Shown piece by piece: positions 1-64,000 of a stretch of 64,000 nt of DNA. Origin of the DNA: Pseudomonadota bacterium (GTDB lineage: Bacteria > Bdellovibrionota > Bdellovibrionia > Bdellovibrionales > Bdellovibrionaceae); assembly GCA_041178425.1 (NCBI GenBank), contig JBEGVH010000009.1:64001-128000 (forward strand), in the 5' to 3' direction. Position 1 is the first letter of the stretch, and every line of letters begins with the position of its first letter. The notes under the pieces were generated by a model that searched no databases, was not told where the DNA came from, and worked only from the letters and a program-made list of their open reading frames with translations. A program made the position numbers and the translations under genes.

Positions 1-1
1 G

Positions 2-406
2 AAGGAGAAAACTCCCGAGGGTGTCGCCATTGATCAAATTCAAGTGCCCGAATGGATTCTCCCCAGCGAACAAAACCCCGATGAATTGGTTGTGATCTCG
101 CACATGTGGGATGAAATTCGTCGCCTCATGTGGAATTACGTAGGAATTGTTCGTTCCAACAAACGGCTCGAACGTGCACAACACCGTCTCGAGAATATTC
201 TAAACGAAGTGAGAGACTACTACTCGCACCTTCAACTTAGCTCCGATATTTTGGAGCTGAGAAACATTGCTATCGTCGCTGATCTCACCATTCGCTGCGC
301 TCTCAAACGCAAAGAATCTCGGGGCATTCACTACACCATCGATTATCCTCCGCGAGCCGATCACGAGTTGCCGCCGAAAGATTCGATTCTGTTAAGAGGT
401 CTCTAG
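2..406 (+). CDS. nadB: L-aspartate oxidase, C-terminal part (truncated by window start)
   Basis: Frame is open from position 2. MWNYVGIVRS...L.ELRN...ALKRKESRGIHYTIDYP is the NadB/fumarate-reductase C-terminal signature. Confidence 0.9.
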   Translation, partial: KEKTPEGVAIDQIQVPEWILPSEQNPDELVVISHMWDEIRRLMWNYVGIVRSNKRLERAQHRLENILNEVRDYYSHLQLSSDILELRNIAIVADLTIRCALKRKESRGIHYTIDYPPRADHELPPKDSILLRGL

Positions 407-422
407 ATATCTGCAATCGAAT

Positions 423-1328
423 TTATCGTTCAAAGATCACAAGAAAACGCGAAGCGGAGCAATAGCTGGCACTATAGGCTTGATTGGAATTGGCACAAAA
501 ATCAGTCCCACTCGCATTATAGGCATTGTAATAGGGAAAATTACTAAAATTCGTCGCATCGGATCCTCCTATGCAAAGACCAAAACGACCATAGGACGAT
601 GTTGTGGTTGACCAAATGTCGCAAGAATAACTTGAAAAATTATTATACCCATAGATGAGACTCGAGGCCGATGAGACTGTGCTGTTAGTGAGATTGGTGA
701 TGGTTAAACTCACCGTAGCCTGTGTGACAGTGAAGGGATTAAAACCCGAGGGCTTTGTAAATTTGAAGCGACTATTAATCGGAGTGAAAGTCGTCGACTC
801 AGAGGCATAAAAAACCATCACCTCGCTCGCCGAGCTATTGATGTTCTCACTCAAAAACTGACTCGCAGTTGTATACAAACTTGTATTGGCTGACCCCTTA
901 AAATTGAGCGTCCACCCACCTCCATTGGTCGTCATATCACAAAAGGTTGAAAAGGCCGCGATCCCCCCGGGACCATCTGGATCAATCGTATAGTTTCCGC
1001 TGGTAGTTATTTTACCGTAATCAAGAAGGAGCTTGCAATTGGTCGCATTGGTCTCTGAGGTAGTAACATTGGCAGGCTTTTTCGTCAGAAATGCATTCCA
1101 CTCGGTCGCCGTTTTAGTTGGAACAAACAAATTGAGTCCAGAACTATTCACCACCTTATACCATTTGGCTGTACCAGCTCCTGCCCCTTCAAACACATAA
1201 ATCGTTTTTGTTACCCCGCTCGATAGACTATAGCCAGTCGTATAATCCTCAGCCTTGGCGATGTGGCTGAAGGCACTCAAGAAGCAAAGAATTTGAAAAA
1301 TAGTGTTACAAACAGCAACAAACTTCAT
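423..1328 (-). CDS. Secreted fibrinogen-like (FReD) domain surface protein, putative adhesin
   Basis: NCK...SGNYTIDPDGPGG...FCDMTTNGGGWTL is the fibrinogen-related motif; Ser/Thr-rich. A signal peptide (MKFVAV...IAKA) fits an ATG at 1328 rather than the ORF-track start at 1412. Confidence 0.75.
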   Translation of the reverse strand: MKFVAVCNTIFQILCFLSAFSHIAKAEDYTTGYSLSSGVTKTIYVFEGAGAGTAKWYKVVNSSGLNLFVPTKTATEWNAFLTKKPANVTTSETNATNCKLLLDYGKITTSGNYTIDPDGPGGIAAFSTFCDMTTNGGGWTLNFKGSANTSLYTTASQFLSENINSSASEVMVFYASESTTFTPINSRFKFTKPSGFNPFTVTQATVSLTITNLTNSTVSSASSLIYGYNNFSSYSCDIWSTTTSSYGRFGLCIGGSDATNFSNFPYYNAYNASGTDFCANSNQAYSASYCSASRFLVIFER

Positions 1329-1578
1329 TCGAAAATTCTGATTTATTTGAGCATAGCTTAGCAAGTTAAATTCTTCGAACCGAAGCTCCCGAGGGCTTTT
1401 TGGGAACTCCATAAATTTTACTTATTTACAGCGGGGGCCAATTTTTGGCAACCGCGCTACCGAATCCAAAAATTCTTCTCAAATATATTCAATTTAGACA
1501 GCTCTCGATGGCACCTTTTGATGGCACGAAAACTGTATCGAGCGATGCACAACCTCGAAATAGCAAGGACCTTGACCC

Positions 1579-4404
1579 ATGACGAAATTAGGCCCAAAGA
1601 CCCTGCTCTACACTCGCGCCATCTTGCTGTGGGCTCTTTTTGTCTTGTCTTTTGCTTTCATAACAACCGAACCCGTTCAAGCCAGTCCCTATGCATTTGG
1701 AGGCGGTGCTTGTAAAACCCAAGGAACCTGGACCGAAAATGCTATCTCTGCCGCAAGAGATCTCAGCACCGTAGTGGAAGGTCTACGAAACGCTGAAGGC
1801 TGCGGACAACTCGCTCACGCTCTTGAAACCTACGTAAAAAGCTTAAACGACAATCTCCGCTCGGTCGAGGAGTACCAAACTCAAACGTCTCGAATGAGCA
1901 CAGTGCAAGATGAAATTGTCGCTTCTCGACAGTACGCCAAGCATCCCGAACTTGGTAGCATCGCTAGTCAATCGATGATTTCAGGAATCAACGAGCTGGC
2001 TGCGCTATCCGTTGGAGGCTCCGTTCAAGACAATAACCGAAGCGAAACCACCACAAGTAACAGCAGATCTTCTCTCCCCGATCTCGGATCTCGGGCTTTT
2101 CGCGTAGGAAAAACTGGTATCGCTCTCACCGACAAAATTTTAGATGCAATGACCGCCGAGGAGATGAAATGCCTTTCTTCTCCTAATCTGATGGGCCCCT
2201 TCTTTACGGCCATGGTACAGCTGAGTGCATCTCTTGTTAATTCCGGCCAAGATTTTTTTGGCAAAGACGTCAGCAGTTTAGTTAACAAAATAACGTCTCT
2301 CGCAAGAACAGTTCACTTCGATCGCATCAACAGAGATCTCAATTGGCTTAACTATCAAAACTCTATGTCGTGCCTGATCGACACTCTATCAGAGGGCTAT
2401 TGTTCAACACTTGATGCCCAAGTACTTTTTAATGAAGAAATGCAAAGAGCCAAACCTATTTCTTGGGCTTGGGACTCGGGCAATAGCTCCAAAGAATGGC
2501 GCGAAAATAAATCAACTCCTTCCGGCAACCCAGAGGCACTAAAGAACTCAATTTTCGAAGGCTACTACGTGCTCACTCAACAGTTACCTGTTGTGACCGC
2601 CTTTCTTGAAAGAATTCAGCGTGGAATCCCACCAAAGAATTATTCTGATGCCAATTTTCAAAATAAAATTCAATCGAATACATTTGGGTACTTTCTTAAT
2701 GAAAGAAACATCGTTGCCGAATGGAATGAGGCACGAACAACCATTACACAAATGACGAGCCTCGAAGCTCAGAAGTCGGCAATCGCCGATACTCTCAAAA
2801 AGCTCGCTCGACTTATCGTAACCCGAAGCGATGCTGAGAGTTCGGGCCTAAACTTTCTCGACCGAGTGACTAACCCTCGCAAAGTGATTTTTCAACTTAT
2901 GGGAAGAGAGATACCCCCAGAGGTTATTGGTAAAAATGGAATGCAGATCGGCCCCGAAAGCTGGCTCGATGTTAACTTTTCTCACTTTATTGGTGATCCT
3001 GGCGCTGCGATGGCGGAGATTTCTAAAAATCTCGATGCGCTTCTTGCGAGCGCCAACCAGGCCGCAGTGGAGTATTACAACTATTGGTTTATCGCAGACC
3101 AACCAGGCCTGATGATCGATTCACTCACGGGAATGACTTACAATATTCCTGAAGCTCTAACAGGGATCCGTGATTATTTAGTGCATTTCTCTAAACAAGA
3201 CTATGTCGATGCTGCTGTTCTGCCGGCCGTCTATGAGACCATCGAAAAAATTAATCGCATTCTGAGTCAATTTCAAAAACTAAGAGAAACTGGTCTCGAT
3301 CTTCAAAAAAAATATGGAGATCTTGATCAGTATCCCATCGAAAAACGACGAGAGCTCCTAGGCAAAGCAATTAATCAATACAAAGACCTCATCGAAATAT
3401 TCTATAACGAATTTATTATTTTAAAAGCTCGTTCGAGTTTTTTGGTCAATCGATTAACTAGTTTTGTGAAAATTGACTATCAAAAGCGACTTCGCCGCAA
3501 AAACTTCGACCCCGCCCAAGACAACGAAGTCTTGCGCGAAATATATTATGCTACCGGAGATCTCGTTTTTGAACGTATGCGGCTTATCTCTTCGAAAAAT
3601 CCAGCAGAGATTGACTCCGATCTTAATCTTGCACAAAGAACTTATTTACAATCCTTACGTTCACTCGAGGACCTCGTAAAGGATAGTTTTGCTGCCGCCA
3701 TTGCTCAGATGAAAATGGAAGTGGAAGGAGTTGATACAACCACCACGGGAATCTTCGAAGACAGTATCATTAGAGCCAATCGTGATTCTGATGCCAGTAC
3801 CGTAGCCCTATGGCAAGCGTGGCTCAGCGATCGGATTTACGATCATTTACCCACATTTCTAAAACCCATCGAAAAACGAACTTGGGATTATCGTGCAGCC
3901 GACAAAATTTACGGCACAGCCCGAATGTACCTTAATCCTGATCGCTATCCCGGAATGTACGCCCTTAACCCCGTAAGAATTTTCTCCAAGAGAGAAGCTC
4001 CTGGTGTGCAGGAAAATGCTAATGGCGCTATTCAAAAAACGTTATCTCTTTTTTGTATTCAATCGTTGGCTTTCCGCGATCAAGGCCCATTTGCACAGAT
4101 CTGCAAAGGGGTCGTATTAAAATCTCCGATCATCGACGATACCTTCAGATCGAAGAATCCTGACTTTCCCTATTTGAATTTTCTCGATGTGTCTTATGAG
4201 CAAATTCAAAATGCTTACCTCCAAACGATCGGCGACGCTAAAAAGAATCTTCCTCAGTTATTTCCAGACCTAAATGAGCCCATTGGGGATGCTAAGCTTC
4301 GTCGATCAAAGAATTTTGATGCCCGTGTCTGTGCTCTCCGCCAACGCAATCGAAACAACTACATCATGTACCTAACTCAAGGACAGTACGGAAACAGAAA
4401 TTAG
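1579..4404 (+). CDS. Large secreted hypothetical protein (941 aa, predominantly helical)
   Basis: Long ORF, AAGGA RBS, signal peptide ending VQA, paired Cys; no recognised family. Confidence 0.8.
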   Translation: MTKLGPKTLLYTRAILLWALFVLSFAFITTEPVQASPYAFGGGACKTQGTWTENAISAARDLSTVVEGLRNAEGCGQLAHALETYVKSLNDNLRSVEEYQTQTSRMSTVQDEIVASRQYAKHPELGSIASQSMISGINELAALSVGGSVQDNNRSETTTSNSRSSLPDLGSRAFRVGKTGIALTDKILDAMTAEEMKCLSSPNLMGPFFTAMVQLSASLVNSGQDFFGKDVSSLVNKITSLARTVHFDRINRDLNWLNYQNSMSCLIDTLSEGYCSTLDAQVLFNEEMQRAKPISWAWDSGNSSKEWRENKSTPSGNPEALKNSIFEGYYVLTQQLPVVTAFLERIQRGIPPKNYSDANFQNKIQSNTFGYFLNERNIVAEWNEARTTITQMTSLEAQKSAIADTLKKLARLIVTRSDAESSGLNFLDRVTNPRKVIFQLMGREIPPEVIGKNGMQIGPESWLDVNFSHFIGDPGAAMAEISKNLDALLASANQAAVEYYNYWFIADQPGLMIDSLTGMTYNIPEALTGIRDYLVHFSKQDYVDAAVLPAVYETIEKINRILSQFQKLRETGLDLQKKYGDLDQYPIEKRRELLGKAINQYKDLIEIFYNEFIILKARSSFLVNRLTSFVKIDYQKRLRRKNFDPAQDNEVLREIYYATGDLVFERMRLISSKNPAEIDSDLNLAQRTYLQSLRSLEDLVKDSFAAAIAQMKMEVEGVDTTTTGIFEDSIIRANRDSDASTVALWQAWLSDRIYDHLPTFLKPIEKRTWDYRAADKIYGTARMYLNPDRYPGMYALNPVRIFSKREAPGVQENANGAIQKTLSLFCIQSLAFRDQGPFAQICKGVVLKSPIIDDTFRSKNPDFPYLNFLDVSYEQIQNAYLQTIGDAKKNLPQLFPDLNEPIGDAKLRRSKNFDARVCALRQRNRNNYIMYLTQGQYGNRN

Positions 4405-4560
4405 GCGAACTTTTCCGTTAAAAACCGACGTTGGTCTAGATTGTCATTCCTTCGTCAACTTCCAACCACTTTTCGCCGATCTGGTAAGGGACTTTGTTGG
4501 AGGTATACAACGCATGGGAGATGTATGGTGAATTTCGATGAAGCCAAATCCAAAAGGCAA

Positions 4561-5043
4561 ATGCCCGTGGCCGATCCCAAACTTGATCTTATTTTTGAAC
4601 GCACTTCCAACCTTAGCGTTGAACAAGTGTGGAAGGGTTGGACTGATCCCGAAACCCTAATGAAGTGGTTCTGCCCTCGCCCATGGAAAGTCACCTCTTG
4701 CCGCACCGATTTGAGAGCCGGTGGAGAGTTTCACACCATCATGGAAGGTCCTAACGGTGAACGAAATATCGGTGATGGGTGTTACCTAGAGGTGGTCCCT
4801 TACAAAAAGCTTGTTTGGACCAATATGATGTCAAAAGACTATCGCCCAAACCCAGCGGACGTGATGGGTTTTCCCTTTGTCGTCACAGTTGAATTTGAGT
4901 CAGCACCTCAAGGTTCCATTTATCGGGCGACCGTTCAACACAGCGACTCTGAAGGGCGCAGCACCCACGAAAAAATGGGATTTCAAGAGGGCTGGGGCAT
5001 GGCTTTTAATCAGCTCATTGAGCACTACAGCTCTGTTAAATAA
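4561..5043 (+). CDS. SRPBCC/AHSA1-like (START-fold) protein
   Basis: DLIFER...VWKGWTDPE.LMKWFCPRPW...DLRAGG...HEKMGFQEGWG is the AHSA1 pattern. The ATG at 4561 with AAAGG upstream is the likely start. Confidence 0.85.
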   Translation: MPVADPKLDLIFERTSNLSVEQVWKGWTDPETLMKWFCPRPWKVTSCRTDLRAGGEFHTIMEGPNGERNIGDGCYLEVVPYKKLVWTNMMSKDYRPNPADVMGFPFVVTVEFESAPQGSIYRATVQHSDSEGRSTHEKMGFQEGWGMAFNQLIEHYSSVK

Positions 5044-5046
5044 AAT

Positions 5047-6231
5047 CTAGTTTTGCATTTGCTTTTTTAGTTGGAGCGCAGCCATGGCGTAGCCGCCATC
5101 GGCGCCATCAATAAAATGAATATGTCCGTTATTGCTAGGATCTTTAGCAACGCAGGTCATTAAGGCATGGGCACTTTTGTGCAATCCAAAAATGACTTTG
5201 TTCTCTCGATGCAAGGTTTCTAGAAGATGCCTGATTTGAATAATTTCTTCAGGAGAACAATCAAGCACCATTCTCAGCGTTTCATCAAACTTTTTAGAAT
5301 CCGAGTTGAGGATCACCTCTTTTTTATATTTCTCAGGTCTAAACGATCCTAATGGAAAATTAAAGTTCAAACTTAAATTGGCCACCAAACTCGAAACACA
5401 AGAGAAGAACCAGCGAAACACAAAATTACCACTCATTCGAAGCTTTGCTTCCGCTGTGACAGTGTGAGGCACCAAGGGCCAGGAGAGATTGTTCAAACTT
5501 ACGGGCGAAGCATTGGTAAAATTTTGATTTAGAATTTGTGATAACTGCGAAACAAGGTCTTTCAATATCTCGCCCTGTTGAGTGCTATCCCCTTTTGGCT
5601 TACACAAGACCGTTAGCATTTCTCCTCGTAGGGAGCGAAGAGGAGTTAATCGACAAGACAGACCATCCAGAGGATGTGTGGTCTTTTGATAAAGCTCATC
5701 TTCTGCCATCTCGATATGCTGAACGCGAGGATCATTCGACTTCATGAGATGCTCAGCAAACGACAAGCCACCCCCCCGAAACTGAGCAAGAGAGTGTTGA
5801 GGACTCAACTGAAACTTCGCAATAAAGACGTCCTGCTGCATTTCATTTAACAAAGAAAGGGGCACACTCGAGACTCTCAGATCGATGTTGAACTCCTCTT
5901 GAGCCATGCGTTTGAGTCGTCTCAACTCATCCAGAAGAGGAGCTAAGAGGGTGTTTGGCACTAAGAGGGTGGCGCCATCTCCACCAAACACAAAGGGGAC
6001 TTCGGTCGACCCAGCCACATTGATAAAAGCGGTTATGGTGGCAGCCCCAATGAGATTCACGTTTTTGTATTGACCACTTTGAATAGCCTTGGTGGAACCC
6101 TTGATATCCGAAAGCACGAGCGTCCAATCAGAGGGCACCTTTGCAAACATTTGTGATTCACTGACCGCCGAAAAATTATCGAAGGCCGGGAGATTGAGGT
6201 AAAATAAAAACTCAAGCTTGTGGTCTGGCAC
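5047..6231 (-). CDS. DUF3095 family protein (nucleotide-cyclase-like fold)
   Basis: DIKGSTKAI..G.YK.VN..GA, PFVFGGDGA, GLSCR, KFDETLRMVLDC and HIHFIDGADGGYAMAA match DUF3095. Confidence 0.85.
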   Translation of the reverse strand: MPDHKLEFLFYLNLPAFDNFSAVSESQMFAKVPSDWTLVLSDIKGSTKAIQSGQYKNVNLIGAATITAFINVAGSTEVPFVFGGDGATLLVPNTLLAPLLDELRRLKRMAQEEFNIDLRVSSVPLSLLNEMQQDVFIAKFQLSPQHSLAQFRGGGLSFAEHLMKSNDPRVQHIEMAEDELYQKTTHPLDGLSCRLTPLRSLRGEMLTVLCKPKGDSTQQGEILKDLVSQLSQILNQNFTNASPVSLNNLSWPLVPHTVTAEAKLRMSGNFVFRWFFSCVSSLVANLSLNFNFPLGSFRPEKYKKEVILNSDSKKFDETLRMVLDCSPEEIIQIRHLLETLHRENKVIFGLHKSAHALMTCVAKDPSNNGHIHFIDGADGGYAMAALQLKKQMQN

Positions 6232-6295
6232 TCATTGCCCCCTTCTCTTCAAAACTCTATTTTAGGCAGACTGCACCTAAATTCAACTCCAAAAG

Positions 6296-6311
6296 TGGTG
6301 CACCTCTTGCA
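6296..6311 (+). promoter_or_regulatory. Candidate sigma-54 (-24/-12) promoter
   Basis: TGGTGCACCTCTTGCA has GG-N10-GC spacing and lies ~65 nt upstream of ORF 6377. Confidence 0.45.
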
Positions 6312-6376
6312 ACGAGTGATAAATCCGAACGGTTTAGTTCCCAGGAACTATGGCCCTTTCGTTTTGAGGTAAAATA

Positions 6377-7531
6377 ATGTCGAAAAATTCGTCAGCGGGG
6401 CCCAAAATGCAGTTGAGAGAAAACACCATGGTCATTTTGAGCCTAGCAGGCCTCATCCTTGGAGGAAGTGTCCCCGCTGCGGCGAATCCCCTAGCGGTCG
6501 ATCGTTGTCAAACATCTCTTCAGTTCAATGACAACAAAAAGAGTGATCCAAGTGAGCCATTTCCGACCAATCCGCGCCTGAGTGTTCTTCTTGAAAATGG
6601 CGATGCTTTTAGTAAAGATGGAATTTCTCCTTTTTTTTATGGTTCGAGCTTTCGCCAACAATTTGAAATCGCTCAAAAACAATTGAGAATTCTCGGGGTT
6701 GAATTTGAAATTGAACAATCGAATGGGATTATCGAAAAGCTCCTCAAAAAACCAAAACTTATCATCAGGGCCAGCAAAAACGGAAGCCAGCTCAATCAAC
6801 TAGCCTTTGCCTTAAAAAAATCTCTTGGTGTTAGCCTTATTTACAAACCCCACGATTTGGGAAACACGGTCGCAGCCTACTATTTGGATTTTACCAAAGA
6901 GATCTGCCTTTCTCACAACAACATTATGTCGGGCAAACTCGATATCACCACCTTTCACGAAATCAGGCATGCGGCGCTCTCCTCAAAACTCGCAAGAGGC
7001 AACCCAACACTTTACGAAGGCAACTACCACAACTCAGGCAAAGTAAACAAAGATGATACCTATGGTAGCTATCTTTCGTTTCAAGAAATTTCGACCTACA
7101 GCCAAGATGCTAAATACGCTCACCGAGCCGTCTATGATCCATCAGCCGATAAACTGAGTGATGCCGACTACCGAACACTGGCTAGAAATGCAGGCTATGA
7201 AATCAGACATGCGGGCCTCATTATCAAAAAAGCGCAAGAGCACATTCAAGAGGCCCTCCATCTCGTCAATTCCGGAAAAGGCACCATTCACCTTGTTGAT
7301 TCGAATGACCGATTTCTCGTTTTGGAACTGATAATGAACGATGACGTCAGATTCGATTTTGCCATTCCATTGGAGGCACCCATCAACGAGATGTCGTCAC
7401 CACTGAGAGAATTATTAAGTCAACACATCAGAAAACTCGACAACTTGGCAGGAGAAAAACGAGATTACGTTCGAGAGCTCTATAAAGACCTCATCGATGA
7501 TGGACTGATAAAAATAAAAAAGAAGGAATGA
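6377..7531 (+). CDS. Secreted hypothetical protein with HExxH motif (possible zinc metalloprotease)
   Basis: Signal-like segment ending PAAA, FHEIRH motif, downstream QE candidate third ligand; GAGG RBS. Confidence 0.65.
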   Translation: MSKNSSAGPKMQLRENTMVILSLAGLILGGSVPAAANPLAVDRCQTSLQFNDNKKSDPSEPFPTNPRLSVLLENGDAFSKDGISPFFYGSSFRQQFEIAQKQLRILGVEFEIEQSNGIIEKLLKKPKLIIRASKNGSQLNQLAFALKKSLGVSLIYKPHDLGNTVAAYYLDFTKEICLSHNNIMSGKLDITTFHEIRHAALSSKLARGNPTLYEGNYHNSGKVNKDDTYGSYLSFQEISTYSQDAKYAHRAVYDPSADKLSDADYRTLARNAGYEIRHAGLIIKKAQEHIQEALHLVNSGKGTIHLVDSNDRFLVLELIMNDDVRFDFAIPLEAPINEMSSPLRELLSQHIRKLDNLAGEKRDYVRELYKDLIDDGLIKIKKKE

Positions 7532-7567
7532 GTCACCTTTAATCAAAAAACTTAAGGGCCTAATGTT

Positions 7568-7876
7568 TTATTTTTTATCAGAGTATTTCGCTTCGAGATA
7601 ATCGATTATAATCTTTTGATCGCCTTCCGAAATAGGCGCACCATAGGATTGAACCATTTTATGCACGGTTTTCTCCCACCCAGCTCGATTCATCACCGGA
7701 GCATTTGTTTTGATATACTCTAAACTGTGGCAAATAATACAATAGGCAGCAACCTTTTCACCGCCCACTCCCTCTAATAATGGTTCCAACGGAGGATTTT
7801 TAACCTCCCCCGCCCACAAGAAAATGGTCTGTCCGCAAACCAAAAAAAGTGCAATAAAACTCATTTTTTTCATCAT
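7568..7876 (-). CDS. sorB: Monoheme cytochrome c, SorB-like subunit
   Basis: Signal peptide, CIICH heme motif, W...V.KM...YGAPI pattern; directly downstream of a sulfite oxidase-family gene. Start at ATG 7876 or 7873 after GGAG. Confidence 0.8.
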   Translation of the reverse strand: MMKKMSFIALFLVCGQTIFLWAGEVKNPPLEPLLEGVGGEKVAAYCIICHSLEYIKTNAPVMNRAGWEKTVHKMVQSYGAPISEGDQKIIIDYLEAKYSDKK

Positions 7877-7887
7877 ACAAGCTCCCA

Positions 7888-9081
7888 TCACTCGCCAACG
7901 ACTTGAATAGACTGGATCGCGTTATTATGGTATCCCGAAGGGTTGTGGACGGGACTCGTCGGTTGATTTTCTCCAGCGTCGTTCGTCGCTCTGGCCATAA
8001 CTTGATATTCGCTGCCTTTGTTGGGCGAAAATTTAAATGAAAAAGGGCGCCACGAATATTTACCTGGCTGCTCTCCCAATGTCGCCAAACTCCAATTTTT
8101 TCCAGCATCAATAGAAACTTCTACTTTTTGAATTCCATGACCACCATCCCAAGCAAATCCTTGGACACTGAATTCACTGCCACTCTTCAACTTCGCACCC
8201 TCTTTGAGATTGGTAATGAGTGAATTAATGAGTAACGATGAGATTGGAACCGATTTTTCATCTTCCTGCGAAGCAAAGCCTTTCTCCACCGTTGGAAACT
8301 TTCCTTTTTCAATCCGATAAGCTTTCTTCATCCAAAAATTATCTGAAGGCTTCGTTAGCGCTTCAATCGAAACCACCTCCTTAACCCAGTAACTCGCCAC
8401 CCAACCAGGAACGATGAGCCTCACCGGAAACCCATTACCCTTGGGCAGAGGTGCACCATTCAGCTCATAGGCAAGCAAGGTAGAGTCATCCATAGCTCTC
8501 TCGATTGGTATACTCTTCACGAAATCGGGGGTTCCCGGCAAGGTTGGAAAATCAGCACCGTTAAAAGCAATCTCGATAGTCTTTGGATTTATTCCTGCCC
8601 GCTGCAATACTTCTTTTAACCGAACGCCTCTCCACAAACCATTTCCAATGGCACCCTTACCCCACTGCACCCCTGGCACCCTTGGGTTAAACTCAGAACG
8701 GCGATTGCCTGCACACATTGACACCGCAGAAACCTCAACAGCAGTAAAGTCTTTCTTTAGTTTCGCCAAACTTAATTTGAATGGCTTTTCGAAACCCTCA
8801 CCATGAATTGAAATTTCCCATTTTTTTTCTACGACTTCTGTTGAATTGGGAAGATGACTGCGAACAAAGAATTTGTTGTTTGGTGTGTAGAGTGTATTGA
8901 GCTCTTCAATCGGTGTTTCGTAGTTGTGGGGGCGATCCGTCTGACGAATTAGGTCTGTTTCAAGATTTTTCTTGGGGGAGACAGCCTTCGAACCAGCAAC
9001 ACTCAATTCAGCCAAGCCTAAACAATTAAATGCTATTAAAAACAAATAACAAAAGTGGGATCCAAAGCTAAATAACTTCAT
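7888..9081 (-). CDS. sorA: Sulfite oxidase-family molybdoenzyme, SorA-like sulfite:cytochrome c oxidoreductase
   Basis: FFVRSH, Mo-ligating CAGNRR, WGKGAIGN, NGFPVRLIVPGW.ASYWVK, Ig-like dimerisation domain ending HNPSGYHNN. Confidence 0.85.
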   Translation of the reverse strand: MKLFSFGSHFCYLFLIAFNCLGLAELSVAGSKAVSPKKNLETDLIRQTDRPHNYETPIEELNTLYTPNNKFFVRSHLPNSTEVVEKKWEISIHGEGFEKPFKLSLAKLKKDFTAVEVSAVSMCAGNRRSEFNPRVPGVQWGKGAIGNGLWRGVRLKEVLQRAGINPKTIEIAFNGADFPTLPGTPDFVKSIPIERAMDDSTLLAYELNGAPLPKGNGFPVRLIVPGWVASYWVKEVVSIEALTKPSDNFWMKKAYRIEKGKFPTVEKGFASQEDEKSVPISSLLINSLITNLKEGAKLKSGSEFSVQGFAWDGGHGIQKVEVSIDAGKNWSLATLGEQPGKYSWRPFSFKFSPNKGSEYQVMARATNDAGENQPTSPVHNPSGYHNNAIQSIQVVGE

Positions 9082-9433
9082 TTTATCCTCTGTGATGTTT
9101 TCTTAGAACCTTTTCGTTCATTGACTCTGAAACTATAGTAATGAAAGAGCCTTCGTCCAGCACAAAACGTGGTCCTCAATGAAGGTCTAACTCGATGAGG
9201 GGCCGATCAACTGAAGTCAACTCTTCTTCTCAAAATACAACATCTGGTTCCGAGACAGTGACCCCCTTTAACCATTTTAACTTTGACCGCCGGAACACGA
9301 ATCAACTAACCTTTAGTGGAAGCTAGGGTGCATTTACAATTGAGACACCATAGTTAGATAAAGTAAACGATGTGCTGGGACATGGTTTCCCATTCGGTAC
9401 TGGCTAAAATAAAACATGAGAAGGAGTTCATAA

Positions 9434-10393
9434 ATGAAACAACTTAGAGCAAACATCAGGCATTTAGTCGCAATTTCATTATTTACCCTCAGCGCCGTAA
9501 CCACCCAGGCCGCCGACGAGTTCTTCATAACCGCTGAGGAGGCACAAAAATTACCCGCCGAATCAGTTCGTTTTGTTTATGCTGACTCTGAGAAAGACTT
9601 CGAAAAAGGCCATATTCCTAATTCAGTCGTCGCTTATGCCCACGATCTGAATTATCTCGATGACGTAAACAAGTGTAAAGGGCTTCCAATGTGCGAACCC
9701 ACAGCCGCGGCCTTCATTGGAAAGACTCTTGGCATTGATAACAAAACAAAGGTTGTTGTGTATGATTCTGGCGCTGGGGTAAATGCCTCTGGAGCTTGGT
9801 TCTTCATTACCCTTTACGGCCATCCCGATGTAAAAATTCTTGATGGAGGCCTTGCCAACTGGAAAGACAAAAAGTTCGCCGTAGAAACGGGTCATGGCAG
9901 CAAAGTAGCTGAAAAAACTTTTACCCCATCGATTAAAGCCGACATGTATGCCACTCGCGATGAAGTAGAAAAAGCGACTAAGGACTCTGCGCACTATTTA
10001 ATTCTCGACTCTCGACACAATCTAGACGAATACACAGGAAAACAATTATTAAGCGGCCTGACAGCTCCGGGAAAAGAGTCTACAGTTTCTCGCGGGGGCT
10101 TTATTCCAACAGCGGTTTTTTCTCCTTGGAAAAAGTATGCTGGCAATCCCAATGGCGACGCAGGCAAACCTACACTCAAAGGCAGCGACGATATCAACAA
10201 GCAATTAGAAAAACTTAAGAAGAACGGCTACGATCAAAATAAGACGGTCATCACTTACTGCCACGTTGGGCTTGGTCGCGGTTCATTCCAATATTTAGCG
10301 CTTTTACGAGCCGGCCATAAAAATGCAAAATTATATACGGGGTCTTGGCAAGACTGGGGCAACTCAAGCCTCCCGCTAGGAAAACAAGAGTAA
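9434..10393 (+). CDS. Periplasmic tandem-domain rhodanese / sulfurtransferase
   Basis: Sec signal (…TTQA), GHIP, LDGGL..W, C-terminal active loop YCHVGLGR, LYTGSWQDW; AAGGAG RBS. Confidence 0.9.
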   Translation: MKQLRANIRHLVAISLFTLSAVTTQAADEFFITAEEAQKLPAESVRFVYADSEKDFEKGHIPNSVVAYAHDLNYLDDVNKCKGLPMCEPTAAAFIGKTLGIDNKTKVVVYDSGAGVNASGAWFFITLYGHPDVKILDGGLANWKDKKFAVETGHGSKVAEKTFTPSIKADMYATRDEVEKATKDSAHYLILDSRHNLDEYTGKQLLSGLTAPGKESTVSRGGFIPTAVFSPWKKYAGNPNGDAGKPTLKGSDDINKQLEKLKKNGYDQNKTVITYCHVGLGRGSFQYLALLRAGHKNAKLYTGSWQDWGNSSLPLGKQE

Positions 10394-10429
10394 AAATTAA
10401 TTATTTTTTTCAACGACCAAGGAGGGAAC

Positions 10430-11557
10430 ATGTGGTTAGCGGCATTTAAAGGAGCATTAACGGGCCTTCTTTTTGGAATGGTTCTTTATAAAGTTGGTGC
10501 TTCTCGCTACTCGAGAGTCATGGGAATGTTGACAGTGAGAGACACTAAAGTAATGAAGTTTACCTTCGTGACGATTGCCACAGCTTCTTTTATCTACGGA
10601 CTAGCAGACATTTTTGGGTTTGCAGAATCTTGGCATCTCGTACCTCGAATCATGCCCTACATGGGAGCTTCGCACATCATCGGCGGCGTTCTCTTTGGCG
10701 CAACCCTCGGATGGGTTGGTTTTTGCCCGGGCACATGTTGGGCTAAGGCAGGAGGAATGGGAGGAGATAAAAAATTTACGGCCCTCTCTTCGATCCTTGG
10801 TCTTTTGGCAGGGATTCTCATTTACAACTTCTTCAAAGAATCCATGATGAGCAATGGAATTATCGCTACCGAGCAAAAACCCCTTACACTCCATGGTGTC
10901 CTAGGCCTTTCTTATGGGGCCGCAGCAATCACTTTTGGAGCGATTTTTCTTTTGATTGCAGTGCTTATTGACCGCGGTACCACCGAAAAGTTTTTTACCC
11001 CATCCATTCAACCAAAAGCTATTATTGATTGGATCAGAGGTGAGTGGAGCTGGATGGCTTCGGGAGTTCTTGCTGGAATTCTTATTACTGCCGCAACGAT
11101 GCAAGATGGGTATTTGGGATTTTCTGGAGCACTCCTTGCTCTTGTTGGCTGGTTTTCCCATCTAGTTGGTTTTCCTATTGCTTCAGTTCCTGTGATAAAT
11201 CAGGACATTCTTTGGCGTGCTTTTTTGATTATTGGCGTTTTTCCAGGAGGACTATTAGCCAGGGCCATCTCTACTAAGTCCTTTGCCGAGGTCAATTTTA
11301 AAGGCCACAAAGTTTTCTCTCTCCCTGCGATTATAAAATCTTTCGTTGGCGGAATTGGACTCTCGCTCGGCGCCATGATCGGAGGCGGATGCACAACGGG
11401 CGCTTACCTAGCCGCATGGCCCACCCTTTCGGTGGGTAGCCTTTTAATGGGAGCCACTTTTTTTGCTTCATCCATGATCGTTGCAAATTCCCTTCTCTGG
11501 TTAAGAAAAATCAATATTGGTGACATTCAGAACCTAGGCGACAAGGTTTGCGACTAA
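10430..11557 (+). CDS. YeeE/YedE (TsuA-like) sulfur-compound transporter, two-domain
   Basis: Polytopic membrane protein with conserved Cys motifs GFCPGT and GGGCTTG; GGAGGG RBS. Confidence 0.85.
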   Translation: MWLAAFKGALTGLLFGMVLYKVGASRYSRVMGMLTVRDTKVMKFTFVTIATASFIYGLADIFGFAESWHLVPRIMPYMGASHIIGGVLFGATLGWVGFCPGTCWAKAGGMGGDKKFTALSSILGLLAGILIYNFFKESMMSNGIIATEQKPLTLHGVLGLSYGAAAITFGAIFLLIAVLIDRGTTEKFFTPSIQPKAIIDWIRGEWSWMASGVLAGILITAATMQDGYLGFSGALLALVGWFSHLVGFPIASVPVINQDILWRAFLIIGVFPGGLLARAISTKSFAEVNFKGHKVFSLPAIIKSFVGGIGLSLGAMIGGGCTTGAYLAAWPTLSVGSLLMGATFFASSMIVANSLLWLRKINIGDIQNLGDKVCD

Positions 11558-11572
11558 TTAAAGGAAACAGAC

Positions 11573-11701
11573 ATGACAAAAACAACACGACTCGTTTTTA
11601 TTATAGCCATACTTTTAATGCTCGGAAGCTTTATTCATCTTAAAAAAAGCAACAGCGAGCTGGCTCAAACTATTTCTCAACAAAGTCAGGTGGGCCAATG
11701 A
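11573..11701 (+). CDS. Small 42-aa single-TM or signal-bearing protein (not in ORF track)
   Basis: Read by hand: MTKTTRLVFIIAILLMLGSFIHLKKSNSELAQTISQQSQVGQ*. AAGGA RBS; the stop overlaps the next start (ATGA); it fills the operon gap. Confidence 0.7.
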   Translation: MTKTTRLVFIIAILLMLGSFIHLKKSNSELAQTISQQSQVGQ

Positions 11702-12162
11702 ATTCTAAAATCGAACTGGGTGCTTATTTTACCACTATCCTAGTGCTGGCGGGCCTTCTCTTTCAAGAAGGACAAAAACGAGTCGATTTACAATCTCAAA
11801 TTTCAATCCCTCCCCAAGAGCTCTATAAAAAGTTAAGCAACTCACAAACAAAACTGCAGATCATCGACATTCGTTCTGATCAATCTTCCTATGAAGATGC
11901 ACATGTTCCCGGCGCTATCCCCCTCTATAATTGTGATTTCTTAAAAGGCAACGAGTCGACGACCAAAAATATTTTCACCTTCGCACCAACAATTATTGTT
12001 TCTGAAAATGGCGATGAAAATGTTTTCAGAGACTGCGCCAAAAACTTTACCCAAGCCAGAAACCTCGCAGGTGGTATGGCTGCATGGAGTGAAGAGGGAC
12101 TACCTGAGGATTCAAGCGAATACTCCCCACCAAAACTTTCAGGTGGCGGTGGTTGCCTCTAA
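11698..12162 (+). CDS. Membrane-anchored single-domain rhodanese-like protein with C-terminal GGGGCL tail
   Basis: N-terminal hydrophobic anchor, IIDIR..Y...HVPGAI, NLAGGMAAW. The active-loop position reads IIVSENG (no Cys). Confidence 0.8.
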   Translation: MNSKIELGAYFTTILVLAGLLFQEGQKRVDLQSQISIPPQELYKKLSNSQTKLQIIDIRSDQSSYEDAHVPGAIPLYNCDFLKGNESTTKNIFTFAPTIIVSENGDENVFRDCAKNFTQARNLAGGMAAWSEEGLPEDSSEYSPPKLSGGGGCL

Positions 12163-12230
12163 AGAATGATTTACATTTAAAATAAATCCGGTTTACCCTA
12201 AGAGGGACTCATAAGCGAAACGGAGTTCCT

Positions 12231-15146
12231 ATGACGGTATCCAGAAGAGATCTATTAAAAGCTGCAGCTCTGGGAAGTGTTGCGATCGGTAGTAACACTT
12301 TAGCCAAAAATGCCTTTACTGAGCCAATTCCTCAAAAAGAAGCAAAAGATATTCCGGTTATCGTTGAAGATCCAAGAGCCTCCTACCTGAACACAAAATC
12401 GATTGAAGATATGTACCGTCGAGAGTTTGCAGAAACCTTTGGCGAAAAAAAAGACCATGGCTATGCCTATCACTGTGTGAATTGCCAAGGGAACTGTGCT
12501 TGGCAAGTATGGACTAAAGACGGAAAGGTAACCCGCGAAAACCAATCCGCCAGCTACCCACAAATTGCACCCAATATTCCCGATTATAATCCACGAGGGT
12601 GCAACAAAGGCGTTCAGCATTCCCAAATTATGTATGAACAAGACCGCTTGCTTTACCCCATGAAAAGAGTTGGGCCACGAGGTGAAGGGAAATGGAAAAG
12701 AATTTCTTGGGATGAAGCTATTACTGAGGTCAGTGAAAACCTCTACAATACCATGCAAGAAAAAGGGCCTGCTGGAAACTATATACATATCGGAGCAGGT
12801 GTTCTTACGGAAGGGCGCGCCGCCTCCGTAAAACGCCTTGGAACTCTTCTGGGCGCGGTGAGACCCTACATCGCTTCCTACGTTGGAGATATGTTTCCTG
12901 GAGTTTCAACTGTTTATGGAGAAGGCAATATAGGCTGCACCTATGATTTTATCTTCAAAACCAATGTGGCTATTTTTTGGGGATGCAACCCCAATACCTC
13001 TCGCATTCCCGATGCCCATTTTCTTTGGGAAGGAAAATACAACGGCTCCAAAATTGTGGTTATTTCACCCGAATACAACTCTACAGCGATTCATGCCGAC
13101 TTGTGGGTTCCAATTAAGCCAGGCTACGATGGCCATCTTGCAATGGCAGTTCTAAACGAAATCGTTTTCAAAAAAATGTACAACGAATCGTTTGTCAAAG
13201 AATTCACCGACCTTCCTCTCCTCGTTCGCAAGGATAACAAAGAGCTTGTTCGTTTTGCAGAAATCGATACCAAAGATTCGAATTTCGATAGCAAATCTTC
13301 AGAAAAACTTCTCAAAAAAATTCTTAAGCGGGAATTAAAAGAACACGAAGTTTTCTTAGCTTGGAATCAAAAAACCAATAAAATGACGGTGCTTCCGGGC
13401 TCTGAAGGAAGTCCAGTTGAAACACTCCGCCTCAAAGACCGAGGATGGAACATCAACCCTGCCCTTTCTGGAACCTGGAAGATCAAACTAAAAGACGGCC
13501 ACACCGTCGAAGTGACTACGGTGTTTGATCTTTTCAAACAAGAACTCAAAAAATTTGATCCACTCCGCATGCACGCAGTCACAGGCGTTCATCCAACGAT
13601 CGTTAGCGAACTGGCCCGCGACATGATTGTTCCTAAAAACACCTTAGTGACAATGGGGTTTTCACTCGGAAAGTATTTTAATGGCATGCTCATCCAAAGA
13701 GCTATCTCCGCCCTAACGGCGATTAGCGGTCGACTTGGCGAATCTGGCGGCCTAAACACCGAAAATGAATGGAACATCACTGGGCTTTCTGGCCTCTCTG
13801 GATTTGAAGGCAAATACCAGCATCGGTTTGCTTCTGGATTTGTGAGCGAGTACATGCTCGGTGACAATTTAAATGACTACGATCATCTCTACGCAGAAGC
13901 TGAAATTAAAGAGAGCACTGGACTCGGTAAAAAACAGTATCGAGAGAAAATTGAGAAAATAGTCAAAGACGGCGCCAACGATGAGGGATTTAAAAACGGC
14001 AAGCCTTATTGGACGACCATGGAAACCTTTTTGTTGTTCGCCGATGCGCGCTTTCGACGAAACAAAGGAAGCTACAAAGAAGCGTTCCTTAAAAAAGCTA
14101 AGTTTATTGCCTATGGCGATTACAGAATGTCTGATTTTTGTAACTACGCCGACATTTTACTCCCCTGCAAATCCCACTATGAGGTATGGGACATTAGAAC
14201 AAATCCGGGCTATCACCGTTTTGCTAATATTGCCTACCCTCCTGCAAACTTGAAAAATGTGGGAGAAGCTAAGTCCGAATGGGAGATCTCGACTCTTATC
14301 GCAGAAAAAATTCAAGACATCGCCCTGAAAAAATACAAATCTTCAGGTGATAAAAAAGCGATTCACGTGCCCGACACAACACACACTCAAACTGGGTTTC
14401 GTGCCCTCGACGAGGTCGTCAATGAGTTTACCATCGGAGGCAAAGTCCGATCAGACAAAGATGCTGTGGAGTACATGCTCGAGCACGTGGATCAGTTCAA
14501 GCCTAATTCGACAAAAACCATGTATGAGCGTGGAGGCTTTTTGGTTCTCAATGATAAAGCCGGAAAAAGCTCGCCACTCTACTCAAATAAGCCCTACAAT
14601 ACGTTTGAAAGTAACAAGCTCTTGTACCAACCTTTTGAAACGCTCACCGGACGACTCACCTTCTACGTTGATCATCACTTGTGGATTGAAACAGGGGCTC
14701 ACATACCGACAGCACGCAATCCGATCCGGCCCAAAAAGTTTCCGTTTGTACTGATGACACCACACGCACGATGGTCAATTCACTCAACCTATAAAACTTC
14801 TAAGATCCTCCAGCGACTGCAACGAGGTAAACCTTATATCATGATCAATCCTAAGGTTGCGGAGGCAAAAGGAATCAAGGACGGCGATGAGGTTAAAATG
14901 TTTAATGACCTTGGCGAAACGTTCCTCATGGCAAAAATAACTCCTTCGGCTCCTGAGCATTCTCTCGTGATGGAACACGGATGGGAACCCTTCATGTACA
15001 AGAATAAGGTTGGGCATAACGCGCTTGTGGGCGATATGATAAATTTGCTCGAACTCAGTGATGGATGGGGTCACCTTAAATTTGGAACGAACTGGGATGG
15101 AAACCAACACGCTTATGAAACCACAGTAGATATTGTGAAAGCTTAG
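12231..15146 (+). CDS. Tat-exported DMSO-reductase-family type II molybdoenzyme, catalytic alpha subunit (Nar/Ser/Clr/Pcr/Ebd/Ddh-like clade); substrate unknown
   Basis: SRRDLLK twin-arginine signal; FS0 motif HCVNCQGNC...RGCNKG; candidate Asp Mo-ligand in YVGDMFPG; TPHARWSIHS molydopterin-dinucleotide-binding domain. Confidence 0.92.
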   Translation: MTVSRRDLLKAAALGSVAIGSNTLAKNAFTEPIPQKEAKDIPVIVEDPRASYLNTKSIEDMYRREFAETFGEKKDHGYAYHCVNCQGNCAWQVWTKDGKVTRENQSASYPQIAPNIPDYNPRGCNKGVQHSQIMYEQDRLLYPMKRVGPRGEGKWKRISWDEAITEVSENLYNTMQEKGPAGNYIHIGAGVLTEGRAASVKRLGTLLGAVRPYIASYVGDMFPGVSTVYGEGNIGCTYDFIFKTNVAIFWGCNPNTSRIPDAHFLWEGKYNGSKIVVISPEYNSTAIHADLWVPIKPGYDGHLAMAVLNEIVFKKMYNESFVKEFTDLPLLVRKDNKELVRFAEIDTKDSNFDSKSSEKLLKKILKRELKEHEVFLAWNQKTNKMTVLPGSEGSPVETLRLKDRGWNINPALSGTWKIKLKDGHTVEVTTVFDLFKQELKKFDPLRMHAVTGVHPTIVSELARDMIVPKNTLVTMGFSLGKYFNGMLIQRAISALTAISGRLGESGGLNTENEWNITGLSGLSGFEGKYQHRFASGFVSEYMLGDNLNDYDHLYAEAEIKESTGLGKKQYREKIEKIVKDGANDEGFKNGKPYWTTMETFLLFADARFRRNKGSYKEAFLKKAKFIAYGDYRMSDFCNYADILLPCKSHYEVWDIRTNPGYHRFANIAYPPANLKNVGEAKSEWEISTLIAEKIQDIALKKYKSSGDKKAIHVPDTTHTQTGFRALDEVVNEFTIGGKVRSDKDAVEYMLEHVDQFKPNSTKTMYERGGFLVLNDKAGKSSPLYSNKPYNTFESNKLLYQPFETLTGRLTFYVDHHLWIETGAHIPTARNPIRPKKFPFVLMTPHARWSIHSTYKTSKILQRLQRGKPYIMINPKVAEAKGIKDGDEVKMFNDLGETFLMAKITPSAPEHSLVMEHGWEPFMYKNKVGHNALVGDMINLLELSDGWGHLKFGTNWDGNQHAYETTVDIVKA

Positions 15147-15169
15147 ATTTTTAAGGATAGGAAATCGAT

Positions 15170-16165
15170 ATGTCAAAACGTCAACTCGCAATGGTTATGG
15201 ATTTAAATAAATGTATCGGCTGCCAGACCTGCACGGTCGCTTGCAAAACCCAGTGGACCAATCGCAATGGTCGCGAATACATGTATTGGAACAATGTCGA
15301 AACAAAACCTGGACCAGGTTATCCGAAAAAGTGGGAAGACATGGGCGGTGGTTTTGATTCCTCAGGTAATCTTTTAGAAGGCGAAGTTCCTGGGCTCACA
15401 AAAGACTATGGAGTGCCCTGGGATTTTAACTATGATGAAATTGCAAGTGGTGTTCCTTTAGTTTCGACCTCCGAACCAAAAGTTGGGCCTAACTGGGATG
15501 AAGACGCCGGTTTAGGAGATTTTCCAAATTCATATTATTTTTATTTACCTAGAATCTGCAACCACTGCTCGAATCCAGGATGTCTTTCAGCCTGTCCCCG
15601 TGGAGCTATTTTTAAAAGAGATCAAGATGGCATTGTTCTCGTTGATCATGATCGATGTGAAGGACTTAAATATTGCATCGCTGGCTGCCCTTACAAGAAA
15701 ATTTATTTTAACCCGAAGCTCTTTAAATCAGAGAAATGTATTATGTGCTTTCCAAGAATCGAGAAGGGTCTCCCTCCTGCGTGCGCTCAACAGTGTGTCG
15801 GTCGTATTCGATTTGTTGGCTACCTAGATGACCTTGAGGGCCAAGTTTATAAATTGGTTCACCAATACAAAGTCGCCCTCCCTCTTCATTCGGAATATGG
15901 AACTCAACCTAATGTGTTTTATGTGCCACCATTGAGCGGGCCAAAAAAGTTCGACAAAACCGGAAAACAAATCGAAGGTAGCGACAGAATTCCTCTGGAA
16001 TACCTCGAAAGCCTTTTTGGCAAAGAGGTATCGAGCGCTTTAAAGACACTAGAAATCGAGCGCCAAAAAAAGAAAGAGGGCAAACCCTCCGAGCTTATGG
16101 ATCTTCTGATTGCCTATAAACATTCAGAAATGTTTCGCATCAAGCCGGAGGCAAAAAATGCATAA
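15170..16165 (+). CDS. Fe-S beta subunit (NarH/EbdB/SerB-like; three 4Fe-4S and one 3Fe-4S)
   Basis: DLNKCIGCQTCTVACK, CNHCSNPGCLSACP, CEGLKYCIAGCPY, CIMC...CAQQCVGRIR. Confidence 0.93.
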   Translation: MSKRQLAMVMDLNKCIGCQTCTVACKTQWTNRNGREYMYWNNVETKPGPGYPKKWEDMGGGFDSSGNLLEGEVPGLTKDYGVPWDFNYDEIASGVPLVSTSEPKVGPNWDEDAGLGDFPNSYYFYLPRICNHCSNPGCLSACPRGAIFKRDQDGIVLVDHDRCEGLKYCIAGCPYKKIYFNPKLFKSEKCIMCFPRIEKGLPPACAQQCVGRIRFVGYLDDLEGQVYKLVHQYKVALPLHSEYGTQPNVFYVPPLSGPKKFDKTGKQIEGSDRIPLEYLESLFGKEVSSALKTLEIERQKKKEGKPSELMDLLIAYKHSEMFRIKPEAKNA

Positions 16166-17324
16166 ACCCTCAACTCCTCTTTTATCGATCCTAAGTACAA
16201 CGATCGTTTTGTTATCTATTCCGACAATGGCTAATGAAACTTTTGATGACTTAGTGATACCTAGCAAATCTAGTTTTTGGAGCATCCCCCTCGACGCCCA
16301 AAGTACAAAATGGGCTGATATAAAGGGTAAAAACATTTCATTAGCTCCTCAAATGACGGTTCTTTTAAATGATAAGGAAGCTAATAAGGCCATTAAGTCC
16401 AATCATAAAAAAGAATTGGTCGTTAAAGCGATGACCAACAGCAAAGATATTGGTCTTTACCTCGAATGGAGTGATGAGAGCCTCAACCAAGCGACTACAA
16501 AAGAAACAAAAAGCTTTGGAGATTCTGTTGCTATTGAGATCCCACTTAAGTTTGGAAAAGGCGAAAGGCTCCCGTACATCGGCATGGGCGACGAAAAAGC
16601 CTATGTGGAAGTCGACATGGCCAGATCGGCAGAAGGAAAAGTAATTAAAAGCCATTTTGTCGGCGCTGGCTTCGGCTCTCTAACTCGTCGTCAAGCCACA
16701 AACCATGATATGAGTCTCACCTATGATTCAAACAAAAAATTATGGCGAGCGGTTATTATTCGCCCAATTATGAACGAGAAGAATAGAGAGATTGAAGGAT
16801 TGTTGCCGATTGCCTTTGCTCTTTGGAATGGCGCCAACAATGAGCGCGGCGGTAACAAATACCTATCAGGCTGGCACTTTATCAAACTTGAAAAATACAA
16901 GGTCTCTGAACAGTATCAAAATGAGATGAGCTTTGGCTATGGAGCTAAGACCATAGGAGATATAGAGCTTGGCAAACAAATATTCAACTCAACTTGCATT
17001 GGCTGCCACCGTAGCAATGATATGAAGATTGCCCCTGAAGGTCTAGCTCCGAACCTGATGGGAATAGGCAGTATTGCCTCATTTTCTTACCTTCGTGACT
17101 CAATTGTAGATCCTAATCAGGTTGTCATTCGCCAACTCAATATAAACAGACACTATAACAAATCAGAAAAGCCTGACCAATTTAAAGCCTACCCCAACAA
17201 TGACGCATTTATGTGGTATACTAAAGACGAGAAAGGAAACAAAGTTTCAAAAATGCCCAGCTTTCAGGGGTTGCCCCCTGAATCGATCAACAACCTCGTG
17301 GCATATTTGAAAAGTCTAAAGTAG
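16158..17324 (+). CDS. Gamma subunit: EbdC-type heme-b (DOMON-like) domain fused to C-terminal cytochrome c
   Basis: GGAGG RBS and ATG at 16158, signal peptide. LEWSD, YIGMG (Met ligand), GAGFGSLT, FALWNG..NERGGNK (Lys ligand), then CIGCH and distal SKMP. Confidence 0.85.
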   Translation: MHKPSTPLLSILSTTIVLLSIPTMANETFDDLVIPSKSSFWSIPLDAQSTKWADIKGKNISLAPQMTVLLNDKEANKAIKSNHKKELVVKAMTNSKDIGLYLEWSDESLNQATTKETKSFGDSVAIEIPLKFGKGERLPYIGMGDEKAYVEVDMARSAEGKVIKSHFVGAGFGSLTRRQATNHDMSLTYDSNKKLWRAVIIRPIMNEKNREIEGLLPIAFALWNGANNERGGNKYLSGWHFIKLEKYKVSEQYQNEMSFGYGAKTIGDIELGKQIFNSTCIGCHRSNDMKIAPEGLAPNLMGIGSIASFSYLRDSIVDPNQVVIRQLNINRHYNKSEKPDQFKAYPNNDAFMWYTKDEKGNKVSKMPSFQGLPPESINNLVAYLKSLK

Positions 17325-17332
17325 GAGTGCTT

Positions 17333-17755
17333 ATGAAATTTTTTAAGATCTATGCCCTTTCTGCCCTTTTCCTCTTCGGTAACCAATCCGCCATGGCGGC
17401 CAAAATCGGAGAAGAAGTAGAACTCACCAGTGGCGCCGTTACAGCCTTAAGCTGCGCAAAACGCGCGCTTGCTGAGAACAACCTAGATCTCCTCTCTAGC
17501 TGCCCTCTCTCCGAAGTATCCTCGGGCTATGTTGTTTTCGATGTTGCCGAAAAGGCCATTTATCAAATATCAGAAAAAAATGTTTTTCTTTTTGAACTCG
17601 AAAGAGCCTTCGGCGGTGGAAGCATTGATTTCACCGGCAAGGTAGCCAAAGTGATTAAATCGAAAAAAGACCAGCTCGAAATCAACGTCGTCGATGTGAG
17701 TGAATACTCTATTACTCAAAAAGCGAAGCCAGGCTCTTTTAAAGGCTGTCTGTAA
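17333..17755 (+). CDS. Small secreted hypothetical protein, last gene of the molybdoenzyme operon, ends ...GSFKGCL
   Basis: AGGAG RBS, Sec signal ending AMA, three Cys including a penultimate Cys; overlaps the convergent mrp gene by 17 bp. Confidence 0.75.
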   Translation: MKFFKIYALSALFLFGNQSAMAAKIGEEVELTSGAVTALSCAKRALAENNLDLLSSCPLSEVSSGYVVFDVAEKAIYQISEKNVFLFELERAFGGGSIDFTGKVAKVIKSKKDQLEINVVDVSEYSITQKAKPGSFKGCL

Positions 17756-18611
17756 ACTCCGTTTGTTGGTCTTCGGAAACCTTGAATTTTCCTTGGGCCA
17801 ATAATCTATCGATAATAACGCTAAAGTATTGTTTTTGATCGCTAGTGCCAGAAGTTGTAATTGGAACTCCCAAGTCTGAAGCCTCTCTTATTTGAACATC
17901 TAAAGGAATTTGGCCAAGAAAAGGAATTTCATACTGCTCAGCCAAAAGCAATCCGCCCATCTCACCAAACAGAAAATGTTTCTGCTTCGTAGTAGGATCC
18001 TCAAAATAGCTCATATTTTCGATGATTCCACCAATGGGGGCATTGATTTCTTGAAGCATACGAATGGCCCGTCGAACATCATCGGTAGCCACAGTTTGAG
18101 GGGTAGTTACTACAATTGACGATGTCACGTGGAGTTCTTGGAAAATCGTCAACTGACTATCGCCCGTCCCTGGCGGCATATCGATCACTAAAAAATCAAG
18201 TGCGCCCCAAGCAACGTCGTCAAGGAGTTGAATCATAGCACTTGTGGCAACCGACGATCGCCACATCAATGGCGTATCAGGTTTTGGTGTCGTTAAGCCT
18301 GGACTCATAATCTTAAGCCCAAAATTTTCAGAAGGAACTATCTTATTATCATTATTCCAGTGAAGCCGCTCGTTCTCAACCTGCAACATTCGGGGAACAC
18401 TCGGTCCATAAACATCGGCATCTAGTATTCCAACGGTAAAATCTCTTTGAGCCAATGCACTTGCCAAATGAACTGCAACGGTTGACTTGCCCACCCCGCC
18501 TTTTCCGCTGGTAACAATAACCACATTTTTTGCGTAGGGAGCACGATTATTTGGTTTTTGAGTGCTGCCAAAGGGAACTTTATTTTTCATTGAAGCGTTA
18601 TTTAATGCCAT
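17739..18611 (-). CDS. mrp: Mrp/ApbC/NBP35 Fe-S cluster carrier ATPase
   Basis: SGKGGVGKST, DADVYGPS, DMPPGTGD, IIENMSYF. The usual CPxC after ENMSYF reads EDPTT. Confidence 0.9.
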   Translation of the reverse strand: MALNNASMKNKVPFGSTQKPNNRAPYAKNVVIVTSGKGGVGKSTVAVHLASALAQRDFTVGILDADVYGPSVPRMLQVENERLHWNNDNKIVPSENFGLKIMSPGLTTPKPDTPLMWRSSVATSAMIQLLDDVAWGALDFLVIDMPPGTGDSQLTIFQELHVTSSIVVTTPQTVATDDVRRAIRMLQEINAPIGGIIENMSYFEDPTTKQKHFLFGEMGGLLLAEQYEIPFLGQIPLDVQIREASDLGVPITTSGTSDQKQYFSVIIDRLLAQGKFKVSEDQQTEFTDSL

Positions 18612-18667
18612 AAACCAAAGGTATTAACGATATCGCCATCGTGCAAGTAAATCTGTAGGTATTTTTT

Positions 18668-19759
18668 CTACGACACGCTCTCAATACCGCCCACCAAAGA
18701 AAATATCGGAGCCCCCTTATAATCTTGTAACAACTCTAAAGCTTGCAGTGATCGAACCCCTTTTTGACAATACAAAACAATTTTCTTTTCGATGGGACCA
18801 AAACGATGTCCATTGATTAAATCAGAAAGTGGCCAATGAAGAGCTCCGTCTAAATGCCCCCGCTCCCACTCAGACTGCTCACGCACATCGACCAGAGTGA
18901 CTTGATTTTTTTTTAGCCAAATTTGAACTTCACTCCAACTCACCTCTGAGGCACGCGAACAAATGGGCAAACTGAATTGAACCGGTATTTCATTGCCTTC
19001 TCGACTACAACACACACAGGTTTTATTCTTCTTAACCTGTAATTTTAGGGTGTCTAATTCATCCATCTGAAAAAAAACAATTCTACCCAAGGGGGGATAC
19101 AGGGCATGGGCAGGATCACCCCCTGAAATAATCCATTTAAGAACGAGAGAAGCCTGTGCCGTACCAATCATGCCCACCAGAGGCCCCAAAACTCCAGACG
19201 CTGAACAATTTTTTATTAGAGCCCGTGGTTCCTCAGGTAAAAAACAACGGTAACACGGCCCCTGTGAGCTATGAAATAAACCAAACTGACCTTCGAAGCG
19301 ATCAACTGCGCCATAAATCATAGGTTTTTTGAGCTTGTGCGAAATGGCGGCAATTAAAAACTTTGTACTGAAATTATCACTTCCGTCGATGATAATATCA
19401 TAATTAGAAACGATATCTTCTGCATTTTCAGAATTTAAATTTTCTTGGTAAATATTTATTTTACAATCGGAGTTGATCTTTTTTAGTTGTCTCTCTGCAA
19501 CGTTCACTTTCGGCAAGCCCTCATCGGAAGGAGAGAACAATATTTGCCTTTGCAGATTAGTCATCGAAACTGTATCGGAATCAATCAGACCAAGAGTTCC
19601 AATTCCTGCGGCAGTGAGATAAAGTGCGGCTGGTGTGCCTAAACCTCCAACACCCACTATTAGCACCTTCGCGCTCCGAATCTTTTGTTGCCCCTCTATC
19701 CCCACAAAATCCAAACTTTCATGCCGTAAGTAACGGTTATGCTGAATCTGTTGTAGCAT
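18668..19759 (-). CDS. moeB: Molybdopterin synthase sulfurylase MoeB with C-terminal rhodanese (MoeZ/MoeBR type)
   Basis: GVGGLG, SMTNLQRQ, CYRC and CVCC Zn motifs, C-terminal rhodanese YCQKGVRS. Confidence 0.9.
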   Translation of the reverse strand: MLQQIQHNRYLRHESLDFVGIEGQQKIRSAKVLIVGVGGLGTPAALYLTAAGIGTLGLIDSDTVSMTNLQRQILFSPSDEGLPKVNVAERQLKKINSDCKINIYQENLNSENAEDIVSNYDIIIDGSDNFSTKFLIAAISHKLKKPMIYGAVDRFEGQFGLFHSSQGPCYRCFLPEEPRALIKNCSASGVLGPLVGMIGTAQASLVLKWIISGGDPAHALYPPLGRIVFFQMDELDTLKLQVKKNKTCVCCSREGNEIPVQFSLPICSRASEVSWSEVQIWLKKNQVTLVDVREQSEWERGHLDGALHWPLSDLINGHRFGPIEKKIVLYCQKGVRSLQALELLQDYKGAPIFSLVGGIESVS

Positions 19760-20142
19760 TATGATTTCCCTTCGATGTGTAAGGGCTTCGATTTAATACT
19801 AAACGAATCCACTTCGAGATGAACTTCATGAAGATCGTCTACCCCAGAAAAATCAGTTTTAAATATTCGCGTGAGTTCTTTTTTAATTCTACCCTCTCGG
19901 GCACTAGTGGCTAATTCAGCAGCCGCAGGTCTAGGAAAACGAACCAATAAGGTCATCTTTCGATCGCTCATTTGAGTGATGAAATCAAATTTTTCACCCA
20001 GCTCAATTCGCAATTCAATACTATGCGCTTCTATAGAACCAAAAGAAACTTTTTGGCAATAGGAACCGTTTGTCAGAAACATTTCGAATTCTTCGATTTG
20101 AAAACGAATTCTAATATCTCTACCTTCAAATCGAACATTCAT
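19759..20142 (-). CDS. Hypothetical protein embedded in the Moco operon
   Basis: Translationally coupled between mobA and moeB (overlapping stop/start); no motif recognised with confidence. Confidence 0.7.
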   Translation of the reverse strand: MNVRFEGRDIRIRFQIEEFEMFLTNGSYCQKVSFGSIEAHSIELRIELGEKFDFITQMSDRKMTLLVRFPRPAAAELATSAREGRIKKELTRIFKTDFSGVDDLHEVHLEVDSFSIKSKPLHIEGKS

Positions 20143-20777
20143 ATTAACTCCAAATCTGATGGCGTATTACAATTGACAAAACAGCGATCATCAATCAACG
20201 GAAAGAGACGAGTTTTTGAGCGCTCTATCAAATTTAGAAAACTTCTACTCTTTTTTGAAAGCTGAAGTAACTCTTCTATATTTTCAACAACGGAAGGACT
20301 CGCTCTCAAGAGAATCGGAAAAACTTTTCCCTCAAAACAAAGAATTTCAGTCTCATCATCGTCCCTTCGTTGATTCACTAGATCGTACAAAAAATGCGGT
20401 TCCATCAGCGGCATATCAACTGGCATCACCAAAAGCCAAGCATCATTAATCCCTTTTTCGAGGAGCGATCGAATAACCGAGTAGAGCCCTCCGAGGGGCC
20501 CTAATCCTGGACTGATATCGGCGATACCGTCGTAGCCCTCAATCGTACCACTTAGCATTACTGAATAATTCTCAGTAACAAACTCACGGAGCATCCCAAG
20601 CGAACGATCGATCCATTTTTGACCGTCTTTTAATAAAAATCGCTTATCTTGCCCCATCCTCCGAGATTCACCCCCAGCAAGAACAACTGGTATTAGAGGT
20701 GCGCAGCACAAGAATGTTTTATCTCCTGCGTTTTCTCTTTGTGCCGATGCTGACATAATGCATGTCCCTTGAGCCAT
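20139..20777 (-). CDS. mobA: Molybdenum cofactor guanylyltransferase
   Basis: LAGGESRRMGQDK, GPLGGL, VDMP, NCNTP. The true start is probably the TTG near 20711 (AGGAG upstream), overlapping the end of moaE. Confidence 0.88.
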   Translation of the reverse strand: MAQGTCIMSASAQRENAGDKTFLCCAPLIPVVLAGGESRRMGQDKRFLLKDGQKWIDRSLGMLREFVTENYSVMLSGTIEGYDGIADISPGLGPLGGLYSVIRSLLEKGINDAWLLVMPVDMPLMEPHFLYDLVNQRRDDDETEILCFEGKVFPILLRASPSVVENIEELLQLSKKSRSFLNLIERSKTRLFPLIDDRCFVNCNTPSDLELI

Positions 20778-21193
20778 TCTGTTTCTCCGTCTTCATAGTG
20801 TTCTTTCTTCCAAATGGGGGCTCGAATTTTAATTTGCTCAATAATGAATCGCGAGGCCATGTAAGACTCATCCCGATGAAGTGAGCTTACACCAATGCCA
20901 ACACTCACCTCACCTACTGCTAACTGACCGACTCGATGCTGTACATAAATTCTAAGATCTTTACCCCAATGATCCTGAGCCTCTCTTGCAATTTCACGCA
21001 AAATTTTCTCTCCCAAGGGGGCGTAGGCATCGTAGCTCACAGCCATCACGGTCTTGCCTAAATTTACCTCTCTCACCGCGCCAAAAAAATAATTTTGAGC
21101 TCCATGCTGCATTTGCTGAGTGAACTGAAAGATGGCTTCAGGATCGAGTGGTCCCTCTGCTATACAACAAAAAACTTCACCGTATTCAGACAT
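20693..21193 (-). CDS. moaE: Molybdopterin synthase large subunit
   Basis: F.GAVR, YDAY, HRVGQL.VGE, SSLHR, IKIRAPIWKKE; start ATG 21193 immediately after moaD. Confidence 0.92.
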   Translation of the reverse strand: MSEYGEVFCCIAEGPLDPEAIFQFTQQMQHGAQNYFFGAVREVNLGKTVMAVSYDAYAPLGEKILREIAREAQDHWGKDLRIYVQHRVGQLAVGEVSVGIGVSSLHRDESYMASRFIIEQIKIRAPIWKKEHYEDGETEWLKGHALCQHRHKEKTQEIKHSCAAHL

Positions 21194-21194
21194 A

Positions 21195-21458
21195 CTACCC
21201 TCCACAGACGGGTGGAAGAATTGCAATTTCGCCACCTGGCACAACTAAGTCATGAGATGAATAAATTGACTCATCATTCGCGATAGCAGAGTCCAGAACC
21301 AGTTGATCGTCTTCAAATTGAGGATTCCTTTTTCGGAGAGCCTGACCAATTAACTGTTTTACCTCGCCGACAGTAATCTCGGAAGAGTGATCTATAACGA
21401 TATGTGTGTCATTTCCAACATACTTTCGAAAGGCCCCAAATAAACGAACTCTAGTCAT
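21195..21458 (-). CDS. moaD: Molybdopterin synthase sulfur carrier subunit
   Basis: Ubiquitin-like, V.LFG...; C-terminus AILPPVCGG. Confidence 0.9.
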   Translation of the reverse strand: MTRVRLFGAFRKYVGNDTHIVIDHSSEITVGEVKQLIGQALRKRNPQFEDDQLVLDSAIANDESIYSSHDLVVPGGEIAILPPVCGG

Positions 21459-21459
21459 T

Positions 21460-22722
21460 TTAAATTCCCCTCTCTATTTCAAAATACTCAACCATAGCAC
21501 CAGAATCAGTGACATTGCCAAACTCAGGTAAAATAACCCAAGCATTCGCTTCGCTAAAGTTTCCAACAAGGTATGAACCCTGCTGTGGAACAATCTCTGC
21601 AACACACTCCGCCTCTTCCTGAGTCACTCGCGCCTTGTAAAAGCAGGTCAACCCTTTTGGCTTTTTCATATCAAACCTGACTTTTGCCGTTCGTTTTTCT
21701 CTCTGAGTTCTGCCGAAACGCTCATTCAAATAGGGCCGAACAAAAAACTCAAGAGCCACTGCCGTACTCACAGGATTTCCTGGCATTCCAAAGACGGGAA
21801 TCGAAGAGCCCTTTTCCTGCAAAAAAATCTCTGCAAATAGTAATGGTTTAGCGGGTCTAATTGCCACTTTATGAAAATGAATAGTGGCCTTCAAATCCTT
21901 AAGAGCGGGCACAATAAAATCATATTTTCCCATCGAGACCGCGCCCGTAGTTAGAATAAGATCAACACCACTCACTAACACCCGTTTGAAAAGTTCAATA
22001 TAGGCTTGAGGTTCATCTGGGACCAGACCATAATTGATGACTTCGCATCCCAGGTTTTGGAGCTTAGATTCTAGATAGGGACCCGTGCAATTACGTATTT
22101 TTCCATGCGGCATTTGAGACTCTCTAAAATCAACAAGCTCAGAACCGGTCGACAGAATAGCGATACGAGGCTTTCTACAAACAGGAGCCTGGGTAATTCC
22201 GCAGGCAGCCAATGGCAAAATCATATCGATTCGAAAAACAGAACCCTTAGTTAAAAGTTTTTGCCCGATTTTCATATCGCTACCCGCTGGCCTGATATTT
22301 TCCAGTGGCGCGACTGCTCGGTGAATCCGAATCCAGTCTTTACCATTGGCTCGGAAACGCTCCACCTCTTCAATTTTTACCACGGCGTTAAAAGGAGAGG
22401 GAGGCACAGGCGCACCCGTCATGATTTCGAAAGCGCCTCGGTGAGAAGAAGACCCGTTAAGTCCAGTGTCTCCTGCTGCAATTTCCCCAATCACTTCGAG
22501 TTCAACAGGCGCATCAGAGGCTGCCAGAAGTGTATCGCTCGCATTGATTGCAAAACCATCCATAGCCGAATTATCAAACGATGGAACCAGGGTCTCACTG
22601 TGAATGTCCTGAGCTAGGATACGGCCTACGGCCATCGACAAATCAACCCACTCTAATGATAGATCCCCCAGAATCCTAGCCCGCTCTCTAATTGTGGTTA
22701 AGGCCTCATCGTATGAAATCAA
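21460..22722 (-). CDS. moeA: Molybdopterin molybdotransferase
   Basis: PSFDNSAMDGFA, IMTGAPVP, STGSEL, TTGAVSMG.YD, GMPGNPVS. Confidence 0.95.
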   Translation of the reverse strand: MISYDEALTTIRERARILGDLSLEWVDLSMAVGRILAQDIHSETLVPSFDNSAMDGFAINASDTLLAASDAPVELEVIGEIAAGDTGLNGSSSHRGAFEIMTGAPVPPSPFNAVVKIEEVERFRANGKDWIRIHRAVAPLENIRPAGSDMKIGQKLLTKGSVFRIDMILPLAACGITQAPVCRKPRIAILSTGSELVDFRESQMPHGKIRNCTGPYLESKLQNLGCEVINYGLVPDEPQAYIELFKRVLVSGVDLILTTGAVSMGKYDFIVPALKDLKATIHFHKVAIRPAKPLLFAEIFLQEKGSSIPVFGMPGNPVSTAVALEFFVRPYLNERFGRTQREKRTAKVRFDMKKPKGLTCFYKARVTQEEAECVAEIVPQQGSYLVGNFSEANAWVILPEFGNVTDSGAMVEYFEIERGI

Positions 22723-23809
22723 AATGAAACTCCTTATGCCGAAGCAAATGAATTATACCAAAGACTAAAAACACCCAGAGAAGATTTTTTGTCAGTAAAA
22801 CTACGGCCACTGTTGCAAAGAGATACCATCGCCCCCCTGCCTCTTTCCAACTCTGATTGGCCAGAGTGACATGGAAACAACCTACTGTGGCTAACAACAC
22901 CACGAGCAAAAATGCAGGAATGACAACACCTGTATTGGAAATTAAAAACGAAAGAACGATGAGGAGTAAACCAAAGAAAGCCGTCGATGACCAATGTCGG
23001 GCCCCAGAACGGTAATGAGCTGTTAGTCCCCCAGAACCATGACAAAAAGGCATTCCCCCAAACGCGGCGACGACTAGGTTTCCTAATCCGATCACTCCCA
23101 AAAGCTGACGAAACGTCAATTTGCTAGACTGATTTGGAAAAAGCCGGTCGCAAATAATCTTTGTAGACAGCACTGAATTTCCCATGGTCAAAAAGATTTG
23201 TGGAAGTATCAACCCGATGACCATGCCCCAACGCACATCACTCTGAGATACACCCACACTCGCTCCCAAGACTTCACCCTCAGTCCCATTCACCAGACCA
23301 ATAAAAAAGGCAATGGTAGCACTCAGGCCTAGAAGGGGAACACCACGCCACTCCGATCTCCAAAGAAGAGCACTAACGAAAACAAAACAAAGAGCAATTT
23401 CTAATGGAGGAAGGCTCGCTTTTGATGCTGATTGAACGGATTGCAGAATTAACAATACGCCTAAGCCCACTTGGAGTTGGTGAATCAATATCAGCGGAAC
23501 TTTACTGAGGATTGAATCAATTTTTTTACCCTTAAACAACAGCAGTATACAAAAAAAACCTATCCCTGCACCTGCCCAGCGAATTTCAGCAAAAGAGGCT
23601 CCAATAGCCACTGCTGCCATTGCCACTGACTTGAGTGGCTGAACTGGCATAGGCACCCGATAGTACAAGGCTGAGAACACATAAATAAAACCCGTAGAAA
23701 TTAAAAGGGGCGCCATAGATACATGAGCCTTTGAACTCAATAAGACCAAAATTGGAAACAAAATAGCCGCATCCCCAAAAGCACCAAAAAAATTACTTAC
23801 CAGCTTCAT
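22706..23809 (-). CDS. MOT1-family (sulfate-transporter-like) molybdate transporter
   Basis: PMPVQPLKSVA and FGGMPFCHGSGGLTAHYRSGAR match the two MOT1 signature motifs; hydrophobic; inside the Moco operon. Confidence 0.85.
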   Translation of the reverse strand: MKLVSNFFGAFGDAAILFPILVLLSSKAHVSMAPLLISTGFIYVFSALYYRVPMPVQPLKSVAMAAVAIGASFAEIRWAGAGIGFFCILLLFKGKKIDSILSKVPLILIHQLQVGLGVLLILQSVQSASKASLPPLEIALCFVFVSALLWRSEWRGVPLLGLSATIAFFIGLVNGTEGEVLGASVGVSQSDVRWGMVIGLILPQIFLTMGNSVLSTKIICDRLFPNQSSKLTFRQLLGVIGLGNLVVAAFGGMPFCHGSGGLTAHYRSGARHWSSTAFFGLLLIVLSFLISNTGVVIPAFLLVVLLATVGCFHVTLANQSWKEAGGRWYLFATVAVVLLTKNLLWVFLVFGIIHLLRHKEFHFDFIR

Positions 23810-24842
23810 GACCCTCTCCGCGAATCATCTTGAGAGCATGCGGTATCAACTCACTGAGAACTTGCATCCCCTCTTTGACGGCCTTTGGGCTCCCAGGCAG
23901 ACAAACAACTATTGTTTGGCCTACCTGTATTGCAACAGATCGACTCAACCACGCATTTTTAGTAAACTGCGAACCATAGCTTCTTAATCGCTCTCCGATG
24001 CCGGGAATAATCCGACCATTCATTGTCTCTGCTAAAGTATTTAGTGCTTCCGGAGTCACATCACGAGGCGACAAACCGGTGCCACCGGTCGTAATTATTA
24101 AATTGGGTTGAACTTTTTGAATCCATGCTTTGAGAGTTTCATTTATAGCGCTCACATTATCGGGAACGATTCCGTGGCTTAGGAGTTTGGAGTTGCGCTC
24201 AATGAGCCAGTCATGAATGACTGGCCCAGATCGATCTTCGTACTGGCCACGGGCTGCCCGATCACTAACAGTTAATGCACAGACTTGGATTTCGGCCCAG
24301 GCCTGATCGCCCACCAAATCCGTTTTTTTTATCAACCCACCGACTTCGCCTGCAGCAGAAGGCAAGGAGGGATTGTTCCACACCCCCGACTTACCCCCCT
24401 GCTTGAACTCGAGTTGAACATCACCAATTCGCAAAACTGGATCAACACCCTTGGCGAGATCATAGATGCAAAGAAGGGCTGCTGTCGCGCCACAAAGAGC
24501 CTCCATTTCAACACCGGTTTTACCAACCGTCTGGGCTTCACAAGAGACTTTTATTCGATTATTTTCTTCAAACTCAGTCCATACTCTGACCGACGACAGA
24601 TCGAGCGGATGGCAGAGCGGCAAAAGGTCGATGGTTCGTTTGGCAGCCTGAATACCCGCCACCTCGCAAAGCACAAGAACATCGCCTTTTGGCAGGCGAC
24701 GCTCTTTAATCAATTGAAGAGTTTCGGGCTGAGCGTAAAAAAATCCGCTGGCCCGGGCAATACGATGGGTTTCCCCCTTAGCCGAGATATCAATCATTCG
24801 AAAATTAGCCACCGATTTCGGCGAAATTGGCTGTTGTTCCAT
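23793..24842 (-). CDS. moaC: MoaC-MogA/MoaB fusion
   Basis: N-terminal MIDIS.K, LLPLCHP, TGVEMEAL, K.GGKSG (MoaC); C-terminal TVSDR..DRSG, TTGGTGLSPRDVTPEA, LPGSPKA (MogA/MoaB). Confidence 0.92.
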   Translation of the reverse strand: MEQQPISPKSVANFRMIDISAKGETHRIARASGFFYAQPETLQLIKERRLPKGDVLVLCEVAGIQAAKRTIDLLPLCHPLDLSSVRVWTEFEENNRIKVSCEAQTVGKTGVEMEALCGATAALLCIYDLAKGVDPVLRIGDVQLEFKQGGKSGVWNNPSLPSAAGEVGGLIKKTDLVGDQAWAEIQVCALTVSDRAARGQYEDRSGPVIHDWLIERNSKLLSHGIVPDNVSAINETLKAWIQKVQPNLIITTGGTGLSPRDVTPEALNTLAETMNGRIIPGIGERLRSYGSQFTKNAWLSRSVAIQVGQTIVVCLPGSPKAVKEGMQVLSELIPHALKMIRGEGHEAGK

Positions 24843-25791
24843 AAATTCCTTTTTGCAATTGATGGGATATTTTTTTGTTAACCATAAGTTCTTTTATCAC
24901 ATTGGGAAGATCTCTCATTTGCTCGTCGCTTTGAAGCCACGGGCGAAGATCAAGATCTCCATCTCCAAACAAACAGAGGCGTAATTTTCCGCGGGCAGAA
25001 ACCCGCAAGCGATTGCAAGAATGGCAAAAATCGTTAGAGTACGGTGCAATCAAACCAATCGAACCCTGAAATTCTGGGTGCACAAAAACATCGGCAGGGC
25101 CATCTTGAAGTCCTCTCTCGATGGACTCCCAACCACGCCGAAACAACTCTTCCCTAACGACTCCCGTCGATAAATGTCGGTCGGCAAAAAAATCCAAATT
25201 ATCTCCCGTCTTCATCAATTCGATAAACCGTATACTAATCTGACGATTTTTTGCGTAATTGAGGAAAGCCCCAACTTCAGAATCATTGAGTCCTTTTAAA
25301 AGAACAACATTCACTTTGATTTTTGTGAAACCAATGACCAAGGCATCATCAATACAATCGATGATTTGATGAAATAGCGGTGATCCTGTAATTTTGGCAA
25401 AACTTTCATTTTTCAAACTATCAAGACTTATATTTAAAGCCGACAAACCAGCTTTTTTTAAATCAGGCAAGAGCGACCTTAAGCGAAAGGCATTCGTTGT
25501 AAGCGCTATATTTTTGATGTTTTTTTGGGACGAAATTGTTTCGATAATTTCTAAAATATCTTTTCGAAGAGTTGGTTCTCCTCCAGTAATGCGAACTTTC
25601 TGAAAACCCAAAGATGAAAAACCATGAACCAAACGACGAATTTCTTCCAGACTCATTTCATTGGCAGTCTCGCATGGATTCTTCTTGTATCCATTAGGCA
25701 AGCAATAGGAACAGCGAAAATTACAACGATCGGTCACCGACAGTCGCAAGTATTTAAATGTTCGCCCGAATGAATCCCTTAACTCGCCCAT
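24805..25791 (-). CDS. moaA: GTP 3',8-cyclase (radical SAM)
   Basis: LRLSVTDRCNFRCSYC, TGGEP, CHSCNRLR...LCLF, C-terminal IGG. Confidence 0.96.
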   Translation of the reverse strand: MGELRDSFGRTFKYLRLSVTDRCNFRCSYCLPNGYKKNPCETANEMSLEEIRRLVHGFSSLGFQKVRITGGEPTLRKDILEIIETISSQKNIKNIALTTNAFRLRSLLPDLKKAGLSALNISLDSLKNESFAKITGSPLFHQIIDCIDDALVIGFTKIKVNVVLLKGLNDSEVGAFLNYAKNRQISIRFIELMKTGDNLDFFADRHLSTGVVREELFRRGWESIERGLQDGPADVFVHPEFQGSIGLIAPYSNDFCHSCNRLRVSARGKLRLCLFGDGDLDLRPWLQSDEQMRDLPNVIKELMVNKKISHQLQKGIYGTTANFAEIGG

Positions 25792-25916
25792 GATTCCCCT
25801 TGTAGAGTGTTAGGAATTTCAATTTCTCAAAATTCCCTGGTAGCCAAAACATTTTGACCACGACATCAACCGCTTATTAATTTTCAAATTAACTTAGCCG
25901 ATGATGCTCGGAGACC
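25792..25916 (-). promoter_or_regulatory. Candidate Moco riboswitch (Moco RNA motif) in the moaA leader
   Basis: Minus strand reads GGTCTCCGAGCATCATCGGCTAAG...CGGTTGATG-TC-GTGGTCAAAA/TTTTGGCTAC-CAGGGAATTTTGAGAAATTGAAATTCCT...AAGGGGAATC-ATG. Stacked stems and the CAGGG..GAAAT..CCT element resemble the E. coli moaA leader. Confidence 0.7.
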
Positions 25917-26051
25917 TTTTTCTTAAAATAAACAACTGTTATAGTAGCCAGCAATAAAAGAGCTTCGCAAGATTTTTCTCCTGTCCTTTTTTGACTCAGT
26001 TTGCCGAGGGAATAAGCCTATAGAAAGGGCCACATCAAACATCTGAACTTG

Positions 26052-27098
26052 CTATTTTAGCGCCTCTCTGATGATGGCAGAAGCTTGATCCATCGCCCAT
26101 ACCACCAAAGCAATAACAAGCACAATGGTGCCGACCTCGTTCCACATGGCTTGCCCCTGGTACTTTAACAACATAGTACCAATGCCCCCACCTCCCACAA
26201 ATCCAATAATCGTAGCCATCCTCACGTTGGTGTCCCAGCGGTAAACAGTAAACGAAATAAACGGCAAAACCACTTGTGGAACAATCGCAAACCATATGGT
26301 TTGAAGATGACTCGCTCCCGTCGATAAAATGCCGTCGATCGGCTCCTCGCTCACCGATTCAACCATTTCAGAGTACTGTTTTGCCAAAGAGGCTACCGAA
26401 TGAATCATCAGCGCCAACATTCCCGCAAAAGGACCAATCCCCACCCAAACAGAAAAGATTATAGCCCAGATCAGAGCCTCAACCGACCGAATGAAGTTAA
26501 GCAAGGTTCTCAAAATAAAATAAATTGAGCGGGCCACCGGATGCCGCATAATATTTTTGGCACATAAAAAACTCAATACGAAGGCCAATGGAATCGCAAA
26601 TATCGTAGCAACAAAAGCCATAAAAATCGTCACTAATACGTTGTAAATAGCTTGTGGTAATAATCTCCAGTTCGGTTGAAAGAGCGCCACGAAAAGATTG
26701 AAAGCTCCTTTCAACCCTCTTTCATCGAAAATTTCCCATAAGGTGGCTTTTGTGACAATAAGACCAACACCTGCTGCAACCACCAGGGTGACCACAGACT
26801 GGATTCCCCAAAACGACCGCCAAAACGGAAGAGGGCCTGATTGAGCAGAAGAGCTAGGCACTGCAAACAAAATTCGCCCAAGGGTGGAAATTTGTTTTCC
26901 TTCAAACAAAACACCAACTCCAAAACCAACGAGGGTCAAAAAAAGACCCGACCAACTTATCAGCGACACATAGGTCATAAAGAATTCCTCATCGGTGCCC
27001 CCAAGACCCAAAAAAATCGCCAACCCCAAGAAGGAGAGATTAAGAGCATCAAAAAGTAAAATTTGGTAATTTCTTTCCCACATAAAAACTCCCAACAA
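26052..27098 (-). CDS. phnE: Phosphonate/phosphate ABC transporter permease with N-terminal extension
   Basis: R....LIWAIIF..WVGIGPFAG, YRWDTNVR.ATIIGFVGGGGIG. Confidence 0.88.
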   Translation of the reverse strand: MLGVFMWERNYQILLFDALNLSFLGLAIFLGLGGTDEEFFMTYVSLISWSGLFLTLVGFGVGVLFEGKQISTLGRILFAVPSSSAQSGPLPFWRSFWGIQSVVTLVVAAGVGLIVTKATLWEIFDERGLKGAFNLFVALFQPNWRLLPQAIYNVLVTIFMAFVATIFAIPLAFVLSFLCAKNIMRHPVARSIYFILRTLLNFIRSVEALIWAIIFSVWVGIGPFAGMLALMIHSVASLAKQYSEMVESVSEEPIDGILSTGASHLQTIWFAIVPQVVLPFISFTVYRWDTNVRMATIIGFVGGGGIGTMLLKYQGQAMWNEVGTIVLVIALVVWAMDQASAIIREALK

Positions 27099-27106
27099 GA
27101 AAACAG

Positions 27107-27886
27107 CTAGTGCACTTGAACATCTCTCGCCCCTTCACCGTAGATCTTCTCAAACCACTTTTCGTCGATGGCCTGTGGCAAACCATCATAGACGATCACG
27201 CCGTCTTTGAGAGCTATTACTCGATCGGCGTATTCCCGCACTAAACTCAAAAAATGTAGGTTACAGACAATCGTGATACCTAATTCTTTATTGATAAACT
27301 TGAGATGCTCCATCACCGTATGACAAGTGGCTGGGTCTAAGCTAGCCACGGGCTCGTCAGCCAAAATAATCTTTGGGTCTTGTGATAAAACGCGAGCAAT
27401 GGCAACCCTTTGCTGTTGCCCACCCGACAAGCTATCAACTCTTAAATAGGCTTTATCAGCAATACCCACCAACCTGAGATATTCATGAGCTTTCGACACT
27501 TCTCTTTTGTTAAAAAGGCCACACACGCTCCGAAAAAAAGACAAATAAGCCAATCGCCCCATGAGAACATTTTTAATCACCGTAAATCGAGGCACTAGAT
27601 TAAAATGCTGAAAGATCATCCCGATCTGACGGCGCAAATCTCTCACGGCAGGTCCTTTCAACGTCGTGACATCGGTGGTTCCGTTAAACACGATGACGCC
27701 GCTCGAGGGATCCAGTAGCCGATTCAAGCATTTTAAAAGAGTCGACTTCCCCGATCCCGATAAACCAATGACAACCAAAAACTCCCCCTCATAAACGTCA
27801 AAACTTAACCCCCTCAACGCTCTAACGCCATTTGGAAATATTTTTGTAAGATCTCGAACAGACAAAATCACTCTACTGCTTTTCAT
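27107..27886 (-). CDS. phnC: Phosphonate ABC transporter ATP-binding protein
   Basis: GLSGSGKST, LSGGQQQRVAIAR, ILADEPVASLDP. Confidence 0.92.
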   Translation of the reverse strand: MKSSRVILSVRDLTKIFPNGVRALRGLSFDVYEGEFLVVIGLSGSGKSTLLKCLNRLLDPSSGVIVFNGTTDVTTLKGPAVRDLRRQIGMIFQHFNLVPRFTVIKNVLMGRLAYLSFFRSVCGLFNKREVSKAHEYLRLVGIADKAYLRVDSLSGGQQQRVAIARVLSQDPKIILADEPVASLDPATCHTVMEHLKFINKELGITIVCNLHFLSLVREYADRVIALKDGVIVYDGLPQAIDEKWFEKIYGEGARDVQVH

Positions 27887-27891
27887 GACGT

Positions 27892-28794
27892 TTACTTTTC
27901 CATAACTTGGGCAGAAATCTTACCCAACTCAAAAACTGATTGATAATCGCTATCTGAAGCTTCTCTCAAATCATCAACACCATAAATTATTTTAAAGGCC
28001 TCTCGACCCTCGCTGGTTTTTATATAATTTAAAAAAGCCTTTACAATGGTTTGCTTAAAGCCTTCGGGAAGGCTCGCTCTAAAAACTATTGGATCGTTGG
28101 GAATAGGTTCGGATAATGCAATAATACGAACCTTTTGTTCTACATCGGGATACTGAGTTAATACTAAACGACGGGCGTCTTCAATTTTGCCATTGAATGC
28201 AGGTGTGTGAAATGTTGCACCAGCATCCACTTGATCGTTATAAACCATCGAAACCACATTATCGTGCTTCATCGCAAAAACCACTTCTCCTGGCACGATG
28301 CCTCGATCTCGGAGCATTTTTAAAGGCAACAAGTAGCCCGACGCTGAGGAGGGATCAACAAAAGCGACTTTTTTTCCGCGAAGATCTTCAAGTGTTTTTA
28401 TTTTGCTCTCCGTTCGCGCCAAGAACTGAGATTGATAAGTGTTGCTTCCGTGCCTCAGCACCATGAGCCTCGCCTCTGCGCCGTACTTTGAATGAGCTTT
28501 AAAATATCCAAAAGAATTAAGAGCCGCTACATCTGCTCGATCGGTACCAAAAGCCTCAACCACGGCAATATAATTCTGAGGAATTGAAACCTCGAATTTA
28601 TAGCCCGTCTCATGCTCGAGAAACGCTTTAATTTTTTTTGAAGAATCCTCGATCACCTTAACATCAACAGAGGGCACAAAAAAAAGTTTGATGGGATTTT
28701 CACTGCTACCACTTTCGGCTCGTTTTTTTGTGCAACCATTCAAAGAAAAGACTATGGCGAAAACTATTATCGTTGTAAAAAATCGATCACCCAT
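27892..28794 (-). CDS. phnD: Phosphonate/phosphate/phosphite ABC transporter substrate-binding lipoprotein
   Basis: Lipobox LNGC, VDPSSASGYLLP, HDNVV, IPND. Confidence 0.88.
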   Translation of the reverse strand: MGDRFFTTIIVFAIVFSLNGCTKKRAESGSSENPIKLFFVPSVDVKVIEDSSKKIKAFLEHETGYKFEVSIPQNYIAVVEAFGTDRADVAALNSFGYFKAHSKYGAEARLMVLRHGSNTYQSQFLARTESKIKTLEDLRGKKVAFVDPSSASGYLLPLKMLRDRGIVPGEVVFAMKHDNVVSMVYNDQVDAGATFHTPAFNGKIEDARRLVLTQYPDVEQKVRIIALSEPIPNDPIVFRASLPEGFKQTIVKAFLNYIKTSEGREAFKIIYGVDDLREASDSDYQSVFELGKISAQVMEK

Positions 28795-28901
28795 AGAGCC
28801 CCCTTAGAAATCGTTTTAACAAGGGGACTCGAGGACTCCAAGGCGCCGACAATTTTTGTCTCGAGCAGGGAGAGCTTTGCTGCGCCGAGCACAGAGGACG
28901 C

Positions 28902-29477
28902 TTAGGGGCACTTGTTTTGTAAAGTGGCCAATTTTTGTTCGACGCTCGGCCACGCCAGTAATAATGACGCCAAGATTAAAGAGTGAGTCAATTCGCCTCT
29001 CTGAATTTTTTCTCTCAACTCTTCGAGGCTCACTAAATCAATTTCCATGTCTTCAAACTCATCCCAATCAGGCTCAGAAACTCGCTCACAATTGGTAAAT
29101 ACGTAGGTGAAAAGTCGATTGCTTTGAAGTGCAGGATTAGGAAAGTGATCCATCGCAAAAATTGTCTCACCAGCGGAAAACCCAGTCTCCTCAAGGAGTT
29201 CGCGGCGCGCCGCCACTTCAGGATTTGCATCGGCGCGATCAATCGCTCCTCCTGGAATTTCAATTGTCACTATTTTTGCAGCGTGCCTATATTGACGCAC
29301 TAATATTATTTTTCCGTCTTTGGTAATCGCCACCACATTCACCCAATCTCGCACATCGAGGATGTAATAATTTGGCATTATGCGCCCATTTTCGACCTCA
29401 CAAACCTCTTTACGAAAATTGGCATAATTAGATTGAAAGAGCGTAAGCGACTCAAGTGTTTTCCATTTTTTCATCAT
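28902..29477 (-). CDS. NUDIX hydrolase (ADP-ribose pyrophosphatase-like)
   Basis: Nudix box GAID...AARRELLEETG; VRQYRH. Confidence 0.9.
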   Translation of the reverse strand: MMKKWKTLESLTLFQSNYANFRKEVCEVENGRIMPNYYILDVRDWVNVVAITKDGKIILVRQYRHAAKIVTIEIPGGAIDRADANPEVAARRELLEETGFSAGETIFAMDHFPNPALQSNRLFTYVFTNCERVSEPDWDEFEDMEIDLVSLEELREKIQRGELTHSLILASLLLAWPSVEQKLATLQNKCP

Positions 29478-29659
29478 TTCCCCTCTGAAAACTGAAAAGA
29501 TCTCTGAATTATAGACAATTGATTAAAATGATTCTATCTAGAATTTAACGAATCTTCAGTAAATAAGGATTGGACTCAAGACAGGTTTCTTTTGTACCAT
29601 AAAAGATAACGCTCAAAATCAGGACGAGCAGAAACATTTTTTTGAGGAATGTAGGACTT

Positions 29660-30880
29660 ATGAAAAAGAAATTTTTATTAGGACTACTCATCGCTTTTGT
29701 CGGCATTGTTACCTTCAAATCTCAGGCGCCGCAAGAGATGAGTCCCTTAATAGACTCTGAAAATATTGATGCAAACTCTGAGTTTCCGTACTCAGTAAAA
29801 AAGAATGCAACGCTTTCAACCGAACTTATGTCCCATGGCTTTACGGGTCAAGATGTTCAACAAATCCTTAAGCTTTCTAAACCCCATTTTAATCTTGCGA
29901 AACTCCCTCAGGGATTAAGATACCGCTTAATGTACTCTCCGAGCCCTATTCTTTCTTGGGGCTCTATCGAGTTTCAACTTTCAAAAACGAAAAGCTTATT
30001 GTTTACCTCTGTCGAAAAAAATGTGTGGTCGGTAAAACTAAATGAGAAAAAAGTAGAAGTCCGGCTCGTTCACTTTATGGGAAATGTTCGCAGTTCACTT
30101 TGGGAGTCTGCTCGTCTCGCCAAGATGAGCCCGGCTTTAATTGCACAACTCACTGATATTTTTAGTTGGGATCTTGATTTTTCACGTCAAGTCACCGAGG
30201 CGGATTCATGGCGCCTCACCGTGGAGCAACTCACCTCGAATGGTCGTGTGATTGGTTGGGGTCGTATCATTGCGGCCGATTACAATAACAATGGCAAAAG
30301 CTACCATGCCTTTTATTACGACAAGCCTGGCCGTCTAAGTGGTTATTTTGATCTACAGGGTCGATCATTGGCGAGAAGTTTTTTGCGAGCACCTATTGAG
30401 TTTGCGCGCATTTCTTCTGGATTTAGTTTGCGTCGGTTTCATCCAAAGTTAAAAATCTTTCGCCCCCACTTAGGCGTTGATTATGCCGCTCCACGAGGAA
30501 CACCTGTTCGTGCCCTAGGCGATGGAGTGATTGCTCAAGCCAATTACTCAGCCAGTGGTGGCAATACCGTCGCTCTTGTTCATAACAACGGAACATTCAA
30601 AACGCGCTATCTACACCTCAATGGCTTTGCCCCAAGGATCCGAACTGGAAGCCATGTAAAGCAAGGGCAAGTGATTGGCTATGTGGGATCGACAGGTCTT
30701 TCTACGGGCCCTCATTTGCATTTTGAGTTTTATAAAAACAATCGCTACGTCGACCCTTTAAGAGTTGAACTTCCTGCCAGCGAGAGCATTCCCAGCGACC
30801 TTCTCGCTGAATTCGAAGTGCAATCCGCGCTCAGATTGAATGATCTTCCCCCGTTCCCTCGAACCGTTGCTAGCAACTAG
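29660..30880 (+). CDS. M23 family peptidoglycan endopeptidase (MepM/OapA-like)
   Basis: HLGVDYAAP, YLHL, STGPHLHFE; signal or TM N-terminus. The ATG at 29660 after AGGA is preferred. Confidence 0.9.
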   Translation: MKKKFLLGLLIAFVGIVTFKSQAPQEMSPLIDSENIDANSEFPYSVKKNATLSTELMSHGFTGQDVQQILKLSKPHFNLAKLPQGLRYRLMYSPSPILSWGSIEFQLSKTKSLLFTSVEKNVWSVKLNEKKVEVRLVHFMGNVRSSLWESARLAKMSPALIAQLTDIFSWDLDFSRQVTEADSWRLTVEQLTSNGRVIGWGRIIAADYNNNGKSYHAFYYDKPGRLSGYFDLQGRSLARSFLRAPIEFARISSGFSLRRFHPKLKIFRPHLGVDYAAPRGTPVRALGDGVIAQANYSASGGNTVALVHNNGTFKTRYLHLNGFAPRIRTGSHVKQGQVIGYVGSTGLSTGPHLHFEFYKNNRYVDPLRVELPASESIPSDLLAEFEVQSALRLNDLPPFPRTVASN

Positions 30881-30885
30881 TCACC

Positions 30886-31650
30886 ATGCTTTTTGTTGTT
30901 TCTACCCCTATTGGCGACCTCAAAGATATTAGCCTTCGCGCCCTTGATGTGCTTGCGGAGGCAGACATTGTCATTGGTGAAGAACGTCGCGAGGCTTCAA
31001 CACTTCTGAAGCGACTTAAAATCATAGAAAAACCACTTTATCTTTTGAATGAGCACTCCACCGAGGAGGACCTAAGAGAATTGACAGAGCTTTGTAAACA
31101 AAAAAAAGTGGCCCTCATCTCTGATTGCGGAACACCTTCGTTTTACGATCCAGGTTTTCAACTGGTACATAAATGCAGGCAAAATCAAATTCCTGTCACA
31201 TCCGTGCCCGGAGCTTCAAGCTTAATGACCCTCTTGAGTTTGGTATCAGAAAAGATACCCCAATTTTATTTTGCAGGTTTTCTCTCTGCCGACAACGAAG
31301 CTCGCACACTCCAATTAAAATCCCTCGTCACCAAGCGAGAACCCGTTGTTTTAATGGACACCCCTTACCGGCTTCATAAGCTCCTGGCGGAACTAAAAGA
31401 CTTTTGTGCCCATCGCAAGGTGCTGTTAGGCCTTGATCTTACACAATCTACCGAGCTCACGCTCGAGGGGCGAGCCGAAGACCTTCTCGCGGTTCTTGCA
31501 TCACGCAACATTGAAAAAGCCGAATTTATTCTCCTACTTTATGCCAGTGACACAAAGACTTTCAATAATGAATCTCGTTCTTCTTTTTCTAAAAAGGCCG
31601 GGCCTTACCAAAAAACACTTAACAAAAATAAAAATTACCGACGCCGCTAA
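30886..31650 (+). CDS. rsmI: 16S rRNA C1402 2'-O-methyltransferase
   Basis: LFVVSTPIGDLKDIS.RA, ISDCGTP..DPG, PGASS. Confidence 0.88.
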   Translation: MLFVVSTPIGDLKDISLRALDVLAEADIVIGEERREASTLLKRLKIIEKPLYLLNEHSTEEDLRELTELCKQKKVALISDCGTPSFYDPGFQLVHKCRQNQIPVTSVPGASSLMTLLSLVSEKIPQFYFAGFLSADNEARTLQLKSLVTKREPVVLMDTPYRLHKLLAELKDFCAHRKVLLGLDLTQSTELTLEGRAEDLLAVLASRNIEKAEFILLLYASDTKTFNNESRSSFSKKAGPYQKTLNKNKNYRRR

Positions 31651-31739
31651 ACGAAAAGTTCAAACTACTTTGACAGACCCGATTGTATTCGGCCAAATAA
31701 AACTATTCAAAACCGTCGAACCTCAATTTAGGATTTTTT

Positions 31740-34217
31740 TTGGTGCAAAATCTACCCATCGACCAGTTTCTCTCCGAGATCTCTTCGAACCTTAAACAGG
31801 TCGATAATCTCGTGCTGATTGCTTCACCTGGAGCGGGTAAAACAACGAGAGTACCGCCAGAGCTGGTCAATCTCACTCCAAAAAAAATTCTTATGCTCCA
31901 ACCGCGGAGAATTGCCGCACGTGCCTCAGCCGAAAGAATTGCCAAAGAGAATCATTGGCGACTGGGCGAATACATTGGATACCGAGTTCGGTTTGAAGAT
32001 TGCACAACCCCCGAATCAAAAATTATTATTGTTACCGAGGCTCTTCTCTTAAGAGAGCTTCTAAAAGATCCTGAACTCTCGGAGTACGGTATTATTATTT
32101 TTGACGAGTTCCACGAGAGAAACCTCTACTCGGACTCTGGCTTGGCAGCAGTGAGAGAGCTTCAACAGCTTTCTCGGCCTGATTTAAAAATAATAGTGAT
32201 GTCGGCCACGATCGACGCAAATCCGCTCCTGAGCTACCTTAATCCTGCCCGTTTAATTGAGGTTCCCGGTCGTACATTCCCAGTAGACATTTTCTACGAT
32301 CAGCAATCCCAACTGCTTAATACCGATCGCCTCTTTATAGAACGGGTGACAAACAAAATCGTGGAGGCCCATTCGAACACTGAACAAGATAAACATATTT
32401 TAGTTTTCTTGCCTGGCTTAAGTGAAATTCAGCGAGTGGAAGAAGCTTTAAAAAATAAACCCAACTTGGTGGCACAAAGAAGACTTTGCCGACTCCACGG
32501 TAGCCTTTCCCTCGATGAGCAACACTCGGTACTCCAAACCGATGATGCAAAGATCATCCTCGCCACGAATGTGGCCGAAACCAGTCTAACAATCGATGGC
32601 GTAACAACGGTAGTTGATAGCGGTCTAGCCAGAGAACTCCAAAATGATCAACGCCGTTTGTATCCTTGGCTAAAGACCACTCGTATCAGTCGCGCTTCGG
32701 CCGAACAACGAAAGGGCCGAGCCGGCCGTCAAAACGCTGGCCGCTGTTATCGGTTATGGACCAAACTCGATGATCAATCCATGCCCCCTTTTGCTGCCCC
32801 TGATATTTTAACTCAAGATTTAAGTGAACTCCTGCTCGTGCTATTGCAACTCGGAGTCTCGGATCCACAATCCTTTACCTGGTTCGAACAACCGCCTCAA
32901 ATAAACCTAGAGAGATCCCTTCAGTTTTTATTACAACTAGAGTTGATTGCTAAAAAAGAGAATATTTTTGAGCTTACAGAAAAAGGCCGCTGGATTCAGC
33001 GATTGCCATTGAATCCACGCTTGGGAGCTGTTCTCTATCAGGGTGCTCAGACACAACAAATTATTTTAGCGGCCCAGATTGGTGCCCTATTGAATGAACG
33101 TGATCCCTGGGGAAGAGAGTCTCTCGATTCGTGGCAATCGAGCAGTGAGGATTCTGATTTGATTCCGCGCTTGTCGGCCCTCAACCAAAAGCCTCTCCCT
33201 AGAGAATTTTCGCTCGTTGAAAAAGTCGCCCAACAACTCTGCCGACAACTCTCCGTCGCCTATCGAAAACTCGATCATTTTTCGGTGCAGGAGATTACTG
33301 ATCTTTTAATCTCTGGTTTCGCAGATCGTATCGGCCGTCGTCGCCGCTCAAAGGAAACGGCGGGGCTCGTGATTGGCCAAAGGGGGGTCGAGCTTTCACA
33401 ACGCTCTTTAGTTAGAGCCGCAGACTTTTTCATTTCTCTGACGGGCCACGCCAACGAATCCAATGGCAATGCGGTTGTTGATCTCGCTCACCCATTAACT
33501 AAAAGCTATTTGATTCAAAAATTCTCAAATCGAATTCAATTAAAAAAGGAAGCACAATTTTTTCCAGAAAAAGACTCCTGGATGAGCGTCGAACAAAAGA
33601 CCCTCGACGATCTTCCCATCGAAGAGCCCTCCTTTAGACCCCTTGAGCTCAATAGCGAAAACCTGATACCGATTGCCAAAGACGCCTTTCAAAAGTGGAA
33701 GCAAACCTTACCTATCCTGGTTCAGCTCTTCGAACGTCTCCAATGGGCCAAGCGCCTTTGGCCTGATAAGAACTGGCCCGAAGGAGCCCAATGGGAAAAT
33801 GATTTGATTGAGATGGCTTGTCTTGGAGAAACAAGTCTTCAAGCCATCAAAGACAAAGATTGGAACGACCTACTATTGCTTCAACTCTCGGCCTCAGAAA
33901 AAAGACTCTTGCGTGACGAACTTCCGGAGAAACTTGTCTCTCCACGAGGACGCCCCTTCTCGTTAGTCTATGAAACTAACGGAAACGTGAGTGTCGAATT
34001 GAAGATTCAAGAGGCCTATGGCTGGAAAGACACTCCAACCATTGCTCAAACTCGCGTGAAGGTTCGCATGATCTTACTAGGACCACACATGCGCCCCTTA
34101 CAAACCACCGACGATCTTGCCTCGTTCTGGAAAGGCACTTACCAAGAGCTCCGCCCTTCACTCAAAGCCAGATACCCCAAACACCAGTGGCCCGAAGACC
34201 CATCGGCATTAGGATAA
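31740..34217 (+). CDS. hrpB: ATP-dependent helicase HrpB
   Basis: PGAGKTT, DEFHER, MSAT, ATNVAETSLTIDG, QRKGRAGR, C-terminal RYPKH.WPEDP. Confidence 0.95.
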   Translation: MVQNLPIDQFLSEISSNLKQVDNLVLIASPGAGKTTRVPPELVNLTPKKILMLQPRRIAARASAERIAKENHWRLGEYIGYRVRFEDCTTPESKIIIVTEALLLRELLKDPELSEYGIIIFDEFHERNLYSDSGLAAVRELQQLSRPDLKIIVMSATIDANPLLSYLNPARLIEVPGRTFPVDIFYDQQSQLLNTDRLFIERVTNKIVEAHSNTEQDKHILVFLPGLSEIQRVEEALKNKPNLVAQRRLCRLHGSLSLDEQHSVLQTDDAKIILATNVAETSLTIDGVTTVVDSGLARELQNDQRRLYPWLKTTRISRASAEQRKGRAGRQNAGRCYRLWTKLDDQSMPPFAAPDILTQDLSELLLVLLQLGVSDPQSFTWFEQPPQINLERSLQFLLQLELIAKKENIFELTEKGRWIQRLPLNPRLGAVLYQGAQTQQIILAAQIGALLNERDPWGRESLDSWQSSSEDSDLIPRLSALNQKPLPREFSLVEKVAQQLCRQLSVAYRKLDHFSVQEITDLLISGFADRIGRRRRSKETAGLVIGQRGVELSQRSLVRAADFFISLTGHANESNGNAVVDLAHPLTKSYLIQKFSNRIQLKKEAQFFPEKDSWMSVEQKTLDDLPIEEPSFRPLELNSENLIPIAKDAFQKWKQTLPILVQLFERLQWAKRLWPDKNWPEGAQWENDLIEMACLGETSLQAIKDKDWNDLLLLQLSASEKRLLRDELPEKLVSPRGRPFSLVYETNGNVSVELKIQEAYGWKDTPTIAQTRVKVRMILLGPHMRPLQTTDDLASFWKGTYQELRPSLKARYPKHQWPEDPSALG

Positions 34218-34275
34218 GAGCAAACCTCCTCAAAAGGAGGAATTCAGGCTCCGACGAGCAAGAGACGTTGGTAGA

Positions 34276-36096
34276 TCACAATTTGCCTTGAGTCATGGAA
34301 CAAGAGCCCCACGTCTCCTTGGTTTCGGGAATGCATTCTAACAAGTTGGAAATTTCGCGATTATAAAGAGCCAAGCGGCGCATGCGGCTTTCTGGGTGCG
34401 GAGCAATCGAGTAGCTTTTTTCGATGTTTAAGAGGGTGCCGGCTTCTTGCCGCACGCTCGGGCGATCGCAGAGATCAGCCAAGGCTAAGGCTGACGCCTC
34501 CCGTTTTTCTTCGAGCTTTGATTTCGTCTTCAAGAAGCGTTGAAATAACCGAAACGACATCCAATCTGCAAACTTCTCATCGATGTTTCGGGCCATTCCG
34601 TTGCGCACAAAAGCAGGACAATATTGACCACAAGAATAATAGATCTCTTCGAGAAGGAGGACCAAGACGTGTTGAGTGGTTTCGATAGAAGATCGAAATA
34701 CTTGTTCTCGTTCACCAAGGCTTTTTTTTGTGAAGTATTCGGTAATTGGCACCTCACTTTTTTTTGCTTCGTGCTCACAACGAATGGCTTGGTAAAAAAT
34801 TTCTGCTGTCGCCGGATGGGATCTCGTTTTCTTATTGTTCGGGGTATAGCCCTTGCTTGACATCTCTGATGCAAAAACATCGGGATCCAAGAAGAAGGGA
34901 TTCTTTTTTTCGCGACCAAACTCTTCGTAATTTGGGATGACCATAGAACTAAACAAGTTACGATTAGATAAAAAATCCATCGAATCAACGATGTCTTCTT
35001 CAATTTTACGACTCACCTCCATCGGATCAAAAGCTTTCTTGAGCGGCCGGCCTTCATCTAAACAATCTGCTAAACTATCAAAAGGGAGAGCCTTTTTTAC
35101 TTTTTCAATCTTGGCAACTTCAAGCTCAGTCACCATTTTGTTCCACTGGTCGCAAGTCAAAGGTTTGTTTTTCACCCCAATCAGCGGTCGTAGAACTTTG
35201 GTTCTTGGCCCATTTTCTTTGAGCCAAGCCAAATTATAACTCGAGGGATCCACACTGTGCGATAACTCGTGAGCAAGAATAATATAAATCGCAGATTCTG
35301 ACTTCAAACTATTGAAGAGTCCCGCACAAACCGTAATTTTATTATAACTTGGGTGATAATAGGCATTAATAGTCGATTCGGCACAGTCTTTACGCCCATC
35401 GAAAGTTTCGAGATCTTGAAAAGGCAGAGTCAACTCAACCCGTTGAACTCTTGCAATAAGAAAATTCTTAAAATCCTCCGCAAAAGGAAACTCAGTCACT
35501 TCACTGATCAGATCCTTTTTGATCCCCTCAAAAAATTTTTTCACTCGCAACCAATGAGGATGCTTATCATACTTGGCCAATGTGATTTGATCGACCAATT
35601 GATAGTACTCTCTGTTGATCAAACTGTTTTCTATTTGTGTTCTATCGGCCAAGCGAGTTTTCCGAAGCTCAGGAGATTTCTTGATGGCTCTATCCTGTGC
35701 CACATCAGAAAGCATCTGATTCCAGAGGGTCTCCCAACGATGATACTGTCGGGCCCATTGAATCGTTTCAGACTCCGATTTTAAAATCATCGAAAGACGC
35801 GCTATTAAGGGAGCGGCCTGTTTTTTTAGATCTTCGGGCAGAGAAGATTCAGCGGTGATTAAGGCCCGCAGATCTGTCAGAGTTGAAAGGTTCACGAGCC
35901 GACTTTTCTTTGATCGTCCGAGCATGATTTCGCCATCGAAGGCAGAGAGATTTCCTTGGTGTTTGGCATCCCAAAGTTGGTTACAAAGATCGTCGGTGAT
36001 CGAGGAACAGAGTGGTTTCTGTTTAACAGACGCCTCTGCCCCCGTAACCATTGAAAACAATAGAATCAAACATCCAATTAAAACAGTCGATCTCAT
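34276..36096 (-). CDS. Secreted gluzincin metallopeptidase (M13-like motifs)
   Basis: Signal peptide, INAYYHP..N.I, AHELSH, distal EKFAD; Cys-rich. Confidence 0.7.
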   Translation of the reverse strand: MRSTVLIGCLILLFSMVTGAEASVKQKPLCSSITDDLCNQLWDAKHQGNLSAFDGEIMLGRSKKSRLVNLSTLTDLRALITAESSLPEDLKKQAAPLIARLSMILKSESETIQWARQYHRWETLWNQMLSDVAQDRAIKKSPELRKTRLADRTQIENSLINREYYQLVDQITLAKYDKHPHWLRVKKFFEGIKKDLISEVTEFPFAEDFKNFLIARVQRVELTLPFQDLETFDGRKDCAESTINAYYHPSYNKITVCAGLFNSLKSESAIYIILAHELSHSVDPSSYNLAWLKENGPRTKVLRPLIGVKNKPLTCDQWNKMVTELEVAKIEKVKKALPFDSLADCLDEGRPLKKAFDPMEVSRKIEEDIVDSMDFLSNRNLFSSMVIPNYEEFGREKKNPFFLDPDVFASEMSSKGYTPNNKKTRSHPATAEIFYQAIRCEHEAKKSEVPITEYFTKKSLGEREQVFRSSIETTQHVLVLLLEEIYYSCGQYCPAFVRNGMARNIDEKFADWMSFRLFQRFLKTKSKLEEKREASALALADLCDRPSVRQEAGTLLNIEKSYSIAPHPESRMRRLALYNREISNLLECIPETKETWGSCSMTQGKL

Positions 36097-36098
36097 GC

Positions 36099-37139
36099 TT
36101 ATCTGTACTGTTTACCCCATCCACCCATAGGCTGAGTTAAACGGCGCCCCCAGAGAAATAATAAGATAAGTCCTACTATGAACATGGCCCCACTGAGCAT
36201 TTGCCCTCTGGTTAAGCCAAAATCATTAAACCCAATTTGAGCATCGGGCATACGAAAGTGTTCATCGAAAATACGAATGATGGCGTAAAAGATAACAAAA
36301 CAAGCCGCCACCACGCCTGGATTGCGCGGCTTGTACCAAACGGCCCCTAGCAAAACAAATAATAACACACCCTCAGTGGCCGCAGCATAAAGTTGCGAAG
36401 GATGGCGAAGCAATAAAAGCGGCGCTAAAGCATCAGTCACGGCTGTATTTCCCTCTTGAATCGACAAAACGATTTTATTGAGCGCCTCGAATAAAGACAT
36501 TTGTGCCGTACCGTTAGTATGACTCTTATCAATCAAATTAAGCCAAGTCTCTTTACTCATTCCCAACTTTTCAACCACAGGAGCTAATTCTGGTAACTTC
36601 GCCGGAGACTGACTTGGCCAAAGAAAAATATCAGAAGGAAATTTCACACCCAAAGGAAAACCCGGATCGCATGGACGACCAACTAATTCACCATTTATAA
36701 AATTGGCAAGACGCCCAAAGAAAATACCGATGGGTCCACAAATCGCAACCCAATCAAAAAGATGCAGGGTATTCAATCGATTGGCTCTTGCAAAAAGAAC
36801 GCAAGCCACAACAAGACCGATCATTCCACCGTGAGAGGCCATGCCCCCTTCATTGACAGCCAGCAAGCCCCAAAAGGGAGGATTACTTTTGAACTGCCAA
36901 AGTAAGTCAGGACTATAAAAAATCACGTAACCGATTCGCCCGCCAACGAGAATTCCAATCGCACAATAGGTAATAAAATCAGAGACGAGGCGCAATGGAA
37001 TTTGCGCCTTATTTCGAGAAGCCATAAACGAGATGAGTAGAAAAGCACAAACGAACCCAGCCAGGTAAGCCATCCCATACCATCGAACACCAATTGTAGA
37101 CGTAATTTGCCATAGGAAGGGATCAAAAGTGTGTACCAT
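36099..37139 (-). CDS. lgt: Prolipoprotein diacylglyceryl transferase
   Basis: RWYG, GGRIGY, GGMASHGG, GRLANFINGEL.GR, HPSQLY. Confidence 0.95.
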   Translation of the reverse strand: MVHTFDPFLWQITSTIGVRWYGMAYLAGFVCAFLLISFMASRNKAQIPLRLVSDFITYCAIGILVGGRIGYVIFYSPDLLWQFKSNPPFWGLLAVNEGGMASHGGMIGLVVACVLFARANRLNTLHLFDWVAICGPIGIFFGRLANFINGELVGRPCDPGFPLGVKFPSDIFLWPSQSPAKLPELAPVVEKLGMSKETWLNLIDKSHTNGTAQMSLFEALNKIVLSIQEGNTAVTDALAPLLLLRHPSQLYAAATEGVLLFVLLGAVWYKPRNPGVVAACFVIFYAIIRIFDEHFRMPDAQIGFNDFGLTRGQMLSGAMFIVGLILLFLWGRRLTQPMGGWGKQYR

Positions 37140-37376
37140 ATTGCCTCTCGTTTGGCAGAATCTCACATTTCATGGTCGATTGAGTCGGAGAACTGCCGAC
37201 CTCTATTCAAAACGCAACCCGGAGTCATTGGCAAGTAAGAATTGAATGTCATTCATTGAATCTTCCAAACATTGACTGCCAGTTGTTCTCTATAGTTTTT
37301 ATGGAGTATCGAAACGAAATTGCCTCTATCGAGCACCGCTTGTGTGTGGCTTTACGGAAAAGAAACAGCTTCCATT

Positions 37377-37907
37377 TTAACGTGGATACACCTTTTGATA
37401 CATGGCAATAGCTTGACGAATGATATCAAGGGCTTTGTCTTTACCCAAAAAATCCTTCACTTTGACCTGCTTTTTTTCGAGAGCTTTGTAGTCTTCAAAA
37501 AAGCGCTTTATTTCGATCATTCGATGACGAGGCAGCTCTTTCAACGAAGCGTAGTCTCTGTATTCGGGGTCATTGGCGTGAACAGCAATTATTTTATCGT
37601 CGGCCTCCCCTTGATCAACCATCTTCATCACCCCGATGGGACGAGCAATCATGATCGTAAGAGGGTAAACAGGCTCCTGCCCAAGAACTAGGATATCGAG
37701 GGGGTCGTTATCCTCGCAAAGAGTTTGAGGTATGAAACCGTAGTTGGCCGGGTACTGAACCGAACTATAAAGCACACGGTCTACCTTGATGAGTCCACTT
37801 TGCTTATCCAGCTCGTATTTGTTCTTGGAACCTTTTGGAACCTCGATGACCGCCGGAAGTAATTCTGGAGCCCGAGAACCTAATGATACACCATGCCATG
37901 GATGCAT
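37377..37907 (-). CDS. ppa: Family I inorganic pyrophosphatase
   Basis: [30 protein letters not shown]. Confidence 0.95.
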
Positions 37908-37988
37908 ACCATTCCTCCTAAATAGAGTGTAAAACGAGTTGTGGGTTCACCCGAACTCGCACTTGTATTTTTTCATCTTAAGGAGCCC

Positions 37989-38603
37989 ATGGCAACTTTG
38001 AATAAAATCTTCTTTCGAGGTCTAGTCACACTCATCCCTATCGCTGTGACATTCTATTTACTTTTCTGGATTGTGTCCGTCATGGAAGGCCTTGTGGGTC
38101 ACATCCTTCGCCTTTTAATGCCCGACGGTTTTTATATCCCAGGCCTAGGAGTGATAGCGACCTTAGTCTTGATCCTCATTTTTGGTCTCGTTCTAAATAA
38201 TTTCGTTATGAGTGAGCTTATGGAGCGAGCCGAAAGGAAACTAAAATCGATTCCTTTTTTTAAAGCTATTTACTCTCCGCTTCGTGATTTAATGAACCTC
38301 TTCTCAAAAAGTGGCGCATCAGGAATGAAGAGCGTAGTTCTCGTCGAGGTGGCACAGGGAACAAAAATTCTAGGCGTCGTGACACGGGAGGATTTCTCCG
38401 ACATGCCCCAAAGTCTCCGCGAACAATCTCTGGTCGCGGTTTATTGCCCTTGGAGTTACGGAATGGGCGGATTTACTCTTCTTGTTCCACGAACTAAAAT
38501 TGAGCCCATCGATTTACCCATCGAAAAAGCCATGAGCCTCGCTATTACTGGTTGGGTGAAGGTTGACTCAAAAATCACCAAGGAAATGGAGAATCGTCAG
38601 TGA
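37989..38603 (+). CDS. DUF502 membrane protein
   Basis: GL..LIPI.VT, IPGLG, IPFFK.IY pattern; ATG after AAGGAG. Confidence 0.8.
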   Translation: MATLNKIFFRGLVTLIPIAVTFYLLFWIVSVMEGLVGHILRLLMPDGFYIPGLGVIATLVLILIFGLVLNNFVMSELMERAERKLKSIPFFKAIYSPLRDLMNLFSKSGASGMKSVVLVEVAQGTKILGVVTREDFSDMPQSLREQSLVAVYCPWSYGMGGFTLLVPRTKIEPIDLPIEKAMSLAITGWVKVDSKITKEMENRQ

Positions 38604-39985
38604 ACCAACGTCGTACGACCCTCGGAAAAGCTCTCTACATCAATCAAGATCCGACGCTCTATGGAACCTTCGCTGAAATTGGTGCTGGCCAAGAAGTGGC
38701 TCGCTACTTTTTTCAGGCGGGAAAAGCATCGCAAACTATCGCCAAGACGATCTCCGCCTACGACATGACTTTCAGTGATGAAATCTACGGTCGCGAAAAA
38801 AATGGTCGCTATGTTTGTGAATCTCGACTCCAAAAAATGTTGCAAAAAGAATTCGACCTTTTGCCAGAGCGTCTTGATAAACAGAGAGGCGATCAAACCC
38901 ATTTCTTTTCCTTTGCCAGCACCGTGGCCACCAGTTCCGACAGCTCCCGTTGTCACGGCTGGATTGGACTGAGATTTCAAGCGGCTCCACATGGTCCCAC
39001 AAGCGATGTCATCTTGCATGTTCGAATGCTCGATCGGCACCGGCTTCAACAACAAGAAGTTTTGGGAATTCTTGGTGTCAATCTCCTGTTTGCATCGTTC
39101 TATTTTCGTCAGTCACCCGACGCCTTCATCGACATTCTTACCGACGAGATTAAAGATGGTCGTTTGGCCATTGACCTCATTCGTTTTTCTGGACCCGCGT
39201 TTAACCTCTTTGACGATCTTTTCGTAAACCTGGAACTGGTTCGTCGAAACCTCTGCGATGGAGCCCTCTTTGGTCCAAAACACGATCTTCTTTACTGCGG
39301 TGATGTTTTCTATCAAAAATCACTTCTTGTGGAGCGAGCGACCTTTTCTCCGCCCACTAATACGCATGTTGAGATTTTAGAAAAAGCATCTCAACAGATT
39401 CGAAACGAGCATAAAAACCAACCACTCATTGTGTGTGAAATCAGTCTTCCTGAAGCTGAACTTAGCCACTCCCATCTCACCCTTAACGAAGACATCAGAC
39501 ATCGCATTAAAATGCTAAATGGTCTTGGGTATCACGTTTTAATCTCTAGATTTACTTTATTCTTTGAACTTAAAACCTTTCTTTACCAATACACACACGA
39601 ACCGATGGGTTTTGCTGTAGGTGCATCATTTCTTGAAAAGCTTTTCGACGAAAAATTTTACGACTCCTTAGGAGGAGGCCTCCTCGAGGGCCTAGGTCGA
39701 CTCCTCGAAGACAAAACCAGCCTCTATGTTTACCCCCACAAAACAGACGAACTATGCCAAACTCTGAGCACTTTCTCTTTACAAGGGCCAGAGCAGAAAA
39801 TTTTTGATTACTTTAAACAAAAGGGCTGGATCAGAGAGCTAGGCAATTGTGAAATAGCTCAACTTTCGATCCGCTCGGCTGATATTCGTAAAAGCCTCCA
39901 AGAAGGAAAAGATGTTTCTAAATTGGTGCCAGCACCAATATTAAAATATCTTTCAGCCAACAACCTTTACCAACCCCACACCTAA
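38600..39985 (+). CDS. Conserved protein with C-terminal nucleotidyltransferase-like (NadD-like) region
   Basis: YGTFAEIGAGQEVAR..F.AG.AS.TIAK..SAYDM..SD.IYG conserved N-terminus; TFSPPTNTH and a SADIR...LVP..I..YL....LY C-terminus. Confidence 0.65.
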   Translation: MNQRRTTLGKALYINQDPTLYGTFAEIGAGQEVARYFFQAGKASQTIAKTISAYDMTFSDEIYGREKNGRYVCESRLQKMLQKEFDLLPERLDKQRGDQTHFFSFASTVATSSDSSRCHGWIGLRFQAAPHGPTSDVILHVRMLDRHRLQQQEVLGILGVNLLFASFYFRQSPDAFIDILTDEIKDGRLAIDLIRFSGPAFNLFDDLFVNLELVRRNLCDGALFGPKHDLLYCGDVFYQKSLLVERATFSPPTNTHVEILEKASQQIRNEHKNQPLIVCEISLPEAELSHSHLTLNEDIRHRIKMLNGLGYHVLISRFTLFFELKTFLYQYTHEPMGFAVGASFLEKLFDEKFYDSLGGGLLEGLGRLLEDKTSLYVYPHKTDELCQTLSTFSLQGPEQKIFDYFKQKGWIRELGNCEIAQLSIRSADIRKSLQEGKDVSKLVPAPILKYLSANNLYQPHT

Positions 39986-39994
39986 GGTGACACC

Positions 39995-40417
39995 GTGCCC
40001 TCTTTGACGATCAACCATCGGTTAGTAATTGAGGACTCTGAGCTCGAATGGTCTTACGTTCGAAGTTCAGGCCCCGGAGGGCAAAATGTGAACCGCACCA
40101 ACTCATGCGCGGTTTTGAGATGGAACTACCTTGAAAGCGAAAGTCTACGGGCTACCACACCAAGTGACACCGTGCTTGAAAAACTCAAAGCGCACGCCAC
40201 TAAAGAGGGTGACATCATTATTAAGTCGCAAACTTTTCGAGACCAAGAGCGTAACTATCAAGAGTGCTTAAATAAATTCGTGACACTTCTCAAGTCGGCT
40301 TTCCATAAACCGAAACACCGGGTGCCAACAAAACCAACTAAGTCGAGTAAGCGCCGACGCCTTGAGGGTAAAAAAATCCAGGGCGATAAAAAAACCATGC
40401 GCCGAAAAGTTTTTTAG
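39995..40417 (+). CDS. arfB: Alternative ribosome rescue factor / peptidyl-tRNA hydrolase
   Basis: RSSGPGGQNVN and basic C-terminal tail (TKPTKSSKRRRL..KK). Confidence 0.92.
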   Translation: MPSLTINHRLVIEDSELEWSYVRSSGPGGQNVNRTNSCAVLRWNYLESESLRATTPSDTVLEKLKAHATKEGDIIIKSQTFRDQERNYQECLNKFVTLLKSAFHKPKHRVPTKPTKSSKRRRLEGKKIQGDKKTMRRKVF

Positions 40418-40460
40418 ATAAAATAAAAAGTGTTTTAACCTTTCAAAAAAAGAGGCCACT

Positions 40461-40847
40461 GTGTCTTACACTTTTAGTAAAATTATGAAGATGCCTTTCA
40501 ATTCAGCCATTGAAAAAGTCACCCTTAGCTTAAAAGCTGAGGGTTTTGGTGTTCTCACCGATATCGACGTGCAGGCCACCATGAAGGCCAAAATTAACCA
40601 AGATATGAATGGCTATCGCATTCTTGGCGCCTGCAATCCAGCCCTTGCCTATCAAGCCATCCAAGCTGAGCCCCGCATCGGCAGCATGCTTCCCTGCAAC
40701 GTGGTGGTTAGGCAGCTCGATGGAGAATCGGTAGAGATTTCTATTATTGACCCTGTCGCTTCAATGATGGCCATCAAAAATGAAAAACTGGGTGCCATTG
40801 CCACAGAAGTGCAAGCGAAACTCAAAAAAGTGGGCGAAAGCCTCTAA
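40461..40847 (+). CDS. DUF302 protein
   Basis: GFGVLTDIDVQAT, ILGACNP..A, LPCNVVV. Confidence 0.9.
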   Translation: MSYTFSKIMKMPFNSAIEKVTLSLKAEGFGVLTDIDVQATMKAKINQDMNGYRILGACNPALAYQAIQAEPRIGSMLPCNVVVRQLDGESVEISIIDPVASMMAIKNEKLGAIATEVQAKLKKVGESL

Positions 40848-41425
40848 TTTTTTCCGCGAAAACGAAGACCAAAATCTTCGCAGGTAGCCGCATAAATAAC
40901 TAAATCTAGCCACTCGCCGTTTATTAATAAACGGCGTTTACTTAGGCCTTCTTTGCGGAATCCCAAACTCTTCGCTAAACGGAGAGAACGCCGATTGGCC
41001 GAGGGGATCCCCGCTTCCAATCGATGCAACTTCAAAACTCGAAAGGAAATGTCAATAACAGCCTTGCAAGCCTCCGCTGCAAAACCGTGCCCCCAATAAG
41101 GATTGTAGATTCTATATCCCAAGTAGGCATTTTGAAAAAGCCCTCGAGAAATATCCATGAGTTCCACTTCTCCCAGTAAAACACCATCGGATCTACGAAA
41201 AACTCCCCAGGAGTAGGCCTTATCTTTTTTCTGCAAATCATTTTTATTTTTTAGCAGCACTTTGAATTTTTGTAGGGTGAGCTCTGATTCATCCCAATTC
41301 GTTTCATCCCACTCATTTTGTGGATCGAGCATTGAGGAATAGGCTTGAGCCCAATTCACATAATCACGGAACTCAAGTGGGCGAAGCTCTAATCGCTTTG
41401 ATATTTTCTTTAACTGATTTTTCAT
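40844..41425 (-). CDS. GNAT N-acetyltransferase, RimJ/RimL family
   Basis: LGY.....WG.G.A.EA, LHRLEA, N..S..LA..LGF..EG. Confidence 0.88.
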   Translation of the reverse strand: MKNQLKKISKRLELRPLEFRDYVNWAQAYSSMLDPQNEWDETNWDESELTLQKFKVLLKNKNDLQKKDKAYSWGVFRRSDGVLLGEVELMDISRGLFQNAYLGYRIYNPYWGHGFAAEACKAVIDISFRVLKLHRLEAGIPSANRRSLRLAKSLGFRKEGLSKRRLLINGEWLDLVIYAATCEDFGLRFRGKN

Positions 41426-41464
41426 TGGCTCCCTAAAAAAAATGTTAGCTTAACCCAAGCCCAC

Positions 41465-42697
41465 TCACTGATTATGCGATTCATCCACAACTGGTGGTGC
41501 ATCTTTCGGTTCTTGTTTGGGAATATCAGAACAGTTAAAGTCGGCTTGTTCACTTTTATGGTGGCGAGCATACCAACAAGCTTCTGATTTTAAATCGAAG
41601 CGAAGACGAGCCTTCGAAACACCACTGCAATCGGACGATAAAATTTTAGATGTTAAATAAAAACCATATTGGCTCTTGAGTTCCGTGCATTTTTCAGGAT
41701 TGGCAGGACATTGGTATCTTTGCCCTGGATGTTGCTTCTCCAATTGTTTGACGTTTCGATTAAATAAATTGGGGTGAGAGAGACTACCGACATCATAAAT
41801 CGGGTTAAAATCAACACAGTTAATCCCTTCATCCCAAGCATCGGTAACAAAGTCGCTCCACGTAAATTTACGAATCAAAGATACTTGTCCGTTCTCGCAG
41901 CGAAAGAATGGGCCCTTATCCCAAACTTTTTTTGCCCACGAAGAATCTTTGATAAAACTCGGCGGAGCACCTTTCTCAAAGCGAGTCGCCGACAACCAAA
42001 AAAGTCCACCCGAAAGATCAGCGGCCAAATCACCAAAAGAGTAAACACCGGTCCCAGCAAGACCAAGGGTTCCCTGCTCTGTCATTAAAGTGTGTGACAT
42101 AGCTCGCTTTGACTTGAGCGAGGGTTCAGATTCTTTTTTGTATTCATTGAAAAAAGCCCACCCCTGATCGAAAAAATGGCCGAACTTATCCGTACCCACA
42201 TAATGACCAGATACGCTCACGGAACTCGCAAGAGGAATCTTTTGATTGGCGGCTGATACATAAAATTCAGAAGGAACATGTTCTTTTTTACCAAAATCGG
42301 GGTGGCGATAAATATTTTGGCGATCAAAGGTATGGGCGTCAAGAGACTTACCTTTTGAGCTCATTTCTTTTTTATTCTTCACCGCCGACTCTACACCCAG
42401 TTCAAAAGCCCCTAAAAGGTGTTGGCTGTAGAATTCTTCTTTTAAAATTTTTTCTAGACGATCCGAATCGCATTTCTCTGATCCCGCAAACACTTTTGCC
42501 AAGGTACTTCTGACAGGATTATTGTATTTCTTAACCACGTTTTGCAGCTGCTCATTCACTTTATCGTCAAGAAGGGGGCCTGCGTCTCGAAGCGCTGATT
42601 GCTCCCAACGACGAGAAATATTATCAACTTCGTTGGCAAATAGCCCCTTGGGATGAAAAAAAATAGATAAGAGGATCCAAATCGAATAACTTTTCAC
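41465..42697 (-). CDS. Secreted Cys-containing hypothetical protein
   Basis: Signal peptide followed by ANEVDN; conserved-looking GTDKFGHFF and GVYSFGDL.A motifs; no certain function. Confidence 0.7.
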   Translation of the reverse strand: MKSYSIWILLSIFFHPKGLFANEVDNISRRWEQSALRDAGPLLDDKVNEQLQNVVKKYNNPVRSTLAKVFAGSEKCDSDRLEKILKEEFYSQHLLGAFELGVESAVKNKKEMSSKGKSLDAHTFDRQNIYRHPDFGKKEHVPSEFYVSAANQKIPLASSVSVSGHYVGTDKFGHFFDQGWAFFNEYKKESEPSLKSKRAMSHTLMTEQGTLGLAGTGVYSFGDLAADLSGGLFWLSATRFEKGAPPSFIKDSSWAKKVWDKGPFFRCENGQVSLIRKFTWSDFVTDAWDEGINCVDFNPIYDVGSLSHPNLFNRNVKQLEKQHPGQRYQCPANPEKCTELKSQYGFYLTSKILSSDCSGVSKARLRFDLKSEACWYARHHKSEQADFNCSDIPKQEPKDAPPVVDESHNQ

Positions 42698-42832
42698 TTT
42701 TGAAACTTCCTCGTCTCACACAAAAAAATGGATTGGATCTTAGCGACCTCATCTCTAGTTAAGATTATCTTTTACCGTCTTATTTGTATACTTTGAATTT
42801 CATACTTTGAAGTTGATCCCTGGCTCACAACC

Positions 42833-42861
42833 TTGCGCTTTCACCAAAGCCTCGGTAAGCT
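42833..42861 (+). promoter_or_regulatory. Candidate sigma-70 promoter (possibly leaderless transcript)
   Basis: TTGCGC-17 nt-TAAGCT with the ATG 6 nt after the -10 and no Shine-Dalgarno. Confidence 0.4.
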
Positions 42862-42867
42862 GATGCT

Positions 42868-43986
42868 ATGCGAACACCAAACGCCAGTTTCTTTTTTTCG
42901 CTGATCTTTGTTTACTTTGGGTTGTTTATTTCGTCTCACACTGAGGCAGCTCAGTCTTACAAAATCAACTACAACTCCTCTACAATCATCAAAGAACACA
43001 GTGTTTGCAAAGTGGTTACAAATTCGAGCACAACAGGTCTAGCCATCTTCGTACCCACGAATTCATCAGGAGAGTGGTCGAGCTTTTATAATAGTCCCTC
43101 ATCAGGGGTTACTGCGGCTAGCTGTAAAGCTCTAGATCTTCTATCGGTCTCATCTGCGGCGGCCTTTAGCCTACGAAAGCTTCGAGTTCTTTACACGGGC
43201 GCTGCCATACGTGTTCGCAATAATAATAACAACGCCGAAGCTGATATAAGCTTCGACTCCTCCGACGCGGTCAGCGCAACGAGTACAGCAACCATCAAAG
43301 TGGTCGGCTCCTCGGGATGGGCCTTAAATAGCACCATGAATTTCAGCTCCTTTTATTCGGGGGCCACAGTTTATGTCACAATCTTTTATGACCAAAGCGG
43401 AAATAATAAAAACCTCGCTCAAGCCAGCACAGCCAACCAACCTCGGATTGTGAATGGCGGATCGCTAGACCTTAATCCCTCGTCCAAAATTGGAATTCAT
43501 TGGTTTGATACCACCAGTCGCTCTCTCGAGGGTAGCGCCCCAATGATAGGCGGGAGTGAGTTTACTGTGAATCTTATTAAGTATGAGCGAACTCGAACAA
43601 CCGTTACAGATTTTATGCTCTCAGCAGATGGCGATTCAGGTGGCCGAATTCTGGGTCACGTACCGTGGAGCGATGGAAACATTTACTTTGATTCAGGCAC
43701 CTGCTGTAACTACCCGCAGAGAATTTCTGGCGCCTCTGGCGTGGCTGCTAATACCACCAACATTTACACCTTCACCAACAGCACTAGTGCCAATCAAAAA
43801 TATATTTATGTGAATACCAATAGTATAGCGTCCGGAGCTGGCGCCGTCGCCACGGTCAACAGAAACGTCCTCGGCAGTGCCAATAATGGCATGTACCATG
43901 AGTACATTATTTTTTCGAGTGTCTTATCCGCAACGGACCGCTCAACTCTACTCGCCAATCAGAAGACTTTCTGGTCAACGCCGTAA
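42868..43986 (+). CDS. Secreted Ser/Thr-rich beta-sandwich (concanavalin/LamG-like) surface protein
   Basis: Signal peptide (..TEA); AAAFSLRKL...YTG.AIRVR and YDQSGN...Q.....QPRIV motifs of the lectin/arabinofuranosidase-B-like fold; ends EYIIF...LS..DR. Confidence 0.7.
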   Translation: MRTPNASFFFSLIFVYFGLFISSHTEAAQSYKINYNSSTIIKEHSVCKVVTNSSTTGLAIFVPTNSSGEWSSFYNSPSSGVTAASCKALDLLSVSSAAAFSLRKLRVLYTGAAIRVRNNNNNAEADISFDSSDAVSATSTATIKVVGSSGWALNSTMNFSSFYSGATVYVTIFYDQSGNNKNLAQASTANQPRIVNGGSLDLNPSSKIGIHWFDTTSRSLEGSAPMIGGSEFTVNLIKYERTRTTVTDFMLSADGDSGGRILGHVPWSDGNIYFDSGTCCNYPQRISGASGVAANTTNIYTFTNSTSANQKYIYVNTNSIASGAGAVATVNRNVLGSANNGMYHEYIIFSSVLSATDRSTLLANQKTFWSTP

Positions 43987-44007
43987 GCATTAGATACCCC
44001 TAATCCT

Positions 44008-44904
44008 TTATAGTGCTCGAATCATGTAATCAATGCCACCGCGACCGTCACGTAGCACAGCCACCACTATCACCTTGCGTCCGCTCGAAGGCGCCGACGT
44101 TGGAGGATTCCATTCTACTGTTTCACCAGTGCGACCTCGACTCGATTTTATTTTTCCATCAGTAATGAACCAACTCACTTCGAAAGCCTCAGTGAGCGCA
44201 AGAACATCTCCACTGCTTTTCTTATAGTCGTAGTTCTCTGGATTAGTTGCTGACTCGAACGCCAAAAGTGACTCTTCCGAAGGAAGGCTAACCAGAGAAT
44301 TGCCACTCACCTTTAGGTCAATCAGTCCAGGATTTGTGTTGAGTGATGATTTATTCGAAAGGAGCACCCTTCTAAAAGCAGTCAGCTCTCGCCCGCTATC
44401 CACAGACCTTACCTTAGCGACAATAACATAAGGAACACCATTAAATTGTAAAACACTCGAAAACGAACTCCACAGGGTTCTTGGAAAAGGAAGCGTCATC
44501 GCAATAGATCCCGTCGATGGAATCCCCGTTCGTGTTTCGTCGCCAAAAATATCGCTGGCTGCGCCAACCGCAGGTGTCACAGTGACCGTCGTTAAGCTAC
44601 TTGCTACATCCGCATCACTACAATTGGGCTCGGCTCCCACAACGATACCAGGATCGAGACATCCCTGCAGAGAGAGCTCGAGGTTTCCGCTGCCACCAAA
44701 ATCACTTAAAAGAGGGGTCATTACGATACTATAAGAATCAGTACTAGAATTATATTGAAGCTCAGGCTGGTCTACTTTAAGGGCCAAAATCCTTAACCCC
44801 TCGAGCTTCGAATAATCAGGAAAAGGGCTCTCCGAACATCCGATCAAGCCAACAACGATAGGGCACAAAACAAAAACAGTTTGCCATTTCATTTTAAAAT
44901 TCAC
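44008..44904 (-). CDS. Lipoprotein partner of the TonB-dependent receptor
   Basis: Lipobox LIGC, LRILAL...PE, C-terminal VLRDGRGG; coupled to the receptor gene. Confidence 0.75.
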   Translation of the reverse strand: MNFKMKWQTVFVLCPIVVGLIGCSESPFPDYSKLEGLRILALKVDQPELQYNSSTDSYSIVMTPLLSDFGGSGNLELSLQGCLDPGIVVGAEPNCSDADVASSLTTVTVTPAVGAASDIFGDETRTGIPSTGSIAMTLPFPRTLWSSFSSVLQFNGVPYVIVAKVRSVDSGRELTAFRRVLLSNKSSLNTNPGLIDLKVSGNSLVSLPSEESLLAFESATNPENYDYKKSSGDVLALTEAFEVSWFITDGKIKSSRGRTGETVEWNPPTSAPSSGRKVIVVAVLRDGRGGIDYMIRAL

Positions 44905-47233
44905 CTTTCACACCGAGAGTGGGCAAAACAGGAATTCCACTTATTTCTTGTTTCTCTGCGTAATTATAGGAGTAGGTTAAACTCTCAGGATTTTTCTCAT
45001 TGGTAAGATTTTGAATATCCACATAAGCGGAGAGAATCCACGTGTCGTAAATCCACTGACGATCAATACGAAGATCGAATTGTTTAAAGTCACCATTCCT
45101 CTGACTAAAAACGGCGCCTCTTGATGGAATATACACATCATTGTCGGCATCAAATTGCGAGCCAATCACAGGCGTGTACGGGTTTCCCGTGACATACCGA
45201 AAACGTGCTCCATACCTCCATTCATTGAACTGATAACCCATAAGCAAATTCAACGAATGGGTTTGATCAAAGGCCGATGGCAATACCGGTTTACCGGGGC
45301 TCCATCGGCGGCTCTCAAGCAAAGTGTAGTTAACAATCCAAGACCAATCTTCTTTTTGGTAACGAACTTGAGTTTCGAGCCCGTGAATTCTTCCTAAACC
45401 ATTGTTGTTAAAATTCTCAAATACCTCCACGCCGTCTCGAGTCACTTTACTTGTCGATGAAACCACGAGTCGGTCCAAATCTTTGTAAAAAAGCGAACTC
45501 GAAAGTCGCCATCCATTGGTGGCCCCTTCGCGAAGGTCACGCTCCCAAGCGATGGCATAATGTTTTGCACGCTGGCTTTTTAAATCAGGATTACCGAAAT
45601 CTTCTGATAGATCTTGAGGCTGAGGAACTTGATGATAAAGTCCCGTATTGAGTCTCCACTGCTCAAAGGCCGACGACTGATAGCGTAGCGAAACTCTTGG
45701 TTGAGCCAACAGTTCTTTCGTTGGTCCGAGCTTATCCAGCCGAACTTGTGGCAAAACACTCCAAGGTGAGTCGGGATTTTGGTTAATGAAGGGCTTCCAC
45801 TCGTTCGTCCAAAAAGCACCAATGGATGCCTGACGCCCTTTCACCCGACTTTCTTTAAATTCACCGGAGGACACTGGATTTGCAATTCCCCCCTCGGAAA
45901 AAGTAACAGGAAGTCTCACACTCACATCAAACCAATCATAAAGGTTGTCAAATCCGAGCGTTGTTTTCCAGGACGAATTGATGACCGACTTGTACTCTCC
46001 CAGAGTTGTGAGAGCATTGTTTCGCAAGCGAAAATAGTTTGTTCCCAAATCAAAGGTGATATCGTTAGCACCGTAGGCCATCGAAACTTTCGCTGAATGG
46101 TCTGCGTCGATTTTACGTTCCCAACTGGGCATTATTCGATAAAACTTAGTCTCCTGATTAAAGCTTCCTCTTAATTTAGGATCATTTCCCATGGGCTCAG
46201 CTAAAACAAAAGAGAGCCGATCGTTGGAGGCAATGGTCTGGATCCTTAGCTCATCGCGCTCATTCAACTGTTTTTGATATTGGGTATGAATATCGTAAAA
46301 AGAAGGCGCAACCACCAGATCAAAGTTCTCGTTGTCTTTAGCGATTGCCTCTAGCACTTCGCCAATGTAGGAGATTCGCCCTGAAATAAGATAAGAAGAC
46401 GCTTCGTCGATTGGACCTTCTGCAAGAAAACCTGAATTAAGCGCATCAACAAAGGCCATACCATGGTGTCGGTCTGTTTTCGGCCGACGAGTATTTAAAC
46501 CAATATGCCCACCAATGGCCCGACTCCATTCGGCTCCATGGCCAGCGCTAAAGTAATCAACGCTCTCCACCGCTTCGGGAGTAATGAGAGAGGTCACGCC
46601 ACCAAAGTGAAAAATGAGCGGCACCTCATGGCCCTCAAGATGATAGCGTGTATCTTCGGGTTCGCTTCCCTGAATGACCACTCGGGCACTGCCTCCAGTG
46701 GAGCGATTGATGCCAGGCAAGTTTTGAACAGCCTTGATAGGATCTCCGTTACTACCTGGCATTTGTAAAAACTCTTCTTGAGAGAGATTTTTTTGTGCTG
46801 CTTTTTTTTCTCGAAGACCTCGCACAGTGGTCTCTTGGTAGCGGTAGGATTCTCGCTCAACAAAAAAAGTTGAATCCAATTGTGAGATCTCAGCTGACCA
46901 ACTGAGGTTTTTAGTGAATCTTTTATAGCCACTCACACTGATAACAATTTCACCCGCAAGACCTTCAAGATTAAACTCACGAAACTCAAAGCGACCTTTT
47001 TCATCCGTCACCGCTTTTAATTTGAGTGGCAACAAATAAACATTGACCATTTTGAGGGGTTGACGGGTTCCTTTTTCGAGCACCTGACCCGTGAGCTCAA
47101 GAGCCATTGCCAGTGGCCCCAAAAGGCTTACGAGAAAATAGAGCAAAAAATAGTGGCGCACGTAGTACCAGCAATTTTTTAGCCAAATATAAAGAACACT
47201 AGTTCCTTTAATCGAGAACAAAACGGTATCCAT
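44894..47233 (-). CDS. TonB-dependent outer-membrane receptor with N-terminal carboxypeptidase-regulatory-like domain
   Basis: G.V.EKGT..PL, plug D.IKAVQNLPG, beta-barrel strands, C-terminal GVKGEF; true start probably downstream. Confidence 0.9.
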   Translation of the reverse strand: MDTVLFSIKGTSVLYIWLKNCWYYVRHYFLLYFLVSLLGPLAMALELTGQVLEKGTRQPLKMVNVYLLPLKLKAVTDEKGRFEFREFNLEGLAGEIVISVSGYKRFTKNLSWSAEISQLDSTFFVERESYRYQETTVRGLREKKAAQKNLSQEEFLQMPGSNGDPIKAVQNLPGINRSTGGSARVVIQGSEPEDTRYHLEGHEVPLIFHFGGVTSLITPEAVESVDYFSAGHGAEWSRAIGGHIGLNTRRPKTDRHHGMAFVDALNSGFLAEGPIDEASSYLISGRISYIGEVLEAIAKDNENFDLVVAPSFYDIHTQYQKQLNERDELRIQTIASNDRLSFVLAEPMGNDPKLRGSFNQETKFYRIMPSWERKIDADHSAKVSMAYGANDITFDLGTNYFRLRNNALTTLGEYKSVINSSWKTTLGFDNLYDWFDVSVRLPVTFSEGGIANPVSSGEFKESRVKGRQASIGAFWTNEWKPFINQNPDSPWSVLPQVRLDKLGPTKELLAQPRVSLRYQSSAFEQWRLNTGLYHQVPQPQDLSEDFGNPDLKSQRAKHYAIAWERDLREGATNGWRLSSSLFYKDLDRLVVSSTSKVTRDGVEVFENFNNNGLGRIHGLETQVRYQKEDWSWIVNYTLLESRRWSPGKPVLPSAFDQTHSLNLLMGYQFNEWRYGARFRYVTGNPYTPVIGSQFDADNDVYIPSRGAVFSQRNGDFKQFDLRIDRQWIYDTWILSAYVDIQNLTNEKNPESLTYSYNYAEKQEISGIPVLPTLGVKGEF

Positions 47234-47867
47234 ACCTCATCCTCACTGCCACCGGCTGTTGATCGACGAGAGCGGGGCTAAACTTAAATTTTTTAATCGC
47301 ATCGAGAGCAGATTCATTGAGTCCAAATCCGGGACCACTTAATAACAGGGCTTCTCGTACATTCCCTTGCGTATCTATCAATAAATCCATGATCACAACA
47401 CCTTCTACACCTTGTGCACGAGCTTCTGCGGGATAAGGTATACGCATTTCGTTGAGTAGGCGTGGCATTTGAGTCACTAAAAAGTCATCCGTCGGCATCG
47501 GTAGAGCCTCTTCACCAGGCTTTAGCTCTTCTCGATCAACCACTGTGGCTAAAGTATTACCGGCCTTAATCCCAACAGCAGATGCCGAATCGCTGGTGAG
47601 GGTATTATTGCGAAGACCAAAAACCTTACGCGGCTGAACGGAGGGCGTCTTAACCGGCGGCTCCTGCTGACGCACATCCAAGGGCAAAGTCGCGGTGGTT
47701 ACCGTTGGAGCTTCTTTGATTTTAATGGTCACGGGCCTGGGTACGGGCGGAGGTGCAGGAGGCAGCCACTTTTGCAAAAACAGCGTCAGCAAATAGAAAA
47801 AAAGAATTCCCACCAAATGAAGGGCGGCCGACTCCCACAACGGTGAACGCCTCAAAGTATCCCTCAT
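47208..47867 (-). CDS. tonB: TonB energy transducer
   Basis: N-terminal TM with His, Pro-rich linker, YP.EAR..G.EG.V C-terminal domain. Confidence 0.88.
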   Translation of the reverse strand: MRDTLRRSPLWESAALHLVGILFFYLLTLFLQKWLPPAPPPVPRPVTIKIKEAPTVTTATLPLDVRQQEPPVKTPSVQPRKVFGLRNNTLTSDSASAVGIKAGNTLATVVDREELKPGEEALPMPTDDFLVTQMPRLLNEMRIPYPAEARAQGVEGVVIMDLLIDTQGNVREALLLSGPGFGLNESALDAIKKFKFSPALVDQQPVAVRMRYGYRFVLD

Positions 47868-48280
47868 GGCTTGGATTTCTCAACCTGTATGGCGAATTGT
47901 TGAATTCCCGATGACTTGATAATATCAATGACTCTCATCACATCACCATGGCGAGTTTCGATATCAGCACTCAAAACGGCCTGGGTCTCTGGGTTTTTGC
48001 TAAGAGAATCTAGACAAATTCCTTTTAGTCCTTCGGGTGATTGAAGTTGTCCGTTAACAACCACCTGACCCTCTTTTGTGATCACAACGGCTAAGGTCGA
48101 TAAGCTTTGGGCATCGGCTTCTGTCACCTTGGGTAATTTAAGTTGCACGATGTCTTTCATCATCATCGGTGCAGTGACGATGAATATCACCAGCAGCACC
48201 AGCACGACATCCACAAAGGGTGTAATGTTAATGTCGTTAATGCCCCCAATGTCGCTATCTTCCTTCGCTCCCATGCCCAC
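47864..48280 (-). CDS. exbD: ExbD/TolR biopolymer transport protein
   Basis: INITPFVDVVLVLLVIF, LPK, AD....HG.V. Confidence 0.9.
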   Translation of the reverse strand: MGMGAKEDSDIGGINDINITPFVDVVLVLLVIFIVTAPMMMKDIVQLKLPKVTEADAQSLSTLAVVITKEGQVVVNGQLQSPEGLKGICLDSLSKNPETQAVLSADIETRHGDVMRVIDIIKSSGIQQFAIQVEKSKP

Positions 48281-48283
48281 CGG

Positions 48284-48919
48284 TTAAGGTCTCCCTAAAA
48301 ATTGACCAATCAAAGCCTCTTTAATTGAGTCTGCTTCTCGCAAAAACTCTTGAACCCTACGGGAGTAATAATTGAAAGCCACCACTGCCGGGATAGCCAC
48401 TCCCAAACCCACCGCGGTTAAGATGAGAGCCTCGGCTAGAGAATACATAATCTTTTGAGAGTCAATTTGGCCAGTCGACAGCTCACCAAAAGACACGATG
48501 ATTCCTAAAATGGTTCCCAAGAGTCCAACAAAAGGAGACGTTGAACCCAAGGTACCAAGAACTGGGAGACCTCTTTCGAGGGCTGAGCGTTCGCGAATCC
48601 ATTGGCTTGAAATCAATCGCTCTGCGCGTTCGATCGAATCAGAATTGATCGTTGAAGAGCTTTTGCCGTTGCTGGAGGTTAGGAGTATCTGCACGAGATT
48701 GGAACGCCAACCATCCGTTGAGCGAGCCCACGCCACGAGTTCATCTTTTTGATTATTTTCAATCCACTTAAAGAGAGAATCGTTATTGCCATTTTCAGAG
48801 TAGGCTTTAAAAAAACGTCGCCGTTCAAGAATAATAGACACTGACCAAACTGACAAACCCATAAGCCCAAATAAAATCAAGCGAGCGAGCCATTCAACTA
48901 AAACTATCCATGTTGCCAA
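48284..48919 (-). CDS. exbB: ExbB/TolQ proton channel protein
   Basis: LGTLGSTSPFVGLLGT, AL..TA.GL.VAIPA. Confidence 0.9.
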   Translation of the reverse strand: MATWIVLVEWLARLILFGLMGLSVWSVSIILERRRFFKAYSENGNNDSLFKWIENNQKDELVAWARSTDGWRSNLVQILLTSSNGKSSSTINSDSIERAERLISSQWIRERSALERGLPVLGTLGSTSPFVGLLGTILGIIVSFGELSTGQIDSQKIMYSLAEALILTAVGLGVAIPAVVAFNYYSRRVQEFLREADSIKEALIGQFLGRP

Positions 48920-48983
48920 CGGACACCTCCATGGTTTCCATTCTCAGGCTATTTTCATGGAGCTAGTATGGCAAGCTTAAACT

Positions 48984-49511
48984 CTAGTCACAATTCACGG
49001 GATCGAAAGTATCAATTGATTCTCCATTGTAGACATCAACACCTGACGGTGTTGCAAAACAAATTTCATCGGAATTTGACGTTTCACGTCTCATTTTTGC
49101 GAAGGAACTTCGATTGTAACTTTCTACCGTTGCCGTGGTTGGAATACTCAGCGTCAGCGTGCGGCCATCACCCTTTGTAGTGGTCGTCGTTGAGTTGCTA
49201 GTGATCGTGGCTTTCACCACGGTGTCAAAGGAGCAATGGGAGTAGGTCTCACTGATACTTTTACAATCACCAACGAACTGAGTTGCCGCAGGAACCCCTT
49301 CATTCACATCGCCTTGAACAAGAATGCCCATGGCCTTATAGGTATCTTTCAAATTGGTCACTTTAAGTTTGTAATGAAGACAGGGTTTCGTTGCCGGAGT
49401 GCACGTGACCTGAATGGAGCTTGCATAGTCTTGGGCCAAATTGGAGCAATTCTGAAAACAAACCATCGTACTTAACAGTATGATTCCAATAAGAATAGTT
49501 TTAAAAAGCAT
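48984..49511 (-). CDS. Hypothetical lipoprotein (Bdellovibrio-type FQNC lipobox)
   Basis: Hydrophobic signal followed by FQNCS; several Cys. Confidence 0.65.
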   Translation of the reverse strand: MLFKTILIGIILLSTMVCFQNCSNLAQDYASSIQVTCTPATKPCLHYKLKVTNLKDTYKAMGILVQGDVNEGVPAATQFVGDCKSISETYSHCSFDTVVKATITSNSTTTTTKGDGRTLTLSIPTTATVESYNRSSFAKMRRETSNSDEICFATPSGVDVYNGESIDTFDPVNCD

Positions 49512-49577
49512 AGGTTAATTTTGTTTGATTTGAGCGACTCCGTCAATGCGCTATCTCAAATTAATACGCCACCAGAA

Positions 49578-50754
49578 GGGGACGGAGTCTAAACTCCCAA
49601 CTTTCCTCACCATTTCATTCAAATAAATCGTCCGCCCCTTTTTTTTTGCCGCAAATCAATCCATTCTCCACATTCAAACCTTCGAAAACTCTCACACCCC
49701 ACCCACTTCCACACTTCTAAGTTCGCTCTGCTGGGCCAACTTAAAAATATTTACTCAAATTCAGCTTATTTACCTTAAATTAAACGTAATCCTCCATTGC
49801 GTGCCTCCATCAATGAGCCTCGCTTAGGTGTCTTAATTAAAAATCGAATTCACACGGCCGCATCTACGCAGAGTCATTGATCGGACTTTCACCATCGAAC
49901 TCAACCGCTGGAACTTGATGGGCAACTTGGCTTGCTATCTTTTTAATTTTAGCAACAACCTCTAAGATCCAAATCGCATCGCCGATAAAGGCCTTTTTGT
50001 ACATCTGCGAATTGCTGGAGCTATACTCACCGAGGTAGGTGCGAAAGAGTTTGCGATACTTTACTTGTCGTTCCCTCAAGGTTCTCCCCAGCCTCAGATA
50101 CCATTCGGGAGGAGTCAGGAGATGAGTGAACTTTGTTCGCTTGCCGTAGGCGTAAAAGCCATAACTTGAGTAAACATAGTCTTTGAGATTTTCGAGAGTG
50201 CGAACCCCCGCACGAATTGGGTTCGCCTCAACATAGAATTGAACGCGCATTTCGTGTTCGGGATTTTGAATCAGAGGAGTTTTAGGGCGCCCCTCGGCAA
50301 CTTTACCACTCCTGCGGTTCGAACGATTATACCAAATACCAAATAAGGCATGCTGTTGCCTCATCAAACGGGAGAGATTGGGGGAACCATCGGAGTATCC
50401 CACCACCTGATGGAAATGATTGCTCATCGCACAGTAGGCATTAATGACACACTTTTCTTTGAGCTTAGTGGTTTGAAACGATGGTTTGTGTTCGAGGCCG
50501 CGCTCGAGACACTCAAAGTACATGTCTTTGAAACGATTAGATTGGAGGTAGTACTCCTTATTATGGCAGCGCCAGTAGAGGTGAACTTTGCCGGTGATGG
50601 GATATAGCTGTTGGGAACGATTGATTCTCATGGAGGACACAGAGAAGCAAATTGCGTGAAAAGGTGGGAATCAACATAGGGGAAAATAGTGACCGAAAGG
50701 ACAGGTGGGACGACTGATATCGGATGTTTAGAACGGATGTCGGACTCCGTCCCC
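49578..50754. mobile_element. RAYT/Y1 transposase locus bounded by 12-bp inverted repeats
   Basis: GGGGACGGAGTC at 49578-49589 and its reverse complement GACTCCGTCCCC at 50743-50754 flank the transposase; adjacent to the tRNA-Pro 3' end. Confidence 0.6.
49864..50640 (-). CDS. REP-associated tyrosine transposase (RAYT, IS200/IS605 Y1 HUH superfamily)
   Basis: H...RCHNK, YCAMSNHFH (HUH), YVEANPIRAG (catalytic Tyr), YSSY. Confidence 0.88.
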   Translation of the reverse strand: MSSMRINRSQQLYPITGKVHLYWRCHNKEYYLQSNRFKDMYFECLERGLEHKPSFQTTKLKEKCVINAYCAMSNHFHQVVGYSDGSPNLSRLMRQQHALFGIWYNRSNRRSGKVAEGRPKTPLIQNPEHEMRVQFYVEANPIRAGVRTLENLKDYVYSSYGFYAYGKRTKFTHLLTPPEWYLRLGRTLRERQVKYRKLFRTYLGEYSSSNSQMYKKAFIGDAIWILEVVAKIKKIASQVAHQVPAVEFDGESPINDSA

Positions 50755-50795
50755 GTTCGAGGAGAGGAGGAGGAGGGTTTTGGTCTTTTTAAAAT

Positions 50796-50872
50796 TGGTC
50801 GGACCGAGCGGATTTGAACCGCCGACCTCTTGCACCCCAAGCAAGCGCTCTACCAAGCTGAGCCACGGTCCG
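50796..50872 (-). tRNA. tRNA-Pro(GGG)
   Basis: Minus strand CGGACCG-TGGCTCAGCTTGGTAGAGC-G-CTTGC TT GGG GT GCAAG...GGTTCAAATCC...CGGTCCG-ACCA; 77 nt with encoded CCA. Confidence 0.97.
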
Positions 50873-50950
50873 ACACAAAAAGTATTTATAATTTACTTAA
50901 GCTAAATCTTTCCCTTTGTCTATAAAGATACTGCTGCGCTAACTAACAGA

Positions 50951-51295
50951 TCAATCTTCGTCGTCGTCTTCAACAACTCCGGCGATATCTTCACCATTTA
51001 ACATAGCCTTTAGCACTTGACTCGGGCGAAACGTAAGAACGTGTCGAGCGCTAATGGTGATCTGATCACCCGTTTGAGGATTGCGCCCAATACGAGATCG
51101 CTTTGAGCGTACCACAAAGTTTCCAAACCCAGAGATCTTTACTTTTTCACCAGTCGTAATGCTTTCTTTGAGAGTCGCAAAAATAAGCTCAACGAGATCG
51201 GCGGCTTCTTTCTTTGAAAACCCAAGATTCTCATACACCTTCTCTACTAGATCAGCTTTTGTCACTGTGTTGTGACTTGTGTTTTGACCGCCCAT
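50951..51295 (-). CDS. ihfA: Integration host factor alpha
   Basis: TKADL, VKISGFGNF, GRNPQTG, TFRPS; follows pheT. Confidence 0.92.
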   Translation of the reverse strand: MGGQNTSHNTVTKADLVEKVYENLGFSKKEAADLVELIFATLKESITTGEKVKISGFGNFVVRSKRSRIGRNPQTGDQITISARHVLTFRPSQVLKAMLNGEDIAGVVEDDDED

Positions 51296-51343
51296 AGTCT
51301 GCTCCCTCTAATAACAATTCCCTGTCATTTCAATCAGTATGAC

Positions 51344-53779
51344 CTATCGAACCTGAATTTCCCAACGTTTTTTTAAACTTGCAAGAATAGCATCAACAGA
51401 TTCTTGTACCTGAGCGTCAGTCAACGTGGCCTCGAGATTTTGGTATCTTAGCCGATAAGCCACAGACTTTTGCCCCTCTGGCAATTTATCTCCCTCATAC
51501 ACATCGAAAACACTCACCGACTGAAGGTTTGCTCCACCCGTTTTTTGAATTTCTTGCTGAACCGCTCCTGCGCCTAAATTTTTAGACATCACCAGAGCCA
51601 AATCTCGATCAACCGCCTGGAACTTTGAAATGGGTCTAACAAATTGAGTTCGCCCCAATCCCTTTAAGAGAGTTTCAGCTTCAAATTCAAATATCGCAGA
51701 ATCTGTACGAACTTTTAATTCCTCTCTCAGCGATGGATGAAGAGTTCCCAAGAAACCAATCTTCTTTCCTTCCAATTGCAAAACGACGGACTGCCCCGGA
51801 TGCAAAAACTCCGGAAGAGCACCCACTTCACTCCCCTTAATCCACTGCCAACCACGAAACCCCAGTGTGGTTAAGATTTCCTCAACCACTCGCTTAAGAT
51901 CCATCACTACCGGAGTATTAAGTGCTGCCGTCCACAAATTTTGTTGCCAACCCCAAGCAATCCCTGCCCAGCGAAGTTTTTCTTGGTAGGCCCCATCGAC
52001 GGTATCAAAAACAGTTCCGATCTCAAAGAGTCGTCCAAATTCGACACCATGGTGAAAATTGTGATGAAGATTATCAACCAGCCCCATACTCAGTGTGGTT
52101 CTCATTACATCCAAATGTTCATTGAGAGGATTAACAAGCCGCACCGGCTGCTGAAAGCCCTGGAGACCCGACTTTACAAAGGCATCCATATTGCTTGTAA
52201 ACTTTTTTTGTTTTTCTGTTGAAACGAAGGCAAAGTTCAAAGCCTGACTGTAACCAAGTCCAGTCATCAGCTCGACCATATGACACTGAAAACGATACCC
52301 GAGATCATGAGCTGTGGGCGGAGTTCCTAGCGCAGGAAGCGTTTCTGGAATATGCTCGTACCCATTTAGCCTAGCGTACTCCTCGACGAGATCCATGTCG
52401 ATCTCAAGGTCAAAACGCCATGTCGGTGGTTGAATTTTGTAGGCCTCACCCACTTTTTCAATCTGGCAACCCAAACGAATCATCCACGATTCGAACTTTG
52501 CAATATCGATCGCATAGCCAAGACGATCAGAAACGGTGCCAGGAAGAATTTCAATTGTCGACCGAACAGCCTCTTGGCTCTTTACTTCGAATACCTTCGA
52601 AGCCACCTGACCACCAGCCACCTCTAATAACAAACCCGTTGCGCGATTGAGCGCTTCGATCGTGTGGGTCGGATCGACCCCTCGAGAGAACCGATAACCG
52701 GAGTCAGTGTTTAAACCGTGGTTACGTGCACCTCTTCGCACAAACTGAGGAGCAAAATAGGCCGCCTCAAGAAAAATATCTTGAGTATCATCTTGAACTC
52801 CTGAGTTTTTTCCACCAATCACACCGCCCATACAAAGCGATCGATTAGCATCCTGAATCATAAGTTCTTCACCACGCAAGTTCAGCTCAGTGCCATCAAG
52901 CGTAACAAACTTCTCATTGGCCTGAGCTTTACCAATTCGCAACCGCCCACCCTGAATCTGACGAAGATCAAAAGCATGAAGAGGCTGACCCCACTCCATC
53001 ATCACGTAGTTAGTCACATCCACAACATTATTAATAGAATTGAGACCAACCGTTTCGAGGCGTTTTTTTAGCCAATCAGGACTTGGCCCAACTTTCACAC
53101 CGCGAATGATTCTCCCCGTATAGCGCGGACACATCTCGGGTGCAGCTACCTCAATGCCAAAATCCATCCCAACACCGGTAGGCGAGTACTCTTTGAGCTC
53201 ACTGGTTTTAAAAGGGCGATCAAGCAAACAAGCAATCTCCCGAGCTAAACCAATATGACTTAAGCAGTCGGCGCGATTTGGTGTTACCTTCAACTCAAAA
53301 GTAACGTCATTAAAACCGGCAAAATCGGCAAAGCTCTTACCGATTGGAGCATCCTCAGCGAGAATCGCAATGCCATCACTCGTGTCTGCTAAACCAAGTT
53401 CCTTGTAAGAACAAAGCATTCCCCCTGAAGCCACACCACGAATCACTGAATTTTTAATGGCAAAATTACCCGGAAGCACAGCCCCCGGCAGAGCTACAAT
53501 GACTCGATCTTGAGCTTTGTGGTTTTTAGCACCACAAACAATTTGATGTACAATCCCTTCACCCGTTGTCACTTTGCAGACCGTTAATTTGTCGGCATCG
53601 GGATGTTTGTCTTTTTCGAGAATCATTCCAACTTGAACAAAGCGATACTGCTGCGACAAATCGTGAATCTCTTCTACTTCTAACCCCGCTGCCGTCAGTA
53701 GGTTTGCCAGCTGAAGAGGACGATCAAAATATTCTTTTACATCTACGAATTCATTGAGCCATTTTAGTGAAATCTTCAT
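51344..53779 (-). CDS. pheT: Phenylalanine-tRNA ligase beta subunit
   Basis: MKISLKWL, HPDADKL, TPNRADCLS, DLVEEYAR, RDLA...KSVAY. Confidence 0.97.
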   Translation of the reverse strand: MKISLKWLNEFVDVKEYFDRPLQLANLLTAAGLEVEEIHDLSQQYRFVQVGMILEKDKHPDADKLTVCKVTTGEGIVHQIVCGAKNHKAQDRVIVALPGAVLPGNFAIKNSVIRGVASGGMLCSYKELGLADTSDGIAILAEDAPIGKSFADFAGFNDVTFELKVTPNRADCLSHIGLAREIACLLDRPFKTSELKEYSPTGVGMDFGIEVAAPEMCPRYTGRIIRGVKVGPSPDWLKKRLETVGLNSINNVVDVTNYVMMEWGQPLHAFDLRQIQGGRLRIGKAQANEKFVTLDGTELNLRGEELMIQDANRSLCMGGVIGGKNSGVQDDTQDIFLEAAYFAPQFVRRGARNHGLNTDSGYRFSRGVDPTHTIEALNRATGLLLEVAGGQVASKVFEVKSQEAVRSTIEILPGTVSDRLGYAIDIAKFESWMIRLGCQIEKVGEAYKIQPPTWRFDLEIDMDLVEEYARLNGYEHIPETLPALGTPPTAHDLGYRFQCHMVELMTGLGYSQALNFAFVSTEKQKKFTSNMDAFVKSGLQGFQQPVRLVNPLNEHLDVMRTTLSMGLVDNLHHNFHHGVEFGRLFEIGTVFDTVDGAYQEKLRWAGIAWGWQQNLWTAALNTPVVMDLKRVVEEILTTLGFRGWQWIKGSEVGALPEFLHPGQSVVLQLEGKKIGFLGTLHPSLREELKVRTDSAIFEFEAETLLKGLGRTQFVRPISKFQAVDRDLALVMSKNLGAGAVQQEIQKTGGANLQSVSVFDVYEGDKLPEGQKSVAYRLRYQNLEATLTDAQVQESVDAILASLKKRWEIQVR

Positions 53780-53788
53780 ATTTGCGCC

Positions 53789-54814
53789 TTACTTATTAAA
53801 CTGCTGAAGGAAGCGGAGATCGTTTTCTGGAAACAAACGGATGTCGGGAATACCATACTTAATAATGGCCATTCTTTCGACCCCAAATCCAAACGCGAAT
53901 CCCTGCCAGTCGGGATATTTAACACCCGCAGCCTGAAAGACACGAGGATTGATCAGGCCTGCGCCTCCGATTTCGATCCATCCCGATTGTTTACACAACG
54001 AACAACCATCACCTTTACAGATCGGACAAGAACAATCCACCTCTGCTGAAGGCTCAGTAAATGGGAAAAAGCTCGGACGAAAGCGAGTTTTCAACCCCGA
54101 ACCAAAGAATTCTTGCACAAAAAAACTGATGGTACCTTTGAGATCGGCCATCGAAACTTTACGATCTACACACATTCCTTCGATTTGATGAAAGTGAGGT
54201 AAATGTGAAATATCGCTATCACAACGAAAAACACCGCCAGTTCCAATGATTCGCAAAGGCGGTTTTTCAAGCTCAAGGGAGTGAATCTGAATAGGCGAAG
54301 TGTGCGTGCGAAGCACATGCATTCCATCCACAAAAAAAGTGTCTTGCATATCTCGCGCAGGGTGATCGGCAGGGATATTGAGCGCTTCAAAATTATATTT
54401 GTCTTTTTCGATGATCGGACCCGTTCGCAAACTGTAACCCAGGCGAGCCATAATTTGAAAGATTTCTTCTGTCACCTTTTGCACTGGATGAGGATGCCCC
54501 AACTCTCGGGGCCAAGATGGCAAAGTGAGATCCATCTCTTCTGCCGAAAGGCGGCTTTGGATCTCAGCTCTCTTAAGAGTCTCTTCACATTGTGTGTAAA
54601 TCTCTTCGAGATAACTCTTTACCTCATTGACGGCTTTTCCAAACAACGGCTTTTCTTCTTTGGGAAGAGTGGCCATTTTTTTCATGGCCTCGGTGAGGAG
54701 ACCATTTTTGCCGAGGAAGCGAACCTTTTGCTCATAGAGAGCAGCGGTTGATTTCGCTTCGGTGAATGATAACTGGGCTTCTTTTTTAATTTGTTCTAAA
54801 CTTTCTAAAGACAT
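53789..54814 (-). CDS. pheS: Phenylalanine-tRNA ligase alpha subunit
   Basis: [39 protein letters not shown]. Confidence 0.97.
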
Positions 54815-54901
54815 AGGCGGCCAGTCTATCGAATCCAGGGGCGAAGATCACTAAGCAGTTCTGCGTGACATTCTGCAAAAATTCCGGCATCACTTCACTC
54901 T

Positions 54902-55723
54902 ATGGCTCATAAGAACAAAACGAACTACAGCCCCTACAAGGCTCGGCAAAAAGAGGGTTCCCTGAGTGCTCGCCCCAAACTGGGCAAGCACCGCGCACCC
55001 GACAAAGTTTACCCCCTTGAAGAAGCCAATGATCGCCTTTACGACCTTTTCAGAAACCATGGTTTTGGCGACTATCCTCATGCCAAACGCCGACAACTCG
55101 CCCATTTTTATAGCCTCTTGATGGAAGTTCAAAGCAAAGAGAACTTCACTCGCCTCACCAGCGTACGTGACGTCGGCCTCAAACACTTTATTGATTGCCT
55201 CATGATCCCTCGCCTTACAAAGTTGCAGTTTCCACTGATGGATGTGGGAACAGGCCCCGGGTTTCCGGGTGTTCCCCTAAAGATTGAATTCCCCGAAGAG
55301 CCAATCATCTTGGCCGAGGGCGTTCAACGGCGAGTGGAGTTTTTAAAGCATGTTCGCGAGGCGATGGACTTACCCAATCTCCCCATCCTCGGTCGCAATA
55401 TCAATCCTGAATGCTTTTACCCCGTTAATGGGGTGATCACCCGAGCGGTTGAGGATCTCCGCAACACCCTTGGCAATGTGATTCACTGCCTTCAACTCGG
55501 AGGTAGAGCCTATTTTATGAAAGGCCCCGGTGTTGACCCTGAAATCCCCATGGCTCTTGAAACCTGGGGTGAATTCTATAAACTGGTAGAAGATCACAAG
55601 TACACGCTCCCCCAAACAGATCAAGAACGACGCTTGGTAGTTTTTGAAAAAATTAAATCTCCACCGGTCAGCGATGAATTTCTTGAGAGCCTCGGGCTCC
55701 CTGACGACGACAATGAGGACTAG
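54902..55723 (+). CDS. rsmG: 16S rRNA m7G527 methyltransferase (GidB) with basic N-terminal extension
   Basis: NFTR, KHFIDCL, DVGTGPGFPG, TRAV, MKG. Confidence 0.85.
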   Translation: MAHKNKTNYSPYKARQKEGSLSARPKLGKHRAPDKVYPLEEANDRLYDLFRNHGFGDYPHAKRRQLAHFYSLLMEVQSKENFTRLTSVRDVGLKHFIDCLMIPRLTKLQFPLMDVGTGPGFPGVPLKIEFPEEPIILAEGVQRRVEFLKHVREAMDLPNLPILGRNINPECFYPVNGVITRAVEDLRNTLGNVIHCLQLGGRAYFMKGPGVDPEIPMALETWGEFYKLVEDHKYTLPQTDQERRLVVFEKIKSPPVSDEFLESLGLPDDDNED

Positions 55724-55727
55724 TTGA

Positions 55728-56462
55728 ATGAAAGAGATTAATAGCCCTCAAAATGAGCAATTCAAATACTGGAAGAGCCTCACAAAGAGCAAAGGCCTCA
55801 AAGAGGGCCACCACTTCTTACTGTCTGGTAGCAAATTGGTTGAGGAAACACTCCTCGATCATGATTGGTCCTCTAAAGTTGAGGTTATCCTTAAAACTAA
55901 AAAACAAACACTGCCACCCATAAAAACAAAAGCGGAAGTCGTAGAATTAGCGATACCCCTTTTTGATGAAATCGATATTTTAGGAACTCACTCACCAATC
56001 CTTGTTTTACAGCAACCCCAATGGCCTCAATGGAAGGACTCTGTAGCCCCGCAAGGCCTCGAACTGCTTTGCCCCTTTGGCGATCCTCAAAATCTCGGAG
56101 CCCTTCTGCGAACAGCTTACGGATTTGGAGCCTCCAAAGTTGTTCTCTTGAAAGAATCGGCCCATCCGCTTTTGCCAAAATCAATGAAGGCGTCTTCTGG
56201 CGCCATTCTAAAAATGGCCATTGAGTGGGGCCCCTCCATTCACGAAATTGGACCTTCGGCCATCGCACTCGATCTTGCGGGCACACCAATAAGCTCTAAA
56301 AAGTGGCCAACTAATATACGACTTCTTCTGGGAGAAGAGGGACCAGGCGTACCAGCGAGCTTTTCCGGAGAGCGCATCACTCTGCCCATGAAAAACCCTC
56401 TAGAATCCTTGAATGCCGCTCTAGCCGCGGGAATTGCGATTTACGAATTCACGCAGCGATAA
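55728..56462 (+). CDS. TrmH/SpoU family RNA methyltransferase
   Basis: I.SPQN, DPQNLGALLRTA..FG, GEEGPG, ESLNAA. Confidence 0.9.
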   Translation: MKEINSPQNEQFKYWKSLTKSKGLKEGHHFLLSGSKLVEETLLDHDWSSKVEVILKTKKQTLPPIKTKAEVVELAIPLFDEIDILGTHSPILVLQQPQWPQWKDSVAPQGLELLCPFGDPQNLGALLRTAYGFGASKVVLLKESAHPLLPKSMKASSGAILKMAIEWGPSIHEIGPSAIALDLAGTPISSKKWPTNIRLLLGEEGPGVPASFSGERITLPMKNPLESLNAALAAGIAIYEFTQR

Positions 56463-56600
56463 ATAAGTTTACTATACCAAATTCCTGTTGTTTAAAAACA
56501 TCCTCTGTTTAAAGTCTGGAAACGTGCATCAAAGCTAATGATATTCTTGAATTAGCTCAATTTTTTTGCCTTAATTAAATCACAAACAAAGGGAGATTCT

Positions 56601-56849
56601 ATGTCACTACGTAATATCGCTACTGCTGCTGCTTTGGTACTTGCTTCTTCATTCGCATTTGCAAATGACCACAAAGCTGAACACAAAGAAGCTGCTCCAG
56701 CTCACGAAGCTGCTGCTGCTCCAGCTCCAGAAGCTGCTAAAAAAGGTAAAAAAGCTAAAGCTGCTACTGCTGCTCCAGCTCCAGAAGCTGCTGCTGCTGC
56801 TCCAGCTCACGAAGCTGCTCCAGCACACGATGCTAAAAAAGCTCACTAA
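56601..56849 (+). CDS. Small secreted Ala/His/Lys-rich low-complexity protein with internal repeats
   Basis: GGGAG RBS, signal peptide ending AFA, EAAPAH and AAPAPEAA repeats, strong GCT/AAA/GAA codon use, followed by a terminator. Confidence 0.85.
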   Translation: MSLRNIATAAALVLASSFAFANDHKAEHKEAAPAHEAAAAPAPEAAKKGKKAKAATAAPAPEAAAAAPAHEAAPAHDAKKAH

Positions 56850-56875
56850 GCTTTTTGTACACGAAAGTGTAATCG

Positions 56876-56906
56876 AAAGGATCGATGCAAATCGATCCTT
56901 TTTTTT
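56876..56906 (+). terminator. Rho-independent terminator
   Basis: AAAGGATCGAT-GCAA-ATCGATCCTTT followed by a T run, between convergent genes. Confidence 0.88.
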
Positions 56907-56908
56907 AT

Positions 56909-57949
56909 TTAAAAGTTATTTTTGCGCGTTTTAAAGTTCTCGATGCACTTCACAACGGCTCGAGCATACCGCTGCTGATATTTGGAACCATTATAGCGAC
57001 GTGCTAGCTCGGCATCAGGTACTTTTCCCTGGACCGCATGCTCACGAGCCTCTTGAACCTTAATACCCATCGTCATCAATCCCATACAAACACCATCATC
57101 ACGATAGAGTGGATTAAGGCGTTCTGTTGGCGGATTAGATCGAGCCTCGTTATAGATATCCGTCTTGTTGTAGCCCGATGGAACCAGTAGATTATCAATC
57201 GCCTTTAGGTACTTATCTTCTCTGGTCGAATTCATCGTGAGACAGCTCTTGAGCTTCACTGACAAATTATCTTTTCGACCCCAACGAGCACTGATTTCTC
57301 GCATGGTGGTATTAGTAATCTGAGCCAAGCCATTCCCGTTCATATTGTGCACAAGACGATCGCGCATTGGATTTTCCTGTTCAAATACACAACGAGCAAA
57401 AGCGTATTTAACTTCAAAGAGCTGTGAAGCGGCTTTCATTTTTGGAAGAAGACACTCATCACTCACACTCTCAAAATATAAATTGGTTTTTTTATCAATT
57501 CCATCTCCGGTGCAGGTCTTTGGGGCAAGTATGCCATTGCTCAGCTTAGAGGTTTCATCACTCAAAAGCTCTAATGTTGCATCATCCACAAACTCCATGA
57601 CCGCCGCCGCGTCTTTTTCAGGAATAGGGTGCCCCGCGATCTCTTCAGTCTCCAGAGACTCGTTCTCATAGCTCTGAGTTGGAATTTCGCCCGGAGCTGA
57701 GGGTTCATAAGGACTAGGATCTTTAATTACCGATTCACTCACTTCTTCGGGGTGTTTCGCTAGTATTTCACGAGCCCGGTGGTAGGCTTCTTCGTCGATA
57801 TTCATAACGATATTGACTCCATTATCGTTATCTAATTGATGAGGCTCGCCACAACCAATCATTGCTGCAAAAGCCAAAAGAACAATCCACTGACTCTTTT
57901 TAATGATGTTGGCGTTTGTGATGGTTTTCATTTTATCCTCACCTTTCAT
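56909..57949 (-). CDS. Lipoprotein with C-terminal lysozyme-like (lytic transglycosylase-like) domain
   Basis: Lipobox MIGC, acidic linker, FEQEN (candidate catalytic Glu), GLAQIT (GLMQ-like), RYNGS...Y (AYN-like). Confidence 0.6.
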   Translation of the reverse strand: MKGEDKMKTITNANIIKKSQWIVLLAFAAMIGCGEPHQLDNDNGVNIVMNIDEEAYHRAREILAKHPEEVSESVIKDPSPYEPSAPGEIPTQSYENESLETEEIAGHPIPEKDAAAVMEFVDDATLELLSDETSKLSNGILAPKTCTGDGIDKKTNLYFESVSDECLLPKMKAASQLFEVKYAFARCVFEQENPMRDRLVHNMNGNGLAQITNTTMREISARWGRKDNLSVKLKSCLTMNSTREDKYLKAIDNLLVPSGYNKTDIYNEARSNPPTERLNPLYRDDGVCMGLMTMGIKVQEAREHAVQGKVPDAELARRYNGSKYQQRYARAVVKCIENFKTRKNNF

Positions 57950-58115
57950 ACCTTCGATTCCTTCAAATCGATGTTTCTGGCAAGATGAGGATTTCTTATT
58001 AGGGAAAAATACACCCCTTTGACAAATTTAGACGTTTCAAAACAAGGCTAACACAGGATAGGGCGTTGCTGCCATTCAACGCCGCTCTATGAGAGTTTTT
58101 TCAAATCCCTGTAGA

Positions 58116-59501
58116 CTAGCCCCGCTCAAAGGTACAGGTGAAATGACGAAGGTACTTGGGCTGTTGAGTGATACGATAACCTTTGAGTTCCGGAAGCTGT
58201 GGCTTCAGATAACCCGCCATCTCGATCATATAATCAACATGGCTTTGGGTATAAACGCGCCGAGGAATCGCCAAGCGAACTAATTCTTTGGGCGCAGGAG
58301 TTTCGATTCCCGTCATACGATCTACCTGACCCAACATAACCGTGCCAACCTCACAACAACGAATCCCGATGTGCTCGTAGAGCGCAACAGCGAGGGCTTG
58401 CCCTGGATACTGGAGCACCGGAATATGTGGGAGCGCCTGGGCGGCATCAATATAAGCGGCATGCCCTCCCCATGGCCTCACCGTTGGATAACCCAAATCT
58501 TCGAGGGCTCGACCAAAGTACTCCACAGACCGAATTCGATAGGCAAGGTAGTTTTCGTCGAGAACTTCTTCCAGACCCACAGCTAAAGCCTCTAAATCCC
58601 GCCCTGCCAAGCCACCGTAAGTAGGAAAACCTTCGGTAATGACCATTAACCGGCGAATCTCTTCGGCCAAGGGGCCATCATTCACAGCCAAAAATCCACC
58701 AATGTTACCGAAAGCATCTTTTTTGGCACTCATCATGGCGCCATCACCGTATGAGAATAGCTCTCTTGCGATCTCGCGAACCGAGCGTTGAGATTGTCCT
58801 GGTTCTCGCATTTTTATAAAGTAGCTATTCTCCGCAAAGCGAGCACAGTCGATAAACATAGGAACTTTATGCTCTAAACAAATATTTTTAGTTTCTCGAA
58901 TATTTGCGAGAGATACAGGAAGCCCACCAATAGAATTGTTTGTGACAGTCATGATAACAAAAGCCACCTGCCCTGGGTTCTCAGCTAAATATTTTTTCAA
59001 GGCCAATACGTCGATATTTCCTTTGAAAGGAGACATACTCGAAGTTTCTTTCGCTTCGACGGACGGGAGATCAATGGCCTTAGCTCCTGAACTCTCGATG
59101 TTTGCGCGAGTCGTATCAAAGTGAGTATTGCCAATCACTACTTGCCCTGGCTTTAGAGTGGCCTTCATTAATAAATATTCAGCCCCTCGTCCCTGATGGG
59201 TGGGAATCACATGTTTGAGGCCCGTTAACTCTTGAATCGCCGATTCGAACCGATAAAATGACTTAGCCCCCGCATAAGACTCATCAGCCGTCATCATTGA
59301 CGCCCATTGAGTCGACGACATGGCACTCGTACTACTATCGGTCAATAAATCAAAAGTTACTCGATGGGCCGGAAGTGAGAATAAATTAAAGTGAGCTTTG
59401 GCTGCGGCCTCTTTACGCTCTTGCGAACTCAATTGATAAAGAGGCTCAACCATTTTTATTTTAAATGGTTCGATAATAGTTTTTGCCTTTGGTAATTCCA
59501 C
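58116..59501 (-). CDS. tnaA: Tryptophanase (beta-eliminating lyase)
   Basis: EPFKIKMVE, DLLTDS, MSAKKD (PLP Lys), TYGGLAGRD, RLAIPRRVYT. C-terminal LRHFT favours TnaA over tyrosine phenol-lyase (LRFFT). Confidence 0.85.
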   Translation of the reverse strand: MELPKAKTIIEPFKIKMVEPLYQLSSQERKEAAAKAHFNLFSLPAHRVTFDLLTDSSTSAMSSTQWASMMTADESYAGAKSFYRFESAIQELTGLKHVIPTHQGRGAEYLLMKATLKPGQVVIGNTHFDTTRANIESSGAKAIDLPSVEAKETSSMSPFKGNIDVLALKKYLAENPGQVAFVIMTVTNNSIGGLPVSLANIRETKNICLEHKVPMFIDCARFAENSYFIKMREPGQSQRSVREIARELFSYGDGAMMSAKKDAFGNIGGFLAVNDGPLAEEIRRLMVITEGFPTYGGLAGRDLEALAVGLEEVLDENYLAYRIRSVEYFGRALEDLGYPTVRPWGGHAAYIDAAQALPHIPVLQYPGQALAVALYEHIGIRCCEVGTVMLGQVDRMTGIETPAPKELVRLAIPRRVYTQSHVDYMIEMAGYLKPQLPELKGYRITQQPKYLRHFTCTFERG

Positions 59502-59568
59502 AGCCCCTCCCTTGGGTTGATTTTAATCGTGGCACTCCAAAAGACTCCCAAATCTTACAGTCTCTTTC

Positions 59569-59609
59569 AAAAAAAAACGCGCTAGGTTTTCCCAAGCGCG
59601 TTTTTTTTT
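59569..59609. terminator. Bidirectional Rho-independent terminator downstream of nuoI
   Basis: A9-CGCGCT...AGCGCG-T9 hairpin. Confidence 0.88.
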
Positions 59610-59644
59610 ATTAATGTGAGAAATTCTGACTCTAAATTAAAAAC

Positions 59645-60169
59645 TTAGATTCCAGATTTATGTCGTTCTTCATCATCCACGATAGAAGGGATTCCGCCGC
59701 GAAGGTTCGGGCGATAGGCCAACTTTTCAATATCGTAAATGAAGTTAGCACCGTGAGCCCCTGGTGTTTGCCACTCTGGTCCCATACGAATCGCATCAAC
59801 CGGGCAGGCTTCTTCACAAAAACCGCAAAAAACACAGCGAAGAATATCGATTTCATAATTGATCGGATATTTCTCAACTGTTGGGTCATTATGCTCAGAC
59901 GCCACAATTGTAATACACTGAGCCGGGCAATTGGTTGCACACAACATACAAGCTGTACAACGAAGCGAACCATCTTTTTTAACGGTTAAAACGTGATTAC
60001 CTTTGAATCGAGGAGAGTATTCATACTTCTCTTCAGGATAGTTAATCGTTGGCATTTTTTTCGGATTCAATAAATTGGTATAAAGGTGCTTAAAAGTAAT
60101 AAACAACCCACCAAGAACTCCCGGCAAATACCATTTTGAACTTGGACCCGTCTTTTGAACTACGCTCAT
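59645..60169 (-). CDS. nuoI: NADH-quinone oxidoreductase subunit I
   Basis: YPEEK, CTACMLCATNCP, CVFCGFCEEACP. Confidence 0.95.
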   Translation of the reverse strand: MSVVQKTGPSSKWYLPGVLGGLFITFKHLYTNLLNPKKMPTINYPEEKYEYSPRFKGNHVLTVKKDGSLRCTACMLCATNCPAQCITIVASEHNDPTVEKYPINYEIDILRCVFCGFCEEACPVDAIRMGPEWQTPGAHGANFIYDIEKLAYRPNLRGGIPSIVDDEERHKSGI

Positions 60170-61758
60170 ACTGTTCCTCTCTTGAAAAGGAATTCATTTT
60201 TCTTGCGGCTATCAGCGACCACTTGATCTGGTCTTTGATTGAGATCTGCTAATGGTTTTACAGTTTCTATACCATAAACAGAATCAACGGTAACCTCACC
60301 ACCAGAAAGCAATGCAACCGCCTGATCAAGGGTCAATGCTTCTGATACGATATTAGTAATTTTATTTACTTTTTGAACAAGACCATTATGGTTCATGTAA
60401 GAACCACTTCTCTCCACGAACGTCTTTGTTGGAATCACCCAACAATTTACAGCCGTTAGATCTTGAAGTTGAACTTTGCCCGCCGTGAGAATGATTAGAT
60501 TGATCACCTTTCCAAAGGCTTTCAATTTATCCATTAAATCGGGATATACGGATTGGCTCTCTGGAAGCGCAACAATAAGTGTTGCGACCAGACCCGCCTT
60601 AACCTCAGCCTCTAAAGTTTCAATGATCGTATCAATTTGATGTTTGGCGAAAATGGATTGAACACCCTTTGTATTAGGATTCTTATCTCCACGAATCAAC
60701 AAACCATCAAATTGGCCCCATTGCGCTTCATTGTTTTTCCAATGATAAATCTTTTTAGAGCTAAACTGGGTGGTGAATGTTGATACCAGCGAGTCAACCT
60801 CTTCCATAGACGCCTGACCCGTTATTAGCAAGGAAGCATTCTTTAAATGCCCCTCAAGAGCTTTGGCTGCGTCTTTTGCAGCTGCTCCTGCGGTCATTTC
60901 CTGCCAACCTTTGGCTGTTTTCTTTTGAGCCTTCAGTTGTCGATATTCTTTATTTATAAACTTATAAATTTCTCGACCCTCATCACACATCCAGTAACCG
61001 TTCACTTGTGGATTGTAACGAGGCTTAATACGGAAGAACCCTTCGTTATTAAAGTAGGCTTTTACATTACATCCCGTCGAACAACCCGTACAAATAGTTT
61101 CGCCATCTTTTAGATACCAAACCCTTTGCTTAAAGCGGAAATCCTTTGAAGTTAACGCTCCCACCGGACAAATATCAACAGTGTTCACCGAGTATTTGTT
61201 GTTCAGTGGACGATTTTCGAAGGTCCCGATTTCACTGTGATCACCACGATTGAAAATTGCCAATTCTTTGGTGCCTGTCACTTCGTCAGTGAAACGAACG
61301 CAACGAGAGCAAAGGATACATCGCTCAGAATCAAGAACAACTTTTTCGCCGAGATCGACCACTTTGTGTTTCTTGACCTTGCTTTCGGCCATTTGAGAAT
61401 CGTAGCTGCCGTATTCCATATACTGGTCTTGCAGCCCACATTCACCGGCTTGATCGCACACTGGACAATCGAGAGGATGGTTAATTAAATGAAAATCCAA
61501 ACCCCACTTCACAGCCTCTTTGACTTTATCAGAGGTGTTATTGATTTTCATGCCCTCTGAAACAGCCGTATTGCAGGCAATCTGCAAACGTGGATTACCT
61601 TCCACCTCAACCATACAAAGGCGACATACTCCCGCAACACTCAATCCAGGATGCCAGCAATAGTGGGCAATTTTTTGCCCATTGTCGGCCATCGCTTGAA
61701 TAATGGACGTGCCCTCTTTTACTTCGACTTCTTTTCCATTAATGGTGCATTTTGGCAT
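60166..61758 (-). CDS. nuoG: NADH-quinone oxidoreductase subunit G (short form)
   Basis: CWHPGL..AGVCRLC, HPLDCPVCDQAGEC, CILCSRC, CTGCSTGC...CDEGR. Confidence 0.93.
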   Translation of the reverse strand: MPKCTINGKEVEVKEGTSIIQAMADNGQKIAHYCWHPGLSVAGVCRLCMVEVEGNPRLQIACNTAVSEGMKINNTSDKVKEAVKWGLDFHLINHPLDCPVCDQAGECGLQDQYMEYGSYDSQMAESKVKKHKVVDLGEKVVLDSERCILCSRCVRFTDEVTGTKELAIFNRGDHSEIGTFENRPLNNKYSVNTVDICPVGALTSKDFRFKQRVWYLKDGETICTGCSTGCNVKAYFNNEGFFRIKPRYNPQVNGYWMCDEGREIYKFINKEYRQLKAQKKTAKGWQEMTAGAAAKDAAKALEGHLKNASLLITGQASMEEVDSLVSTFTTQFSSKKIYHWKNNEAQWGQFDGLLIRGDKNPNTKGVQSIFAKHQIDTIIETLEAEVKAGLVATLIVALPESQSVYPDLMDKLKAFGKVINLIILTAGKVQLQDLTAVNCWVIPTKTFVERSGSYMNHNGLVQKVNKITNIVSEALTLDQAVALLSGGEVTVDSVYGIETVKPLADLNQRPDQVVADSRKKNEFLFKRGTV

Positions 61759-63031
61759 AGGCTGTTCCCTTTACTTTCGAATGACCTTCACGAACATAAT
61801 ACTCAAACTCGTCGCGAAACTTAGTAACAAAACTTAGGACCGGTAAGGCTGCCGCATCTGAAAGGGCACAAATAGTTTTTCCCTTCATTTGATTGGCTAC
61901 CTTTTCTAAAAGTTCGATATCTTGAAGGCGACCACGACCCTCGAGAATAGAGTGAACGATCTTATTCAACCAACCGGTTCCCTCTCTGCACGGCGTACAC
62001 TGTCCACAACTTTCATGCGCATAGAAGTGAGTAAGAACACCGAGTAAGTCGACCATGCAATGGCTGTCATCAATAACAATGACAGCTCCCGAACCTAACA
62101 TAGAACCCAAACCAGCGAGGCTTTCATAATCTAGATTGGCTTTTTCAACTTCATCAGCCGTCAACACCGGCGCTGACGATCCACCTGGAATGACCGCTTT
62201 TAGTTTACGGCCAGGCTTGAAACCACCACCAAAGCCATAAATTAGATCCTTAAGTGGTAAACCAAGTGGAACTTCATAATTTCCAGGCTTAACGATGTTG
62301 CCACTCAAAGAAAATAGTTTTGTGCCTGGAGATTTTTCTGTTCCAAACTTTCGATAACCAGCAGCTCCATCACGAATGATTGGCACAACGGCCGCTAAGG
62401 TTTCTACGTTATTCACGATGGTTGGTTTTTTAAGATAACCTTGAACAGCAGGAAATGGGGGCTTCAATTTAGGTTGGCCTTTGTCGCCCTCTAATGAAGA
62501 AATCATTCCTGTCTCTTCTCCGCAAATATAGGCGCCCGCCCCCCAATAAACATCAAGATCAAAATCAAATCCGCTTCCGAGAATATTCTTACCTAGGAGG
62601 CCGGCTTGATAAGCTTCGCGAAGGGCCGCTTCCATATTGGCAGCGGGCTTTTTATATTCGCCTCGAATATAGATATAACCTTTATGAGATCCAATGGCGT
62701 AGGCCGAAATAATCATTCCCTCAATTAACTGATGAGGAGCCTGATCAAAAATAATCCGATCTTTACAAGTTCCGGGCTCTCCTTCGTCACCATTGCACAG
62801 AAGATAACGAGGCTCACCATTTTTAGGTAGGAACCCCCACTTCATTCCCGTTGGAAACCCAGCACCGCCACGCCCACGAAGACCTGAGGTCTTCACTTCG
62901 TCGATGATTTGCTGCGGTTGCATTCCAAATGCTTTTTTTAACACTTCGTAACCGCCATCAGCTTGGTAGCCCTTTAAGGTCCGAAACTCAGGCTTCGAAT
63001 AATGTTCTGTAAGAAGTTTTGTTTCGTTCAT
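61739..63031 (-). CDS. nuoF: NADH-quinone oxidoreductase subunit F
   Basis: GRGGAGFPTG, DEGEPGT, GAGAYICGEET, ESCGQCTPCREG. Confidence 0.97.
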   Translation of the reverse strand: MNETKLLTEHYSKPEFRTLKGYQADGGYEVLKKAFGMQPQQIIDEVKTSGLRGRGGAGFPTGMKWGFLPKNGEPRYLLCNGDEGEPGTCKDRIIFDQAPHQLIEGMIISAYAIGSHKGYIYIRGEYKKPAANMEAALREAYQAGLLGKNILGSGFDFDLDVYWGAGAYICGEETGMISSLEGDKGQPKLKPPFPAVQGYLKKPTIVNNVETLAAVVPIIRDGAAGYRKFGTEKSPGTKLFSLSGNIVKPGNYEVPLGLPLKDLIYGFGGGFKPGRKLKAVIPGGSSAPVLTADEVEKANLDYESLAGLGSMLGSGAVIVIDDSHCMVDLLGVLTHFYAHESCGQCTPCREGTGWLNKIVHSILEGRGRLQDIELLEKVANQMKGKTICALSDAAALPVLSFVTKFRDEFEYYVREGHSKVKGTAYAKMHH

Positions 63032-63504
63032 TATTTAAGACCTTTCAAAATCTCCACGGCTGTCGTTGGAGTTAAATTTTCGTAATAGTCTTCATTTACT
63101 TGCATCATTGGAGCCATAGCACAAGCGCCAAGGCATTCAACGCTAGAAACACAATATTTTCCGTCGAGGGAGATATCGTTCATTTTACATCCCAAAGCAT
63201 TCAAAACATGATCGGTAAGCTCACGGCTCCCATTTAAAACGCAAGAAATGTTGTTACAGATCTGAACGTGGTATTTACCCACGGGTTTCTGGTTGAACAT
63301 GGTATAAAATTTAAATACCTCATTGATGCGAGAAACCGGCAGTTCCATTACCTTTGAAAGATAATCAATCATTTCATCGGTAACAAATCCGCCATTCTCA
63401 CTCTGTGCAATAAAGAGCGCCGGTATGATTGCTGACTGACGGCTTTCATAACGATTGAGCTCTATTTGAATTTTTTTAAGACCTTCTTCTGATAACTGAA
63501 ACAT
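63031..63504 (-). CDS. nuoE: NADH-quinone oxidoreductase subunit E
   Basis: FYTMF, CNNISC, ECLGAC..AP. Confidence 0.95.
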   Translation of the reverse strand: MFQLSEEGLKKIQIELNRYESRQSAIIPALFIAQSENGGFVTDEMIDYLSKVMELPVSRINEVFKFYTMFNQKPVGKYHVQICNNISCVLNGSRELTDHVLNALGCKMNDISLDGKYCVSSVECLGACAMAPMMQVNEDYYENLTPTTAVEILKGLK

Positions 63505-63529
63505 GAGTCCCTCTCTTCGATGGCCAATA

Positions 63530-64000
63530 TTAGCGGTCTAGCTCACCGGCAATAACGTTCATACTTGCTACTGTTGCAACGGCATCCGCAATCAAACTGC
63601 CCTTCACCACCTCTGGAAAAGACTGGTAAATTGCAAAACAAGGAGGACGAACTTTTAAACGATAAGGGTTCGCGGATCCATCCGAAATAAGGTAAAACCC
63701 CAGCTCTCCATTTGCCGCTTCCGTCGCATCGTAAACTTCGCCGACTGGTGGTCGAATACCCTTAATAATTAACATGAAGTGGTTCATGAGCCCTTCGATG
63801 TTTCCATAAACATCTCGCTTTTCAGGAAGAACGATGTGCTTATCACGGATCGTATAGTCGCCCCCCGGCATATTTTTAATAACTTGTTCAATAATTCGAA
63901 GCGACTGACGCATTTCTTCGATACGAACTAGGTAGCGATCAAAAATGTCACCATTCGCTCCAATAGGAATATCGAAATCAAGTTGGTCGTATCCGTAATA
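63530..64000 (-). CDS. nuoD: NADH-quinone oxidoreductase subunit D (or CD), C-terminal part truncated by window end
   Basis: Frame is open to 64000 (YYGYDQLDFDIP..GDIFDRY.VR.EEM); E...GELG.Y, PYR.K.R.P, GELDR. Confidence 0.95.
   Translation of the reverse strand, partial: YYGYDQLDFDIPIGANGDIFDRYLVRIEEMRQSLRIIEQVIKNMPGGDYTIRDKHIVLPEKRDVYGNIEGLMNHFMLIIKGIRPPVGEVYDATEAANGELGFYLISDGSANPYRLKVRPPCFAIYQSFPEVVKGSLIADAVATVASMNVIAGELDR

Follow-up and report, generated by a model that had tools for sequence, protein, structure and literature searches.

An optional molybdoenzyme island in a Moco-poor family

The locus raises the question of what a secreted type II molybdoenzyme, encoded among rhodaneses and a YeeE/YedE channel in a Bdellovibrio-like bacterium, acts on, and in which direction. 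We analysed a 64,000-nucleotide stretch, here called the window, in which every gene of the set listed by the initial annotation was found intact, in the same order and on the same strands (Table 1). A contig from another study carries the empty site, where window position 7529 is joined to 26059 and 18,529 bp are skipped; the near-identity of that strain rests on 530 and 442 bases of flank. A second sequencing run contained the entire stretch in one contig. The 18.5-kb island, a real unit and an optional one, codes for a type II molybdoenzyme that is secreted, together with the full set of cofactor genes that this enzyme needs, and the empty-site allele implies that Mo-dependent sulfur chemistry was gained or lost in one step. 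The island ends have no terminal repeats (no shared word longer than 8 bases) and no tRNA, no integrase was found for the island, and GC content does not mark it out. Promoter and terminator scans gave chance-level counts (36 versus 29.0 ± 5.7 and 18 versus 20.9 ± 4.8, respectively). Congeners keep the right flank and carry different genes on the left side, and therefore do not define the site.

Table 1. Features of the island, in window positions.
Feature	Position	Strand	Remarks
Whole island	7530..26058	.	absent from empty-site allele, which has 31 other bases instead
SorB-like monoheme cytochrome c	7568..7873	-	NF052246 E 3e-20, below cut-off
SorA-like sulfite dehydrogenase, sulfite oxidase family	7888..9081	-	best PDB match 2blf_A
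RhdA, secreted tandem rhodanese	9434..10393	+	signal peptide read from sequence; Cys276, Cys81/Cys87
YeeE/YedE sulfur channel	10430..11557	+	conserved Cys99, Cys103, Cys321
42-aa single-helix membrane microprotein	11573..11701	+	overlaps rhdB start
RhdB, membrane-anchored rhodanese fold without catalytic Cys	11698..12162	+	Gly-rich Cys tail at end
Alpha, type II DMSO-reductase family	12231..15146	+	Tat signal, His/3Cys FS0, Asp220 Mo ligand
Beta, four Fe-S clusters	15170..16165	+	TIGR03478 above cut-off
Gamma, EbdC-like heme b domain fused to c-type cytochrome	16158..17324	+	PF00034
Secreted OB-fold protein	17327..17755	+	invariant Cys43/Cys59, FKGCL tail (Cys141); predicted alpha partner
Mrp/ApbC Fe-S carrier	17739..18611	-	in 28/67 loci
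MoeB with rhodanese domain	18668..19759	-	profile match
127-aa ORF	19759..20142	-	weak DUF7009
MobA	20139..20777	-	profile match
MoaE	20693..21244	-	longest ORF; start probably near 21193
MoaD	21195..21458	-	profile match
MoeA	21460..22722	-	profile match
MOT1 molybdate transporter	22706..23809	-	profile match
MoaC-MogA/MoaB fusion	23793..24842	-	NF002947 above cut-off
MoaA	24805..25791	-	TIGR02666 above cut-off

The host genome, rated 100% complete, held no second moaA, moaC, moeA, mobA or MOT1 by tblastn, which together with the empty site bears out the earlier proposal that the island brings its own cofactor supply. Within the host family, moaA was found in 9 of 121 genomes, and in the other eight it lies no more than about 6 kb from a NarG-sized gene; in a family so poor in Moco, moaA is thus as a rule carried next to a Mo enzyme. 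PF00384 matched only the island alpha subunit and an ACIII-type ActB in the genome. The genome has neither SoxB nor SoxC, so the supposed pathway is indeed Sox-independent in this host, and its periplasmic location was likewise supported. Three matches to heme-copper oxidase subunit I (aa3/cbb3 oxidases), an SQR/PDO cluster outside the island and a HoxFUYH hydrogenase are present. Because no RuBisCO, NirK or NirS was found in the genome, the lithoautotrophic reading and nitrite respiration are unsupported; with SQR/PDO and oxidases, the host is therefore fitted for lithoheterotrophy or detoxification at most. Island SorA and SorB fell short of the NCBIfam thresholds, with 384/600 and 72/93, yet each has its Sor family as the best one; in the PDB, SorA matches the SorA of Starkeya novella best (E 2e-86).

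A separate clade of type II enzymes

Alpha phylogeny placed the enzyme in a clade of its own (support 1.0), two branches from ClrA in a tree lacking SerA and verified DdhA, and outside the ClrA, Pcr-like, Ebd-like and Nar branches. This agrees with the view of an uncharacterised type II enzyme. ClrA was the best named match (35% identity over 95% of length), and the nearest full-length branches beyond the clade, P0125 and P0127, bear the generic JGI label 'dimethylsulfide dehydrogenase/complex iron-sulfur molybdoenzyme'. The EbdA model NF042978 gave 354/2000 bits on alpha, below cut-off, and the Ebd-like P0159 branches elsewhere; TIGR03479 (795/985) and TIGR03477 (105/170) also stayed below their cut-offs. 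Beta passed the TIGR03478 cut-off, and gamma matches EbdC and carries a fused c-type cytochrome that the initial annotation had overlooked. Alpha has His81, Cys85, Cys89 and Cys124 as FS0 ligands, and its Asp220, aligned with the Asp of PcrA and EbdA, is invariant (66/66). The pattern Y-4x-D-11x-Q, given for the Nar/Nxr pocket in PMC6050957, is absent from alpha, which has invariant Ala215 and Gly232 at those positions.

The nearest named branch, the ClrABDC/SerABDC/DdhABC group, shares with the island a Tat-exported alpha, the His/3Cys FS0, the Asp ligand, a four-cluster beta and an EbdC-like heme b gamma. The island enzyme differs in its separate clade and invariant pocket sequence, in the cytochrome c-gamma fusion, in its constant rhodanese and Cys-tail partners, and in lacking a chlorite dismutase gene and a delta chaperone gene. 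PF02613 detected no such chaperone (NarJ/TorD/DmsD-like) in the genome, an accessory trait and no part of the core definition of the family. With PcrAB, EbdABC, NarGH and NxrAB it has the superfamily and the Asp ligand in common, whereas its alpha stands on a distinct branch without the Nar/Nxr motif, NarI/NarJ or catabolic partners; the typical partners of known type II enzymes, chlorite dismutase included, are missing as claimed. Over 120 protein clusters at no less than 61% identity are named only generically, so that a known function would re-annotate many genomes.

A conserved module with cysteine-tailed proteins

The set of RhdA, YeeE, RhdB, alpha/beta/gamma and secreted protein recurs in Myxococcota, Aquificota and Bdellovibrionota. 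Among 67 loci, which come from related genomes and are not independent cases, RhdA was present in 61, YeeE in 65, RhdB in 65 and the tail protein in 56, every miss falling at a contig end. A sister form, 52-54% identical, was found at 69 loci, with RhdA in 51; where gamma was present, the Cys-tail protein was found in 54 of 61, and the other seven were cut by the contig (six) or had a different gene (one). Alpha homologues keep the rhodanese and YeeE carrier genes, and alpha nests in no characterised clade, contrary to what would have refuted the earlier proposal. The idea of the sulfur island as one unit holds for the rhodaneses and YeeE; sorA (14/67 loci) and the full Moco operon (2/67) are accessory and outside the conserved module. 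Other neighbours are an aa3 oxidase operon directly downstream (10/67), an ArsR-rhodanese regulator upstream (18/67), PDO (5) and, after the module, a Tat-exported Psr/Soe-type quinone-linked Mo enzyme with NrfD (18/67).

Two features of the carrier proteins had been missed at first. RhdB ends in GGGCL and the OB-fold protein in FKGCL, so both terminate in Gly-Cys-Leu, with the cysteine invariant in 66/66 and 57/57, respectively. The catalytic Cys276 of RhdA is invariant as well (62/62), whereas S, T, G or A takes the catalytic position of RhdB. A crude scan found microprotein-like ORFs in 25 of 63 loci, with a constant gap size. The OB-fold protein had no sequence match in Pfam, NCBIfam or PDB, and only unnamed ones, under 0.9, in the ESM Atlas. 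Its model has OB-folds as top structural matches (best Z 6.8, rmsd 3.4, 81 aligned) and puts the penultimate cysteine on an unstructured stretch. SoxY was not among the best 50 structural matches, which excludes nothing, and the island tails do have the SoxY-like trait of a C-terminal cysteine on a flexible Gly-rich arm.

Complex modelling predicted that the OB-fold protein docks on alpha. The pair scored 0.80 against 0.00 for the best of three controls, on a scale whose mark was reached by 116/157 solved pairs and 2/215 mismatched pairs; runs agreed in at least 75% of contacts, with a partner pLDDT of at least 81. In this model, built without cofactor, the interface takes in tail residues as well as alpha 515-517, and the tail cysteine is not among the confident contacts. 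Residues 515-517 adjoin Trp514. Its counterpart in the alignment with PcrA is the Trp, a gate residue, that differs between 4ydd and 5e7o. Interface residues are as conserved as the whole of alpha (0.76 versus 0.76).

Proposed oxidation of carrier-bound sulfur

We propose, with a probability of about one half, that the enzyme oxidises carrier-bound sulfane sulfur in the periplasm and passes electrons to cytochrome c and O2. Periplasmic RhdA would remove the sulfane atom from thiosulfate or polysulfide, freeing sulfite, and/or YeeE would carry sulfane sulfur through the membrane and deliver it to the tail of the tethered RhdB. The sulfur would pass to Cys141 of the OB-fold protein, and alpha would add water-derived oxygen by two-electron steps until sulfite is released. 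Electrons may run from Mo through the Fe-S clusters, heme b and the fused cytochrome c to aa3/cbb3 oxidases and O2, while SorAB would turn sulfite into sulfate. In the host, this could supplement heterotrophic energy or serve detoxification, beside the SQR/PDO cluster elsewhere. The oxidative wiring is proposed because of the gamma-fused cytochrome c and the adjacent aa3 operons, ArsR-rhodanese and PDO genes. Type II enzymes perform two-electron chemistry on small-molecule substrates; we know of no precedent for a protein-bound one, and this would be, to our knowledge, the first.

The same carriers might serve the opposite or a mixed direction; the earlier proposal had left the direction undecided. 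Here a cytochrome c-fed enzyme would reduce or split thiosulfate, tetrathionate or an S-sulfonate bound to the tail, in respiration or disproportionation of a sulfur oxyanion. The closest named relative, ClrA, is a reductase, and Clr/Ser-type neighbours are cytochrome c-fed (ClrABDC with a c-type cytochrome); the host has HoxFUYH, and the Psr/Soe-type enzyme with NrfD suits reduction or disproportionation just as well. We consider this direction unlikely, as cytochrome c donates electrons poorly to low-potential sulfur acceptors, aa3 operons adjoin ten of the modules, and the host is otherwise fitted for O2 respiration.

Oxidation of a free small sulfur compound (DMS, thiol, sulfide or polysulfide) in the manner of DMS dehydrogenase, with the tail protein as a fourth subunit of purely structural role and by-products handled by the rhodaneses, would fit the label of P0125 and P0127 and a complex model in which the OB body, not the cysteine, is bound. 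A structural subunit, however, needs no invariant penultimate cysteine on an unstructured tail, seen here in two unrelated folds, and the RhdA catalytic cysteine is invariant, which makes this decidedly unlikely. That the enzyme reduces chlorate, selenate or nitrate (or is a nitrite oxidoreductase), the sulfur or selenium genes being incidental, is improbable: the ClrA match and a weak RhdA match to ExtH of selenite/tellurite operons (51 bits, cut-off 200) point that way, but alpha nests in none of the Clr, Pcr-like or Nar branches, a different invariant sequence replaces the pocket pattern of PMC6050957, and Cld, the delta chaperone, NirK and NirS are absent from the genome. The cysteine in every tail found argues against it too, and lends no support to the selenium analogue once suggested for the pathway.

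Relation to Sox and other sulfur systems

Oxidation of carrier-bound sulfane sulfur would follow a Sox-like logic built from unrelated parts. Like SoxYZ/SoxCD, as described in PMC13500833 and PMC11237559, the proposed scheme has sulfur on a C-terminal Cys swinging arm, where it is oxidised by a Mo enzyme that sits in the periplasm and is connected to heme c. No homology to SoxYZ/SoxCD was found: the island carrier models as an OB-fold, the enzyme is of the DMSO-reductase and not the sulfite-oxidase family, and the loader is a rhodanese, not SoxAX. SoxT proteins transport sulfur for oxidation (PMC11582611). The island YeeE has conserved cysteines as do YeeE/TsuA and SoxT channels, but is flanked by periplasm-facing carriers instead of TusA/YeeD.

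At cut-off, 40 of 51 carrier genomes lack SoxB, and SoxC was found in one. The 15 Aquificota carriers had SoxB in 11, SoxC in none and DsrA in none; Aquificota in general lack SoxCD according to PMC13500833, and soxCD is present in Sulfurovum (PMC10045233); if the sister form is campylobacterial, it would be no simple substitute for SoxCD. A CCG-domain search for sHdr was unspecific, with matches in 15/15 Aquificota; inspection of one genome by eye showed an isolated Fe-S ORF of 420 aa and an ORF of 293 aa linked to Sdh, so that sHdr may still be present in these genomes. The module is a testable candidate for completing sulfur oxidation in truncated-Sox bacteria without rDsr or sHdr. More tentatively, at somewhat under even odds, it may be a further sulfane-oxidation route beside SoxCD, rDsr, sHdr and PDO, one that reinvents Sox swinging-arm chemistry from a rhodanese loader, an OB-fold Cys-arm carrier and a type II Mo-bisPGD enzyme with a protein-bound substrate. 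In truncated-Sox Hydrogenothermaceae such a route would supply what is missing, and in myxobacteria and Bdellovibrio-like bacteria the module would arrive as a portable island, with presence and absence even within one species.

A literature search, with subscription papers such as Kameya 2017 outside its reach, found no description of the operon. The RhL lineage, considered as 'rhodanese-linked', was rejected, RhL being resorcinol hydroxylase in PMC10100899; the word 'rhodanese' is absent from PMC7331816. In the supplementary table for Sulfurovum MH2-6, the 'molybdopterin oxidoreductase' that is up-regulated proved to be SorA, and the table contained none of the module motifs. The module is scarce in the host phylum (4/401 genomes), and it is also carried by a cultured strain, Sulfurihydrogenibium yellowstonense SS-5 (locus L048).

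The island, its empty site and its cofactor genes

Every gene listed for the island (window 7530..26058) in the initial annotation was found in the window, and none is broken.

Genes of the island by strand, with window coordinates
Feature	Position	Strand
sorB/sorA		minus
rhdA, yeeE, 42-aa ORF, rhdB, alpha, beta, gamma, secreted 142-aa protein		plus
42-aa ORF	11573-11701	plus
mrp and molybdenum cofactor operon		minus

The gene for the secreted tail protein and mrp are convergent and overlap by 17 bases (17739-17755), spanning the Cys-tail codons. The host genome (G000, 3.06 Mb, completeness rating 100%) carries the window on contig C9. Its earlier description as Bdellovibrio-like is true at the order level, and alpha has matches in entries of the same order and phylum.

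Four sequencing runs, out of five listed, were compared with the window. In run X2 one contig spans the entire stretch with 69 differences. Many of these, and an insertion of three bases, lie at 7477-7903, around sorB and the left end of the island, perhaps a trace of recombination. Run X5, from a separate study, yielded a 5,540-bp contig (depth 9.2) that links 7529 to 26059, with 18,529 bp absent and 31 different bases instead; its left flank (530 bases) differs at 15 positions and its right flank (442 bases) at none. X5 also contains short island fragments at lower depth. The island is thus a real unit, the support being this single X5 contig. Its borders are the stop codons of two flanking convergent genes. 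No integrase or tRNA lies next to it, the longest word common to both ends has at most 8 bases, and its GC content is not unusual. The empty site alone does not separate gain from loss; gain is favoured because the alpha orthologue is rare, occurring in 4 of 401 phylum genomes (host included) and 0 of 53 other family genomes. Window positions 423-1412 (minus), 1579-4404 (plus) and 6377-7531 (plus) encode a protein with a fibrinogen-like GGGW domain and two proteins that look secreted and match neither Pfam nor NCBIfam.

The host's sole matches to moaA, moaC, moeA, mobA and MOT1 sit in the island. Only 9 of 121 family genomes have moaA, and the other eight carry a different Mo-enzyme gene within about 6 kb of it (26-34% identity, mostly NarG-sized). 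The family thus gains any such enzyme together with cofactor genes. NarG-sized type II enzymes (about 1160-1250 aa) are scattered across Bdellovibrionota (loci L073-L098, L108-L112), beside moaA in family members.

A type II enzyme outside the compared subfamilies

Alpha has a Tat motif, a His/3Cys FS0 site and Asp220, which aligns with the PcrA and EbdA ligand; ClrA is its closest named match (35%). A FastTree phylogeny (71 sequences, 882 columns) drew on 16 of 67 loci, 47 representatives of at least 800 aa, six plasmid references and one outgroup. In this tree, built without verified SerA, DdhA or NxrA, alpha forms a clade of support 1.0 outside the ClrA, Pcr-like (P0134), Ebd-like (P0159) and Nar branches, in line with the uncharacterised type II enzyme described at the outset. 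At the position of the Nar/Nxr pattern Y-4x-D-11x-Q, given in an excerpt of PMC6050957, the clade has a different, invariant sequence. Gamma combines an EbdC-like heme b domain with a fused cytochrome c. Chlorite dismutase, delta chaperone, NirK, NirS and RuBisCO are absent from the host genome, rated 100% complete. Judged by sequence, the enzyme belongs to the type II family and to no characterised subfamily among those compared.

Conserved partners of the enzyme

Neighbourhoods were surveyed at 67 loci from Myxococcota, Aquificota, Bdellovibrionota and others, obtained from the best 80 of 318 matches, to which all counts out of 67 refer. YeeE and rhdB are present at 65 loci each, beta at 64, rhdA at 61, gamma at 58 and the secreted protein at 56, and all absences fall at contig ends. 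The predicted association of rhodanese and YeeE with alpha is therefore kept. SorAB, which the initial proposal placed in the pathway, is not a constant partner: sorA occurs at just 14 loci and sorB at 7. Mrp was found at 28, moaA at 12 and moaC/moeA/mobA at 2. With the window counted, the catalytic Cys of RhdA, a secreted tandem rhodanese, is invariant (62/62); RhdB lacks a catalytic Cys and ends in a Gly-rich Cys tail (66/66); and the secreted protein ends in FKGCL (57/57).

A search with the sister form (52-54% identity) gave 69 loci, 4 of them of the main branch. RhdA is present at 51 and a Cys-tail protein at 54 of the 61 with gamma; yeeE (1) and rhdB (3) occur at main-branch loci every time. 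Because sister-form loci outside the main branch lack both, the irreducible core is rhodanese, alpha/beta/gamma-c and Cys-tail protein.

Further neighbours among the 67 loci are an ArsR-rhodanese regulator (18), a Psr/Soe-type Mo enzyme (18), aa3 oxidase (10), persulfide dioxygenase (5) and TauE (3). The sorA and Psr/Soe loci do not overlap, among loci that are related and have limited flanks. The Psr/Soe-type enzyme (Tat-exported, 1088 aa; L062:16571-22600 and 17 further loci) is accompanied by NrfD, a TorD-like chaperone and a polyferredoxin, and reaches the cut-off of none of the NCBIfam models. Cytochrome c, SCO and aa3 oxidase genes lie immediately downstream of the module on the same strand (L023:10805-14686 and nine further loci). 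In L027 and L042 (Bdellovibrionota), rhdA and/or yeeE are displaced; sorA of L027 is 68% identical and on the same strand.

Predicted docking of the tail protein

The tail protein was modelled (pLDDT 89.8) as a beta-barrel with an unstructured 12-residue tail; generic OB-folds top its structural matches (Z 6.8, none at or above 8). Its predicted complex with alpha 79-966, modelled without beta and cofactor, scored 0.80 against 0.00 for the best control; the score mark is passed by 116 of 157 solved pairs versus 2 of 215 mismatched pairs. Contacts agreed by at least 75% between runs, with partner pLDDT of at least 81. Among the confident contacts are residues 135, 136 and 138 of the tail and 515-517 of alpha; Cys141 is absent from those named. 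Alpha 515-517 adjoin a Trp that aligns with a gating Trp of PcrA, the residue changed in 5e7o. Interface conservation is no higher than that of alpha overall. The model supports binding of the tail protein to alpha, which falls short of showing catalysis.

Proposed function and sulfur context

We favour, at roughly even odds (about 0.5), oxidation of carrier-bound sulfane sulfur in the periplasm. The type II enzyme would oxidise sulfane sulfur held on a carrier, electrons would pass to cytochrome c and on to O2, and the sulfite product would go to SorAB. The proposed working resembles that of SoxYZ/SoxCD, whereas the enzyme is not a member of that system. A reductive or disproportionating use of these carriers is unlikely; a Ddh-like dehydrogenase acting on a free substrate seems less likely still, and an oxyanion reductase is the most doubtful of these alternatives. 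No published description of the operon was found in a literature search.

Among 51 incomplete genomes, all module carriers (50 of the 67 loci plus the host), SoxC exceeded the cut-off in one, and SoxB in 11 that are all Aquificota. Neither SoxC nor DsrA was detected by cut-off search in the 15 incomplete Aquificota carriers; an excerpt of PMC13500833 describes truncated Sox as typical for Aquificota. The host has a second sulfur cluster (L099, G000:C13:55069-59297) with a CRP-type regulator, rhodanese, split YeeE/YedE-like pair, SQR-like flavoprotein and persulfide dioxygenase. It also encodes HoxFUYH, ACIII (identified, like two small membrane ORFs, by sequence reading) and aa3/cbb3-type oxidases. 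The HoxFUYH-W operon for an NAD-linked NiFe hydrogenase lies at G000:C28:31302-36410 (L100) in this Bdellovibrio-like host. Cytochrome oxidase subunit I matches at contig ends (G000:C23:59458 and C10:206564) may be one assembly-split gene.
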